Positions 1 to 64,000 of a stretch of DNA of 64,000 nucleotides are shown here, piece by piece; within the stretch, counting starts at the first letter, position 1; the number at the start of each line of letters is the position of its first letter. Location: the NCBI GenBank assembly GCA_964188305.1, contig OZ076895.1; one strand, 5' to 3'. The stretch comes from Podarcis bocagei. Lineage: Eukaryota. The notes under the pieces are model-generated. The model had not been told where the DNA came from. It did no database searches and saw nothing but the letters and a program-made list of their open reading frames with translations. A program made the position numbers and the translations under genes.

Positions 1-84
1 TGAAATGGTTTGAAATTTTGCTTAATTCTGTAAGGAACCATAGTAGAGATGTAATTATTTTCCCTGTAATATTCTGGCTTTCAG

Positions 85-286
85 CAAAGAAAAATTCACA
101 GATGACATTTGAAGGATTTCTAAGATACATGACATCTGAGGAATGCATGGTATTTAAATCTGAGCACAAAACTGTTTACCAGGATATGACCCGTCCACTA
201 TGTGAATACTTTATTTCATCCTCGCACAACACCTACCTCATATCTGACCAGCTAATAGGGCCGAGTCACCTGTGGGGTTATGCAAG
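85..286 (+). CDS. PLCZ1: PLCZ1 segment A exon (end of EF-hand region / start of catalytic X domain)
   Basis: ttctggctttcag acceptor and ag|gtat donor, 202 nt. Encodes (A)[15 protein letters not shown]...[36 protein letters not shown], containing the PI-PLC SSHNTYL motif and the PLCzeta-type 'LWGY'. Confidence 0.95.
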
Positions 287-1526
287 GTATTTGTGCCCAT
301 TTTAAAATAGTAGTTTATCAGGTAGAATAAGTAGTTCAGAGAAGCAGCGCCTCATGTTTTCCTGCCAGATTGCTGGTTGAGAATGTTTTTAAACTTTTAT
401 TTTTAAATAATGTTTTAAAATTGTGTTTAGTTTTTTGGGTTTTTTTAAAATCATTGCTGTGTTTGCTGCCCTGGGCTCTTTCAGGAAGAAAGGCATGATG
501 GAAATCAGATCATACATACATACATACATACATACATAACATGTTCTTCCAACTAGGCCTCTATGTGGGTATTGGCAGGAGGGTGAGTTAGTTGTAGGAG
601 ATTAGGATCCCAGCCAGCTCCTTATGGAATGAATATAAGAAAATGGATGTAGGGGGTGGGTAAATCTGTCAGTTTTGGTTTCTCGATTTCTTATTTTGCC
701 AATCTTAATATCAATTCTCCACATTTCCACATCAGTTTGTGTGGGTGTGTTTAAAAAGTCCTCATGAAAAATCACCAGCATTTTAGTGCATATCTCTCCT
801 ACGACAGACATTTTTATATGCAGTTTTGCCTAATAAACATTTTTTTTGCAGGCAATTTCCTCTTATACAACACATTTTAGTATGTTGCATTCACTAATAT
901 ACTCACTGTTGCCCACTTTCCCCTGGTATATGCATTTTTGCTTTCCATTTGATTGGAGAACTGCACCACAAGGGTTGGAGTGTGAATTAGGTAGATTTGA
1001 CTTTAAATGCAAAGTGGTATAGAAATTCCTCCCTCATTCTTAACTGGATGCAAAGATGCTCAGAGCAGCAAACCAGGGATGTAGTTTCCACCATTGCCTG
1101 GCCCCACTTGTGAGCTTTCATAGTTGGGCAGCCTAAGGGTTGCCTCTAGCTCTGCTTTCTCTGAAAAGCTGCTGTGAGTCAAATGGATCCATGTCCTATC
1201 CTTCAGGTGATGGTTCCTGATGGGAGTGGGAGTTGTGGGGTAGCTTTATTCACAGTGTAAGGTTCTTAGGAGGAGTCAAAGTCAGAGGAAGGCAAAGCAG
1301 ATACCAGGAATGCTGGGAAATATAGATGCTGTGAAAAAATTGCATGCATAAGGAGCACGCATCGCCCAGTAAGCAACTGTATGAAAGCACCCTTTGTCAG
1401 AGAGAAGGGTGCTAGCCAAATCACCTACCTAGGGTGCTATTTTGCATTTGTAGAGATTTGTTCCTTTATTACATATATTCCTCCTTTCTCCAAGGATGAG
1501 GTACCTGGCTCTCCCACTCTCCGTAT

Positions 1527-1672
1527 NNNNNNNNNNNNNNNNNNNNNNNNNNNNNNNNNNNNNNNNNNNNNNNNNNNNNNNNNNNNNNNNNNNNNNNNNN
1601 NNNNNNNNNNNNNNNNNNNNNNNNNNNNNNNNNNNNNNNNNNNNNNNNNNNNNNNNNNNNNNNNNNNNNNNN
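1527..1672. other. Assembly gap
   Basis: Run of N that covers a PLCZ1 splice acceptor. Confidence 1.
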
Positions 1673-1805
1673 AGGATGCCGCTGCTTAGAAATTGACTGC
1701 TGGGATGGACCAAACAATGATCCTGTTGTTTATCATGGACATACATTAACAAGCAAAATTAGCTTTAAGACCGTCATCCAGGTGATCAGCAAGTATGCCT
1801 TTTTG
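1673..1805 (+). CDS. PLCZ1: PLCZ1 segment A exon (X domain), 5' end hidden in the N gap
   Basis: Hand translation [44 protein letters not shown], then a gtagg donor. Contains the catalytic E-x-D and the second His. The acceptor lies in gap 1527..1672. Not in the ORF track. Confidence 0.93.
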
Positions 1806-1991
1806 GTAGGTACATGTGTGACAAATTGGGGGTCAGTTAACAGAGCACAATGACCAAGGTGCGTTTTGGCCATAGATAGAGTATGTGATGGTGTCCTACC
1901 CATGGAACTTTCTCCAAGAATGTTTGCCTGGCACTGACTGTGCAGAGCTATAGGTGAAAAATTCATATTTGCCCAAGCTCTTTCTTATGGA

Positions 1992-2081
1992 TATAGCTGT
2001 CAACATTTCCCATTTTTTAAGGGAAATTCCCTTATTCCAAATAGGATTTCTTGCAAGAAAAGGGAAAAGTTGACAGCTATG
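1992..2081. mobile_element. Short MITE sharing TIRs with 38831..39823
   Basis: atagctgtcaac...gttgacagctat termini with an internal cccttatt. Confidence 0.65.
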
Positions 2082-2704
2082 GTAATTATTTATTGCTGTT
2101 TCTGATTGTTTTCTGAGTTTTATTTTATCTTTATGCTGTTCTCTTACTATTGTTAGTTTTCTTTTCTTTTTTAATTAAGCTGATAATTGCATCCACCACA
2201 GTTGGGAAACTAGATGTTGTTGAATTCCAGTTCCCATCATCCCTGACCATGGGCCACGCTGGCTAGGGCTAATGGGAGACAAGAGTCCAACAACATCAAG
2301 TGAGCTACTGGTTCCCCATCTCTGCAACAGACTTTTGCATATGATTGAAGTCTCCCTGAGCTCGGTGGGACTTCCTTCTGAGTAGGCATCCATAGCATTG
2401 CCGTGTAAATATGCTAATGATATTTGCTTTTTGAATTTTAGCTTTGGGCAAATGAAAGGTGGTGTAGAAATGTCTTAAACTTAATAATGTTAAGAAATAG
2501 TGCATTTCAGGTTTTGCTGTTTTGACCATGTTTGCTGTGGGTGGGTAGGTGAATGAAAATGAATTAGAGAATTCTAAGTGTTGGAAAGGACCTGAAGGTA
2601 ATTTGGCCCATTCCTTAACCATCCCCACAAGATGAAACAAGTTGCAACAGTTAGAAAGCAGAGGTCACCAGAGGGCAAAAAGCCAGCATGTCAGTAGCCT
2701 TCTG

Positions 2705-5700
2705 TTTTTTTTTTTTTTATAAAATTTTTATTGGTTTTACAAAATTTTATAGAACAAACAAACACTTAAAAAGACAAACATACACGTATAATTTCATATC
2801 ATAATTTCATAAACCTCTTTTCTGGGACTTCCCCATACCCCCCCTTTCTGCATCCCAATGTCCATAATTTTATAGCAACTCCCATTTGTTACTTTCCAAC
2901 CTCTGTCATCTTAGTCATCTCTATATTCTGACCTTATATCACTGTATCCCTTTGTTCCTGAAAACCACAACACTCTAACATTCATTAAGTTTATAATAGT
3001 CCTTAAGATAACTTTTAAATTTTCTCCATTCTTCTTCCGCCGTCTCTTTTCCTTGGTCACGGATTCTGCCTGTCATCTCGGCCAATGTCATATAGTCCAT
3101 CACTTTCATCTGCCATTCTTCCAGAGTGGGTAGATCTTGTGTCTTCCAATACTTTGCGATGAGTATTCTTGCTGCTGTTGTAGCGTACATAAAAAAAGTT
3201 CTATCCCTCTTTGACACCAATTGGCCGACAATGCCCAAGAGAAAGGCCTCTGGTTTTTTAGGAAAAGTACATTTAAGTACCTTTTTCATTTCATTATAGA
3301 TCATTTCCCAGAAAGCCTTAATCTTCGGGCATGTCCACCAAAGGTGGTAGAAGGTACCTTCAGTCTCTTTACATTTCCAACATTTGTTATCGGGCAAATG
3401 ATAAATTTTTGCCAGCTTGACTGGGGTCATGTACCACCTATAGACCATTTTCATAATATTTTCCTTTAAGGCATTACATGCCGTGAATTTAATACCGGTG
3501 TTCCATAACCATTCCCAGTCAGCTGACATAATGTTGTGACCAACATCCTGTGCCCACTTAATCATAGCCGATTTGACTGTTTCATCCTGTGTATTCCATT
3601 TCAGCAACAAGTTATACATTCTGGATAAATTCTTAGTATTGGGTTCTAACAATTCAGTCTCTAGTTTTGATTTTTCCATCTGAAAGCCAATTTTCCTGTC
3701 CTGTTTGAAAAACTCCATTATTTGATGGTATTGAAACCAATTTTGTACTCTATGTTTCAATTTCTCATGACTTTGTAATTTCAACTTATCTCCATCTTGT
3801 TCCAAAATTTCCCAATACTTCGGCCATCCGACCTCCATATTGAGTTTCTTCACTGCCTTAGCCTCCACTGGTGACACCCATCTAGGGGTTTTGTTTTCCA
3901 ACAGATCTTTATATCTTATCCAAACATTGAACAATGCTTTTCTAACAATGTGATTTTTAAAGGCACTATGCAGCTTGATTTTGTCATACCATAGATATGC
4001 ATGCCAACCAAAAGCATTGTTAAAACCTTCCAGATCCAAAATGTCTGTGTTCTCGAGGAGCATCCATTCTTTCAGCCAGCAAAAAGCTGCTGCCTCATAG
4101 TACAATTTTAAGTCCGGCAGGGCAAAACCCCCTCTTTCTTTAGCGTCTGTCAATATTTTAAATTTAATCCTGGGCTTTTTGCCCTGCCAGACAAATTTCG
4201 AAATATCTTTCTGCCACCTCTTGAAACATTCCATCTTATCAAGAATCTGCAAGGTCTGAAACAAAAATAACATTCTAGGCAATACATTCATTTTAATCAC
4301 TGCAATTCGGCCTAACATTGACAATTTCAAATTTGACCATATTTCTAGATCTTTTTTAATCTCTGACCAACATTTTTCATAGTTATCCTTATACAAATTC
4401 GCATTTTTGGATGTCAGATAGACCCCTAGGTATTTCACCTTCTTGACCACCGTCAACCCTGTCTCCTCTTGGAATTTCTCTTTTTCCATATCTGTTAAAT
4501 TTTTCCCTAAAACTTTGGTTTTTTGCTTATTCAACTTAAATCCAGCTACCTGGCCAAACTGTTGGATTATTTCCAGGACCTTTTTTGTACTAGTGTTTGG
4601 CTCTTGCAAAGTCAGTACTAGGTCATCTGCAAATGCTCTTAACTTATACTGTTTAGCTCCGACCTGCACTCCTTTAACCTGCTGGTCATTCCTAATCATA
4701 TTCAGCAACACCTCCAGAACTGAAATGAAGAGTAATGGGGAAATTGGGCACCCCTGTCGTGTTCCTTTTTCTATCTTAAGTTCCTCAGTTACTACATTAT
4801 TTACAATCAATTTAGCTTTTTGTTCAGAATATATTGCAGCCATACCATTCTCAAAACCTTGGCCTACCCCCATCCCATGAAGATTCTTTATCATAAAACT
4901 CCAAGAAATATTGTCAAAGGCTTTCTCCGCGTCCACAAAAATCAGTACTGCTTTAGTATTTATATTCACCTCTAGCTTTTCCAAAATGTCTATTATATTC
5001 CTTACATTGTCTGCTAGGTGTCTTTTTGGGAGAAAGCCTGCTTGGTCCTTATGAATCTTCTCCATCAGCACTTTTTAAAATCTTTTTGCCAAAATGTCTG
5101 CAAAAATTTTGTAATCCACATTAAGTAGTGATATTGGGCGGTAGTTCTTCAGTTGAGTCTTTTCAGTCTCTGTCTTTGGTATGAGTGAAATATATGCTTC
5201 TTTCCACGATTCAGGTGCCTTTTTTCCCTCAAGGATCTCATTACAGACTTCTTTTAGTGGTTGAATCAACCATTCCTTCAGCGATTTGTAGTATCTTGAA
5301 GTCAGTCCATCTGGTCCTGGAGATTTGCCCAGTTGCATATTCTGAATGGCAGCCTCTATCTCTTGTTCTGTTATTCTCTGGTTCAGATCCATCTTGCTTT
5401 GATGAGAGATTTTTTGTAATCCATATTTATCAAGGAATTTGTCTATATCTTCTTCATTTTGCGGGCCTTGAGTATAAAGTTTTTTAAAATAACTCAAGAA
5501 GCAATTTCTAATTTCATTAGGTTTAGATATATTCTTTCCATCCACTTCTAGGCTTGTAACTGTATTTAGTTTCTGCCTTTTCTTCAATTGCCATGCCAGA
5601 AGTTTGCCACATTTATTTGCTGATTCAAATGTCTTTTGTTTCATCTGCTTTATCTTCCATTCAATCTCTTGGTTCATCAATTCCATATATTGTGTTTGAT

Positions 5701-5920
5701 ATAACTTAATCTCTCTTAAAATCTCCTGGGACTTTGGTTTTGCTCTTAATTTTTTCTCTCCTTCCTTTATCTTTTCCAAAATCTTTTCTTTTTTCTCATT
5801 TTGTTTTTTCCTCTTTATTGAGTTTTGTTGAATCAAGAAACCTCGCATCACCGCTTTGCTTGCGTCCCAGATCACTCTTTTCTCCACGTCAGCCCTCAAA
5901 TTTATTTCAAAATAGTCTTT
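2705..5920 (-). mobile_element. 5'-truncated L1/Tx1-clade LINE (ORF2 reverse transcriptase + C-terminal CCHC)
   Basis: ORFs 5075..5899 and 2975..5071 are in the same frame, separated by one TAA. Motifs KSPGPDG, YRPISLLNVDYKI, DAEKAFD, GTRQGCPISPLLF, FADD and CWKC...HLWWTC. Poly-A tail at 2705..2718; 20-bp TSD AGCATGTCAGTAGCCTTCTG at 2685..2704 and 5921..5940. Confidence 0.95.
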
Positions 5921-5977
5921 AGCATGTCAGTAGCCTTCTGGCATTTGTTGAACATGTGTGAACATAAACTGTGCAGG

Positions 5978-5978
<1 letters not shown>

Positions 5979-6012
<34 letters not shown>
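5979..6012. repeat. (GT)n microsatellite; other microsatellites: (CATA)n ~511-537, (CAT)n ~6320-6365, (AAAC)n ~14735-14776, (GT)n ~22741-22777, (GA)n ~32350-32372, (CAAT)n ~48180-48218, (ATT)n ~59998-60060 and ~60650-60693, (CCAA)n ~62981-63020
   Basis: Directly visible simple repeats. Confidence 0.95.
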
Positions 6013-6014
<2 letters not shown>

Positions 6015-6318
6015 GGCCAGATCTGCCCCCATCATCTGCACCATCTTTGCCACTCTTGACTTTCCCACTTAATGTAGTAAGGTCAGAAGAGGGATTTTCC
6101 ACATGCTTAGCTGAGACAAGAAGTGGATAGAGAAAGGGCACTCTCTAATAAACACTAAAACTCAGGGGTGTCCAATGATGCTGAATGCTGGAAGACTCAG
6201 TACAGGCAGAATGAGGTACTTCTTAACTCTCATTGCTCATAGTTAACCTATGAAATTCACTCCCACAACAAATAGTGCCAGTCAGTCAAATGTATTTGTG
6301 AAAAACTATTGGTCGTTC

Positions 6319-6356
<38 letters not shown>

Positions 6357-8637
6357 CCACCACCACTTTAACAGCACATGGGGCCCCAATGTTGTACAAT
6401 GAAATTTTGCTTGATCAGTTGGGCTTCTAATATAAAAGTAGAAACCTTATTATGTCATGAATTTATCCTCATCCATCAACAAATGACAGGTTTTCTCCCT
6501 ATTATTCAAAAAAGGAAACTGGAGAATTCTTTTTTAAAAAATAATCCTAGGAGAATTTAACAGGAAGCAATACAGTACATAATGAACAATATTTCCAACT
6601 CTCCTTGGCCACAGTATACAAACATTAGATTTGCAGGTATCCTGGTATATCTCCCACCCAAATATGTTGTGGGTATAGTTTGAAATCTCAAAGCTGTGCA
6701 TACCTTCCTCAACGCATCAACCTGTAATTAAAAACAAAACAAAACTGGAAGACCATGATTGGATTTCCCTGAATAAATTGGTGAGAATTACATATTTGGA
6801 TATGAGATCTACAGTAGCTAACAGAAGGCCCCACTCTTTAACTTCATTTATAATACTTTGCAAATATAGGGGTTGCAATCTTGCACACCATCAACAATCA
6901 GTCTATAATTGATTATATGGATTTCACATTGGCTGGCCCAGCTTTGCTTCAAATAATGGTCTTTTGGGGCAACCTTGAATCTGGCATATGCTGTAATTTC
7001 AACCAATATAGAAGCAAGGCAGTCTGATAATATGGCCAGGAGGGAACCTAACCATGGGATTGTCATCTGGGGAAGTTTGGAGGTGCAGCTGGCGGGAGTG
7101 GCACTAATAGTTCTGCACACTTTCCATGGTTTATACCAGCACAATCTTTTGAAGATGGCCTTGCTCTGCCAGGAAGCTTACTTTATGGCCACAGGCAAGT
7201 TCAATTTCTCATCCTAGCTTACCTCACAGAATTCTCGTGAAGAGAAAATGGGATAATCCGGAGTATTTTCCCTTCAACAAAGGATAAGATGAAATGTGGC
7301 AGATAAACTATTTCCATCTGGTGCCAAGGACAAAAATGAAAGAGGCTTTCACCTGTCAGTCTTAAAACTTTAGCATTTTAAATCAAAAGGCAATCTGGTT
7401 CAGTTGGTTTTGAAGGAGATTACACAGCCAAAAAAATATAAAGTAATTCTTGCACATACCTGGCATTTATTTATTAAGGGAAATCTTGTATACACTTATT
7501 TTAAGGTACTCTTTTCTCTTTGTATATGTCTGGTTGGCACCATAAACTAAAGCAACACAGTGGTGGTTGGTAGCCATTGCGATTGGTAGGGCAGAAGGTA
7601 AAGAGACTAACAGAAGGTGGAACCAGAGCCAAAGTTTTGCCCCAGTCCTGCTATGGCAAAGCTGGTTTAATTGCAAATGAGAGTCAGGCAGGTGGGGATT
7701 TTCTGAGAGCAGAGTGAGGTTGGTGGGGAAGTGACTCATTCACCCTAATGGACCAGTCTCCACTGCAGCAACAATGAAACTTCGGGATAGTAATCTGAAC
7801 ATGACTCACCATATATCCAAATCCTTTACAAGCTGCGGTTTGTAGCTGTAGGGCTGTTTCATGGCCAGTTTTGTTTCCACGTAATGCTCACACACATTTC
7901 CCCATGGAATATCTCTCGGGCTTTCCCACGGGTATAGCTATTTTTGGTCAGTTCCCTTTGCCTTGAAGCTGCCAGCGTCGCATAAATCAGTAGCTGTATC
8001 CAGGATGATCCTAGTTCATATGAGAAATCGCCACATTAATACAGTCCTGAGAATGCTTGAAGGAATATTGTGGGGTGAGGGAAAATGCCTATAGCCAAGG
8101 TCCAGAGAACCATGCTGCTAGTTCCCAAGGGACTTAGGGTGTCTGCTTCTCTTAAGAGCATCTCCCCCCATGCCATACAACAAACTGCTTTTAGAAAAGG
8201 AGTGTGTCTCCTCACCTCACCTCCCAGCCCCCACAAATCTTTTTGTAATATGGCATTGGCCTTACTTGAGTAAAGGGGAATAGCCAGAAAATCCCTTTGG
8301 GGATATCCGAGTTCTTGCGTATGCCTGAAGTAGCTCTTCGAAGTTTAACCTATCACTGATGCACACACATTACAATACCACCACTGGTTCTGTAAGGTAA
8401 AATGTATACCCAAATCCCAGAACAGCACCTGTGTGTGGTCTGTAGCACAAAAGAGAACTGTCGTTTCTTTGAGAGTGGTTGCTTCTGCCTAGACAAATCA
8501 GCTGGGATGTCGCAGTATTGTTTTGTATCTTTATTGCAGATAACAGTGCATGCTTTTCATAGTATTCTTTTCTCTTGTTTTATATTTTCATATTTGTGTA
8601 ACTGGGAATTACAGTATTCATTGAATTGTACTTCCAG

Positions 8638-8790
8638 GTCTCCGATTATCCTCTGATACTGTCTTTGGAGAATCACTGTAGCCCTAAACAGCAGGAAGTA
8701 ATGGCAGATTATCTGACAAATATCCTGGGTGACATGTTGGTTATATCTGCGATTGATGATATAATGCCAACTGAGCTCCCTTCCCCTGAG
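8638..8790 (+). CDS. PLCZ1: PLCZ1 segment A exon (X domain)
   Basis: cttccag|GTC...GAG|gtaac, 153 nt; [26 protein letters not shown]...LPSPE. Confidence 0.95.
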
Positions 8791-11421
8791 GTAACAAAAC
8801 TGAGTTGCTCTTTCATAAAAGATAACAAGGAGGAAATCACTGCAGTTGGCATGGTTATTTCCTAAGAAGTTTATCATGTTCCTCCCATTAAAATATGCAG
8901 AATTAACTACACCTGGAATGCAGTCTGTTTGGTATAGAGTTATTGTACAAATAGAAAACAACCAGTACACTCCACCCCCCAGATTAAGAAGAAAATATGC
9001 GTGTCAAAAAAATCAAGTGTAGACCAAAACATTGGAAATACAATACATTGTAGATTCCCTTGAACCTTCCAGTGCATGTATTCATGATTTATTATTACCC
9101 TAAGGATGATAACACACCTTATATTTGTTATGCGATTTTAGTTATGCGATTCCAAAACAAAAGCCTGCAACATGTCAGAAAGGTACTTGTGTGGAATGCA
9201 TTAAAAGTCTCACAATCTGAGCTCCATATCCCTCATTTGCTTTTCAAAGCAGACTTTAAAATATGCATTCTGGGAGTTTGCACATCCTTTCCCCCCCATC
9301 CTACATCTCCATTCCAGAGTTCTTGAATGAAAACACCAGATAGGCAACTGTACTTACTTGAGGTTGACAAGCATGGCTTGCCATGAAAGCTACTTGGCTG
9401 CAACCTGTTCTCTGTGTTGCCACAGAGAATCAGGACAAAAGAAAGGGGCCAATGACTTCATGCACTATCCTAGCAACTTTTCCCTATGGCAGCTTCAAGG
9501 GATGGCATTTGGAAAAGCTGGGATGGAGCACAACAATTGAGTGATAAAGATCGACACTTTTGTCCCAGCCTTTGTAGTTTAAAGGGCTTGTCTGCACCAG
9601 AGTTTAATGTGGATTTGAAGCTGCTTGTGTCTCTAAACTATTTGTGGCATCCACTCAACATCCCCCTTATTCAAGTGACAGCCCATGAACCACGTGTTGG
9701 CAGTGTGCACGAAAGCCCACCCCATTCTGCCCCCTTCTGGCGCTGAAAACGGTGGTCACTTTAGTGGTCGCGCATGTGCTGAAGTCACACAAATGGTGAG
9801 TTTCCTGTAGCAATAATGTGCGAAAAGGATCCCAGACCATTTGAATTTGAAAGGTAGCTATTTGAATAGTTTTATTTGCACAGTCCCAGTTTTTTATTTG
9901 GAGATTTGCCCACTGTTAACAAATACGTTCTAATTTTAAACCAGGAGTGAGCAACGCAGACCCAGGTGTTGAATGCTGCTGCCCTCCAGACCTCTCTGTT
10001 TGGCCCCTAGGGTTCTCATTGTGCCACATCCCTCACTTCCCTACTCTGTGCCCTCTTCAACTGCTTTTTGCTGGAATGTGTCCTTGGGCTGTAATAGAGG
10101 CAACTCCCCATTTGTGTGCGTCCAGGATATGCATGACCACGTGCCCTTTTTTGCACCAAAAGAGGGTGGAACAGTGGGAGGGCAGACGTGATGGGTGTCT
10201 CACTGTCGCACATGGTGCCTTGGAATGCAACCGCCATGTAAATGGGGAGTTGCCTGTAATGCTATTTGCTTGCCTGGATGAACAGATGAGTGTGGGGAGG
10301 TGTGTGGGCTGACATGCATGGCTGGAACAGAGGTTATTGTAGAAAAGTGAGAGTCACACCTGTTGCTCCACACTTTTGCCTTTGACCCCACCCACCATGG
10401 TGAGCATGTCCCCCCCCCCCGCCGCCCCTTGAAGGTTGTCCACAAGGAAATGTGGTGCTCAGGCTGCCATTGCATGTTTACAGCAACCTGATCAGCACAA
10501 GAGTTTAAACATGCAACTTTGGCAATTGGATGGGTTTTTTTATTTAAAAAAAAAGGAGAAGAAATGGGCTAAAGCCATCTCTTTCAGCTACGGTACACCA
10601 TTAAAACCTACACGGGAGTACAGTGTAATACTTTTTATGAGGAGAATTTAATCATACAGATGCTCAGCAGTACTGTTCTTAATTGCAAAAAAGGAACAAA
10701 TGGATCAGGAGAGAATTACAGATATAAAGCAGAACTCTTGGGAAATAATGCCATCTTGCAAGTACTGTTCACGTTTCTTGATTTCAGGTGGAAAGGGATA
10801 TAAATAACTTTAAATGCACTGCAGAACTCAAAAGATTTGCTGTAAATTGATTCAGGAGGTATGAGGACTTTGGAGGGGGCTGGAATTCCAGTTATTGTAA
10901 AATCAGAGTACCTGCCCTTTCTTTTCTCCTGTGCTATGGAAACTCAAAATGTGCTCTTTTGTCTGTGTGTCTTTTCTTCCTGTGTCATACCTCATTCAAG
11001 CCAAATTTTCACTAGAAATGTGAAAAATACCATCAGGATTCATTTGATCAAGATGATAATGCTTGCTTCGTATCTCCTGGCTCAAACTCAGGCAACCTCT
11101 GAGTTTAACATGTGAGGAAAAACCAACAAACAAAGCAAACACCTCAACAGCACAGCAAGCAGTGCCAGTGAACAGCTAGTCATGTGTTAGGCACAGCTTT
11201 GGGCTAACAGCAAAATAGGAACCCATGAGTCTCCAGAGATTCTTGGATGTTGTCTCCCATTGCCCCGACCATTGGCCATGCTGGCTGGGACTGATGGGAC
11301 TTGGAGCAACATTTTCTGGAGGCCCATAAGTTCTGGATCACTGTCTTCCATTTTTATTACTTTTTCTTCTTCCTTCTTGTGTTATGTATGATTCTTAATA
11401 CCTACTGCTTTCTTATCACAG

Positions 11422-11643
11422 TCACTGAAATTCAAAATAATGATTAAAAATAAGAAAATTGGGACACTTGAAGAAACGCTTGCAAGGAAGGGCACGGATA
11501 GCCATGGTCAGACAGGGGAATTTGAAGAGGAAGAAACAAGCGATGAGGAGCTGGACGACAACCCTTCGCACCCCAAGCAACCGCTGCTGAAAAAGAGAAG
11601 GGCACGCTGGAAAGGCTCAGCTCCACCTCGGAAAAAACAAAAG
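11422..11643 (+). CDS. PLCZ1: PLCZ1 segment A exon (end of X domain + XY linker)
   Basis: tcacag|TCA...AAG|gtatga, 222 nt; [24 protein letters not shown]...[12 protein letters not shown]...KKRRARWK...PPRKKQK. Confidence 0.92.
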
Positions 11644-12970
11644 GTATGACCTGAAGTCATGTCTAGTTAGATCCTGGGTTTAAAACCTACCAGAAAGCAA
11701 ATACACCAGCCCTCCCTCCTCTTTTTGACATCTTTTTCACTGCTCTAAGATTTACTGCAATGTGCTCTGTGTAGGGTTGCCCTTTGGTCCTGAGGCGGCA
11801 GCTAGTGTAACACCATCACAAAACACCTTCCTGTTGCATTTGCTCTGGCTGCCAATTTGCTACTGAGCCAAGTTCAAAGATCTGGGGCTAATGTAGAAGG
11901 TCTTTGCAGCACATGGCCAGGTTGCTTGAGAGACTGCCTTCTCCCCTCTATTTCCAGGAAGTCAGTGTGTTCTGCAGGGGAGCTTCTCCTTAAGTCTGAA
12001 GCTAGTGGATGCCTGCTCTACAGTAACTCAGAGCAGGGCTTTCAGTGTGGTTGCCCCTGTTTTGTGAAACAGTATCCCCTGTCAAGATACGACAGGTGCC
12101 AACTACCTGCACTTCCTGCAAACAACTGTCTGCAGCCTTAATCAGTATGTTCCATATTGTATAGTTTAACCATTAAGTGTTACACAGAAAGGATGCAAAT
12201 GTTGTTTTACAGATCTTCGGTGCGGTATAGTAGTTAGACACCGTATATTTAAAGAACATCCCCCCACCCCTAAGAATCCCGAGAATAGTAGTTTACCTCT
12301 AGCAGAGCTGCAGTACTCAGCACCCTTAGCAGACGATAGTCCCTAGGATTCTTTTCGAAGGAAAATGTGCTTTAAAATGTATAGCGTGTATCAGGAATGC
12401 CAACTTGGTTGTGACTGTGGGTGCCTGTGGCTGTGGGTGCCGTGCAGTGTGCATGGTCCTGGTACCAAAATTCATGGGTGCCGGGCCCCTTCATGAGGAA
12501 CTTTGTGGGTGCTTGGGCACCCAGGGCCCCAGGGAGTTGGCACCTGTGGTGTGCATGCAGCTTCAGAATGGGATCGGGAAAACATGTTCATATCCCTATT
12601 CATGAAGCTGGCTAGGCTAAGTCACTATCTTTCAGTCTAGACTACTTCTTAGGGTTGCTGTGAAGATAAAGAGAAGGGAATCCATGTATGCTGCATTGAG
12701 CAATGAAGGTAGAAAACATATATGAATAGTGATTTGACTATGAGTTGCAGCCAACTGAATTCTACTCAGAGTAGACCTATTGAAATTAATGGACTTAGTT
12801 TTGTTTCGTTATTTAATTTTAATGAGTTTAACTCAGAGTGTGATTGACATTGAATAGAACCCCTTTCCTGGTGTGCTTTCAACAGAAATTGACATCTCAG
12901 TTGAAACTGAGATAGTATCTTTAAAAAAACATATTAACAAACCTTCAGTCATCTCCCATATTATTTATAG

Positions 12971-13127
12971 ATGAAGAAAATAAAGATTGCCTTGGCACTG
13001 TCAGAACTTGTGATTTATACCAAATCTCGGAAGTTTGTAAGCTTTGAAGACTCAAGAGAAAAGCAGTTTTTTTATGAAAACAATTCAATTGGTGAGCTAA
13101 AAGCCCGAAAGCTGGCAAAACTCGCAG
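12971..13127 (+). CDS. PLCZ1: PLCZ1 segment A exon (start of Y domain)
   Basis: tttatag|ATG...GCAG|gtaatg, 157 nt; [25 protein letters not shown]...[17 protein letters not shown]. 'ENNSIGE' is PLCzeta-typical. Confidence 0.95.
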
Positions 13128-14346
13128 GTAATGTTGCTGTTTCCTCTTGCTTAAGCCTTCTGAACTGTCAATAAACTTTATGAGGCAGCTTGTCACCAGC
13201 TGGCAGGCAGTGAGATGTTTAGAGCGTTGATTCAGCGCTCTGCATGAGTTGAGTGGCTAAAGGTTTGTGTTGATTGGCTGTTAGCTACATTTCATCCAAG
13301 CCAAAAATATACGAAAAGAGAAAAATATCAGTAAGTGGAAGCTTGCAGGGTTTTGTTTCTTTAAAAAGAAAAGAAAAAAAGAAATCTCGGATAAGTGACT
13401 GCAATTTTGTTCCACTGTCCAGTGTTGCTTGGATCCAGTCCAGGTGGAGTTGAGCCTGGCCTGGAACGCAGGAGTGTATCTTCCCTTCTGCCTCTCTCTG
13501 CAGAAAATACGTCAGTTGGGTTTTCCGTGGATTGACATTTGTTCAGACTGAGTGGTAAACTGCAGGTTTTTCCTGGGGAAAGTGGTGGGACAAAAAAACC
13601 CAAACAAATGAACAAAAACTCCCACTCACTCTCTAAACTGGTTTGGCATAATTTGTTCATTGCTAACCCTGATTAAAATAAGCCTGAATACGCTTCTCAA
13701 TTGATACAGAGAGTACTGTTTTCATCAGGGTTTCCAAGGTAAGTTCATGACCAGATTGAACCAGGTACATTTTAATCAGGACTAGGAATGATCAAATGTA
13801 ACACCACACCAGAAGAAGGGTGTGGGAAGTGATTTGTGCCTAAGTAGGACGCAGTAAGGATGAAATAATGGTTTTGAGCCTGTGACTGTCTCTCGATTCA
13901 TAAGAGCTGTTTCTACTGTGTTGGACGTAAAGCCTCCAGAAACAGAAATATATCAGGTACAGGCCAAACCGCATGTTATTTTATTGATGCATTTTGGGTG
14001 CTTGAATTTTACTTGGGGTGGGGATCAGCAGCTGTGAGCTCCCTATTCAGAGCTTGCTCCTCATGTGGATCAGGGCCTCACACTCATTCCCTATTGAAAA
14101 TTACCCCCCTCTGGCTGCTGTTTGCTGCTGAGTGCCTTCTTTTGCAGTAAAAAGCCTTTTCAGGGGCAAGTAGCAGGTATAGAGAGGGAGGGTCAGCAGG
14201 AAATGGGTGTGAGCCCCTAATCTGCATCAGGAAGATGTTCCAGATTGGGCTTCATGGCTGCTTTTTTTCTTCAAAATGGTGGCTAGTTTAAAAACACTGT
14301 CAAATAAGTGAATAACAAATAATTGGGCCACAGTATTATCATTATC

Positions 14347-14659
14347 GGGACGCGGGTGGTGCTGTGGGTAAAACCTCAGTGCCTAGGACTTGCTGATCGC
14401 ACGGTCGGCGGTTCGAATCCCTGCGGCGGGGTGAGCTCCCGTCGTTCTGTCCCAGCTCCTGCCCACCTAGCAGTTCGAAAGCACCCCTAAGTGCAAGTAG
14501 ATAAATAGGTACCGCTTTATAGCGGGAAGGTAAACGGCGTCACGCTGGCCACATGACCCGGAAGTGTCTTCGGACGGCGCTGGCTCATGGCCTCTTGAGC
14601 GAGATGAGCGCTCAACCCTAGAGTCGGACACGACTGGCCCGTACGGGCAGGGGTACCTT
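14347..14659 (+). mobile_element. Sauria SINE
   Basis: gggacgcgggtgg... B box ggttcgaatcc, core ccagctcctgcccacctagcagttcgaaagca...agataaataggtaccgc; ttatcattatc duplicated on both sides. Confidence 0.88.
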
Positions 14660-15248
14660 ATTATCATTATCATAATTATTATTACATATTGAATTTGTTC
14701 TTTGCTCTGTCTTGCCCAGGGCAACCCAGAGTGCCAAACAAACAAACAAACAAACAAACAAACAAACAAACAAACACCCCATAGATGCATCAAAATCAAG
14801 AGAAAAAAGAAATACATTTAAAACATTCCACCCATTTCTAAAAGACAGACAGACAGATCAAGGCCAAAGGCCTGGTTATAGAGGAAAGTTTTTGCCTGGT
14901 GCCTAAAGGCCCTGATAAATAAAATATGGGACTAATATCCATCCAATTTCTTCCCTTTTAGTGATCACACCATTTGATTTACATAAAGAATGTTTTTATA
15001 GCTAATATAAGTATAGCTAATAAATATATGGATTTTTGATAATAACTTTGTACTCCCCCCTCCCTCCAGGGCATTAAGAATTAAGGTAAAGGAACAGATT
15101 ATGACAAAATGAACGGCCACATCAATACACATCAGAATATTTTAAATGTGCATGTGTACTCAAACAGATTTTTTTTTTTTAAAAACCATTGCTTTCAATC
15201 AGTTGGGCTGTTGTGTACCAATAACATGAATTTAAAAATGTCTTGTAG

Positions 15249-15365
15249 CTAATGAATTTGTTCAGCACACCATCAGATTTCTTACAAGAATATACCCAAA
15301 AGGAACTCGGACCAACTCTTCCAATTATAACCCTCAAGAATTCTGGAATGTTGGGTGTCAGATAG
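15249..15365 (+). CDS. PLCZ1: PLCZ1 segment A exon (Y domain)
   Basis: cttgtag|CT...ATAG|gtaggt, 117 nt; (A)[38 protein letters not shown]. Not in the ORF track. Confidence 0.95.
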
Positions 15366-15999
15366 GTAGGTGATTTCAAGTCATCGTCATTGTTATTGTT
15401 GTTCAGAACATGTCTTCTTGCTTATGTATGGCACAAGGCTTGACATTTCATTACAAGAATTTTTCACTCCTGTGAAAGATTGTCAGCATGGATTCCTTTT
15501 CTACCCTTTGCTCTTGCACAACTTGGATACAACGCAAAGAAAGGGTGCTTAATTCCCATTCAAATCAGTGGAGTTATTTCTGTGGACTGCTGATGAAGTG
15601 ACTGGACTAGTCTATGTATCTAGCTTCAGAAGCATTGCCCAGACATCCCCAGCCTCTTCCTGCTACAGTCAGATCACTGGAGACACCTGAGTTCCAGTAA
15701 AAGAGTGCAAGTGTTTTGGCTTTCCCCATGTAGACGTTTGCTCTTCTTTGCTTGCTGTCCATGGAGTAGGTGAGAGAACCTGTTTCTGCTGTTGCCTCTC
15801 TTACCTACTATCCTGACTCCAGATCCCACCTGCTTCTCCACCCATTATAGCCGCTCCTGTCTTGCTGCATGCTTCGCAGTATAGAGCTAAGAGTGAGTCA
15901 TGTATTGAGCTGCAGATAGGTAGCCGTGTTGGTCTGCCATAGTCAAAATAAAAAAATTCCTTCCAGTAGCACCTTAAAGACCAACTAAGTTAGTTCTTG

Positions 16000-16037
16000 G
16001 TATGAGCTTTCGTGTGCATGCACACTTCTTCAGATAC
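16000..16037 (-). ncRNA. Minimal type I hammerhead ribozyme motif (PLE-associated)
   Basis: Exact reverse complement of 16284..16321. Confidence 0.8.
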
Positions 16038-16283
16038 ACTGAAACAGAAGTTGCCAGATCCTTCTATATAGTGAGAAGGTGGGGAGGGGTATTACTCAGA
16101 AGGGTGGTGGGAATGGGAGGTAGGCAGGTAGCTGAGATGAGCCTGTTGACGACTGTTGACGTTAAGAGTCGTCAACAGGCTCATCATAGCTACCTGCCAA
16201 TCTCCCATTCCCACCACCCTTCTGAGTAATACCCCTCCCCACCTTCTCACTATATAGAAGGATCTGGCAACTTCTGTTTCAGT

Positions 16284-16321
16284 GTATCTGAAGAAGTGTG
16301 CATGCACACGAAAGCTCATAC
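16284..16321 (+). ncRNA. Minimal type I hammerhead ribozyme motif (PLE-associated)
   Basis: GUAU-CUGAAGA-A-GUGUGC/AU/GCACAC-GAAA-GCUC-AUAC: stem I GUAU/AUAC, CUGANGA and GAAA core boxes, stem II, palindromic AGCU stem III, and a UC cleavage site. Confidence 0.8.
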
Positions 16322-18497
16322 CAAGAACTAACTTAGTTGGTCTTTAAGGTGCTACTGGAAGGAATTTTTTTATTATGTATTGAGCTGTCTGTCTAAATCT
16401 ACGCCCCTCCTTTGTTGTAGCTAACATTTGTTGTAAGTGAAGATTTGCTGATATTGAGACAGATCACAGAGAGCTATCTCACATGCAGTATTTAGCTATC
16501 GCATCCGTAAATGTTAAAACAGGAACATGGCGTTCAGTGAGGAAATTGGCATGGGTAAATTGTAGAATCAAATCACACTTTTGGGAATAGCAAGGCCCCT
16601 GAAAGACAAGCCTTCTAATGTAGCAAAACATATACAATAGAACCTTACACTCAGCAAAAATTAGTATGCCTCCCACACGCAACTGCAGTGTAGGTTGGAA
16701 ACAACTGGGTTAGTACAGCTATACAATTATTTTCTTTTATTTATGAAGTAAAATGAAAAGCAGTGATATACGCACTAGAGGAAAATGCACGGTGATTATT
16801 TAAATAAAGTGTTATTGTCTGCATTGCATTTATCTGACACAGTAAGAAATAACCAAAAAAAGGTTGTAGAATTCAAAATGCTTTTAGAGGTATTGCCTTA
16901 GCATTAATGAAATGAGAACTTTTCACACAAATGCAGTGCAATCCTGTGCATGTCTACTAGAAGTAAGCCCACTGGGTTCCATGGGATTTACTCACAGTTG
17001 TGTGTGTGTGTATATAGTTGCATCTGTAGTGCAACTGTAGCAATGCTAAATAGTCATTTAATGCCAACAAATATTTTTGAAGTATTTATCATGTTATCAA
17101 AATCAAGTTAGAGATATTAATGTTCCATGCAACAGCGCAATGCATCCCAACTGTTTATAGATGAACAGTTAACAGTCCAGTCCAAAAGCTATTGCCAGAC
17201 ATGGAAGATCAGACTTTCACATGGAACTCTTATAGTCACAAGATCTCTTCAATATTACCTATTTCCAATGTTCAAGCTGTGAGTTCTAAGACAGCACATG
17301 TACACAAGAGGGGGGATGGGAAAATCTCCAGTGTTTGCAGAATTACAGCCAATTTTTAGAGGAAAGGAACCCTAAGAGGAGGGAAAACCTTCATTTTAGC
17401 TGTGGGTCTGAGGGCATAACTAGATGCGTTGTGAGAGATCTCCCACAAAATTTCTTTTCTTTCTTTTTTTAAAATGGCAGATATGGGGTGAGTTAAATCA
17501 GATTGGGACTGCAATATTGAAGGCAGTAGGGTTAATCCTTTTCTTCTGCACCTTTTCCTCTCCCTCCAAGTTATTATTGGCCTGATGGAGAAACTTAAAG
17601 ATACCCACATTATACCTACAAGTTGCACCTGTGAAGCAAATGGCGGCTGAGGGAGGGGCAATTTTGATCAGGGAAATTGTGTGAGGGGAAAGGCTTGACG
17701 TACCCTCCCACAGTCCAAAGCCCCTACAACTTCACCGTGGCTACTTAAAAACAACAACAACAACAGCCCAACATGAGATCCTAATTGTGGACCTGAGAGT
17801 CGTGTCTTATTTGGCCCTGACTCAGAGAAGTTATACTAGGTATAAGGTCAGCTTGAAATATGCCTTGTGAAATCCAGCAGGACATTTAGAAGGATGTCCA
17901 GTACACCAGGTTCCTACCTCTGATGTCTGGGTTTCCTTTTAAGCAAAGAGAATTATGAATCAGTATTATTGTTTTGAAATGACCAACTCATGCTTCACAG
18001 TTTCTATAAGCACGTGTTTACTCCCTGTGCAGGGGTGGGGATAATAAATAAATCCAAGGATTCCCAAGGAATATGAATCTGGGAAAGCAAAAAGTTCACG
18101 ATCCTTTCTTTCCAAGACTAAATCTCGAAACTATGCATGTGAATGGATTAAAGTGTTTCTTTATTTTGTATACAATGTTTTTTGCTGCTGCTTCTCCCCC
18201 CAAAACAAAGCCTGAGAAAGCAGAGCCATTTTCAATCTGGTTCTGGTTTGGTTCTTTTTTGAATGAAGTCTTAAAATAATATAATGTCCATTGTGTTGTG
18301 TTTTTGTTTTTTGTTTTTTAAAATAACATTGGAGTAAAAGTGTTACATTGGAGTTACAGTGGTACCTCAGGTTAAGAACTTAATTCATTCTGGAGGTCCA
18401 TTCTTAACCAACAGAAATTAAAAACGCGATAAAACGCCAAACATTAAAAATTTCCCTAAACAGGGCTGTCTTCAGATGTCTTCTAAAAGTCAGATAC

Positions 18498-18711
18498 AGT
18501 GGTACCTCGGGTTAAGAGCTTAATTCATTCTGGAGATCCGTTCTTTACCTGAAACTATTCTCAACCTGAAGCACCACTTTAGCTAATGGGGCCTCCTGCT
18601 GCCGCTGTGCGATTTCTGTTCTCATCCTGAAGCAAAGTTCTTAACCTGAGGTACTATTTCTGGATTAGCGGAGTCTGTAACCTGAAGCGTCTGTAACCCG
18701 AGGTACCACTG
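18498..18711. mobile_element. Tc1/mariner (Tigger/pogo-like) MITE; sibling copies at ~25132..25355, ~33940..34055 (partial), ~40812..41035, ~46448..46678 and ~50902..50983
   Basis: TA-flanked cagtggtacctc...gaggtaccactg termini and a shared internal ttcttaacctgaa / ttagctaatggggcctcctgctgcc. Confidence 0.82.
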
Positions 18712-19340
18712 TACATGCAGCGACCATTTTAAGCATGACCGATATGTGGCATGACTGTTTTAGGCATGACCCATGCAAATTGGGCGCTCCCTGCATTGTG
18801 AGCTTAGATATCATCTTTTGCAGCATATGCGTATCATTTGGCGTACATATTCTGTTTATTTGACTGTTAAAAGAGTCAGTCTGAACATTCACACCCCACA
18901 GTCAGGAGGCAACATTTCAAAATGAGAGCGTGAGACTCTACCTGCCCCTGATCATTACTACCTATATACTTACTCATTAAAAATATTAGAAGTCTAGGTG
19001 CTGAGCTCATGAGAATGTAGATGCCCTAGACTAGTCCTGAGGTCTTCTTGGATAGAATGTGTGAAATGGAAGCTCTCAGAATGTTTTCCAAATAAATCCA
19101 AGACCCCAACTCTGTGGAGCTGGAGCTAGAGTTGGACTAGTTGCCAAAATTATCCCCAGCCTTGGAATTTTATTGCATCCACAATCATGTTTGCAGCTGC
19201 TTAGTAAAACTGCAGAAGAGAACCTGGTCCACTGTCTCCTGTTAGAGCAGGTGTGGGGAACCTTTGACTCTCTAGATGTTGCTGGCCAGCTTCCTTCCAT
19301 TCTGCCTGGGATTGAGGGCACTTGTAGTTCAGCAACCGAA

Positions 19341-19531
19341 AGGGCTGTGGCTCAGTGGTAGAGCATCTGCTTTGCATGCAGAAGGTCTCAGGTTCAATCC
19401 CAGCATCTTCCGGTAGAGTTGGGATTATCCCCTGCTTGAAACCGTGGAGAGCTGATAGTGGTCATCATAGTCAATACTGAACCAGATGGACCAGTGGTCC
19501 GACTCTGTATAAGACAGCTTCCTATGTCCTT
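19341..19531 (+). mobile_element. tRNA-derived squamate SINE (Squam3-like)
   Basis: A box (tggctcagtgg) and B box (ggttcaatcc), followed by a non-tRNA body ending ...ataagacagcttcctatgtcct. Confidence 0.75.
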
Positions 19532-19556
19532 AATATCTGGAAGGCTGAGGGTTTCC

Positions 19557-20579
19557 ATGACTAAGATCAAAGAGCTGTCCAAGGATGTCAGGGACAAGAT
19601 TGTGAACCTGAACAAGGCTGGACTGGGCTACAATACTATTGCCAAGCAGCTTGGTGAGAAGGTGACAACAGTTGGTGCAATAATTCTCAAATGGAAGAAA
19701 CACAAAATAACTGTCAACCTCCCTTGGTCTGGGGCTCCATGCAAGATCTCATCTTGTGGAGTTGCAATGATCATGAGAACGGTGATGAAGCAGCCCAGAA
19801 CTATAAGGGGGGAACTTGTCAATGATCTCAGGGCAACTGGGACCATAGTCACCATGAAAACGGTTGGTAACACACTATGCCGTGAAGGACTTAGATCTTG
19901 CAGAGCCCACAAGGTCCCCTTGCTCAAGACAGCACATGTACAGGCCTGTCTGCAGTTTGCCAATGCACATCTGAATGACCCAGAGGAGAAGTGGGTGAAA
20001 GTGTTGTGGTCAGATGAGACCAAAATTGAGCTCTTTGGCATCAACTCAGCTTGCCGTGTTTGGAGGAGGAGGAATGCTTCCTACGACCCCAAGAACACCA
20101 TCCCCACCATCAAACACGGAGGGGGACATATTATGCTTGGGGGGTGTTTTTCTGCTAAGGGGACAGGACACCTTCACTGCATCAAAGGGACGATGAACGG
20201 GACCATGTATCGTCAAATCTTGGGTGAGCACCTCCTTACCTCAGCCTGGGCATTGAAAATGGGTCGAGGATGGGTATTCCAGCATGACAGTGACCCAAAA
20301 CACATGGCCAAGGCAACAAAGGAGTGGCTCAAGAAGAAGCACATTAAAATCCTGGAGTGGCCTTGCCAGTCTCCAGACCTTAATCCCATCAAAAATCTGT
20401 GGAGGGAGCGGAAGGTTCGAGTAGCTACACATCAGCCTCAAAATCTTACTGACTTGGAGAGGATCTGCAAAGAGGAGTGGAACAAAATACCTCCTGAGAT
20501 GTATGCAAACCTGGTGGCCACCTACAAGAAACCTCTGACCTCTGTAATTGCCAACAAGGGTTTTGCCACCAAGTACTAA
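19557..20579 (+). mobile_element. Tc1-family transposase ORF (340 aa), catalytic Glu replaced by Lys; right TIR-like end at ~20760..20791
   Basis: [19 protein letters not shown] start, [15 protein letters not shown], and [11 protein letters not shown] (normally PIENLW), ending GFATKY. Terminal 'ggggatcaaatactt...cctcact'. No left TIR seen. Confidence 0.92.
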
Positions 20580-21639
20580 GTCATCCTTTGCAAAGGATAC
20601 TTATTTCACTCATTATAATGCACATCTATCTCTGACTTTTGTCTTCTGGGTTTCTGGGGTTTTTCCTGTTGTTATTCTGTCTCTCACAGCTACAGTAAAC
20701 CTACCATTAAAATTATGGACTGGTCATTTCTTCGTCAGAGAGCAAACGGGCAAATTTGGCAGGGGATCAAATACTTCCCCCCCTCACTCTGTGTGTGTGT
20801 ATGCTACAGACTTTTTAGAGGACACAGTGATCTTGAAATCCAGTCTAGGTAATTAATAAGGAGCCAAAATGATTTCAGGTATTAAACTTCCCCTTGAGTC
20901 TTCCTGACAATCTTAAGGGTTTTGCTATCATATTTCCTTAATTAATGTATTAAAGGCCTACTTTGGCAACAGGGAATAATGAAGCTGACTAAAGGCATTG
21001 TGCTGTCAAAAACACAATGCATTTTAGATGATATTAAAAACATCTCCCCGGTCTCTTTCAGGAAGTTCTTTTAGGCCAAAGTGTGAATATCAGATTGATT
21101 TGCCCATTTCAGTAAAACCCCCAGCTTAGATTTCTTTTAATGAGCTGTCCCCCCCACCCCACAGATATTCCTTTCCCACCCCCATATACAAAGGATCCTC
21201 GTGGAAATGTGTTTTCAGGTGTAATTGGGAAATGGCAATGAATGATTTATAATAACTTTAAAAATGCTTTTGCAGTGGAGGCACCAACATTTGCAGTTAA
21301 ACGGGAAAAATGAATGTAATTAAAAACATTAAAGTAACCGAGACCTTTAACTTTGCAGATGAAAATGACTTTATAGCTATAAAATGTAATTAGTCCAAAC
21401 TTTTCTTGACACTGCGGCTGCTCACATAATTTCTGCCAAATCTCACAAAGCATATGCCCTTCCATATGCCTCATCTGAGATCTTCTCTCCCCGCACCCAC
21501 CATCATTCTTACCTATAACAGTTACGTTGAAAGTTAATGATGACAATACATTCCCTATGCATGTTTGCTTGGAAGTGAGTCCCACTCTGTTCAATGGGGC
21601 TAAATTCCTTGTGTGTTTAGGGAAGGGCCATAGCTCAGT

Positions 21640-22616
21640 AATGATAATAATATAATAATAATTTATTATTTATACCCCGCCCATCTGGCTGGGCTTCCCC
21701 AGCCACTCTGGGCGGCTTCCAAAAAAATATTAAAATACTGTAATACATCAAACATTAAAAGCTTCCCTAAACAGGGCTGCCTTCAGATGTCTTCTAAAAG
21801 TCTGGTAGTAGTTGTTCTCTTTGACATCTGGTGGGAGGGTGTTCCACAGGGAGGGCACCACTACCGAGAAGGCCCTCTGCCTGGTTCCCTGTAATTTGGC
21901 TTCTTGCAGTGAGGGAACCACCAGAAGGCCCTCAGAGCTGGACCTCAGTGTCCAGGTAGAATAATGGGGGTGGAGACGTTCCTTCAGATATACTGGACTG
22001 AGGCCATTTAGGGCTTTAAAGGTCAGCACTAACACTTTGAATTATGCTCGGAAACGTACTGGGAGCTAATGTAGGTCTTTCAAGACCGGTGTTATATGGT
22101 CTCGGCGGCCGCTCCCAGTCACTAGTCTAGCTGCCGCATTCTGGATTAGTTGTAGTTTCCAGGTCACCTTCAAAGGTAGCCCCACGTAGAGCGCATTGTA
22201 GTAGTCCAAGCGGGAGATAACCAGAACATGCACCACTCTGGCGAGGCAGTCCGCAGGCAGATAGGGTCTCAGCCTACGTACCAGTGGAGCTGGTAAACAG
22301 CTGCCCTGGACACAGATTTGACCTGTGCCTCCATGGACAGCTGTGAGTCCAAAATGACTGCCAGGCTGTGCACCTGGTCCTTCAGTGGCACATTTACCCC
22401 ATTCAGGACCAGGGAATCCTCCACACCTGCCCGCCTCCTGTCCCCCCAAAACAGTACTTCTGTATTGTCAGGATTCAACCTCAATCTGTTAGCCGCCATC
22501 CATCCTCCAACCGCCTCCAGACACTCACACAGGACCTTCACCGCCTTCACTGGTTCTGATTTAAAAGAGAGGTAGAGCTGGGTATCATCCGCATACTGAT
22601 GAACACCCAGCCCAAA
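21640..22616 (-). mobile_element. L2/CR1-group LINE 3' fragment (RT C-terminus), inserted into a tRNA-derived SINE
   Basis: HQYADDTQLY, ISRLDYYNALY, LQLIQNAAARL, HITPVLKDLH and FRRHLKAALF in shifted frames; (AAT)n tail. The SINE head gggccatagctcagt at ~21625 resumes after 22618. Confidence 0.88.
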
Positions 22617-22736
22617 CATTAGCAGAAACCTCTGATTTGCACCCAGAAGGCCTCTGATTCAAACCCCAGCATCTCCATGCAGTACTGGGAATGTTCCCAT
22701 GTTGAACCCTGGAGAGCCTCTGCCACTCAGGGCAGG

Positions 22737-22778
<42 letters not shown>

Positions 22779-25700
22779 CCTTTGGCCCTCCAGATGTTGC
22801 TGATCCACAGCTGGCCATACTTGCTTGTGCTGATGGGAAGCATAGCTTAGAAACATTTGGAGGGCCAAAGATTTCCCACACCTGGTGTGGACAATCCTGA
22901 TCTAGATGGACCGAGTGCTTCCTGCACTCCTGATTTGATCATTAATATGCAGCGATGAAATTGGGCATTTTAAGTGCCCTCATTAGATGTGATGTGTATT
23001 ACTTCATTTACTTCAGTATGTAGTTAGCCTGCCCTGCTGCACTTGGGGCTGCTACTGCTTATTCTGCTGAGTAGGGCCCCTGGATATCTGCCTCAAAGAC
23101 CTGCCTTGGCAGCACCACTGTTAGGACGCATATTTGGAAATGCAGTAGATCAGCACAAACTGACCAGGGGCTTATCCACACCTCTTTTTGATTTCTCTCA
23201 GTTTCCTATCTTTCTAAAGTTCTAAATAATGCTGTTTTCACAAATATATGCATTTTCAATGCACACTTTCGCCTAATATTCACACGTTTGTACACAGAAC
23301 AGCAAATTTTGTAGAAGTGCAAATTTTGAAAAATAGATGCATTCTTGTTTGCATATTGTTTTGGGAATTCAGAATTTCCAGTGAGTCCGAAAATATCAGT
23401 TATAGATCAGCCTGTAAGGATGCCAGTTCAGAATCCAGAACTCAAAACAGTGACACCAAGAAGAATCCACACGCACATACCCCACACAGCATAACAACCC
23501 AAGGACTCTAAAATTCAGACATTTCTTCCTCAGATATAAAATGTGAAGTTGACAGCACGCAGTCAGTAGTTCTACATTTATCTCATAGGAAGAGAGAATA
23601 AGCCTCTTCTGAATTACTCTTATACATGACTTGTGCCTCTTTGGGTCGGTATTTCTCTCTGGCAAACAATCAAGTTCCCTTGATTTTTAAAAAACCCAAA
23701 ATCATTTATCTATTTTATGTGTGTCATGTTTGTGCTTTACTAGGCTGACTAGTGAATTTTCAATATGAGGAGCACCACAGTCCTAGACAAGGGAAGATTT
23801 TACTTCATGCCAGTGATAACTGTGCTGTCTTTTCCCCATGAATTATAATATCCTGTTCCAGGCAGTGTGCTGTTTTATTTCCAAAACTGCAGCAGCAAAA
23901 CAACGGAAAGTGTTTTGAGCTTCTGAGAAAAGGAAATTCTGACAGTTTTGTGTTCAAGATAAAGACCAGTGCTTTATGATTAAACTGCAAGGAGGGCTTG
24001 TGTAGCAATTCAAATGTTTAGACAACAGAATGGTGCATTTTCACATAACTTACATAGATTGTCAAGCATATTTTCAGTACAGGTGTTGCTGTTTTTACTA
24101 TAATTAGGTTTTACTACTTATCATTAAATTAGAAGAGCAGATCTTGTTTTTCTCTCTCTTTCATTCAACACTGAACAGCCGCTGAAGGGTGAGTGGGATC
24201 TGTCAGCTCTGCTTTGTAATTAATTCATAATTTAAATTTATTAGGGGTTCTGCAGAATAGTTAATTCAGAACCCAAGGCTGTCCAAATTAATTATAAACA
24301 GGCACTTTCATGTTTATTATGGCATTGGTGCAGTGCAAGTTTTCTAGAAAAAGAGGTGCCAGAACTTACTATGAACACCTCCCTCGTTCTCTTAGAATGG
24401 CAATGGCACCCACCTGAGAGGTGCTGGAACTGAGTTCCAGTGAGTTCAGGCTGAAAAAAGCTCTGCATTGGTGCATACAATGACATAGAAGCACATGAGC
24501 AGTTTCTCAGCTTGCATGGTAAGGGTTCCACCAACCCTGCTACCAGATTTGACCCTGTGTGGTTGAATAAACATGCTAGAAGCTTCTGAGAGAATGCAGT
24601 CTTTTCTGTGCAGCTCGTAGTTTTCTTACAGCTCCTTCAAACATCATAGCACAAGGGAATTGCATATGAAAGGCACTCAAGAGTTCCAGGTAGGCTTTCC
24701 CCCGGTGTTTTGGCATGAATAGACCTCATAGAACATCTTATACAGAGACCATTGCTCCATCTAGCTCAGAATTGTTAACTCCCATCCTCCCCAGCTAGCA
24801 TTGTCAATGGCCATGGAGGATGGGATTGTAGTCCTGCAAAATCTGGGGGGCCACGTGTTCCCCACCTCTAGTCTACACTGAATAGCTGTGACTACCTATG
24901 GTTTCAGTTTGGGTTGTTTCCTAGCCCTCTTTGATTGAGCTTGGGACCTTCTGCATGCAAAGCAAGATGATCTACCAGTGAGCTATGGCCGTTCTCTGCT
25001 ATGGACTGTGGTTCCATTTCTGTGGGATCTCCACTCTGAATGGAACTCTAAAATCCATACAGAAAATTGGGAGCTGCAGAATTCATTGGTGTGCAGGTAC
25101 CAAACTAACCCTTCAGTTTGATTGAAAAGTACAGTGGTACCTCTGGTTATGAACTTAATTCGTTCCGGAGGTCCATTCTTAACCTGAAACAGTTCTTAAC
25201 CTGAAGTACCACATTAGCTAATGGGGCCTCCTGCTGCCGCTGTGCCGCCGCCATGCGATTTTTGTTCTCATCCTGAGGTAAAGTTCTTAACCCACTACTA
25301 CATCTGGGTTAGTGAAGTCTGAAACCCAAGGTGTTTGTAACCTGAGGTACCACTGTACAAATTTGTAAAGTCCTGCTATATAACACATGGAATATATTTA
25401 TTTTTATGTACATGCACCTAGGCAAATGGATTTTTCAAAACTTACTTTTTTTACTGTTTTAATTGAAGTGTGAGGGTGTTTTTTTAAAAAAATGAATTTC
25501 ATCTCCAGGCTAAGGAACTGCACCCTGCAAATAAATGTGTCTCAGCATGCTGGATCAGTACATTTTCCACGAAGCCATAAAGCAGTCAGCTGTTTGAGGC
25601 CAATGTTTGCAAGGTCCTCTTCTACATCAGAGCATCTGAGGCTGGCGACGTATTAGTGATGCCACTGGGCCCTTAGCCTGTGGCCACACAGCTAATGCCA

Positions 25701-27466
25701 AGAGGTCAGGAGGGTGGCAATACGAGAACGGGCCTTCTCTGCAGTGGCTCCCTGTCTGTGGAATGCTCTCTCCAGGGAAGTCCGCCTGGTGCCTTCACTA
25801 TACACCTTTATACCAGGCAAAAATGTTCCTTTTCAACTAGGCCTTTGCCTGACTTGATCTACATCCTATGCCTTTTTAAAAAAATGCTGGCTCTTTTTTT
25901 TTTGGGGGGGGGGGTTCTGTTGGGTTGTTGGTTTTGTTTTGATTTTATGTATTTGATATTTTATGTGAACTGCCCTGAGACCTTTGGGTATAGGGTGGTA
26001 TAGAAATAAAATAAATAATAATAATAATACATTGCAAAATTCAGGGAAGTTTGAGTTTCAATGGATGGCTGTGTTTCAATTTGCATATTGTTTCAGAAAG
26101 TGTTAGTTAGGTACATTTGCTTTTACATGCGAACTGAGTCTAATTTCCTCCTCATCGCTACTGTTACGTAGACCTCAAAGGTTTTGGAAAACAGAAAGGT
26201 GGTCCAGCCATACCCACCCAAATCCCCAAATCTTTTCATCGTTAGAACAAAAACTTCCACAAACTGAGGCACTGTACCACTGGGGCAATGCCTGAAAGCT
26301 GGAAGCAACTTCTGTGGATAGGCAGGACAGGAGAGATTATGAGTGGATGGGTAAAAAGATTGTCATTGAGGACCTGGGCTGGAATAATTGCAGCTGGGCT
26401 GTTCTATAAATTATTTGGAAGCATCATGTTCCTGCTATGCATATGAAGCTAATTATCTTTGTAACCTTCCTTGGGAGGGTTTGCCTTGAATATTTCAAAT
26501 CCTCTAAAACAAACAAACAAAGCTTACTCCTTAGTAAGTGTGTTTAGGATTGCAGCCGACATCGCTCTTGTTCATATGTTGCAATTCCATACACTAGAGA
26601 CATGCTGAGAATTTTAATAACTGGGAATTCCAGAGAGGTATGGCTGCCACTCTTCCATAATTTTGAAAGATTGGTCATATTTTTGGAGCGCTGCTGCCCG
26701 CAATAAGCAGAAAAATTATTATAGATGGAGTTTGCACATACTGGTTTATGAAGGCAAAAATGAGTGTTTGAACAAACAAATCAGAGCTGCCTTTCATTTT
26801 ATACATTTGGGGGAGGGGAGGACCTCTGGAGGCAGTAAAACTACAAAGCATTTTTTAAAAAGAAGCTAACAAATAAAAGCAATTTTGTAAAAAAAGAAGC
26901 AGCAGCAAAATGTGTATTAACTACCCAGCACATGGACTAAGGGTGGGGCTTTCACATCACACAGTAGATGAGCTAGGTGATGAATTGATCCTTGCCATAT
27001 GTGAAGCCAGACTGCTAAGGCACTGCTGCCAATAAAAGTTGTAGCCTTGTTACTGCACCGCAGTAAAATTTCACCCACAGCCTTGCAATATACCTGGGTT
27101 TGCAAAACAAAAAGCATTGGATGAATTTACATAACCATGAGCTATGATCCCTCTTTCAAAGTGCCATCAACTAAGGCAGCCTGATCAGCTAATTCTAGCC
27201 TGATCCTCTTAATGCCTTACTGATTTGCTCTACTCAGTCTGAGATTGGTTAGTTTGTCCATAATATGCTTATTTTAAAAATGGAAAACCTTCTAAGAAGA
27301 CACCATAATAGCTGTATCTACTCAAGTGCTTTGAATCCAGAGCTGGAGTTACTGTGGTGTGTATATTCAAGCAGCTTGCAGGGTGGATATTGTAAATATA
27401 TATATTTAAATTGTAGCCTCCTGCTGTCTACCTTTCTGTAATTGAACATTCTGCTTTTTCATACAG

Positions 27467-27639
27467 TGGCCTTAAATTTCCAAACAGCAGGACTGCAAAT
27501 GGATCTTCAAACTGGGAAATTTTTGGATAATGGTGGTTCTGGCTATTTACTAAAACCAGAATATCTAAGAAATAGAGACACACAATTTACTCCACATGCT
27601 ATATCTGCAAACTGTCAACCGGTGCTTCTTACTATAAAG
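27467..27639 (+). CDS. PLCZ1: PLCZ1 segment A exon (end of Y domain)
   Basis: tttcatacag|TG...AAG|gtcagt, 173 nt; (V)[34 protein letters not shown]...LLTIK. Confidence 0.95.
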
Positions 27640-27838
27640 GTCAGTTCATTTTGTTGATAACATTCTTTATTTAATTTGCCAGACCACTTGTGCTTTCTTT
27701 TTTGCAAATAAATACTAATACTTTCTCTGTATTTTCCACCTCAGCTCGTGATAAGCACTTCAAGTAACCTGTACCTGATAGCTGATTGGTGTCAATTGGC
27801 AGCATAATTGCTGCTGAGCTGAGTTTAAGATTTTGTTA

Positions 27839-28327
27839 CAGATAGGTAGCCGTGTTGGTCTGCCATAGTCAAAATAAAAAAATTCCTTCCAGTAGCACCT
27901 TAAAGACCAACTAAGTTAGTTCTTGGTATGAGCTTTCGTGTGCATGCACACTTCTTCAGATACACTGAAACAGAAGTTGCCAGACCCTTCTATATAGTGA
28001 GAAGGTGGGGAGGGGTATTACTCAGAAGGGTGGTGGGAATGGGAGATTGGCAGATAGCTGAGATGAGTCTGTTGACGACTCTTAACGACTGTAATAGGTC
28101 TTACAGGAAAAGGCAAGGGGTGAGAAGGTGAGAAATGGCTTAGTCATGTATAATGAGATAAGAATCCAATGTCTTTGTTCAGACCAGGTCTCTCCATGGT
28201 TTTAAGTTTGGTAATGAGTTGCAATTCAGCAGCTTCTCTTTCCAGTCTATTTCTGAAATTCCTTTGTAGTAAAACAGCTACTTTGAGATCTTGTATAGAA
28301 TGTCCTGGGAGATTGAAGTGTTCTCCT
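27839..28327 (-). mobile_element. Penelope-like element 3' fragment with the GIY-YIG endonuclease C-terminus
   Basis: ORF 28144..28341 reads GEHFNLPGHSIQDLKV...REAAELQLITKLKTMERPGLNKD (GIY-YIG H...E...LN motifs), followed by the terminal repeat shared with the 16 kb and 31.2 kb copies. Confidence 0.88.
27926..27963 (-). ncRNA. Minimal type I hammerhead ribozyme motif (PLE-associated)
   Basis: The same 38-nt motif as 16284..16321, on the element sense strand downstream of the GIY-YIG ORF. Confidence 0.8.
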
Positions 28328-29577
28328 TTTGCTGTTGACATATAAGTCCTTCACAGCTTAGGACCAGGTTGTCTGAGAAGGAGGACCCTTCTACCTAGAC
28401 CAGCTTGTTCACTTAGGTTGTCAGATGAGGTCCTTCTAGGCATCTAGTAGAGACACATCTGGCCTTCTTTGTGTTAGCCACCACATTGTATAATGAACTC
28501 CACTTAAATATATGATGGGCACCTATGGCACAGGTGTTCTGCAGCTTGGTAGATATTGAACTATTTACATGGGCACTCCCAAGCTCAGATCCTTAATACT
28601 GACTTTACCAAACCCTTGATATCCTGCGTTATGTTTTATTGTTATTGTGTTATACTGGTTTTATTTTGTAAACTACCTTGTTATTTTTCGCAGTGAAAGG
28701 CGGCCTATAGTTAATTTAAAATAAAAATGTGTACCAGCAGCGCCCCTGTGCTATCAATTGCATATGGTTGCTCTCTCTTTGCTTTCTGGTAGATTTGTGA
28801 AGATGCATAATAGCTTCAAGGCACTTACTCAGCTATAAACATGATTCAAGTCACACTTATAGATGTGCCATTATGAAATGTGGAGGAACGATACACACAC
28901 ACATATATATATCGCTGCAGTCCCACTGATTCCAGTGACACTGCATAAGCAGTTTCTGAATTTTCCTCCTAGGAACGTGCAAAGGAAAGTCCTGGGGCTG
29001 ATGCAAGTATGAAATGAGTTGATTGCATGGGGATATGCCTACATTGTCAAATTGTAGGCGCTAATTAAAAACTCCTGTTTGCTCAGGTGTCTGGTGGCAC
29101 TTGATTGACTACCTGCACTGTTTTATACTTACTGTATATTACCTGCTTCTTTTTTAATTTGTGTAATTATTTTTAATTGATTAATGAATTGTTTTAATCA
29201 GGTTGTTGAGACAGGTGGAATATAAATATTTTAAAGGACTAATGAACAACCAACCAACCAACCAAATAGCCTTGGCTGCAGCAAATACCACTTTAGCCTC
29301 CAAAAGTTTTTGCATTACATCAACAGGATACAGGTTTTAAAACATAGATAGCTCCAGAGCAGCCTTCCCCAACCTGCTGCCCTCCAGTTGTTTTAGATTA
29401 CAATTCCCATCAGCTGTAGCTGTGCTGGTGGGAACTGATTGGTGTTCAAAACAAATAGAGGGCACTAGCTTTGGGAAGCATTGTCTATGGAAAGAGTTAG
29501 AGCCCTTAGCACACCCAGAGCCCAACAGGGTTTTTATTTCAGTGTATGTTTGCTAGTCTCTACCTGGTTATTAACTA

Positions 29578-29970
29578 GGGATGCAGGTGACACTGTGGTC
29601 TAAACTACTGAGCCTCTTGGGTTTGCCGATCAGAAGGTTGGCAGTTAGAATCCCTGTGATAGGGTGAGTTCCCGTTGCTCTGTGCCAGCTCCTGCCAACC
29701 TAGCAGTTCGAAAGCGCGCCAGTGCAAGTAGATAAATAGGTACCGCTGTGGCGGGAACGTAAATGGCGTTTCTGTGTGCTCTGGCACTCGTCAAGGTGTT
29801 CCTTTGCACCAGAAGTGGTTTTGTCATGCTGGACGCATGACCCGGAAAGCTGTCTGTGGACAAACGCCGGCTCCCTCGGCCTGAAAGCGAGATGAGCACC
29901 GCAACCCCATAGTCACCTTTGACTGGACATAACCGTCCGGGGTACTTTACCTTTTTTTTTACCTTTACCT
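29578..29970 (+). mobile_element. Sauria SINE
   Basis: Same core (gccaacctagcagttcgaaag...agataaataggtaccgc) and an (accttt)n-like tail. Confidence 0.85.
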
Positions 29971-31133
29971 GGTCACAGAAGTCATCTCTATTTATTTTTG
30001 TCCGACTTATCCTTTGATTATTCCGAAGCTGCTTGATCTGGCTCCCATACTGGTGGTTTGTTCTGCCTCATGACTCAAAGAGCTAAAAAACAAGAGCTTA
30101 CCCTTTTCCTGCCTGTTCTGTTCTGTTTGCCTTTGACTTCATAGGGACCTTGCCCCCACAGCTGGTGCTGCTGATCAGATGTCCATCCATCTTAGTGATG
30201 GATGCTGGAGAATCATGGTGGCTAGAGGGTCAGGTTTGGATATGGAAAACTCTGCTTCAGATCCCCTCTGGACTGCAAAGTTTAATGACTGGTTGTGGGG
30301 ATCTTTTAGTGAACTGCCCCACAGGCATGTTGTGAGGCTAAATGGCACACTGAACCCCTCGGAGGAAGGTTTAGGGCACATTTGCAGCATGTTCCCAATT
30401 TCCTCAGACGTTGCTATAAGTGGCCTCAGCTTTGGGTTGCTTGAACCTGCAGGGCACCATCCAGTTAAATCAGGGCTTGCACTCAGTTTAGTAATGCGGT
30501 CTGAATCCATTCCTGTACCTTACTTCTTTCAGAAGGCAGGTCGGCTTTCCACTTATCAGTTATTGTTTTTGTTATGCTGAGATTAACTAGCTTATTTTTC
30601 ACATATAACCTATAAATATCATTTGTGTGCTAAAACTTTGTGACATAGACCTTTTAGTTCAAGCTGTGAGGCTCATACGTAGCAGTGGTACTGAAAAATT
30701 GCCAGTCAGAACTAAAATAAATCACACCTGCTTGATTTATTATCTGCAATATTTTCTTGTGCTTTTCCTCTGCTTGCTGTTGGAAATAAATACCTTGAGT
30801 ACCACAGATGCTGAGACTAGCTTCTTGCAAATGCTATTTAGTCATCAAAGGCATTTGGCACATTATTAAATACCACTGCTGTAGTTCATTGTCTTGTTAC
30901 ACAGTTGCCATTTTGCCCTGCGTTTGCAAACATGTGACAATGAGCCAGCTTTGTAACACCGATTCAGATTTTAAAAAATGCACTCAAAAAGTTTGCCCCA
31001 CTTAATTAATTGCAAAAAAAAAAAAAAGACTGAAAGATTTTGTTCATGCCAGTGTGTGCTTTTAATTAACAGAAATTCTTCACTTAAGTAAGGGCTGTCT
31101 CTCTGGTTTGATCCAATAAACACTTAACATGTT

Positions 31134-31316
31134 CAAAATAAAAAAATTCCTTCCAGTAGCACCTTAAAGACCAACTAAGTTAGTTCTTGGTATGAGCTTT
31201 CGTGTGCATGCACACGAAAGCTCATACCAAGAACTAACTTAGTTGGTCTTTAAGGTGCTACTGGAAGGAATTTTTTTATTTTGACTATGGCAGACCAACA
31301 CGGCTACCTATCTACT
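31134..31316. mobile_element. Penelope-like terminal fragment forming a perfect 152-bp palindrome
   Basis: 31133..31284 is self-complementary with its axis at 31208/31209; 12-bp direct repeat ACTTAACATGTT at 31122..31133 and 31317..31328. Confidence 0.88.
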
Positions 31317-34101
31317 ACTTAACATGTTGCAATTTTATTGGGCTTTGAGCCTTTTGTTTAAGGGAGCTGCTGCAAGGCTAAGGGAGCAATCCACAGTCCC
31401 AGCCAAGGAACAGTGGGGCTGGGCAGAGGGACAGCAACACTACGGCATTCAAAGTTCTGCTCTTGGTACTGGCCAGGGCAGAAGCTTATTTTACGTTTTG
31501 CTAGCTCTAGGCTTCTGCTGCAGAAAGGCCCAGTTAGGCCCCATCTGTGGCCTCCAGGAAGATCCATGTGTGGCCCAGCTCTGCCGCTCCCCCCATCCCC
31601 ACAAATTTCAGGGCCTCCTGAAGGGAGCAAACACCCCGGGTAGGTTGTCAACAGCTTGTGCTGGTGGTGGGCACAGCAGAAACCGCCCCCTGCCATCTGT
31701 GGAGGTGGTGGTGGTGGAGAAACTTCTGCCGCATCTGAACCTGCCACTCCCTCGCCCAGAGGAGTACAGAACCACGGTTTAGGATTGCTCTGCAAGGAAG
31801 TGAAGTGGGAAATCCCTGGTTCAAATGTCACCTCTGTCATGACCTCACTAAATTGCCTTGAGGAAGCCAATGTTCTCTCACACCAGCAGTATGGTATAAT
31901 AATACTTAACCTGCTGTACAAGGTTATTGTAAGCACCCTGAGATAATGTACCCCAAGCCCTATATCAATTTTGAAGTATTCTGACTATGATACTCCAGGC
32001 ATCCCTGCCTTTTCAATGAAGTTGCTTGAGCGACTTCTCTTTGTTGCAGTCGCCCCCCCCCCCCCATTTTGCTGGCTTTTGGTCCATTCCTCTTAGCCCT
32101 CTGACATCCCATAACCCGTTTTTTAATGGGTTTTCTGTAAATGTGTAGCGCCTCTGCTTAAAATGTGGTGCTAGGCTCTGGAATGGGCTTATTATGTTTA
32201 GGAGCCAGAACATAGTGCAGTGTATGCACAGACAGATATCAATAGTTCTGCTGAGACTGAGTGAGTTTCTTTTTCTCTAGTGAAAGGTTGGGAAAGACTA
32301 TAAAATGTCTGTGGGGTTGTGAGGAGATCAGAATTGTTCAAGGTCAGAAAGAGAGAGAGAGAGAGAGAGAGAAAAGGGATTAAGTAGGTGGTGATTGAAG
32401 CAAGTGATTAGTGAATGGGTAGATATGTACTAAAAAACACCCCTCTAATAAGACAGTTTTGTGGTGGATCAGTTGCTAAGAGATGTGATAAAATGAAATG
32501 CCCTTGCAATATAGAGAGTATTGCAGTAATACGAGGGCCTTTTTTATGAGAAACTAAGGGCACTTCCAGTTGACCTTTCGAGCATTCATCCTGATTTGTT
32601 TGCAGGATGATTAGACGACATTGACTGTTTATTGAGAATTCATTCTTATTTGTTTGCATTGAGGTTAGATGGGGTTGCGTCAAAGCATATGTTAGCTCAT
32701 ATGTCGCAGTGCATTTTCCCATTGTTTTCTTTATTGCAAAAGTCCGATCTTTTGGGGAAGCAGGATTTTTGCACAAGACCTCCCAATCAACTATAAAACA
32801 CACAATTTGAATTTGCCAAATATATGTTTAAATTCCACCTGAGAATAGCAACTGTCTGGCAGTGCCCTAAGTCTGAGAAATACAGGCATGGAAGCACCCT
32901 TTGGAGCAGGATGTAAGATGTGTTGCATAGCATTCTACTCAAACTTCACCTGATATACTCTGAGAGAAGACTTATGGGCAGTAGCTTTTACAGGTCTGAT
33001 CTAACTATATGAAAGAGATTTATGTAAATAACAAGCAAAGCAACAAGCACATCTAGTACCAAGGACTGAGTATATTTTGCCAGTGACAAACTGCTGCTGT
33101 TATCCACTGGGATTTTCAAAAGTGGTGTTGAAATCATAAGTCATCATTACTCGGTATAAAATATAGAACCGTTGATACACACTGTGATTTGCAAAGTAGC
33201 ATGAGCAAAAAGGAGAAGTATTTGTCCAAAGAAGCTTGTTGCAAGCAGCATTCTGACAGAACAGAGACAAAAAGAGGCACAAAAGATGGAGAGGAGGGGA
33301 AGTGCGGAAGAAGAACATGCTCAAGTTCACTGTACTTATTTTTACTTTCAAGGGGGAACAAGGACCTCCTTTTACCTAATTACAGATGCACTTGGGGGGC
33401 TTGGGTGCAGAAAATGCTAAAGATTGCACATAAATGAAGGAAAACAGAGGCTCATAGTAGGCATTATATGTCAGATGTGGTTTTTTTTTTAAAAAAAAAT
33501 CTTTTTAAAATGAAAAGTGGCCATGGCAATTGTAATCCCAAGTGGAGGAATAGCAGGTGAGGAGTTTCTTGTTCCTTTCCCATGTAGTCATTTTTTCCCC
33601 ATTCAAAATTGCCCTTCCTCTTGCTGCTTTTCCATCTTTGGTGATTTGATAACATGTATATGGGAGGAAAAGAAGCTTGGACTCCCCAGTATTACACAGA
33701 AAATTGAGAGGACACGATTAAGCAGCCCCTCCCTCCCACCATTCCTCTTGCCCCAATAGCAGCTCAAACACTTGTTTTTTTTACAGCTGTTTCATAGTTA
33801 AGGGTAAATAATTCTCAGTTAGCTTTGTCCTGTGTGGTAGGCTTCCCCATCTGTTTTTCAGTAAAACCATTGATGCCAGAATAATAATCAATTGCATTTT
33901 ACAGAATAATAATCAATTGCATTTTACAGTGCTGGAGCATGATTTCTGTCCTCATCCTGAAGCAAAGTTCTTAACCCGAGGTACTATTTCTGGGTTAGCG
34001 GCGTCTAACCTGAAGCGTATGTAACCTGAAACGTATGTAACCTGAGGTACCATTGTATATCCCAGTTGAAGCTTATGCACTGTTGTTGTTTTTCTGTGCA
34101 G

Positions 34102-34234
34102 CTTATCAGCGGTCATCAATTACCACCTAGCAGTCTCTCCAGGAGTAATAAAGCTGACCCCCTAGTTCTAGTAGAAATTTATGGTGTTCCGGAAGACCAT
34201 GCAAAGCAACAGAGCTGTGTAGTTAAGGGCAATG
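34102..34234 (+). CDS. PLCZ1: PLCZ1 segment A exon (C2 domain)
   Basis: tttctgtgcag|CTT...AATG|gtaagt, 133 nt; [44 protein letters not shown]. Confidence 0.95.
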
Positions 34235-35299
34235 GTAAGTGCAACAGTCTATTGGTTGTGTAATGTTTCAGTAATTTAGGGATTTAACTCATGGGCTTGC
34301 ATAGCTTATCAAAGTTTTGCCTTTGGCAACTGGGCCTATGTACAGAAACAGCAGTGCATAAATTAGTAAGGAAAGCATGAATGGTACATACACACACAGA
34401 GAGAGTTCTTATATGGAATATTAAAAATTCCATTATTTGAATGAATTAGAAAGGACAGGCTAAAATACATACATTTACATGTGTATGGGGGAAAGTAGAA
34501 CAAAGGAAAGATCAAGCTTTGTTCTAATTGCATTCTGTGGAGGTGGACAGGTTTGTTTCCCGCCTTCATTGTTTACGTCAGAGCTGTAAGTGGGCAGTGG
34601 AAGAAAACAGACGGAGAAAAATGGAGGAATTTGTATGTTTGTAGTACCAGTATACCTCTCTTTCTGTGTTTTTGCTTGTCCCTAGTTGTCTGCTGTGGTT
34701 TTAGTGCTTCTTCCGGGGTGTGTAAAAATGTATGTTACTTGAACAGTTGAGCCACTACAGAAGCATACAGGTCCCCACACTGTGGACAGACATACACTTT
34801 TGTTTGCAGAAACAAGCTCATAGAAAGCCAGTCCTGTAAGCTGGCAGCCCAAGCCAGCTGTGTGAAGCGCTGATTGCCTGGTGCCTGCAACACCACAAAT
34901 TTCCCTTTCCTTTTGGTGATGGGCTGGGCCAGAGCCCAAAGTGGGTGGAGCAATAGATAAAGATTTTACTTGTATGTAGTAGGCTGCATTCTACATAACC
35001 TCACACATGCCTCTCTGTTCTCTATCTGGATAAGCAGGTGGCATTGTCAGAGTTCAAGGACACATTCCATCCAGGCAAAAAGACTTGGGGAATGAAGTGG
35101 GGCCACTGGGGGGGATATGTCTCTATCTGGGGCAGATGGAGACGTCTCTAGGCCACGTTTGGTCCCTGAGCCAGAGGCTTCCCATCCTTGTCATGTATAG
35201 AAGCTGACCTGATTGCAGGTGAATCTTGCTTCAACACTGGAGATGAGGCAGTGCCTGAGGACAGCAGACTAGTTTCGGGGAAGCAGGACAGTGTGAAAC

Positions 35300-35985
35300 G
35301 CATCAAGCTGTGTCCTCCAGCATCTCACTGCCATTCTATAGGATCTGCCTAGTGATAAGGCCACCCCTGCAGGAAAGTCTGTTTCATCCCGTCAGCTTCT
35401 GGATTTCAGTTGTTGGGAATCACAAGTGGCGAGAGCTCTTTCTTCTTCTTTGGCAATCACCTATAGCTGAGTCTTCCATAAACATGGTTTTAAAAGTGAG
35501 TCTGTAAGTGACTGTGGAGGCCAATTCTGGACCCACATGTCCTTCCCCATGGGGACTTAGGTTTCCAGGCTGGAGTTGATCATGGTGAGGGTTTGCCAAG
35601 CGTGCCTTCCTCTTAGCACGTGAGTTTGTGCATCTTCAAAGCCCATGACACCTTTGGTAAAGGCTGTTCTCCAACTGGAGCGCTCGCAGGCCCGTGTTTC
35701 TCAGTTGTCGGTGTATATACTACATCTTTTTAGATTTGCCTTGAGAGAGACTTTGAACCTCTTTTGTTGACCACCAGCTTTACGTTTAACATTTTAAAGT
35801 TCTGAATAGAGTAGTTGCTTTGTAAGGTGATCATCAGGCATCCACACAACATGACTAGTCCAACAAAGTTGATATTGAAGAATAATTGCGTGACACTGGT
35901 GATCTTTGCTTCTTCCAGTACACTGGCATTAGTTTGCCTGTCTTCCCAAGTGATGTGTAATTTTTTTCGGAGACACCGCAACATC
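35300..35985 (-). mobile_element. Degenerate RTE-clade LINE 3' fragment
   Basis: RCLRKKLHITWEDRQTNASVLEEAKITSV, with a frameshifted continuation resembling LRW-GHV-RM...KQLLYSEL. Confidence 0.72.
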
Positions 35986-37162
35986 CAACTCCTTGCAGGC
36001 TTCCCATCAGGTTGGCCACTGTGAGAACATGGTGCTGGATTAGAGAAGCCTTTGGCTTGATTGCTTTCTTAGGCTTGCAGTAGAAAAAAAAAAATCCTGG
36101 CAAATCTTGAAAGTTGTGTCTTTTATGCATCCTTGGTGTCTTTCCACTATCCCTCTGCAAAAGAAAGAAAGAAAGAAAAGAAGCATTACGACAAAATTAA
36201 GGGAGGAATCAAATCACTGTGTCACTTCAAATGGTTCACCTCATTATGGTTCACTGCTGGAAACTGTGCACAGTTGTGATTAAACTAAAAAGAAGGAGCC
36301 TGTCAGTGGATCATTTAAATTCCAAAGGGACAGCTCTCTACTGCAGTGTAATGCCAGTTTTAACATCAGGCAAACAAGTCTAGGTGTAGTTGAATTTTTC
36401 AGCTTTCAAATTCCCAAAAATGAGGAGTGCTAAAAAAGTTGGAACACAACTTGGGAATTCAAAAGATATTTTGGTTAAATTAATGTAATTTAATTTTGCT
36501 TGGTAAGCAAAATGTGTAAACTTGCACAGAAATCACTAAAAATGATTGCCTAGTGCTTGAAGTTATACATTACCATTATTATTATTTTATTATTTAGCAT
36601 TACCTGACATTTTCAGAAGGTATAAATTAAAATTCTGTAGTTTTCCAAAAGCAGTTTATGTGCTTCTTCATCAAACTTAAACCAAGCTAAATGTTGTCCA
36701 ATCATAAAAATAATAGCAGATTTGAATTCCTCACACCCAAAAACCTATTTTTAAGACAACATTGGATGGCCATCAGTGATGCATGCTTTTGTTGAGATTC
36801 CTGCATTCCAGGGGGTTGGATTAGGTGACTTTTGGTGTTTCTTCCAATTTTGTAATTCTATGATAGAGTCCCCAGACTGGGACTCAAGGTGGTTTACAGA
36901 TAAAAAATAGAAAAGCATAGATATAAAACAGTAAAAGCTAAAAACATAAGAAGAGTTTCTACTTAGCCAGCCTTTGTTTTGCATTTGTGGGAGCATTTCA
37001 GACTTGTACTCCTGCAATCAGTGAGAATCATCAATGAGCAGAGAAAGAAATAGGAAACAAATGGAGGTTTTATTTTCAGTGGTCAGTGAATAGAACACAA
37101 TTAGCAATGTAGAGTTGTTTTAACAGATCATTGCTTGTCTTATATTGCTTTCTTTATTTCAG

Positions 37163-37312
37163 CTTTGAGTCCCAGGTGGAATGAAACATTCACATTTAAC
37201 ATCCAAGTTCCAGAGCTTGCCTTAGTACGATTTGTTGTAGAAGATCAGCTTTCTCTCACTTCCAATGACTTCCTTGGGCAATATACTTTACCACTTCTGA
37301 GCATGAATAAAG
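37163..37312 (+). CDS. PLCZ1: PLCZ1 segment A exon (C2 domain)
   Basis: tatttcag|CT...AAAG|gtatta, 150 nt; (A)[28 protein letters not shown]...[16 protein letters not shown]. Confidence 0.95.
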
Positions 37313-37739
37313 GTATTAGTCCCCCTCCCCCCCATGCACAAATCCCTAACAACAAATTTTTCTCTTCTTGATTATGATATGCAACATAGCCTTAAATTGA
37401 GTGCTTCCAAGGTACAGTGGTTGTGTTACTATCATTGCTGAAACCAGATCTGTTCAAAAAATTGCTGTGGTGTTACTATTTTTAACCATGTTAGTTGCCT
37501 AGCTTTAATTTGTGACATTGTGGAGAACTGAATGGGGCGTTAATTGTTGAGTCTTCACTGTTCCTAAAAGTGTGAACTCTGCTTTCCCTTTTATACAGAT
37601 CAACAATGTTGTCTTTTAATGTGCATCCTTTTGGAATTTCTGCAATCTTCATTTATTTCAGCTGCAGGAGCTGTCCTGTCCTCTACCACATGTTTACTTT
37701 GTTACTTACAATTGTAGCTGACCCTTCTAGGTGAATGTA

Positions 37740-38098
37740 AGGTAAAGGGACCCCTGACCATTAGGTCCAGTCGTGGCCGACTTTGGGGTTGCGGCGCTCA
37801 TCTCGCTTTATTGGATGAGGGAGCCGGCGTTTATCTGCAGAAAGCTTCCGGATCATGTGGCCAGCATGACTAAGCCGCTTCTGGCGAACCAGAGCAACGC
37901 ACGGAAACACCGTTTACCTTCCCGCCAGAGCAGTACCTATTTATCTAATTGCACTTTGACGTGCTTTAGAACTGCTAGGTTGGCAGAAGCAGGGACCGAG
38001 CAACGGGAGCTCACCCCGTCGTGGGGATTCGAAACGCTGACCTTCTGATTGGCAAGTCCTAGGCTCTGTGGTTTAACCCACAGAGCCACCCGTGTCCC
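37740..38098 (-). mobile_element. Sauria SINE
   Basis: Reverse-complement core; direct repeat cccttctaggtgaatgta on both sides. Confidence 0.87.
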
Positions 38099-38550
38099 TT
38101 CTAGGTGAATGTAGGGGCCAGTTAATACATTGGTTCACATACAGTTGTTTTAGGAGTGTGCAGGTCCATAATGGTGCTTACAACCTATTTGTGTGAACCG
38201 GTACCTCCATGTATTTCTGTAGTCATCCTGATTCCCAGGATGCCACTGGCCACATCCTCAAGGCTGCAAGCCCAGTGACTGCTCTGTGCGCTCATAGGTT
38301 CTTATAGGAACATAGGAACTTGTCTTTTAGCAAGTCAAACATTGGGTTCTTGCTCTGCACTGTGTACACTGACTGGCAGTGACTCTCCGGGGATTCAGGC
38401 AGAAGTCTTTACCTGCCCTACCTGAAGATGTGAAGAGGACTGAACATGGCTCCCTCCTAGGTTCCATTTCTTGGGACAGAAGTAAGGTTTACATGTCTAT
38501 GTGAATCACTTTGCCTGTAATCCACTCATTCATTGCTATTGCATTTACAG

Positions 38551-38639
38551 GTTATCGCCAGGTTCCACTTTTTTCCAAACTTGGTGTCAACCTGCGTCCT
38601 GCTTCACTCTTTGTGCATATTTGGTACTTTAACCAATAA
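38551..38639 (+). CDS. PLCZ1: PLCZ1 segment A last coding exon
   Basis: tttacag|GT TAT CGC...; (G)YRQVPLFSKLGVNLRPASLFVHIWYFNQ* with TAA at 38637..38639. Not in the ORF track. Confidence 0.94.
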
Positions 38640-38677
38640 TGTTTGCTAACAGAGCTCCCTCAGCAGCCTGAATCCTC

Positions 38678-38683
38678 AATAAA
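38678..38683 (+). terminator. Polyadenylation signal of PLCZ1 segment A
   Basis: AATAAA about 40 nt after the stop codon, followed by T/GT-rich sequence. Confidence 0.7.
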
Positions 38684-38830
38684 GAAACCATGGTTTAATA
38701 GTACTACTTTGTTACTGTCATAACTTATTTTTACTTGTGTGAGCCAATGGTATTCAGTATGCATAAAGGCCATATGAAAGTTGCTTTGCTGAATCATTGT
38801 TCTGTGTCAGTCTTAACAGCCAAGTCAGAT

Positions 38831-39823
38831 CATAGCTGTCAAGCGTCCCTTATTTGAAGGGACAGTCCCTTATTCCAGCGCCATGTCCCGCTGCTGTCCC
38901 TTATTGATGGATGTCCCTTAAATGATGTCCCTTAAATTTCAAAGGAAGCAGCTCCTCTCCCTCCCTCCCTGCCGGCCAGGGAGGAGGGAGGCTCCAACTG
39001 TGTTGCTTGACTGTGTTGCTCACCCAATAAGAAGTCTAAGAACAACTGGGGGGTGGAGCTTGCATGCCTTGTGCCAATCAAATCGGCTGCGTTGCCTGGG
39101 GACTCACCTTTGCTCAGCGCTTCCCAGCGGAGAGGCGACGGTGGTTTTCCTTGAGGCTTCATTTGGCTGCTGGCTGGGCTTTCTACCTATGGCTCAGAGG
39201 GGCTCAGAAGTTGAACATACCTGTGCTGAGTGCTCGGATCGGAATCAGATGGATACGTCATTGACGGCCCACTCACCCTTGCCGGCGAAAAGGTCTGTCT
39301 GGAGCGGGGGCACATGGTGGGGGAAAAGGAAAGGAGATCTCGTGGGAGGGGGGCTTTTGAATTTGTTTTGGAGGCTCCTTCGATTGACTTATGGGGGGAA
39401 AGAAAGGAGCTGGTTGACTAAAATGGTGGGTGACTGGCAATCTCGTGGCGAGGGGGGGAGCTGTGTGTGTGTGTGGCTAGTTCATGCAAGCTGAGGGGGG
39501 TTTTGAATGCTGGACGCCATTTTGTTGCACGTGCTGCTGCAAACTTTGCAGTACAAAGCCAGGCCAGGGAGCCATCTTAAGTTGAGGCTGTGTAGGCCTT
39601 GTGGTGCATGTGATTCAGATTCTATTCAGTTGAACCTCTGGTTACAAAGTTGGTTGGACAGTGTTCTTGAAGCTACCAGCATGAGTTTGGCCAGACTGCA
39701 GGAGGACAGGAAGACTGGAGTGCCTGGAACAGGTGAGGCTGCAGGTTGCTTATTTTGGCTGCTGATCCCTTATTTTCAAGGCTGCTGGTCCTTTATTTTC
39801 AAATCTGTAAGTTGACAACTATG
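38831..39823. mobile_element. Non-autonomous hAT-type DNA transposon (~1 kb)
   Basis: TIRs catagctgtcaa / ttgacaactatg, subterminal cccttatt repeats, and an exact 8-bp TSD AGTCAGAT (38823..38830, 39824..39831). Confidence 0.85.
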
Positions 39824-40537
39824 AGTCAGATGCTTCTGAGAGCTCACAAGCAGGGAATGCAGGTGGCAATATTTTCCATTGTTTATCCCCAGCAATCTGG
39901 TACTCTGCAGCATGTTACTTCTGTACATGGAGGTCCCATTTAGCTCCCGTGATCCACTAGGACAGTGTTTCTCCACCAGTGGGACTTGGGCCACTTTCAG
40001 GTGGGCCTTAGTGCCACGACCTGTTCAGTAATTCCTCACTTGTCTGCTGCACACCCTAGTCATGCCAGAGCTATTTGACCTAACCAGTGCAAGCACCAGC
40101 AACTCCTTGTTTGCTTAGACAGAGAATCTCAGAGGAGGAAGAGGGAAGGATGGTCTCCCTCTGACAGTAAAGGCTAGAGGAGGCATTGGAAGAAAATTAG
40201 AAATAAAAGGTTAATATGCATTAATGATTATAATAATACAATGGGTATAGAAAAGGTAAGAGGGGAAAGCTGTTATAGCAGGGAGACATGAATATACACA
40301 GACAAGGAAACGGGGATGAAAGAAATTGTCAGGGAAACAAAAAAGGTCCAAGTCGAGTGTGAAAACACAAAGGGAGAAGAAATTGCAAGTGGTGAGTTAA
40401 AATGTTTTTGAGATGCATGTGGGGGTGAGAAGAGAAAACAGTGTTTAAACTGGGTGCCAGGACCCTCTAATTCCTGGATCCAGCAAGTGTTAGAATTTAA
40501 TCAAGGCTTCTAATTATTGGAATAGCTAAGATAGCCT

Positions 40538-40613
40538 CCTGGTGAAGTGATAACCTGGGTGAATGTGATAACTCCTGGTGAAATGATAACTCCTGGTGAA
40601 GTGATAACCTGGG
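40538..40613. repeat. Short tandem repeat, 4 units of about 18-19 bp (ggtgaa.tgataac...)
   Basis: cctggtgaagtgataacctgggtgaatgtgataactcctggtgaaatgataactcctggtgaagtgataacctgggt. Confidence 0.8.
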
Positions 40614-43087
40614 TTAAGGGACTTGGTTCAAGGTGGCAAGTGGGTGGGGCCTCCTTTCCTCGAGGATAAAGCAGTGAACTGGAAAGAGTCAGAGCAAAGT
40701 TTGAGAGCAATGTTTGATTTCTGTTTGAATCCGAGGCTGTGGGTATGGGAGAACCAAGACCCTTTGGGGGTGTTAATGCTGTGAACCCCACCATCATAGG
40801 CTTAGGTTGTACAGTGGTACCTCTGGTTACATATGCTTCAGGTTATGTACTCCGCTAACCCAGAAATAGTGCTTCAGATTAAGAACTTTGCTTCAGGGTA
40901 AGAACAGAAATCGTGCTCCGGTGGCACAGCGGCAGCAGGAGGCCCATTAGCTAAAGTGGTGCTTCAGGTTAAGAACAGTTTCAGGTTAAGAATGAACCTC
41001 CGGAACAAATTAAGTACCTAACCCGAGGTACCACTTTATATACTATAAATTATATATCATAAAGACACTACAGTCTCCGCTGTGCCTTATTTTCAAAAGG
41101 AAACACAAACTTTGGATAAGTACCTGACACCCCTGGAAAATGCCATCTTCACCTACAGCCTTTGGAGCAACAAATTCTGGGTAAAATAGGAAGGTTGTCA
41201 CAATACCTCCAGAGCAAATGTGTGTACTGAGCTTGAGGAATGCTGGCCTATGGAACTCCTTCCCACAAGATAAATGCTGCGGGAAAGAATTTAGGAATTT
41301 CTGAAGACTGATTAGATACCAGTAGAAAATGATGTTAGTAATTGCCAGCTGATTATGCCCAACTCTGATCCACCTACCATCATTTTGTGACTGACCTCAC
41401 AGCCATTTTGTGACTGGTGGGCCTTAATAATTCTCAGCTGGACCCCAGTGATAGAAAGTTTGTGAACCCCTGCTGTAATTTACATTTCAAGCTACTCAAG
41501 CTAGTGATGGCCATTATGTCCTGGGGCTGTGAATTCCATTTGTTAAGTGCACACTGTTACGATGCATGCAAGTTAGAGCATGCAGTCTCTCAAACACCTC
41601 AGATCCTTCCCATTTTCTAAGATATCCCACACTGATTAGAGGTGCAGGGTATGCCAACCACGGAGATATGCAACAGGTTTAACATGAGAGCGATTGGTAT
41701 ATTGCCCACTGGAATGAGATGAATGTAGTGTGGGAAGTTTGCAACGTGGATATTTTTTGTTCCTTGCATTCCTTATTTATCTTGCATGTTGAGTATCATT
41801 AATGCCATCTAAGAAAAACAATGGCCTGATTTCCTGTTTTATGAGCAGCTGTCTGTAGGAAGCCCTTGTGCTATGCTTTTTGAATCCAGTAAAATAATTC
41901 CTTAAGAAAACAGTTTGCAGTTTATAGCTCACTAGTGACTAAGGTTCGAAATGATTTAAGGTTTCATTTCGAAACCTCTGAGAACTAAAATGTATGTGAT
42001 GCTCGGTCACATGTAGCTTGTTCCCATTTAGGAGGAAAATGCTGAGACTACAATAAATTGGGGAAACAGCACAGGGGGCAAGCCGTATGCCATGCCTTTT
42101 GCCTTGCAGGGCAAAAAACAGCTTGGGAGGGATTTTTAGAAGAATGTCAGGTGAAGAAAAGACAGTCATCCACCACCGAGCTTTTCACCAGTTTTCCGCT
42201 TTAGTTTACAGATCCCATAGCTGTGTTTGGTCAAATGCAACGAATGTCAGATGTAAACTACATGTGACAATATTCTTTTAATGCACTGGACAGGGAAGAT
42301 GGTAGTGGCACTATCGTTGGGTCTAAGAGCACATCAGGAAGTTGCACAGTATAGTAGCAACGCGGTACCACAGCATGCAAGAACTGGAACAAAAATTGGA
42401 ACTGGAATCAGAGACATTACACACACAAATGTGCAAATCCAGATTCTTCTCCAGATTCTGTCTAGAACTCTAATTGTGACCATATATTAAATAACAAAGT
42501 GGTTCTTTTTTCCCTTTGTCACTTGTAACTTAGCCAGCTGTAGGTTTTCTTGGCTTCTAGGTTAACACACACAAATCATTCCCCACTGAAATATACACAA
42601 GTGCAACTGTGTAGTAAATGAGCAGTACTTTTAATCACAAGTACGGAGGGTGGCTATAAGAGAGAACCTTGTCATTAGAGGCCCCCATTATATGGAACAC
42701 TCTCCCCAGAAAGGTCTGCCTAGCATAGACATTATCTCCTCAGCACCATTCATAGACAATTGACTGTTAACATGTTAGCTTGATTATTATGTTGATTTTG
42801 TTGCTGTGAGGTTAGGAAGGATTTTATTGCAAGCTGTGTGGGTTTTGTTTGTTGTGATATAGCCGCAATTATTTTGTATTTTGCATGTTTTGTATTTCTG
42901 ATTGTAAATCACCATGAACCCATTTTGGGTTATGTATGCATGTAGGTATGTAAGTCCTTTGGCACACAGACATTCTCAAGAAGCAGGAAAATAGAAACAA
43001 ATATGTAAATATCTTCTTTCTTTAACCTTTGGGATTCTTAACAAAGACAAGCTCAGCTTGCATATTTCATTAATAAATGAGTAAAGT

Positions 43088-43255
43088 NNNNNNNNNNNNN
43101 NNNNNNNNNNNNNNNNNNNNNNNNNNNNNNNNNNNNNNNNNNNNNNNNNNNNNNNNNNNNNNNNNNNNNNNNNNNNNNNNNNNNNNNNNNNNNNNNNNNN
43201 NNNNNNNNNNNNNNNNNNNNNNNNNNNNNNNNNNNNNNNNNNNNNNNNNNNNNNN
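43088..43255. other. Assembly gap
   Basis: Run of N between the PLCZ1 segment A 3' end and CAPZA3. Confidence 1.
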
Positions 43256-46200
43256 TCTTCTATGTCAATATTTTGGCATTCGCACCAGACTTGACAAATT
43301 TGCACACAATCTGCAACTAGAGAAAGAAGTGCTGTTCATGAAGTGTTTTACTGCTGCCTTGAAAGCTAAGTTCTCTCCATGAACTCTGAGTTGTGTTCCT
43401 GAGTTTTGTGAATGGCTCATATTTCAGGATGGCCCATAGTCATAATTTTCAGAAAGCTTATGGATAAAGTTTTTCCACTTTGATGAAATGGATGGCTGAA
43501 CTGTATATTTTGCCAAGTTCAAAGTTTCAGCAACTCTGTGCCACTATGATTTTAATATCTCTATCCAGGCGCATCAAAGTGCCCATGATATTTGCTGAGT
43601 CTTACAAACCAGGGCTACTGTCCACCATAGTTAGGCAAAATGGGTGGGCTTATGCACACCTAACACTGTGTTGAATTGTAGGCCAATGCCATTCTGTAAC
43701 TTGAAATGTACATCAGAGAAAAGAATTCATTGATGAGTAAAAAAACAACCCCACGATTATTTTAGATAATATTTATTATTTATATCTAAAAAGCCAAACA
43801 TTCTTCAAAACTTTAGTGCATGAATTAACACACTTGTGCAGCTGTGACTACTTAATTTGCTAACTTTACAGATGTTAGATAAAATAAAGAGCAATGAGGG
43901 GACAAGTAAGTGATGAGAACAGAGGAAGAATTAGATCGCAGTGACACTTTAGGCACTTTTAAAAAATGGGATGGTGCATCTAGTATGACTGATTATCATT
44001 TGCAATTGCTACGTTGTCTTTTTAATCTTTTTATTTAATGCCATTCTCACGAATAAAGCCATGTGTCTTCGTGGTTTGAAAGTCATTGTACACATGGTGC
44101 CTTGGGAGTTTTCACAAAAACACAGCAACCTGGGTGGGGGAAATGTCTCCATTTATTTGCGGCAGAAGAAGCTAAAAAGAAGCCCCCAAAGACAATAAAC
44201 AGATGTCTGAAATAAATATTGATTGAATTTCAAGGTTAGGAAATTGGTTAACAATGAAAAGATGGGTGCTAGGGGCCTATTGCATATATGCATCTGGATC
44301 CATTTCATGATCATAGATTGCAGGATACTTTATTCTGGCCTTCTACTGGATTATGTTGTGATCCTGACCATATCTACTTAAAATGAAATCTTACTGATTT
44401 CAGTGGGTATTGCCACAGGTGGCTGGTGCCCGATGGGACTGGTAGAGAGGCCAACATTCAGGAACACAAGTCCAACAGCATTTCCCCCTCTTGTGCTCCC
44501 CAACAACTGGAATTCTTACACATACTGCCTCCAATACTGGAGGTAGAACACAGACATAATGACTTGTAGCCGGCCCTACCATGAGGCAGAGTGAGGCGGC
44601 TGCCTCAGTTGGCAAACGTTGGGGGTGGAAAGTAGTTGGAAAGTTGTGCCATGTGGTCCGCCCTGCATCTGCTAAGCTAGCTTGCTGTCATAGCATGGGT
44701 GGTACATGTGAGATGACCTACCTCGGGGTGGTATGTTCCAAAGGGGGCAGGAGATCCCAATCCATACTCAGTGGCAGCTTCCAACTCAGCTTTAGGTAAG
44801 CCGAAAATGCATCTAAAAGCCATAGCCAAGGAGCTGCATTGCTGCTGATTTCCTCCCATGCCACTGGGGTGCAGGCCTTGATCTGGAGCGGGACGTCAGT
44901 GGCACATCTTGCCTCAGGCGCCAAAAGCTCTTGGGCTGGCCCTGCCATTGACAGCCATACCCTGATCTATTGAAACCATTACACAGATTATGCATTGTGT
45001 GAAGAAGGTTGGTGGGAGAAGTGCCATTTGCACCAATAGACCACTGGCACTCTCAGGCAAGTGGGTCTAGGACAGGCATAGGCAAAGTCAGCCCTCCAGA
45101 TGTTTTGGGACTACAATTCCCATCATCCCAGACCACTGGTCCTGTTAGCTAGGAGTGATGGGAGTTGTAGTCCCAAAACATCTGAAGGGCCGACTTTGCT
45201 TATGCCCTGGACTAGGACTACAGCCTTAGCAGACTAGAGGGCAATCTGGGAAGAGGAAGCAGCATATAAACACATGGATCCAATCCAGCTATCTGGTGTG
45301 TTTAAAGCTTCAGATCTGGATGTCTGTTACTTTTGAAGGGTGCAGTGCATGAAGGCACAATGAGGTCCCCCTACATTTGGAGAGACAAGGGTTATTCTTC
45401 AGCTCTGGCAGCCTACAACCAAAACTGTGGCTCTGGCATCCAATTTAAACTTCACATTTGCTTGCAGCGAGTTTCCATTCTGTATAGAAAACAGTTCACA
45501 GCTTTTTCAGCACTGTGGAGGCATCTTAATGTATTTGCTTGTGTAGCTTTTCTTTCTTCATCAGGGGATCATAGAATCATAGAATTGTGGAGTTGGAAGA
45601 GTTTGATTTCCCCAGGCAATATGGTGGCTCTGTTCCAAGAATGGCAGAAACCACCAGTCATTTCTGGCGCTGCGAAGTATATTCTACTTTATCCAAATTC
45701 TGTTTCTTTTCCTACATTGCAATTATCCTTCGGCTCCAACAGCTTTCTAAACTATAAGCTCCTTAAGTCTGATTTGCGTGCCTTAAAACTATTGTATTTT
45801 GGTGCGTGTGGTGGGGAGTGTTTGTGTGTGATGTGTCCACCCGGGTTCAGTTATCTGCAGACCAAAATGTCATCTGCTAGTCAAAATCCATTGTAATAAT
45901 ATTGTGCCACAGCCAGAATCCAAAGAGGCACCTGGCTTATTCCTTGTTCTTGAGGGGATTTGGAGTTCTGCCTCTCAACAGCCACTCCTGTGTCCCCATG
46001 GCAAATCACTTCTGGCACTGAAGAAGAATAAATAAATAAAAATCCCATTAGGAATGTACAAGACTGGGTGTGCTTAAAGGAGGACTCTGGGTGCTTTATT
46101 TGGTGATTAAAGCCTTAAATAACTTACACCTGAAGTATCTGAAACTCCCCCAGCTTCCCTACAAAACTTTGCAGGTGTTAAGAGGAGACCCTGTTGGCCA

Positions 46201-48180
46201 CACTGAGATGTCAGAGTGGTGACAGCCCAGAGGAGGACTTTCTCTGTGGCAGACCACAAATTGTGGAAATCCTTCCCTAAAGAGGTGTGTCTAGTTAGGA
46301 AAAGGAGAATCTGTCAACTTCAGTTTTTCTCAGTTTCTCATTTTTCCAATCTTGACTTCAGTTCTGCACATTTCCATATCAATTTGCAATTACAAAAAAG
46401 AACTTTGTGAACAGTCACCAGCATTTGAGTGCATTTTCCCCTTAATACAGCGGTACCTCAGGTTAAGTACAGTACTTAATTCGTTCCGGAGGTCTGTACT
46501 TAACCTGAAACTGTTCTTAACCTGAAGCACCACTTTAGCTAATGGGGCCTCCTGCTGCCACCGTGCCGTCGGAGCACGATTTCTGTTCTCATCCTGAAGC
46601 AAGGTTCTTAACCTGAAGCACTATTTCTGGGTTAGCGGAGTCTGTAACCTGAAGCGTATGTAACCTGAGGTACCACTGTATACAAATTCTTACAAAGCAA
46701 TTTCCTCTGATGCATTTTTTCATGGCGTTTTCAAAAATACAGGCAAGACGGCATTTATGCGGGGGTTGTGTTCCGAGGCACGGTGCGCATCGTCAGGCTG
46801 CACATTAGCTCACCTCGGCCCATTCTGGTGCCGAAAACACACCGGCACCAGCAGTTGTGCGCGTGCCAAATGCACACAAATGGGGAGTTGCCTGTACATG
46901 CATTTTTAATGCACATATTATCTCAGTATATGCATCTTTTTACACCTCCTTCGGCTGGAGAACTGCACTGCAAAATATGGAGAAGTGCACATTCCGACAG
47001 ATGTCTGTGTTTTCTTTGGTTCACAAATTGGTTCACACTTTCAGAAAGTGCAAATTTGATATGTCTGCCTTTAATGGTAACGGAATAGTATTTCTCCACC
47101 ACCACTACTCTAGATCCATCTGTACTCAGCTTTCAACTGTTGAAAAGTATTTCTGAGACCTCGTACCTTATCATTGTTAATGCTTGACTTTTGTTGCATA
47201 TGTGTGGTTATTTATTTGTATTGCTTGTGTTGTAATCTGCCCTGGGATCACCTCAGGGTGAGAGGCGGGGTATAATCATAACGATTAGTCTACAGTTTTG
47301 GCCACTCAGAATTACTGTCTGTCATCGATTGCGAAACTAATATTTTAATTCATCTAGGATTTGGCTACGGAACACAAAGACTCTATACTGGGGGGGATGG
47401 GGATTGGGGACCTCATATGTATGTTGTATCTCTTTATAGGGTTTGGAGGCTTGTGAGACTTTTCAAAGCAAATGTTGAAGATGTGCAGGGAAGGGGGAGA
47501 ATTGTGTGAGCAAAATTCTGCTGGTGCAGCATGGATGCAACGCTTTCTACTTTAGCCTGATCCGCTGCCAAATACCTGGGAATGGAATTTGACCCGTGTC
47601 TAAATCTGCCTAGATGCATAATAATCCTGTCCAGAAGATTGCCCATTGCACCAGAAAGGATTGCCACCTTTGAAATTGCATGCCAGGAAATAAATATGTA
47701 TGTCTCTTAAATGTTCGTGCTAATGGGAACCGTTTGCAAAGAGAGGGTAGTAATTCCATGAAGATAACTAAATGACAATGGACCATGAAAAACTCATTAT
47801 AATATCCTCGTGATTAGTGGCCTACTCTGTGCACTCAGTGACTTCCCTTATGCACATATTCTCCAAGGCAAACACTTCAGCAAATGTAGCAGAAGTGCCA
47901 GTGGGGAAAGGGGGGGAAAGAAATCTTAATGAATAAATAATTCAATTGTCTAAGACAATGTTCATATTACACTGTTCCCCCTTCAGGTATCACTTTTCTT
48001 TGTCTAACTGGGCAGCGTTCAGCTGAATGCTAATGGCCCTCAGAAATGTTCCGGAGCTTTTCACGATGGGCTGCAAAGCATGTCCTTAAAGCAACTTGAT
48101 AACAGCCTAGTTCTCACTGTGGTGCCTGAATTACACCATAGAAGACTGAAAGTGGAAGTGTGAATATTTCAGTCAGTCAG

Positions 48181-48212
<32 letters not shown>

Positions 48213-48524
48213 CAATCAGTCCCTGTGCTTAGAAGGCTAGCATATCAGGGATATCAGCTTTTTCGTTATGATAGAAGTTTATAAAATTATGCATGACACA
48301 GAGAAAGGTATTTCTTCCTCTCACAACACTAGAACCCACGAACACACTTGGAGGCAGTAATGATTCTGAATACCAGTTGCTGAAAACCACAGGAGGGGAG
48401 AGTGGTCTTGTTCTCAAATACTGCTTGTAGGTTTCCTACAGGCATCTGATTGGCCACTGTGTGGTCAGGATCCTGGACCAGATGGCCCATTGGCTTGATC
48501 CAGCAGGCTTTTATGATTGCATCA

Positions 48525-48872
48525 TCATCATCATTTCTTTATACCCCGCCCATCTGGCTGGTTTTCCCCAGCCACTCTGGGTTGCTCCCAACAGAAATTA
48601 AAAACACGATAAAACATCAAATATTAAAAACTTGCCTAAACAGGGCTGCCTTCAGATGTCTTCTAAAAGTCAGATAGTTGTTTATTTCCTTGACATCTGG
48701 TGGGAGGGCGTTCCACAGGGCAGGCGCCACTACTGAGGAGGCCCTCTGCCTGGTTCCCTGTAACTTCGCTTCTCACAGGGAGAGAACCACCAGAAGGCCC
48801 TCAGAGCTGGAGGTCAGTGTCTGGGCAGAAAGCTGGGTGTGGAGACTCTCCTTCAGGTGTACTGGCCCAAGA
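48525..48872 (-). mobile_element. L2/CR1-group LINE 3' fragment
   Basis: Near-identical to 21670..22000 (tataccccgcccatctggctg..., aaacagggctgccttcagatgtc). Confidence 0.82.
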
Positions 48873-49441
48873 TTTATCTCTAGCATCCCTGCAGTGGGTC
48901 AAAGTCCTCTCCAGAGCTGTCCTTATTTCTTAATCCATTTAATAAATGTAAATTATTTGGTACATAGAGCGGAAATAATGCAAAACCCAAATAATGCAGT
49001 CAGTTCAAGCAAGCCACTCTGCATCATATGGAAAAAGAGAAAGGGGGAAGTTCTTAGGATGACCAACTATCCAAGTGTATTCAGAAATATGGGAGCAAGA
49101 ATTGAATCTAGCTCCCTAGTTTTCTCAAAAGAACCAGCTGAGGCTCGCAAACGGTTGGTTGTTTAAAGAGAAATAATATTTTGAGACATACATATGCAGT
49201 ATAGGGCTTCTCTCTGTTTCGTCGTTCTACTCTTCATCTTCCTTTTCATATTAAAGGACAAAACCGTATTTTGCAACGGATGCTGGTATTTTGCCCAGCA
49301 CATGAGGAATGAAATGAAATAACTCCTGGCGAGACACTACTGACCTGCGTACTATTCATTCTGCCAAAGGACTCTGCATTCCCATGAACTATCAGGCAAT
49401 AAATCAAGGGAATCAATGTGAATGTACTCAGCGATTGTTGT

Positions 49442-49447
49442 TTTATT
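49442..49447 (-). terminator. Polyadenylation signal of CAPZA3
   Basis: tttatt on + reads AATAAA on -, about 80 nt downstream of the stop. Confidence 0.6.
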
Positions 49448-49525
49448 TGGCCAATATTTCATTCACACAAGACACTTCGGCAAGCATAATGGGACATCAC
49501 TTCAGGATGCCTTCACCTCTCTCCT

Positions 49526-50350
49526 CTAACTAGTCAGCAGTTTATCCCAGTTGATGACAGTACGAGTGACTGGGAGCGGTCTGCGCAGTGCTCTCCATAT
49601 TTTATCCGACAACTTCTGGAGCCTCTCCACCAAATCAGTCTGGAATTTGCTCTCTTCGGCTTCAACTAATTTCACAAACTCTATAGCAAACTGGACACGG
49701 CCAGTTATGTATATGGACTCTCTAACATCTTTGCTTGCTGTCCAGTGGAGGTTAGCTTTTTTGAAATAGTGCGCCTGCAGATCAATTTTCCCTGTGACCT
49801 GTGCTGTTGGCGGTGCAAAAGCGATAGTCCACTCAGATTTCCAAACGGCATTGCAGATGTCGTCGTGCCGATGGCCTTCAACGCAGACCACGAAGAAGGG
49901 GTTGCTTCCGATCATTTTTTTGTAGACACGGCAGTCTCCTGAAAAGAAGTGTCTCCTCATGTAGGACTCCAAAATGATGTTGAGTGTTTCCCTCCATAAC
50001 TCTGCACGATCTTTCCTGATGCTGTGATAAAGCAAAACTTTATCAACTCTTTTGGTCAGGTGATCAAACCTGAAGGAAAGTTTGATCTGTGGATCAAAGA
50101 AGCGGTTTCCTCCAAGATCGTTGTAGCGAGTCACGAGAGCATTCTCCCCTTTTACACGCACAGCTGTGAAGTTTTTCCTGGTGTGATTGGCACACACCTG
50201 AGCGGCCTCATACCTCATGAGATGATCGTCGTGAGCCAGAATGCGGAGGTCTTCAAAAACATTCCTGTACTCGCCTGGGGGAGCCTGTTGAAGCAAGCTG
50301 CAGATGACATTTGTTTTCTCCTCCTCAGATAATTCAAATTCATTAGACAT
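49526..50350 (-). CDS. CAPZA3: F-actin capping protein alpha-3 (testis-type, single coding exon), 274 aa
   Basis: MSNEFELSEEEK...LLQQAPPGEY...LGGNRFFDP...WKSEW...QAHYF...ALRRPLPVTRTVINWDKLL: capping-protein alpha motifs, an intronless CDS, and head-to-head orientation with a PLCZ1 5' end. The true ATG is at 50350 (the ORF track starts at an upstream GTG). Confidence 0.93.
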   Translation of the reverse strand: MSNEFELSEEEKTNVICSLLQQAPPGEYRNVFEDLRILAHDDHLMRYEAAQVCANHTRKNFTAVRVKGENALVTRYNDLGGNRFFDPQIKLSFRFDHLTKRVDKVLLYHSIRKDRAELWRETLNIILESYMRRHFFSGDCRVYKKMIGSNPFFVVCVEGHRHDDICNAVWKSEWTIAFAPPTAQVTGKIDLQAHYFKKANLHWTASKDVRESIYITGRVQFAIEFVKLVEAEESKFQTDLVERLQKLSDKIWRALRRPLPVTRTVINWDKLLTS

Positions 50351-50703
50351 CACGGTTTGCCTTTGGAGTGATAAAGCTACCTATGCAATTGAAATGAGAG
50401 GAGAGGGAGGGGAGAATAAACGCCAGCTCTTTAAAATGTCTAAAGAAAAATATTGTTTGCTCTTCGGGGGAAAAAAAAGAAATCAGCACTAAAATGTTGG
50501 CTTAATATCATTGGGAAAATAGTACCAAACATTTGTGCTCCTGAGCTTTTTCTAATCTTCATCTTCAAAGCTTTATCTAAACACAAACTAGAACCAGCTG
50601 AGGGCTTTGGTTCAATACAGAATTTTCAGCCTAAAATAGTTGCTGTGAAAATCAGGGCAATTTATTCTGAACACAACAAATATGATAATGAAAAGATCTA
50701 GAA

Positions 50704-50839
50704 CAGGCATAGGCAAACTCTGCCCTCCAGATGTTTTGGGACTACAGTTTCCATCATCCCTGACCACTGGTCTTGTTAGCTAGGGATAATGGGAGTTGTA
50801 GTCCCAAAACATCTGGAGGGCCGACTTTGCCTATGCCTG
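50704..50839. mobile_element. Hairpin hAT-type MITE (~135 bp); sibling copies at ~45074..45208, 54460..54595 and ~57083..57224
   Basis: caggcataggcaaa...ccctccagatgttttgggactaca / tgtagtcccaaaacatctggaggg...ttgcctatgcctg; 8-bp TSDs ATCTAGAA here and ACTTTAAC at 54.5 kb. Confidence 0.85.
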
Positions 50840-52071
50840 ATCTAGAAGACTGGAATCTACTGCTTAAGTATTAAAAAGTAATGAACTAACTAATAGATAT
50901 ACAGTGGTACCTCGGGTTAAGAACTTAATTGGTTCTGGAGGTCTGTTCTTAACCTGAAACTGTTCTTAACCTGAGGTACCGCTATATATCTATTAGTTAT
51001 TTCATTACTTTTTAATACTTTAGCAGTAGATTCATACAAACAATTCATATAAATTCATACAAAACATACAAACCATGAAATATATTAAACAGTCGTTGCT
51101 TTCTACTCACATTGGAGAATATTTGGCTGCAAGACTGAATAGGATTTTTGAACTCGCCACCCTGTTCCTAAGGATATCTTACTCAAGTAAGGTGAGGCAG
51201 TTCCAATCTACTATGTCTGATGCCAATTGCAATCACATCCCAACAGTCTACTAACTACAAGTTACTGCGCAGAAATGCTGCTGTCTCTTTGGTGCTTCAG
51301 TGGCATTAATGTTCTGTCTTAAGTGAGCCATTTCATTCCACTCCATCTCATCTTTGGCCTGCCATATATATATGGGCTTATCAGCGATTACACTCTGGGG
51401 ACTTGCCCACACCAGAGATGTTATACTTTCCCTTTGTAAAATTGGGTTTACTGCATACGGGTATAATCCAATAATTTGGGGGGAATTAGGTTCCAAGATG
51501 CTCCACTCATGGTTGCAGATTATTTGTTTTAGGCGTTTTGGGGTGCCTGGATCAATGATCACTTTCTGCTAATCCCTTTTCCATGTCTGCTACTTCCTCA
51601 GTGCTCTCTTTTCTTTTCAGCCTGTGCTCATAACTGTTTCCAGTGTGCTCCTGAATGGAGCACAGCTTTATACAGATATATTTGTTTTGATCCCTCACAT
51701 TTGCACAAAACTAGAAAACTACACAAGCAAACCACATAACAAATTTCTGCACCAGATATTGCACAGCTATCTAAAAAGTGCATGCTGAGAATTGACAATG
51801 GCTTTCAATTCTTATACAGTTGGGCTCAGTGCACTCCCTAGTAAAGCTTGGATAGATTTTTAAAATTATCTCATATTTGCACAAAACCAGAAAACTGCAA
51901 AAGTGAGTGGTGAAAATTTACAGTTGTATGACTGTGTGCTTTTGTACACTTCCTGAGAGGGTTGTTCCCTCTCCCAAGGTGTGTGTGCAGTTATTTGTGT
52001 GCATGCCCCATCAGGGACCAACACAAAAGGAAACGCCTACTGGTATGAACAGGAAAGGCCAAAGTTGCTCC

Positions 52072-52406
52072 CAGGGCCGGATTTAGGTTTGCTGAGGCCC
52101 TAAGCTACTGAAGGTAATGGGGCCCATTATATGTCCAGCTGTCCTTTGTCAACAACAAATTGTCACTGTTAGAAAGGAGCAAACCAGTGATATTTTAGGG
52201 AGCCGGGTATCAGGCAGGACCCATTTCTTACTTCATAGGAGCCTACACAACACAAAACACTGTTGCTGTATGTAGGCGTTATTTGTTTTTATATTTTATA
52301 TTTTGGAAATGTATATCCATTTTTTCCCTTTAATTTTTTCGGGGACCCCCAAGAGAGTGGGGCCCTAAGCTATAGCTTGTTTAGCTTATACGTAAATCCG
52401 GCACTG
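52072..52406. mobile_element. hAT-type MITE
   Basis: TIRs cagggccggattta / taaatccggcactg; exact 8-bp TSD GTTGCTCC. Confidence 0.85.
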
Positions 52407-52692
52407 GTTGCTCCTCATATGCAAATTCAAATGCATGTGTTTTTGGACTACTCCTGTCTAATTCAAATGGAAGGGAAGTGGATCAACAGCTAAATAAAGC
52501 TCTCCTGTGGACATGCCCTGGATTTCCCCAGTTCTGTGATGTGTTAGGGTTCAGGAAAGAGATGCATGCAACCACAGTGTAGTGACACCATCCTATTTGA
52601 TAGCAGTACTGTTGCTGCTATGCCATTGATATTATGGGCTATTGCACTAGATCCTTAAAACATTTTAGGCTGTTCTACTGTAACATGTTAAG

Positions 52693-53036
52693 TGACGTGG
52701 GTGGCGCTGTGGGTTAAACCACAGAGCCTAGGACTTGCCAATCAGAAGGTCGGCGGTTTGAATCCCCATGACGGGGTGAGCTCCCGTTGCTCGGTCCCTG
52801 CTCCTGCCAACCTAGCAGTTCGAAAACACATCAAAGTGCAAGTAGGTAAATAGGTACCGCTCTGGCAGGAAGGTAAACGGCGTTTCCGTGCGCTGCTCTG
52901 GTTTGCCAGAAGTGGCTTAGTCATGCTGGCCACATGACCCAGAAGCTGTACACCAGCTCCCTCGGCCAATAAAGCGAGATGAGTGCCGCAACCCCAGAGT
53001 CGGTCACGACTGGACCTAATGGACCTGTCTTTACCT
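52693..53036 (+). mobile_element. Sauria SINE
   Basis: Core as above; direct repeat tactgtaacatgtt on both sides. Confidence 0.87.
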
Positions 53037-56000
53037 TACTGTAACATGTTGTACAGTGCCGTGAAGTATAATTTGACAGATCATTCAACTTGACAGTGAA
53101 ATTGTAACTACAATGGCTGAATGTAGGTTATCCAGATCTACTGTCCATCTGAATTCAGAATGGACACTATAGATCACAAAGCTATGTACACTTAACATTG
53201 AACTCAGTGGAACTTATTTTCCTGAGTAAACATGTATAGCTGGAACCTGTGGCTTTCAGATGTTTTTGGACTCCAACTCCATCAGTCCAAGCCAGCACAG
53301 ACAATCGTCAGGGATGATGGGAGTTGCAGTCCAGTAGCACCTGAAGGACCACAGATTTCACACCCCTGGATCATAGGATTGGGCCAGAAATTGGTCAATG
53401 TTTGTTACCTCTTACAAAAGTACTCCCACTTATATAGAAATTGGATTAACAAACCGTTCAGAGGCATCTGCCCCAGGCTGTTCCTATAATGGTGCTCTGC
53501 AGCACTCAAGTTCAAAAGAAGTTTGCTCAGCAAACAACTATTAAACAAGCGTTCCCCGATGTGTTTTAAATTTACCTATATGCTCAGGATCATTTAACAG
53601 AGATTATACCTTAATTGTTAAGATGCCCAGAGTATGTACTTTTGTTGTGAAGTACATCTAAACCATGTACACCACCTTGAGCCCCTTGGAGGAAAAGGTG
53701 GTATATAAATGTATTAAATAATAATAATAAATAATGAACAGCAAACTTGGGTGCTAACATATGACAGGTATGTAACTAAAATGAGGTTACTGAAAAACAA
53801 CAGGGAGGTATCAGCATCTTTTGGGGATTTCAGATGCAGGGAAAATATATATTTAGCGGGTAAATATCCCAAGGAGGCCACTCCCTAAAACATCAACAAC
53901 GAAACAAATAACAAGGATCAACTATATTCAGTTGCCACAGAAGGCTGACTCTTGGTTGAAAAAGAGAAATGGAAACTGCATCAGGGAGGGAAGGAAATGG
54001 AATACCCCCAAAAACGTCATGGCTGGCTGGAATACTGAACAGGAGCACCGCACTTCGCAACTTTACATTGCATGTCTCACTTGGTTCTGCTTAACCCAAC
54101 ATTTGTCAAAAGAATCCAAGCAGTTCAGCAAATGGAAAAACCAGCCCTGGAAACTGACCAGTGGTTGACTTTTGGACCATAGTCTTATTTTCTGCCTGCC
54201 CCCATAGCCCAAAGATTGGGAGTAGTATTAGTACCATACTGACAACTGTGGTCAGGTAACAGACTAAATTCTGGGAGAAGGTGGAGTTCACAAGTATTAC
54301 GTTTTTGTCCTGGTCTGGGTCTTCCATGCAACTATCACCTGATCCTGCCTCTAAAGTCAAAATCTGGCCACCTCTATTGTGATGTCAGCAACATAGAGGT
54401 CACAGGGGGAAGCAGCTGGTTTACATAGTCTACAGCACTGCGTTTTATACCACTTTAACCAGGCATAGGCAAACTTGGCCCTCCAGATGTTTTGGGACTA
54501 CAACTCCCATCATCGCTGACCACTGGCCCTGTTAGCTAGGGATGATGGGAGTTGTAGTCCCAAAACATCTGGAGGGCCAATTTTGCCTATGCCTGACTTT
54601 AACAGCCATGGAGAATCCTTGGGAACTGTAGTTTGTTAAGGGTCCCTGGAATTCTGTGTCTAGGAGGCAGGAGGGCAACAAAGTTTGCACAGCAAAGTAG
54701 ATGGAGTATTTTTCTTAGCGCCGAGTTTAAATCCTGTTCCTCCATGGACACCTTAGTGTCTTGAGCAAACCACTTCTTTATAGTCTGATCTGTAAAATGC
54801 TTGGGCTGTTGTGAGGACAAATGCAATAAGGGTAGCAAAGCAATTGGTGTATTCAAATAATAATGATGATGATTATTATCAAGAGCTTTTAATCCTGGCT
54901 AAAACCATTTAATTTGCGTCTGTTGAATACAGTGTTCTTACAGTTCATCTGGCAGGATTAGCAATTCATGTGACTTGCTGCTTATTTCACAGGTATCGAT
55001 GTGCTTACGAAAATCCTGCTTTTGCAAACTATGTTAGAAGGGTGGCCAAAATCATAAAGGAATTGGGGCATCTATCTATCTCAAAATGAATACCCTGTAT
55101 TTCCATGGGAAATCATAATCATGCTAGTTTATAAATGTCACAACAAATTAAACAACAAGCCGCATTTTTTAAAAAAAAAGCCAGAAAAACATTATCAGCA
55201 GACAGCGTACCAAAAAAAGATATTGTCACAGAATTTGTCATAGAGGAAAATCTTACAAACATGGGTCTTTGCAGTTTGAAGGGGGGGGGGGAAGACTAGC
55301 GATGAGACATAGTACAGATTTATGAAATTATGCCCTACTTGGAGAAGGGACCGAGAGAAGACTTGTAGGCATAAGTATTTGAGAGCCAGTATGTATTTAT
55401 GTAAGTGGCCTATGTTGGCACTTGTTGGAGTGAAACTTGGTTTCAAATCCTCCACTCAGCTGCAACTTCACTAGGTGACCCTGGACAAGAGGCCACTTCT
55501 CAGCCTAACATGCATTGAAGGTTTCTTGTCACGATAAAATGGGGTGAACAGAAGAAGAGAAGTGGAATTTTTTCAAAACGTGCTAAAAATATGTAGATCA
55601 TATCTAGGTTAGCCCACATCACATCCTCTGCTTTGGGACTGCAAGCTGGTCTCCTGTGCCCAAACCTGCGGGCATCTCCAGGTTGTATGCAGGAACTGGT
55701 TATTATTCATATTTATTTCAATATCTTTTTTGCTGCCTCTCCCCTCAAAACAACAACAACACCACACAAGATATGGCAATAAAGGGCTACTGAAAGGAGA
55801 GAGAAGGGAAACGGGTATTGGAGACAAAATATCAAGAGGCAACAAAGATGCAAAAATCAAAGCATCTGAAGGAAAGGCACTCTGCACGTGCTCAGACAAC
55901 CCCCTCCATGCAATGTATTGTAAGCTCCAGCTTGGCAAAGCGCGAATGGTGTACGGGAAAACTGTATACAACGTGTTTGTCTGTTTTCTGGCTTGCTTTT

Positions 56001-56079
56001 CAGCTGCTCCCTGAGGAGGAGACTGACACTTTTGTTTGTATGTGCGCTAAGGGGGGGGGGGGGAGAGAAAGAAAATGCA

Positions 56080-56475
56080 AGCCGCGGCGTTTCGTTGGCA
56101 ACGGCCTGCGCTGTTATGACGTCGGTGACGTCGGGAGCCGAGTGTGACGCGGCCCATTGTGTGACGTCAGGGAGCTCCCCAGCTGCGCGCCCGTGGGGAG
56201 GCACCGCGACCGCCCCCGCGCCTCCATCGCCTCGCGGACACCGGCGAGGGCGGTCGCGCCTCCGGGCAGGAGCCTGGAAGACCCTCGGGCGGGCGGGTAG
56301 GCGGGCTATGCCGCGCTGGGAGCTGCTGAGACCATCGCAGTAAGGAACAGGCGCGAGGAGTAGGCGGAGGAGGCAGGACCACCAGCAGCAGCACCATGGA
56401 GAATAAATATCCTTCCTTCAGGGGCGCGGGAAGGGAGCCACTTCGCCCACTCCGTCGTGGAATCAGGGGGCGAGA
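56080..56475. promoter_or_regulatory. CpG island / putative bidirectional CAPZA3-PLCZ1 promoter with CRE motifs
   Basis: The only strongly CpG-rich non-repeat stretch in the window. TGACGTCG at 56117 and 56126, TGACG at 56145, a perfect TGACGTCA at 56162..56169, and GC boxes (GGGCGG) at ~56250-56300. It lies between the 5' ends of CAPZA3 (-) and PLCZ1 segment B (+). Confidence 0.8.
56396..56406 (+). CDS. PLCZ1: PLCZ1 segment B first coding micro-exon (MEN + part of K)
   Basis: Kozak-like gcaccATGG; ATG GAG AAT AA is followed by the U12 donor ATATCCTT. It joins the next exon in frame to give MENKWF. Confidence 0.88.
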
Positions 56476-58703
56476 AGCCCCCATGGAGAGATGACCTTGG
56501 GGTCCTCAGCAGACGCCCCCCAGCATAGGAACCAGCTCCTAGGGTCTGAGGTTCCTTTGACACCCCCCCCCCAAATCTTTGAAGGAGCATTATTCAAATA
56601 GTGTGCATCTGCCGCTTCATGTGGTCAACTCTGCAGGCTAGGGTTTACCTCTCTCCCCCCCCCCCCAATATTTTACTCAAGTTGGCACCCTGCTCCCCAG
56701 ACATAAACAGAGAATAAATTCAGTAAGCCAGCAACTTTATGCACATTCAACTTGGGTGCGTTCAGCTTTAGGCACGGAGTAGAATTTTTTAATTTTTTTT
56801 AAAGACTTTGGTGATGCCACCCGCCATTGCACCCAGCATGTCTTTGACGAGACACGATTTTGGCTTTTGGCGCGATCCCTGGGGGTAAGTTGCAGGCTTA
56901 CTGTAGATCATCATGACCTTTGCACCCTGCTTCCCAGCTCACCTCTCTTGGAGCACCTGGGAAACATGTCAATCACTCTGTGCATTTTTTTTCCTTTAAA
57001 AAAGAACAAGCATAAATGAACAATTTATGGGAGAACACAAGTAGGATTAGCTGTCCATACACCCCTGCCATGAGACCTTGAGGCAAGCACCCCCAAATTC
57101 GGCCCTCCAGATGTTTTGGGACTACAACTCCCATCATCCCTAGCTAACAGGACCAGTGGTCAGGGAGGATGGGAATTGTAGTCCCAAAACATCAGGAGGG
57201 CCAAGTTTAGGGATGTCTGCCTGAGGGATGCTGCTCCCTGCTTCCTCAGTAAAGCCCACTCCCTGCTTCCTTCAAACAGATAATGTGCCCCTTCCCCAGA
57301 ACTTAACCTGTCACAAGTTACCTCCTCCCACACATGGCATTTAATAAGTTGCCTGGTCAGCAGAATGATAATATAGTATATTAATGTTGAAGACTATGAC
57401 GGGTACCCAAAGGAGGACGTCTCCAGTGGGAGAGATTCCACAAGCATGCAGTGGAATCCTAGTAGCAGTTCCCTTTAACCTGGTAAATTTTTAGGATCCA
57501 CGTTTTTTCTGTGATTGTAAAATGTACCGTATTTTTTGCTCTATAAGACTCACTTTTTCCCTCCTAAAAAGTAAGGGGAAATGTGTGTGTGTCTTATGGA
57601 GCGAATGCAGGCTGGGCAGCTATCCCAGAAGCCAGAACAGCAAGAGGGATTGCTGCTTTCACTGCACAGCGATCCCTCTTGCTGTTCTGGCTTCTGAGAT
57701 TCAGAATATTTTTTTTCTTGTTTTCCTCCTCCAAAAACTAGGTGCGTCTTGTGGTCTGGTGCATCTTATAGAGCGAAAAATATGGTAAATTGTTTTATAC
57801 CATTTTTTAACTTGGCATTTGAATTAAGCCACCTTGAGTCCTAGACTGNNNNNNNNNNNNNNNNNNNNNNNNNNNNNNNNNNNNNNNNNNNNNNNNNNNN
57901 NNNNNNNNNNNNNNNNNNNNNNNNNNNNNNNNNNNNNNNNNNNNNNNNNNNNNNNNNNNNNNNNNNNNNNNNNNNNNNNNNNNNNNAGGGTGAAGGGCAG
58001 GTAAATAACCCAATCTCTTTATAAATTTCCAATCACCTGCAGGTAAGTGACTCACAAACACCCTCCTCCCACGTTTTCTTTAAACAAAGGGAGAACCAAA
58101 GCTGAGAGTTCCTTCTCCACAGTTACATTACTAAGATGCCCAGATGCAAGTACACAGTAAGCACTTGAGCCCAGTTCCCTTTCGGGGGACAATGCCAGCC
58201 GCAAAGCGAAGTGACTCTCCAAAATGACCTCCCCTCCTTCGCCAGCTTTCCCTTATTACCAGCTTTCTATTGTACAGTTCTTTTCTTTCATACACTGAAG
58301 TCTCATCTACTTGTACAGAAATGTGTTGTTTCTAGTCTACGGAATGGTTCCCTGTTTCAACGCACGTGGAACACTATGTTTATAGAAGGGGAGAATTTGT
58401 CACCTTTCCCATGAAAGGAACAATTTCCTCTTGCAGGGATCCTTTGCCTGGAATGCTGCTATTCCACAGACGTCTTTGGAACCTGATCCACAACAATGTT
58501 TAAATAAAATACTTGGATCTAATTAATTCTGCCCCCAGCTCCTGCTTCACAAGTGGGAAATGGACTGGGCCATTTGCAAAAAAAGAAGAAGGGGAAAAAA
58601 GTGTATAGTTCCTCCTTGCCAACATCAGTCACTTTTTTTTGAACTGGAAAAAAGAGAGAATGCCAAAATTATCTGGAAAATTCCTTAATTTGCTTTTCTC
58701 TAC
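56407..58703 (+). other. U12-type (minor spliceosome) AT-AC intron in PLCZ1 segment B
   Basis: 5' end ATATCCTTCC, branch sequence TTCCTTAAT at 58681..58689, 3' end TAC at 58701..58703. Confidence 0.9.
57849..57986. other. Assembly gap
   Basis: Run of N within the U12 intron. Confidence 1.
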
Positions 58704-58827
58704 ATGGTTCATGGACATCATCTTCGATGAATTTAGAGATGGCAAGATCAATCTAGATAAGACCTTGAAACTGCTAAATAAGTTTGACGTCAGTTACGAC
58801 TACGTTCATGTGAAAAAGGTGTTTAAG
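58704..58827 (+). CDS. PLCZ1: PLCZ1 segment B exon (EF-hand 1)
   Basis: 124 nt; (K)WFMDIIFDEFRDGKINLDKTLKLLNKFDVSYDYVHVKKVFK|gtgaga, matching the PLCzeta N-terminus. Confidence 0.93.
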
Positions 58828-59539
58828 GTGAGAAAATCATGTTTGTATTAAGAATATATAGTAGTATCGGTGGTCAGTGGACCATAGCTGTCTAAGTAAA
58901 CTTACTACATGCCAACAGGACTTCCAGACTAAAGTTCTTTAAGAACAGAAAATGTATTGCTTCTAGGCAAGTTGCGTTATTACTGTGTAATTAAGGACCT
59001 ATCTTTCACCCATGAGCAAGCGCCCTTGGTTTTTCTTTCTTTCTTGGGTAGTGTTTCCTTTTCAGAAACCAATTATTGATCATTTGGGATGGGTTGGTAA
59101 CATCTGTCTCACCTGTTGAACCTCATATAGTTACATGAGAGGTTTGATTCTTCTGTACACTTGCCTTCTAGTGCCCTTAATGGTCTTAGAAACAGAGATG
59201 TTTGGAAGCTTAAAAAACACACTCAATACTGTTTCCCTTCTGATTATGGTTGTTCTTATATTCCAGTGGAGTCTTACATTCCAATGGCTGTGACAGGAGG
59301 CTGGAGAGCTGAGAGGAGAGAGGCTTGATCGGATGATGAGCCCTATAACATGTTTGAAGTGGATGAATTGGCTGGGCTCCTCTCTCTCCCCTTTAATTAT
59401 TCTGATTAAGCCAGTAATTGGCATATAGGATGGGAGATGAAGAGGTCAAACTGAAGACTTATGCTTATAGACCTGCTTTTCAGCTATGTGAACGTAACTA
59501 AATTAGGTCCCAGATTTTAATTTAAGGTGCAGTATGTAA

Positions 59540-59996
59540 CCTACGGGTACCTACGGGACCGCCTCTCCTGGTATGCCCCGCAAGGGACCTTAAGGTCCAC
59601 AAATGACAACACTTTAGAGGTCCCAAGTCGCAAGGTGGTTAGATTCATCTCAACTAGGGCCCAGGGCCTTTTCAGTACTGGCCCCAACTTGGTGGAACGC
59701 TCTGTCACAAGAGACTAGGGCCCTGCGGGACTTGACATCTTTCCGCAGGACAGAGCTGCAAGACAGAACTGTTCCACCTGGCCTTTGGTTTGGACTCAGT
59801 CTGACCCTTATGTTTCCCTCCCCTTATGGTTTTGATCTATGGGCTACTATTAAAATGAGGCTGCATTTTAAATTGTATTTTAACCCATAATTTAAATTGG
59901 GTTTTTTTCTTTCTTTTCTCCCCCCCCCCTTATGTTTCTATTGTAATTTTACTGGTGTTAGCTGCCCTGAGCCCGGCTCTGGCAGGGTATAAATAA

Positions 59997-60060
<64 letters not shown>
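59540..60060 (+). mobile_element. L2-like LINE 3' fragment with (ATT)n tail
   Basis: YLRDRLSWYAPQGTLRS...RAQGLFS, then gccctgagccc...gggtataaataaa(tta)n. A short 3'-end copy is also present at ~60596..60693. Confidence 0.7.
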
Positions 60061-60062
<2 letters not shown>

Positions 60063-60140
60063 TAACAATGCCCGTTCCCTTTTCACTTCACTCATCTACT
60101 GGCTTGCCCTCACAATCACGAAGGCTCACAGACTGACTCT

Positions 60141-60546
60141 ATAATAATAATAATAATAATTTATTACTTATACCCCGCCCATCTGGCTGGGTGTCCCCAG
60201 CCACTCTGGGCGGCTTCCATAAAAACCAAAAATACAGTAAAATATCACACGTTAAAAACTTCCCTGAACAGGGCTGCCTTAAGATGTCTTCTGAATGTCA
60301 GGTAGTTGTTTATCGTTTTGACATCTGCTGGAAGGGCGTTCCACAGGGCGGGCGCCACTACCGAGAAGGCCCTCTGCCTGGTTCCCTGTAGCTTTGCTTC
60401 TCGCAATGAGGGAACCGCCAGAAGGCCCTCGGCACTGGACCTCAGTGTCCGGGCAGAATGATGGGGGTGGAGACGCTCCTTCAGGTATACTGGACCGAGG
60501 CCGTTTAGGGCTTTAAAGGTCAGCACCAACACTTTGAATTGTGCTC
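60141..60546 (-). mobile_element. L2/CR1-group LINE 3' fragment
   Basis: ORF 60245..60532 (LVLTFKALNGLGPVYLKERL...FRRHLKAALF) is the same family as 21748..22035; (AAT)n tail. Confidence 0.85.
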
Positions 60547-60647
60547 TAGTGAATTAATTTTATAATGAAATGATTTTAGAATGTTGTACTATTATTGTTA
60601 GCTGCCCTGAGCCTGGCTTCGGCTGGGGAGGGCAGGATATAAATAAA

Positions 60648-60694
<47 letters not shown>

Positions 60695-60811
60695 GTGAGT
60701 GTTTCTTAGAAAAGCTTCGAACTATGTCAAAGTGCTCATTGTTTTGGTGTGAATACTGCCACATAGTGCTTTATTTATATTTATTGCCAACTCTTCTTTT
60801 TTTTAACATAG

Positions 60812-61043
60812 AAAAATGACAAACAGAAGTCTGGACTTATTACCATGGAAGATTTTAGGGCAATTTATCGAACGCTTCTGCACCGACCGGAACTTCACGA
60901 ACTCTTCAGCAGCTACTCGCCAAACAAAAAAGTTCTAACAGTATCAAATCTGTGTGACTTTCTTAGAAAGGAACAGTTTGAACTTGATGTTAATGAAGCA
61001 AGAGCTGTGTCACTCATTAATATGTTTGAACCCATTGACGAAG
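60812..61043 (+). CDS. PLCZ1: PLCZ1 segment B exon (EF-hands 2-3)
   Basis: ttttaacatag|AAA...GAAG|gtacac, 232 nt; KNDKQKSGLITMEDFRAIYRTLLHRPELHELFSSYS...FLRKEQF...FEPIDE. The gene continues beyond the window or elsewhere. Confidence 0.93.
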
Positions 61044-62532
61044 GTACACTAAAGTTTTAATGTTACAGTTTAATTAGTTTGGAATCATAGCTTTTAGTGT
61101 GTTGATAATGATATTGAACATATGAGTAATAATGAGTATGTAGACAGTCACAATGTAGCCTTTATTTTCCCAAGAGAAAATGTTGTTTTTATGCAGAAAG
61201 CTCGTCAGTTTTCTAAATTTATTGTCTGCCTTGGACGTTCAGCCAGCTCCAATGATAGCTGGCCTGAGATTGTGAGTCATGCACCATTAGGAGCACATCT
61301 AATGAAGACCACTGCTGACATCTATTTCTGCAGCCACTATCTTTTGATGGAGAAAGGGGGAGCAGTGGTGGATAAGGCTTGCTCTCCACATCCAATGATA
61401 AGTGCTACCCATGCTTATTGCATCATTCAGGATTCCACAAGAACAGAGCTTCTCAGGCCCTTAGCCAGCCTAAAAGTTTTGGTGGGGACATCAGAAAAGT
61501 AGACGGTGGCCAGTTTATCTGGTCTGCAGGCCTTTTTACAATCAAACTAAAAACTCTTTTTATTTAACCCTGATTTTTGCAGCTGTGCTGCAACTTACAT
61601 ACATTTTTAAAAATTCCTAAGCAAACAACAGTTGTTGCTTTTCTTGCCACCAGTTCGCAAAAAAGGTAAAAAAAATAAATAATTCAAGAACAACAACCCA
61701 TTACTATTAGGAATAAGCTACAATGGGAGTGTTCTTATAGTTTATAACAAAAGCTTTCTTGTCTTCGAAGCTGCAAAGGTGGAACAGGTTCATCCAAAAC
61801 CAATTCTTTAGTCATGTCCATGTTATAACCCAAAAGAACACGATCGGCTTTATGTTCACAATTGCTGAGGACCTAAAACTGATGTTAATGAGATGCATTG
61901 CAGTTCTGCTTGAAATTATTGGTGCTGCTTCACCCAAAAGGCCAGCTCTGGGAAATGCAGGCCCATAATTTTTGAGCCCCTCTGCAAACTGTGCTAACGA
62001 TGGTCATTCTTTAATAAGGAATTTTGCCGACTCAGGTTCCGATTTTAAGTTTTCTAGCTTTTTACAGTTGTCCAAGTGATGTTTTAATATTTTAGATAGT
62101 GGATTCTAATTGTCCTCATTTCCAGGCTGGGACAAACTCTTGTGAGCTATAGCTATAATTAACCAGTGTACTGTAGCTGTTAGAGTGTTGGGCTAAGACC
62201 CAAGAGACCGTGGTTCAAATCCTTACGTGGCCATGAAGCTCACTGTGTGTGGCCTTCGGCCAGTTCTTGCCTCTCAGCATAACCCACCTCACAGGGTTGT
62301 TGTGGGGATGAAATGAGGCAGGTGAGAACAATGCTTACCACCTTGAGCTCCTTGGAGAAAATCTGGGATGTAAATGTAATAGCTAGCTAGCCTCTCTCCT
62401 TGAATATACTTTCTAATTCACGAGTGCTATGGCAAAAGTGCCACCATGTTGCCTGTAATAGGAGTTACTGTTTCAGATTTATTTCCAGCAAAGCAACTTA
62501 CAAATGCTTGCTTTGAGGTCACGATGAGAATA

Positions 62533-62892
62533 GGTAAAGGTAAAAGGCAAAGGACCCCTGGACGGTTAGGTCCAGTCAAAGGCGACTATGGGGTTGCAGC
62601 GTTCATCTCGCTTTCAGGCCAAGGGAGCCAGCATTTGTCCACAGACAGTTTTCCAGGTCCTGTGGCCAGCATGCTTCTGGCGCAATGGAACACCATGACA
62701 GAAACCAGAGTGCACAGAAACACTGTTTACCTTCCTGCCGCAGTGGTACCTATTTATCTACTTGCACTGGTGTGCTTTCGAACTGCTAGGTTAGCAGGAG
62801 CTGGGACAGAGCAACAGGAGCTCACCCCATCATGCAGATTCGAACTGTTGACCTTCTGATCAGCAAGCCCAAGAGGCTCAGTGGTTTAGACC
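62533..62892 (-). mobile_element. Sauria SINE
   Basis: ggtaaaggtaaa tail and reverse-complement core gtacctatttatctacttgcac...ttcgaactgctaggtt. Confidence 0.85.
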
Positions 62893-64000
62893 GGGGGATT
62901 TGCATTTCCCCCAGTCAAGGGAAAGCATAACTTAATTTCACTACACCTCTCAGCAGAGCACATACACCAGCCAACTTGTAAACCAACCAACCAACCAACC
63001 AACCAACCAACCAACCAACCAGGAGACCATTTGCTTAGCATGCAACCCCTTTAATCCTGCCGCTTCCATTACCGTAATTGACTCCTTGGCCTAGCAAGCA
63101 GAGACACCTGAATCCCACCTCCCTGCTTTAGCCTTTGCTCTTGATTGGATATCCTAGCCAGAGAGCGGGGAGAGAACAGCAACTCCTGTTTAGAGGCAAT
63201 GTGGTGGCACCTTTAACCCCAGCACTATCTCATTTGTCAGATCGGAAAATTCCGCCTACCTTCTGAGTTTGCGGTTGGTGAATTTAGATACCTCAGAACA
63301 AACTGACCTGTAAAGCTTCTTTTCCTCCTTTTAAAAAGTCTCCCTCCAGGATCTCGTAACATGATTTTTTGTGGTAAGTGGGATTTCACTGCAGCAGCCC
63401 CCCCCCAAAAAAAATAATAGCATCTGTACCTTTAAGAAGAAAAGCAGAAGAGTTCCTGTTGGTTTTCTAAAATTCCTGTATAATAAAATAAATTAAAAAT
63501 AAAAATAAGGAGGGCTGAGGAATTTTAGGGAAATCCAGCCCCCCCCCCCCCGGCTAACAGGCATGGAGTCTTCTGCTGTGGTGTTGTTTCTCTGAGTGTG
63601 GCAATTAAGTGTAAAAGCTTCAAAACTGCACCTACTGTGTTTTCTTATGCATGTCTGTATGAACGCAGATTGTGTTAATTCATCAAATTGTAGTGGCAAT
63701 TTATCACATTCTTCATTCTTGCTTTCTGGAAGAAAGAAAAGCGCAACCTAAAAAACAAGGGGAAAATGTACATTTATATTTCTTTATTGAAACATAAGCA
63801 AAAGATTACTGCCGTTTGTATAACATGAGATCAACTTGTACAACAGTCTAAGCATTCTCCTATTTTCTTAGACTATGTGAATAATTGTTTGTATTGCTTT
63901 TGCTTTATTATTGTTTGTAGTTCTTTTTGCATTATTCTTATATTCTTTGGATATTCTTAAAATAGAAACATTGTTTATAATTTGAATAAACCAGGGCTAA

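Follow-up and report, generated by a model that had tools for sequence, protein, structure and literature searches.

Among sperm factors, PLC-zeta is the principal trigger of egg activation. For mammals and birds its gene, PLCZ1, is regarded as present in one copy and linked to CAPZA3, and in human the two genes are divergent neighbours on opposite strands (PMC9175550, PMC4834118). The ordinary single-copy order was also found at the owl locus (Strix aluco), where CAPZA3 and PLCZ1 are followed by a convergent gene of 1283 aa. This last gene, in whose ORFs no Pfam match was found, is presumably PIK3C2G, judging by its position.

In this study, a stretch of 64,000 nucleotides of the lizard Podarcis bocagei (GCA_964188305.1, contig OZ076895.1; hereafter the window) was analysed. 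It resembles the bird and mammal pair, with its shared bidirectional promoter, in that one PLC-zeta gene (copy B) and CAPZA3 are divergent and lie on opposite strands. The order of the EF hands, X, Y and C2 domains is also the same, and the owl exon structure matches, including an exon of 145 nt. The lizard locus differs in carrying a second PLC-zeta gene (copy A), tail-to-tail on the other side of CAPZA3, and in its wider head-to-head spacing: about 6 kb lies between the ATG of CAPZA3 and that of PLCZ exon 1 in the window, whereas the called genes of the owl are about 340 bp apart. The window very probably represents the junction of two PLC-zeta genes of the same orientation with CAPZA3 between them, in the order copy A, CAPZA3, copy B. 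No description of a second PLC-zeta gene beside CAPZA3 was found in the literature searched, and the duplicate is already visible in the public annotation of Zootoca vivipara.

Organization of the locus in Podarcis bocagei

Comparison of the owl PLCZ1 protein (P0002, 637 aa) with the window by tblastn, together with a self-BLAST of the window, revealed that each PLCZ1 coding exon occurs once, in a permuted order. Residues 126-637 of the owl protein match ten plus-strand exons between 87 and 38630, while residues 6-124 match 58705-58827 and 60818-61042 (the searches were run exon by exon, and the exons were kept separate rather than joined into a spliced model). In the self-BLAST only short interspersed repeats were detected, with no exon duplicated within the window. 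The resulting gene order is the 3' part of copy A (+), CAPZA3 (-) and the 5' part of copy B (+). An earlier, sequence-only reading had described PLCZ1 parts on both sides of CAPZA3 with no exon in common; all of its elements were recovered at the same places by tblastn, Pfam and ORF searches, and the lack of a common exon was confirmed. As observations apart, an Rfam scan of the window gave a tRNA-like match only, and high-copy repeats are present at 11083-11464 and 12420-12801.

The copy B part stops in phase 1 at 61043 with a donor GT, and the copy A part, preceded by AG, opens at 85 in the corresponding phase, which bears out the earlier remark that the former ends exactly where the latter begins. 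The window would open in intron 3 of copy A and close in intron 3 of copy B, and it is because it runs from one to the other that a single, permuted exon set would be seen. Likewise, the two parts have no exon in common because the window starts and ends inside the same intron of successive copies. Exon complementarity is no sign of a single gene cut in two. The window itself holds complementary halves, so that no exon is seen twice in this genome; two PLC genes with all four domain families come from the Zootoca annotation.

Assignment to PLC-zeta

Pfam searches, exon by exon, recovered the domain order EF hands, X, Y and C2, with the halves belonging to two different gene copies. The best full-length representative was the Strix aluco PLCZ1 (P0002), with a summed tblastn score of 889 and 62% identity, whereas the other PLC family representatives reached at most 518. 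The PLC-delta family (PLCD1/3/4) shares the X/Y catalytic barrel, EF-hand_like and C2 with the window PLC, but differs from it in the weaker match to the window exons (at most 518 vs 889); no PH-domain family was listed for the 623-743-aa PLC products of the relatives. In copy B the start codon leads straight into the EF-hand exons; the 5' end of copy A lies beyond the window. The head-to-head position relative to CAPZA3 is true of copy B and not of copy A, which is tail-to-tail. Among the 120 matches listed for a word search with owl PLCZ1 there was no squamate PLC-zeta protein, all being from birds.

Copy A

The upstream copy is represented by its last ten coding exons and the following features:

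85..38639, + strand: coding exons 4-13 of copy A, forming its 3' part from the X domain through C2 to the stop (tblastn, Pfam, splice sites)
85-286; gap-1805; 8638-8790; 11422-11643; 12971-13127, + strand: copy A exons 4-8
15249-15365; 27467-27639; 34102-34234; 37163-37312; 38551-38639, + strand: copy A exons 9-13
1527..1672: assembly gap (run of N) in the second visible exon of copy A (X domain)
38637-38639, + strand: copy A stop TAA (sequence)
38678..38683, + strand: AATAAA, putative polyadenylation signal, 39 nt past the copy A stop (sequence)

The stop and the AATAAA were read directly, in agreement with the earlier description of a PLC-zeta 3' part ending at 38639 with a polyadenylation signal. 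All visible boundaries have AG/GT, the phases are compatible, and there is neither an in-frame stop nor a frameshift across the ten exons. Pfam matches were obtained for PI-PLC-X (87-284, 1674-1805 and 8641-8790), PI-PLC-Y (12971-13123, 15236-15367 and 27469-27639) and C2 (37162-37314), whereas EF-hand_like matched both 60812-61042 in copy B and 87-284 in copy A exon 4 (E 2.4e-4). The X/Y catalytic motifs are present in the exon translations, with the gap 1527-1672 concealing about 5 residues that lie between the first motif and the second; the motifs are assigned to catalytic residues according to the established structure of PLC-delta1. Missing in this gap are the acceptor site and, by estimate, 12 nt of an exon of 145 nt, of which 133 nt are visible; Pfam X-domain positions 33-38 are uncovered. 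The owl homologue of the cut exon is 145 nt long with the same phases, the very length assumed in the earlier reading, and the reading frame is presumably continuous across the gap.

The last exon (38551-38639) is identical to that of Zootoca at 89/89 nt and 29/29 aa, with an adjacent flank of about 90-93%. With canonical splice sites wherever visible, catalytic motifs in place and a conserved last exon, the visible part of copy A looks functional. Contigs aligned to 8600-14300 showed zero differences from copy A in one run of the same organism and about 1% in a run of another study. Contigs of two DNA runs, aligned at 80% similarity to three copy A exons, gave no clear second diverged copy, which counts only weakly against the duplication because exon pieces of 150 nt may escape such an alignment; the contig depth is a k-mer depth without a genome-wide baseline and gives no copy number.

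CAPZA3 and its flanks

Between the two PLC-zeta parts, the following features were identified:

38640..49528: spacer from the copy A stop to the CAPZA3 stop (tail-to-tail), 10.9 kb, including the gap 43088-43255
45294-46295: second, weaker conserved block on the same CAPZA3 flank
47543..48148: conserved non-coding block, 1.4-2.0 kb past the CAPZA3 stop (identity to squamates)
49529..50350, - strand: CAPZA3, 274 codons in one uninterrupted coding exon, stop 49526-49528 (ORF, Pfam)

The CAPZA3 ORF matches Pfam F-actin_cap_A (E 7.8e-66, residues 17-273) and is 96-98% identical to the F-actin-capping protein subunit alpha-3 proteins of Podarcis, Zootoca and Lacerta (98% to that of P. lilfordi), with no exact match to the window protein on record. 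The block at 47543-48148 shows 81-84.5% identity in Rhineura, Tiliqua, Anolis sagrei and Elgaria and 96-98% in lacertids, without codon periodicity of the mismatches; it marks the ancestral 3' flank of CAPZA3. Among all the CAPZA3 relatives found there was only one per lacertid species, which leaves unsupported the suggestion, made from the sequence alone, that the whole CAPZA3-PLCZ1 cassette was duplicated. A decayed CAPZA3 copy may lie upstream of the window.

Copy B

The downstream copy enters the window with its first three coding exons:

56160..56437, + strand: copy B conserved first exon and promoter region (ATG 56396; cross-species identity)
56396-61043, + strand: copy B coding exons 1-3 (tblastn for exons 2-3, CDS starts of relatives)
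57849..57986: assembly gap (run of N) in copy B intron 1, touching no exon
58659..58827, + strand: copy B coding exon 2, first EF-hand region (tblastn; donor GT)
60812..61043, + strand: copy B coding exon 3, EF-hand_like, phase 1 end (Pfam E 8.6e-14; AG and GT)
61044..64000, + strand: beginning of copy B intron 3, the remaining copy B lying beyond the window

The region 56160-56437 is 71-82% identical in Rhineura, Sceloporus, Tiliqua and Anolis and 95-97% identical in lacertids. The proposed start of the 5' part at ATG 56396 holds for the annotated CDS starts of Rhineura and Tiliqua (about) and for that of L. agilis (within about 25 bp, interpolated across indels), but not for the models of P. 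muralis, P. lilfordi and Zootoca, whose annotated CDS begins at ATG 58660. Amino-acid identity of exon 2 is 94-98% in lacertids and Rhineura, and that of exon 3 is 88% in Rhineura and 99% in P. lilfordi. No PLC exon was found by tblastn in 61044..64000. This stretch is collinear with P. lilfordi to the end of the window, and the 691-aa PLC gene of P. lilfordi continues past the locus.

Conservation of the arrangement among lacertids

Chromosome records of four other lacertids, Podarcis muralis, P. lilfordi, Lacerta agilis and Zootoca vivipara, are collinear with the window from 39.6 to 64.0 kb (nucleotide identity of about 96-97% for the first two). All four have the same gene order and orientation, i.e. 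the 3' end of a PLC-zeta gene, CAPZA3 tail-to-tail with it and then, head-to-head, the 5' end of a PLC-zeta gene. In window coordinates, the collinear stretches covering the spacer are 39824-48602 (P. muralis), 39567-48602 (P. lilfordi), 40400-50702 (L. agilis) and 38416-50702 (Zootoca). The two assembly gaps of this region, 43088-43255 and 57849-57986, have flanks that adjoin each other in collinear order in P. muralis (117 and 104 bp apart, respectively) and P. lilfordi (77 and 59 bp); in L. agilis and Zootoca the collinearity is kept, with indels. These values are flank-to-flank distances in the relatives, the gap letters being left unfilled. The products of the head-to-head PLC genes are 743 aa in P. 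muralis, 637 aa in L. agilis and 691 aa in P. lilfordi, so that PLC product lengths vary among the lacertid relatives (637-743 aa).

The Zootoca locus (GCA_963506605.1, OY735911.1) is like the window in order, orientation and spacing (9.8 vs 10.9 kb from stop to stop), and there two separately annotated PLC genes on the same strand flank CAPZA3. The gene lying head-to-head with CAPZA3 encodes a product of 718 aa. The one placed tail-to-tail encodes 685 aa and ends 9.8 kb past the CAPZA3 stop, at a stop codon that maps to window position 38639. Both products match EF-hand_like, X, Y and C2, their full length resting on the automatic annotation of one relative and on lists of Pfam families. The two Zootoca genes and the common order in four lacertid records support the proposal that PLCZ1 is tandemly duplicated around CAPZA3. 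The duplication had been placed "in this lizard"; it is indeed present there, but this wording was too narrow, the arrangement being common to Podarcis, Lacerta and Zootoca.

Copy B would hold the ancestral head-to-head site beside CAPZA3, as in birds, mammals and other squamates, and copy A would be the extra gene, with its 3' end 10.9 kb beyond the CAPZA3 stop. The duplication would go back at least to the ancestor shared by Podarcis, Lacerta and Zootoca.

Alternative explanations

The observation of one complete exon set with nothing common between its parts, in which the last copy B exon and the first copy A exon are consecutive and phase-compatible and a gap of estimated size separates the parts, could also be produced by a scaffolding error, i.e. 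a single PLCZ1 whose contig with exons 4-13 was misplaced across the gap 43088-43255. Such mis-ordering had been raised as a caveat to the sequence-only reading and is answered by the collinearity with the four lacertid records, since sequence on one side of this gap lies next to that on the other in the two other Podarcis records, and the order is kept, apart from indels, in L. agilis and Zootoca. Moreover, the Zootoca sequence continues as far as the final exon of a PLC gene that is annotated on its own, and matching phases are expected for paralogues of equal exon structure; a scaffolding error is therefore extremely improbable. A truncated or degenerating copy A, consisting of 3' exons alone or being a pseudogene, is also very unlikely. 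Several observations would suit decay: the window does not include exons 1-3 or the promoter of this copy, a gap interrupts one of its exons, and two RNA runs (related species, tissue unspecified) gave zero depth on three copy A exons. However, the ten exons are open, with canonical visible splice sites and intact catalytic motifs, and the last one is 100% identical to Zootoca over 89 nt in a flank of about 90%. In addition, the 685-aa product of Zootoca has an unmarked EF-hand_like match, for which exon 4 alone would barely be enough (E 2.4e-4), and therefore the Zootoca gene probably has its own exon 3.

A further explanation concerns the age of copy A, which may be an older squamate or sauropsid paralogue that was kept farther from CAPZA3, or lost, in other lineages. 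A single PLC gene was called near CAPZA3 in each of five non-lacertid squamate loci, which argues against this explanation. So does the absence of a PLC exon within 10 kb downstream of CAPZA3 in these squamates (annotation and tblastn), but a second gene would be missed in such flanks, because those of Rhineura, Tiliqua, Anolis sagrei and Elgaria end 0-3.6 kb past the last conserved block, whereas the copy A stop in the window is 6.7 kb beyond it. A search with exon 4 yielded seven short ORFs, mostly bird-, turtle- or mammal-like, and one squamate-like contig (P0001/L003). The exon-4 homologue on this contig is 88% identical to copy A, with 9, 6 and 9 differences over the three codon positions, and by its sequence it could be either the other paralogue or a distant orthologue; it is among the points in favour of an older origin, which we nevertheless regard as unlikely.

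Significance for egg activation in lacertids

With the tandem duplication around CAPZA3 as the preferred explanation, the products of both copies would presumably be active PLC-zeta enzymes, with EF hands, X/Y barrel and C2 and lacking a PH domain. PLC-zeta delivered by sperm would hydrolyse PIP2 to IP3, and the calcium released in this way would start the activation of the egg. For copy B, transcription presumably starts from the promoter region in common with CAPZA3; copy A presumably relies on a promoter beyond the window. Two copies could bring a higher dosage or divided roles. That the two lacertid genes have different roles, one acting as the sperm-borne egg activator and the other differing in expression, calcium sensitivity or potency, is a speculative and rather improbable proposal; the other copy could, for example, differ in germ-line stage or be expressed in the ovary. 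Between copy A exon 4 and its L003 homologue the differences fall evenly on the three codon positions, which hints at fast protein evolution.

Lacertids are egg-layers with physiological polyspermy, and parthenogenesis has arisen in them repeatedly, some lineages reproducing without sperm. If the roles of the two copies differ, lacertids would be a natural system for studying the dose and source of the egg-activating enzyme. The permuted exon order at this locus would be real biology, and annotation pipelines should neither "correct" it nor merge the two genes. A second copy conserved across a lizard family would constitute a natural experiment on the dosage and divergence of PLC-zeta.

PLC-zeta exons and CAPZA3 in the window

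A motif scan of open segments on the + strand, followed by Pfam searches on single exons, revealed PLC exons on both sides of the CAPZA3 open reading frame (ORF). When the exon at 87-284 was searched against the representative library, the top full-length match was P0002, a 637-aa protein named by a source as PLCZ1 of the owl Strix aluco. In a tblastn search of the window, residues 126-637 of P0002 mapped to ten + strand exons (87 to 38630) and residues 6-124 to 58705-58827 and 60818-61042, each PLC exon being present once within the window. Summed scores were 889 for PLC-zeta versus at most 518 for every other PLC representative. Pfam by exon found PLC sequence, and tblastn of P0002 PLCZ1 sequence, flanking CAPZA3 on both sides, as claimed in the sequence-only reading. 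Hereafter, copy A denotes the upstream PLC-zeta copy, present in the window as exons 4-13 (85-38639), and copy B the downstream one, present as exons 1-3 (56396-61043); the 5' exons of copy A and the 3' exons of copy B fall beyond the window. Window self-BLAST detected no internal duplication, only short interspersed repeats. The CAPZA3 protein shares 96-98% identity with CAPZA3 of Podarcis, Zootoca and Lacerta, which marks the genome as lacertid.

Features of the window (coordinates, strand, description)
1527-1672, no strand: N run inside copy A
12971-13127, +: copy A exon, boundaries read from sequence
38637-38639, +: copy A stop codon, read from sequence
38678, +: AATAAA, read from sequence
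43088-43255, no strand: N run, flanks adjacent in P. muralis and P. lilfordi
49529-50350, -: CAPZA3, uninterrupted ORF (Pfam F-actin_cap_A, E 7.8e-66)
56160-56437, +: copy B exon-1/promoter block, conserved in relatives
57849-57986, no strand: N run, flanks adjacent in P. muralis and P. lilfordi

All visible exon boundaries carry AG/GT, phases are compatible from exon to exon, no exon contains an in-frame stop, and the X and Y catalytic motifs are present; PLC tests were run exon by exon. Phase 1 at the end of the last 5' exon (60812-61043) is matched by the phase in which the first 3' exon (85-286) starts. In the gene structure, the one thus directly follows the other, in agreement with the earlier remark that the downstream segment ends where the upstream one begins. 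The gap at 1527-1672 hides the splice acceptor of a copy A exon and, if this exon has 145 nt like its owl homologue, would also hide 12 nt of coding sequence. X-domain positions 33-38 (Pfam) are those left without a match at this gap, across which we infer a continuous reading frame.

Gene order in other lacertids

BLASTN was used to compare the window with CAPZA3 and its 10-kb flanks in chromosome records of four lacertids: P. muralis (L004), L. agilis (L005), Zootoca vivipara (L006) and P. lilfordi (L012). The P. muralis locus follows a single collinear path from window position 60141 down to 39824, and that of P. lilfordi from 64000 down to 39567 (92-98% identity), while L. agilis and Zootoca are also collinear, with indels. 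The order of a PLC 3' end, CAPZA3 tail-to-tail with it and a PLC 5' end head-to-head with CAPZA3 is common to five lacertid assemblies. The Zootoca annotation distinguishes two PLC genes that share a strand: one with a 718-aa product, whose CDS start corresponds to window position 58660, and one with a 685-aa product, whose stop corresponds to 38639, 9.8 kb past the CAPZA3 stop. Both products match EF-hand_like, PI-PLC-X, PI-PLC-Y and C2.

A single mis-ordered contig, the alternative that the sequence-only reading had located at the N run 43088-43255, would also produce permuted PLC exons; it would leave unexplained both the order shared by five assemblies and the two annotated Zootoca genes, and we regard it as very improbable. 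Gaps were compared solely as the distance between their flanks in relatives (BLASTN), which is 117 bp in P. muralis and 77 bp in P. lilfordi for 43088-43255, and 104 bp and 59 bp, respectively, for 57849-57986; the third gap (1527-1672) lies beyond the reach of all four loci. Shared order and Zootoca annotation support the proposed tandem PLC-zeta duplication, under which the window would run from intron 3 of copy A to intron 3 of copy B, so that the two parts would have no exon in common. The last exon of the 685-aa Zootoca gene is identical to that of the window (29/29 aa, 89/89 nt), versus 93% identity in the adjoining 3' UTR and 90% in the flank, a contrast suggesting that copy A has been under constraint ever since Podarcis and Zootoca diverged.

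Copy number and age of the probable duplication

CAPZA3 occurs as a single copy per lacertid species among all relatives found, and duplication of the whole CAPZA3-PLCZ1 cassette, as envisaged earlier, is therefore not supported in a form that keeps both CAPZA3 genes. Within 10 kb, a PLC gene lies solely on the head side of CAPZA3 in Rhineura, Sceloporus, Tiliqua and Anolis sagrei; in Elgaria it was neither called nor found on either side. With tblastn, no PLC exon was detected on the tail side in the 10-kb flanks of these five non-lacertid squamates, which stop 0-3.6 kb past the last block conserved with the window (45294-46295), the copy A stop being 6.7 kb past it; the duplication may consequently be older than Lacertidae.

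A word search for squamate PLC-zeta proteins with owl PLCZ1 gave birds only among the matches listed, and an exon-level search gave a few short ORFs only. An exon-4 homologue with 88% identity to the copy A exon was found in a short Logan contig (L003:627-828, run SRR22184600). Its differences from copy A are evenly spread over codon positions (9, 6, 9), compared with 11, 9 and 25 against the owl. It may represent the other paralogue, or a distant or fast-evolving orthologue. The likeness of this contig to copy A reaches about 70-80 nt into the intron flanks on both sides of the exon. The copy A sequence was confirmed in contigs from two DNA runs of the window's organism (0 and ~1% differences). 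Two weak negatives concern three copy A exons: no clear second copy in the contigs of these two DNA runs at 80% likeness, and zero RNA depth in two runs of a related species.

Repeats and conserved non-coding blocks

A non-coding block at 47543-48148, 1.4-2 kb past the CAPZA3 stop, shows 96-98% identity in lacertids and still 81-84.5% in Rhineura, Tiliqua, Anolis sagrei and Elgaria, with no codon periodicity in its mismatches. It may belong to a long 3' UTR or have a regulatory role conserved at depth; the block at 45294-46295 is weaker. Copy A introns contain an uninterrupted 373-aa ORF of a Tc1/Sleeping-Beauty-type transposase (19341-20579; HTH_SB, HTH_Tnp_Tc3_2, DDE_3), with a tRNA-Ala(TGC)-like sequence above the Rfam tRNA threshold 46 nt upstream, and, directly after the gap-cut exon, a LINE-like retroelement (2975-5899, - strand) of two adjoining long ORFs (one of 698 aa that carries a reverse-transcriptase domain, the other of 274 aa), which looks young because its frames are open. 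Very high-copy repeats (11083-11464 and 12420-12801; summed contig word depth up to tens of thousands) lie either side of the X-Y linker exon, and reads of these families occur in the RNA runs. Intron 2 of copy B holds long (ATT)n microsatellites (59956-60045 and 60596-60694) beside SINE-like repeats. The Lacerta agilis homologue of exon 60812-61043 (L005:251-480) is split in the alignment into two parts that overlap and are read in different frames, which suggests a 1-nt indel in this record or other splice use.

Comparison with the known PLCZ1-CAPZA3 layout

In human, a bidirectional promoter is shared by PLCZ1 and CAPZA3, which are arranged back-to-back (PMC4834118, PMC9175550), and in the owl a CAPZA3-like gene is located 340 bp upstream of a 52-kb PLCZ1, which is followed by a convergent gene (1283 aa). 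Copy B keeps this head-to-head place by CAPZA3; copy A is the gene added to the ordinary layout. The start codons of CAPZA3 and PLC-zeta copy B are ~6 kb apart in the window (50351-56395), in contrast to ~340 bp between the called genes in owl and ~2.3 kb between CDS starts in Rhineura. Because of this distance, and since two Podarcis CAPZA3 models (293 aa) have an extra upstream coding exon, a shared promoter may be situated around 56.2 kb, in which case CAPZA3 would have a 5' intron. Nothing on PLC-zeta duplication in lizards or reptiles was found in the literature searched, and the second gene, though visible in public annotation, seems undescribed. The second PLC-zeta gene of lacertid lizards is most probably real and conserved.
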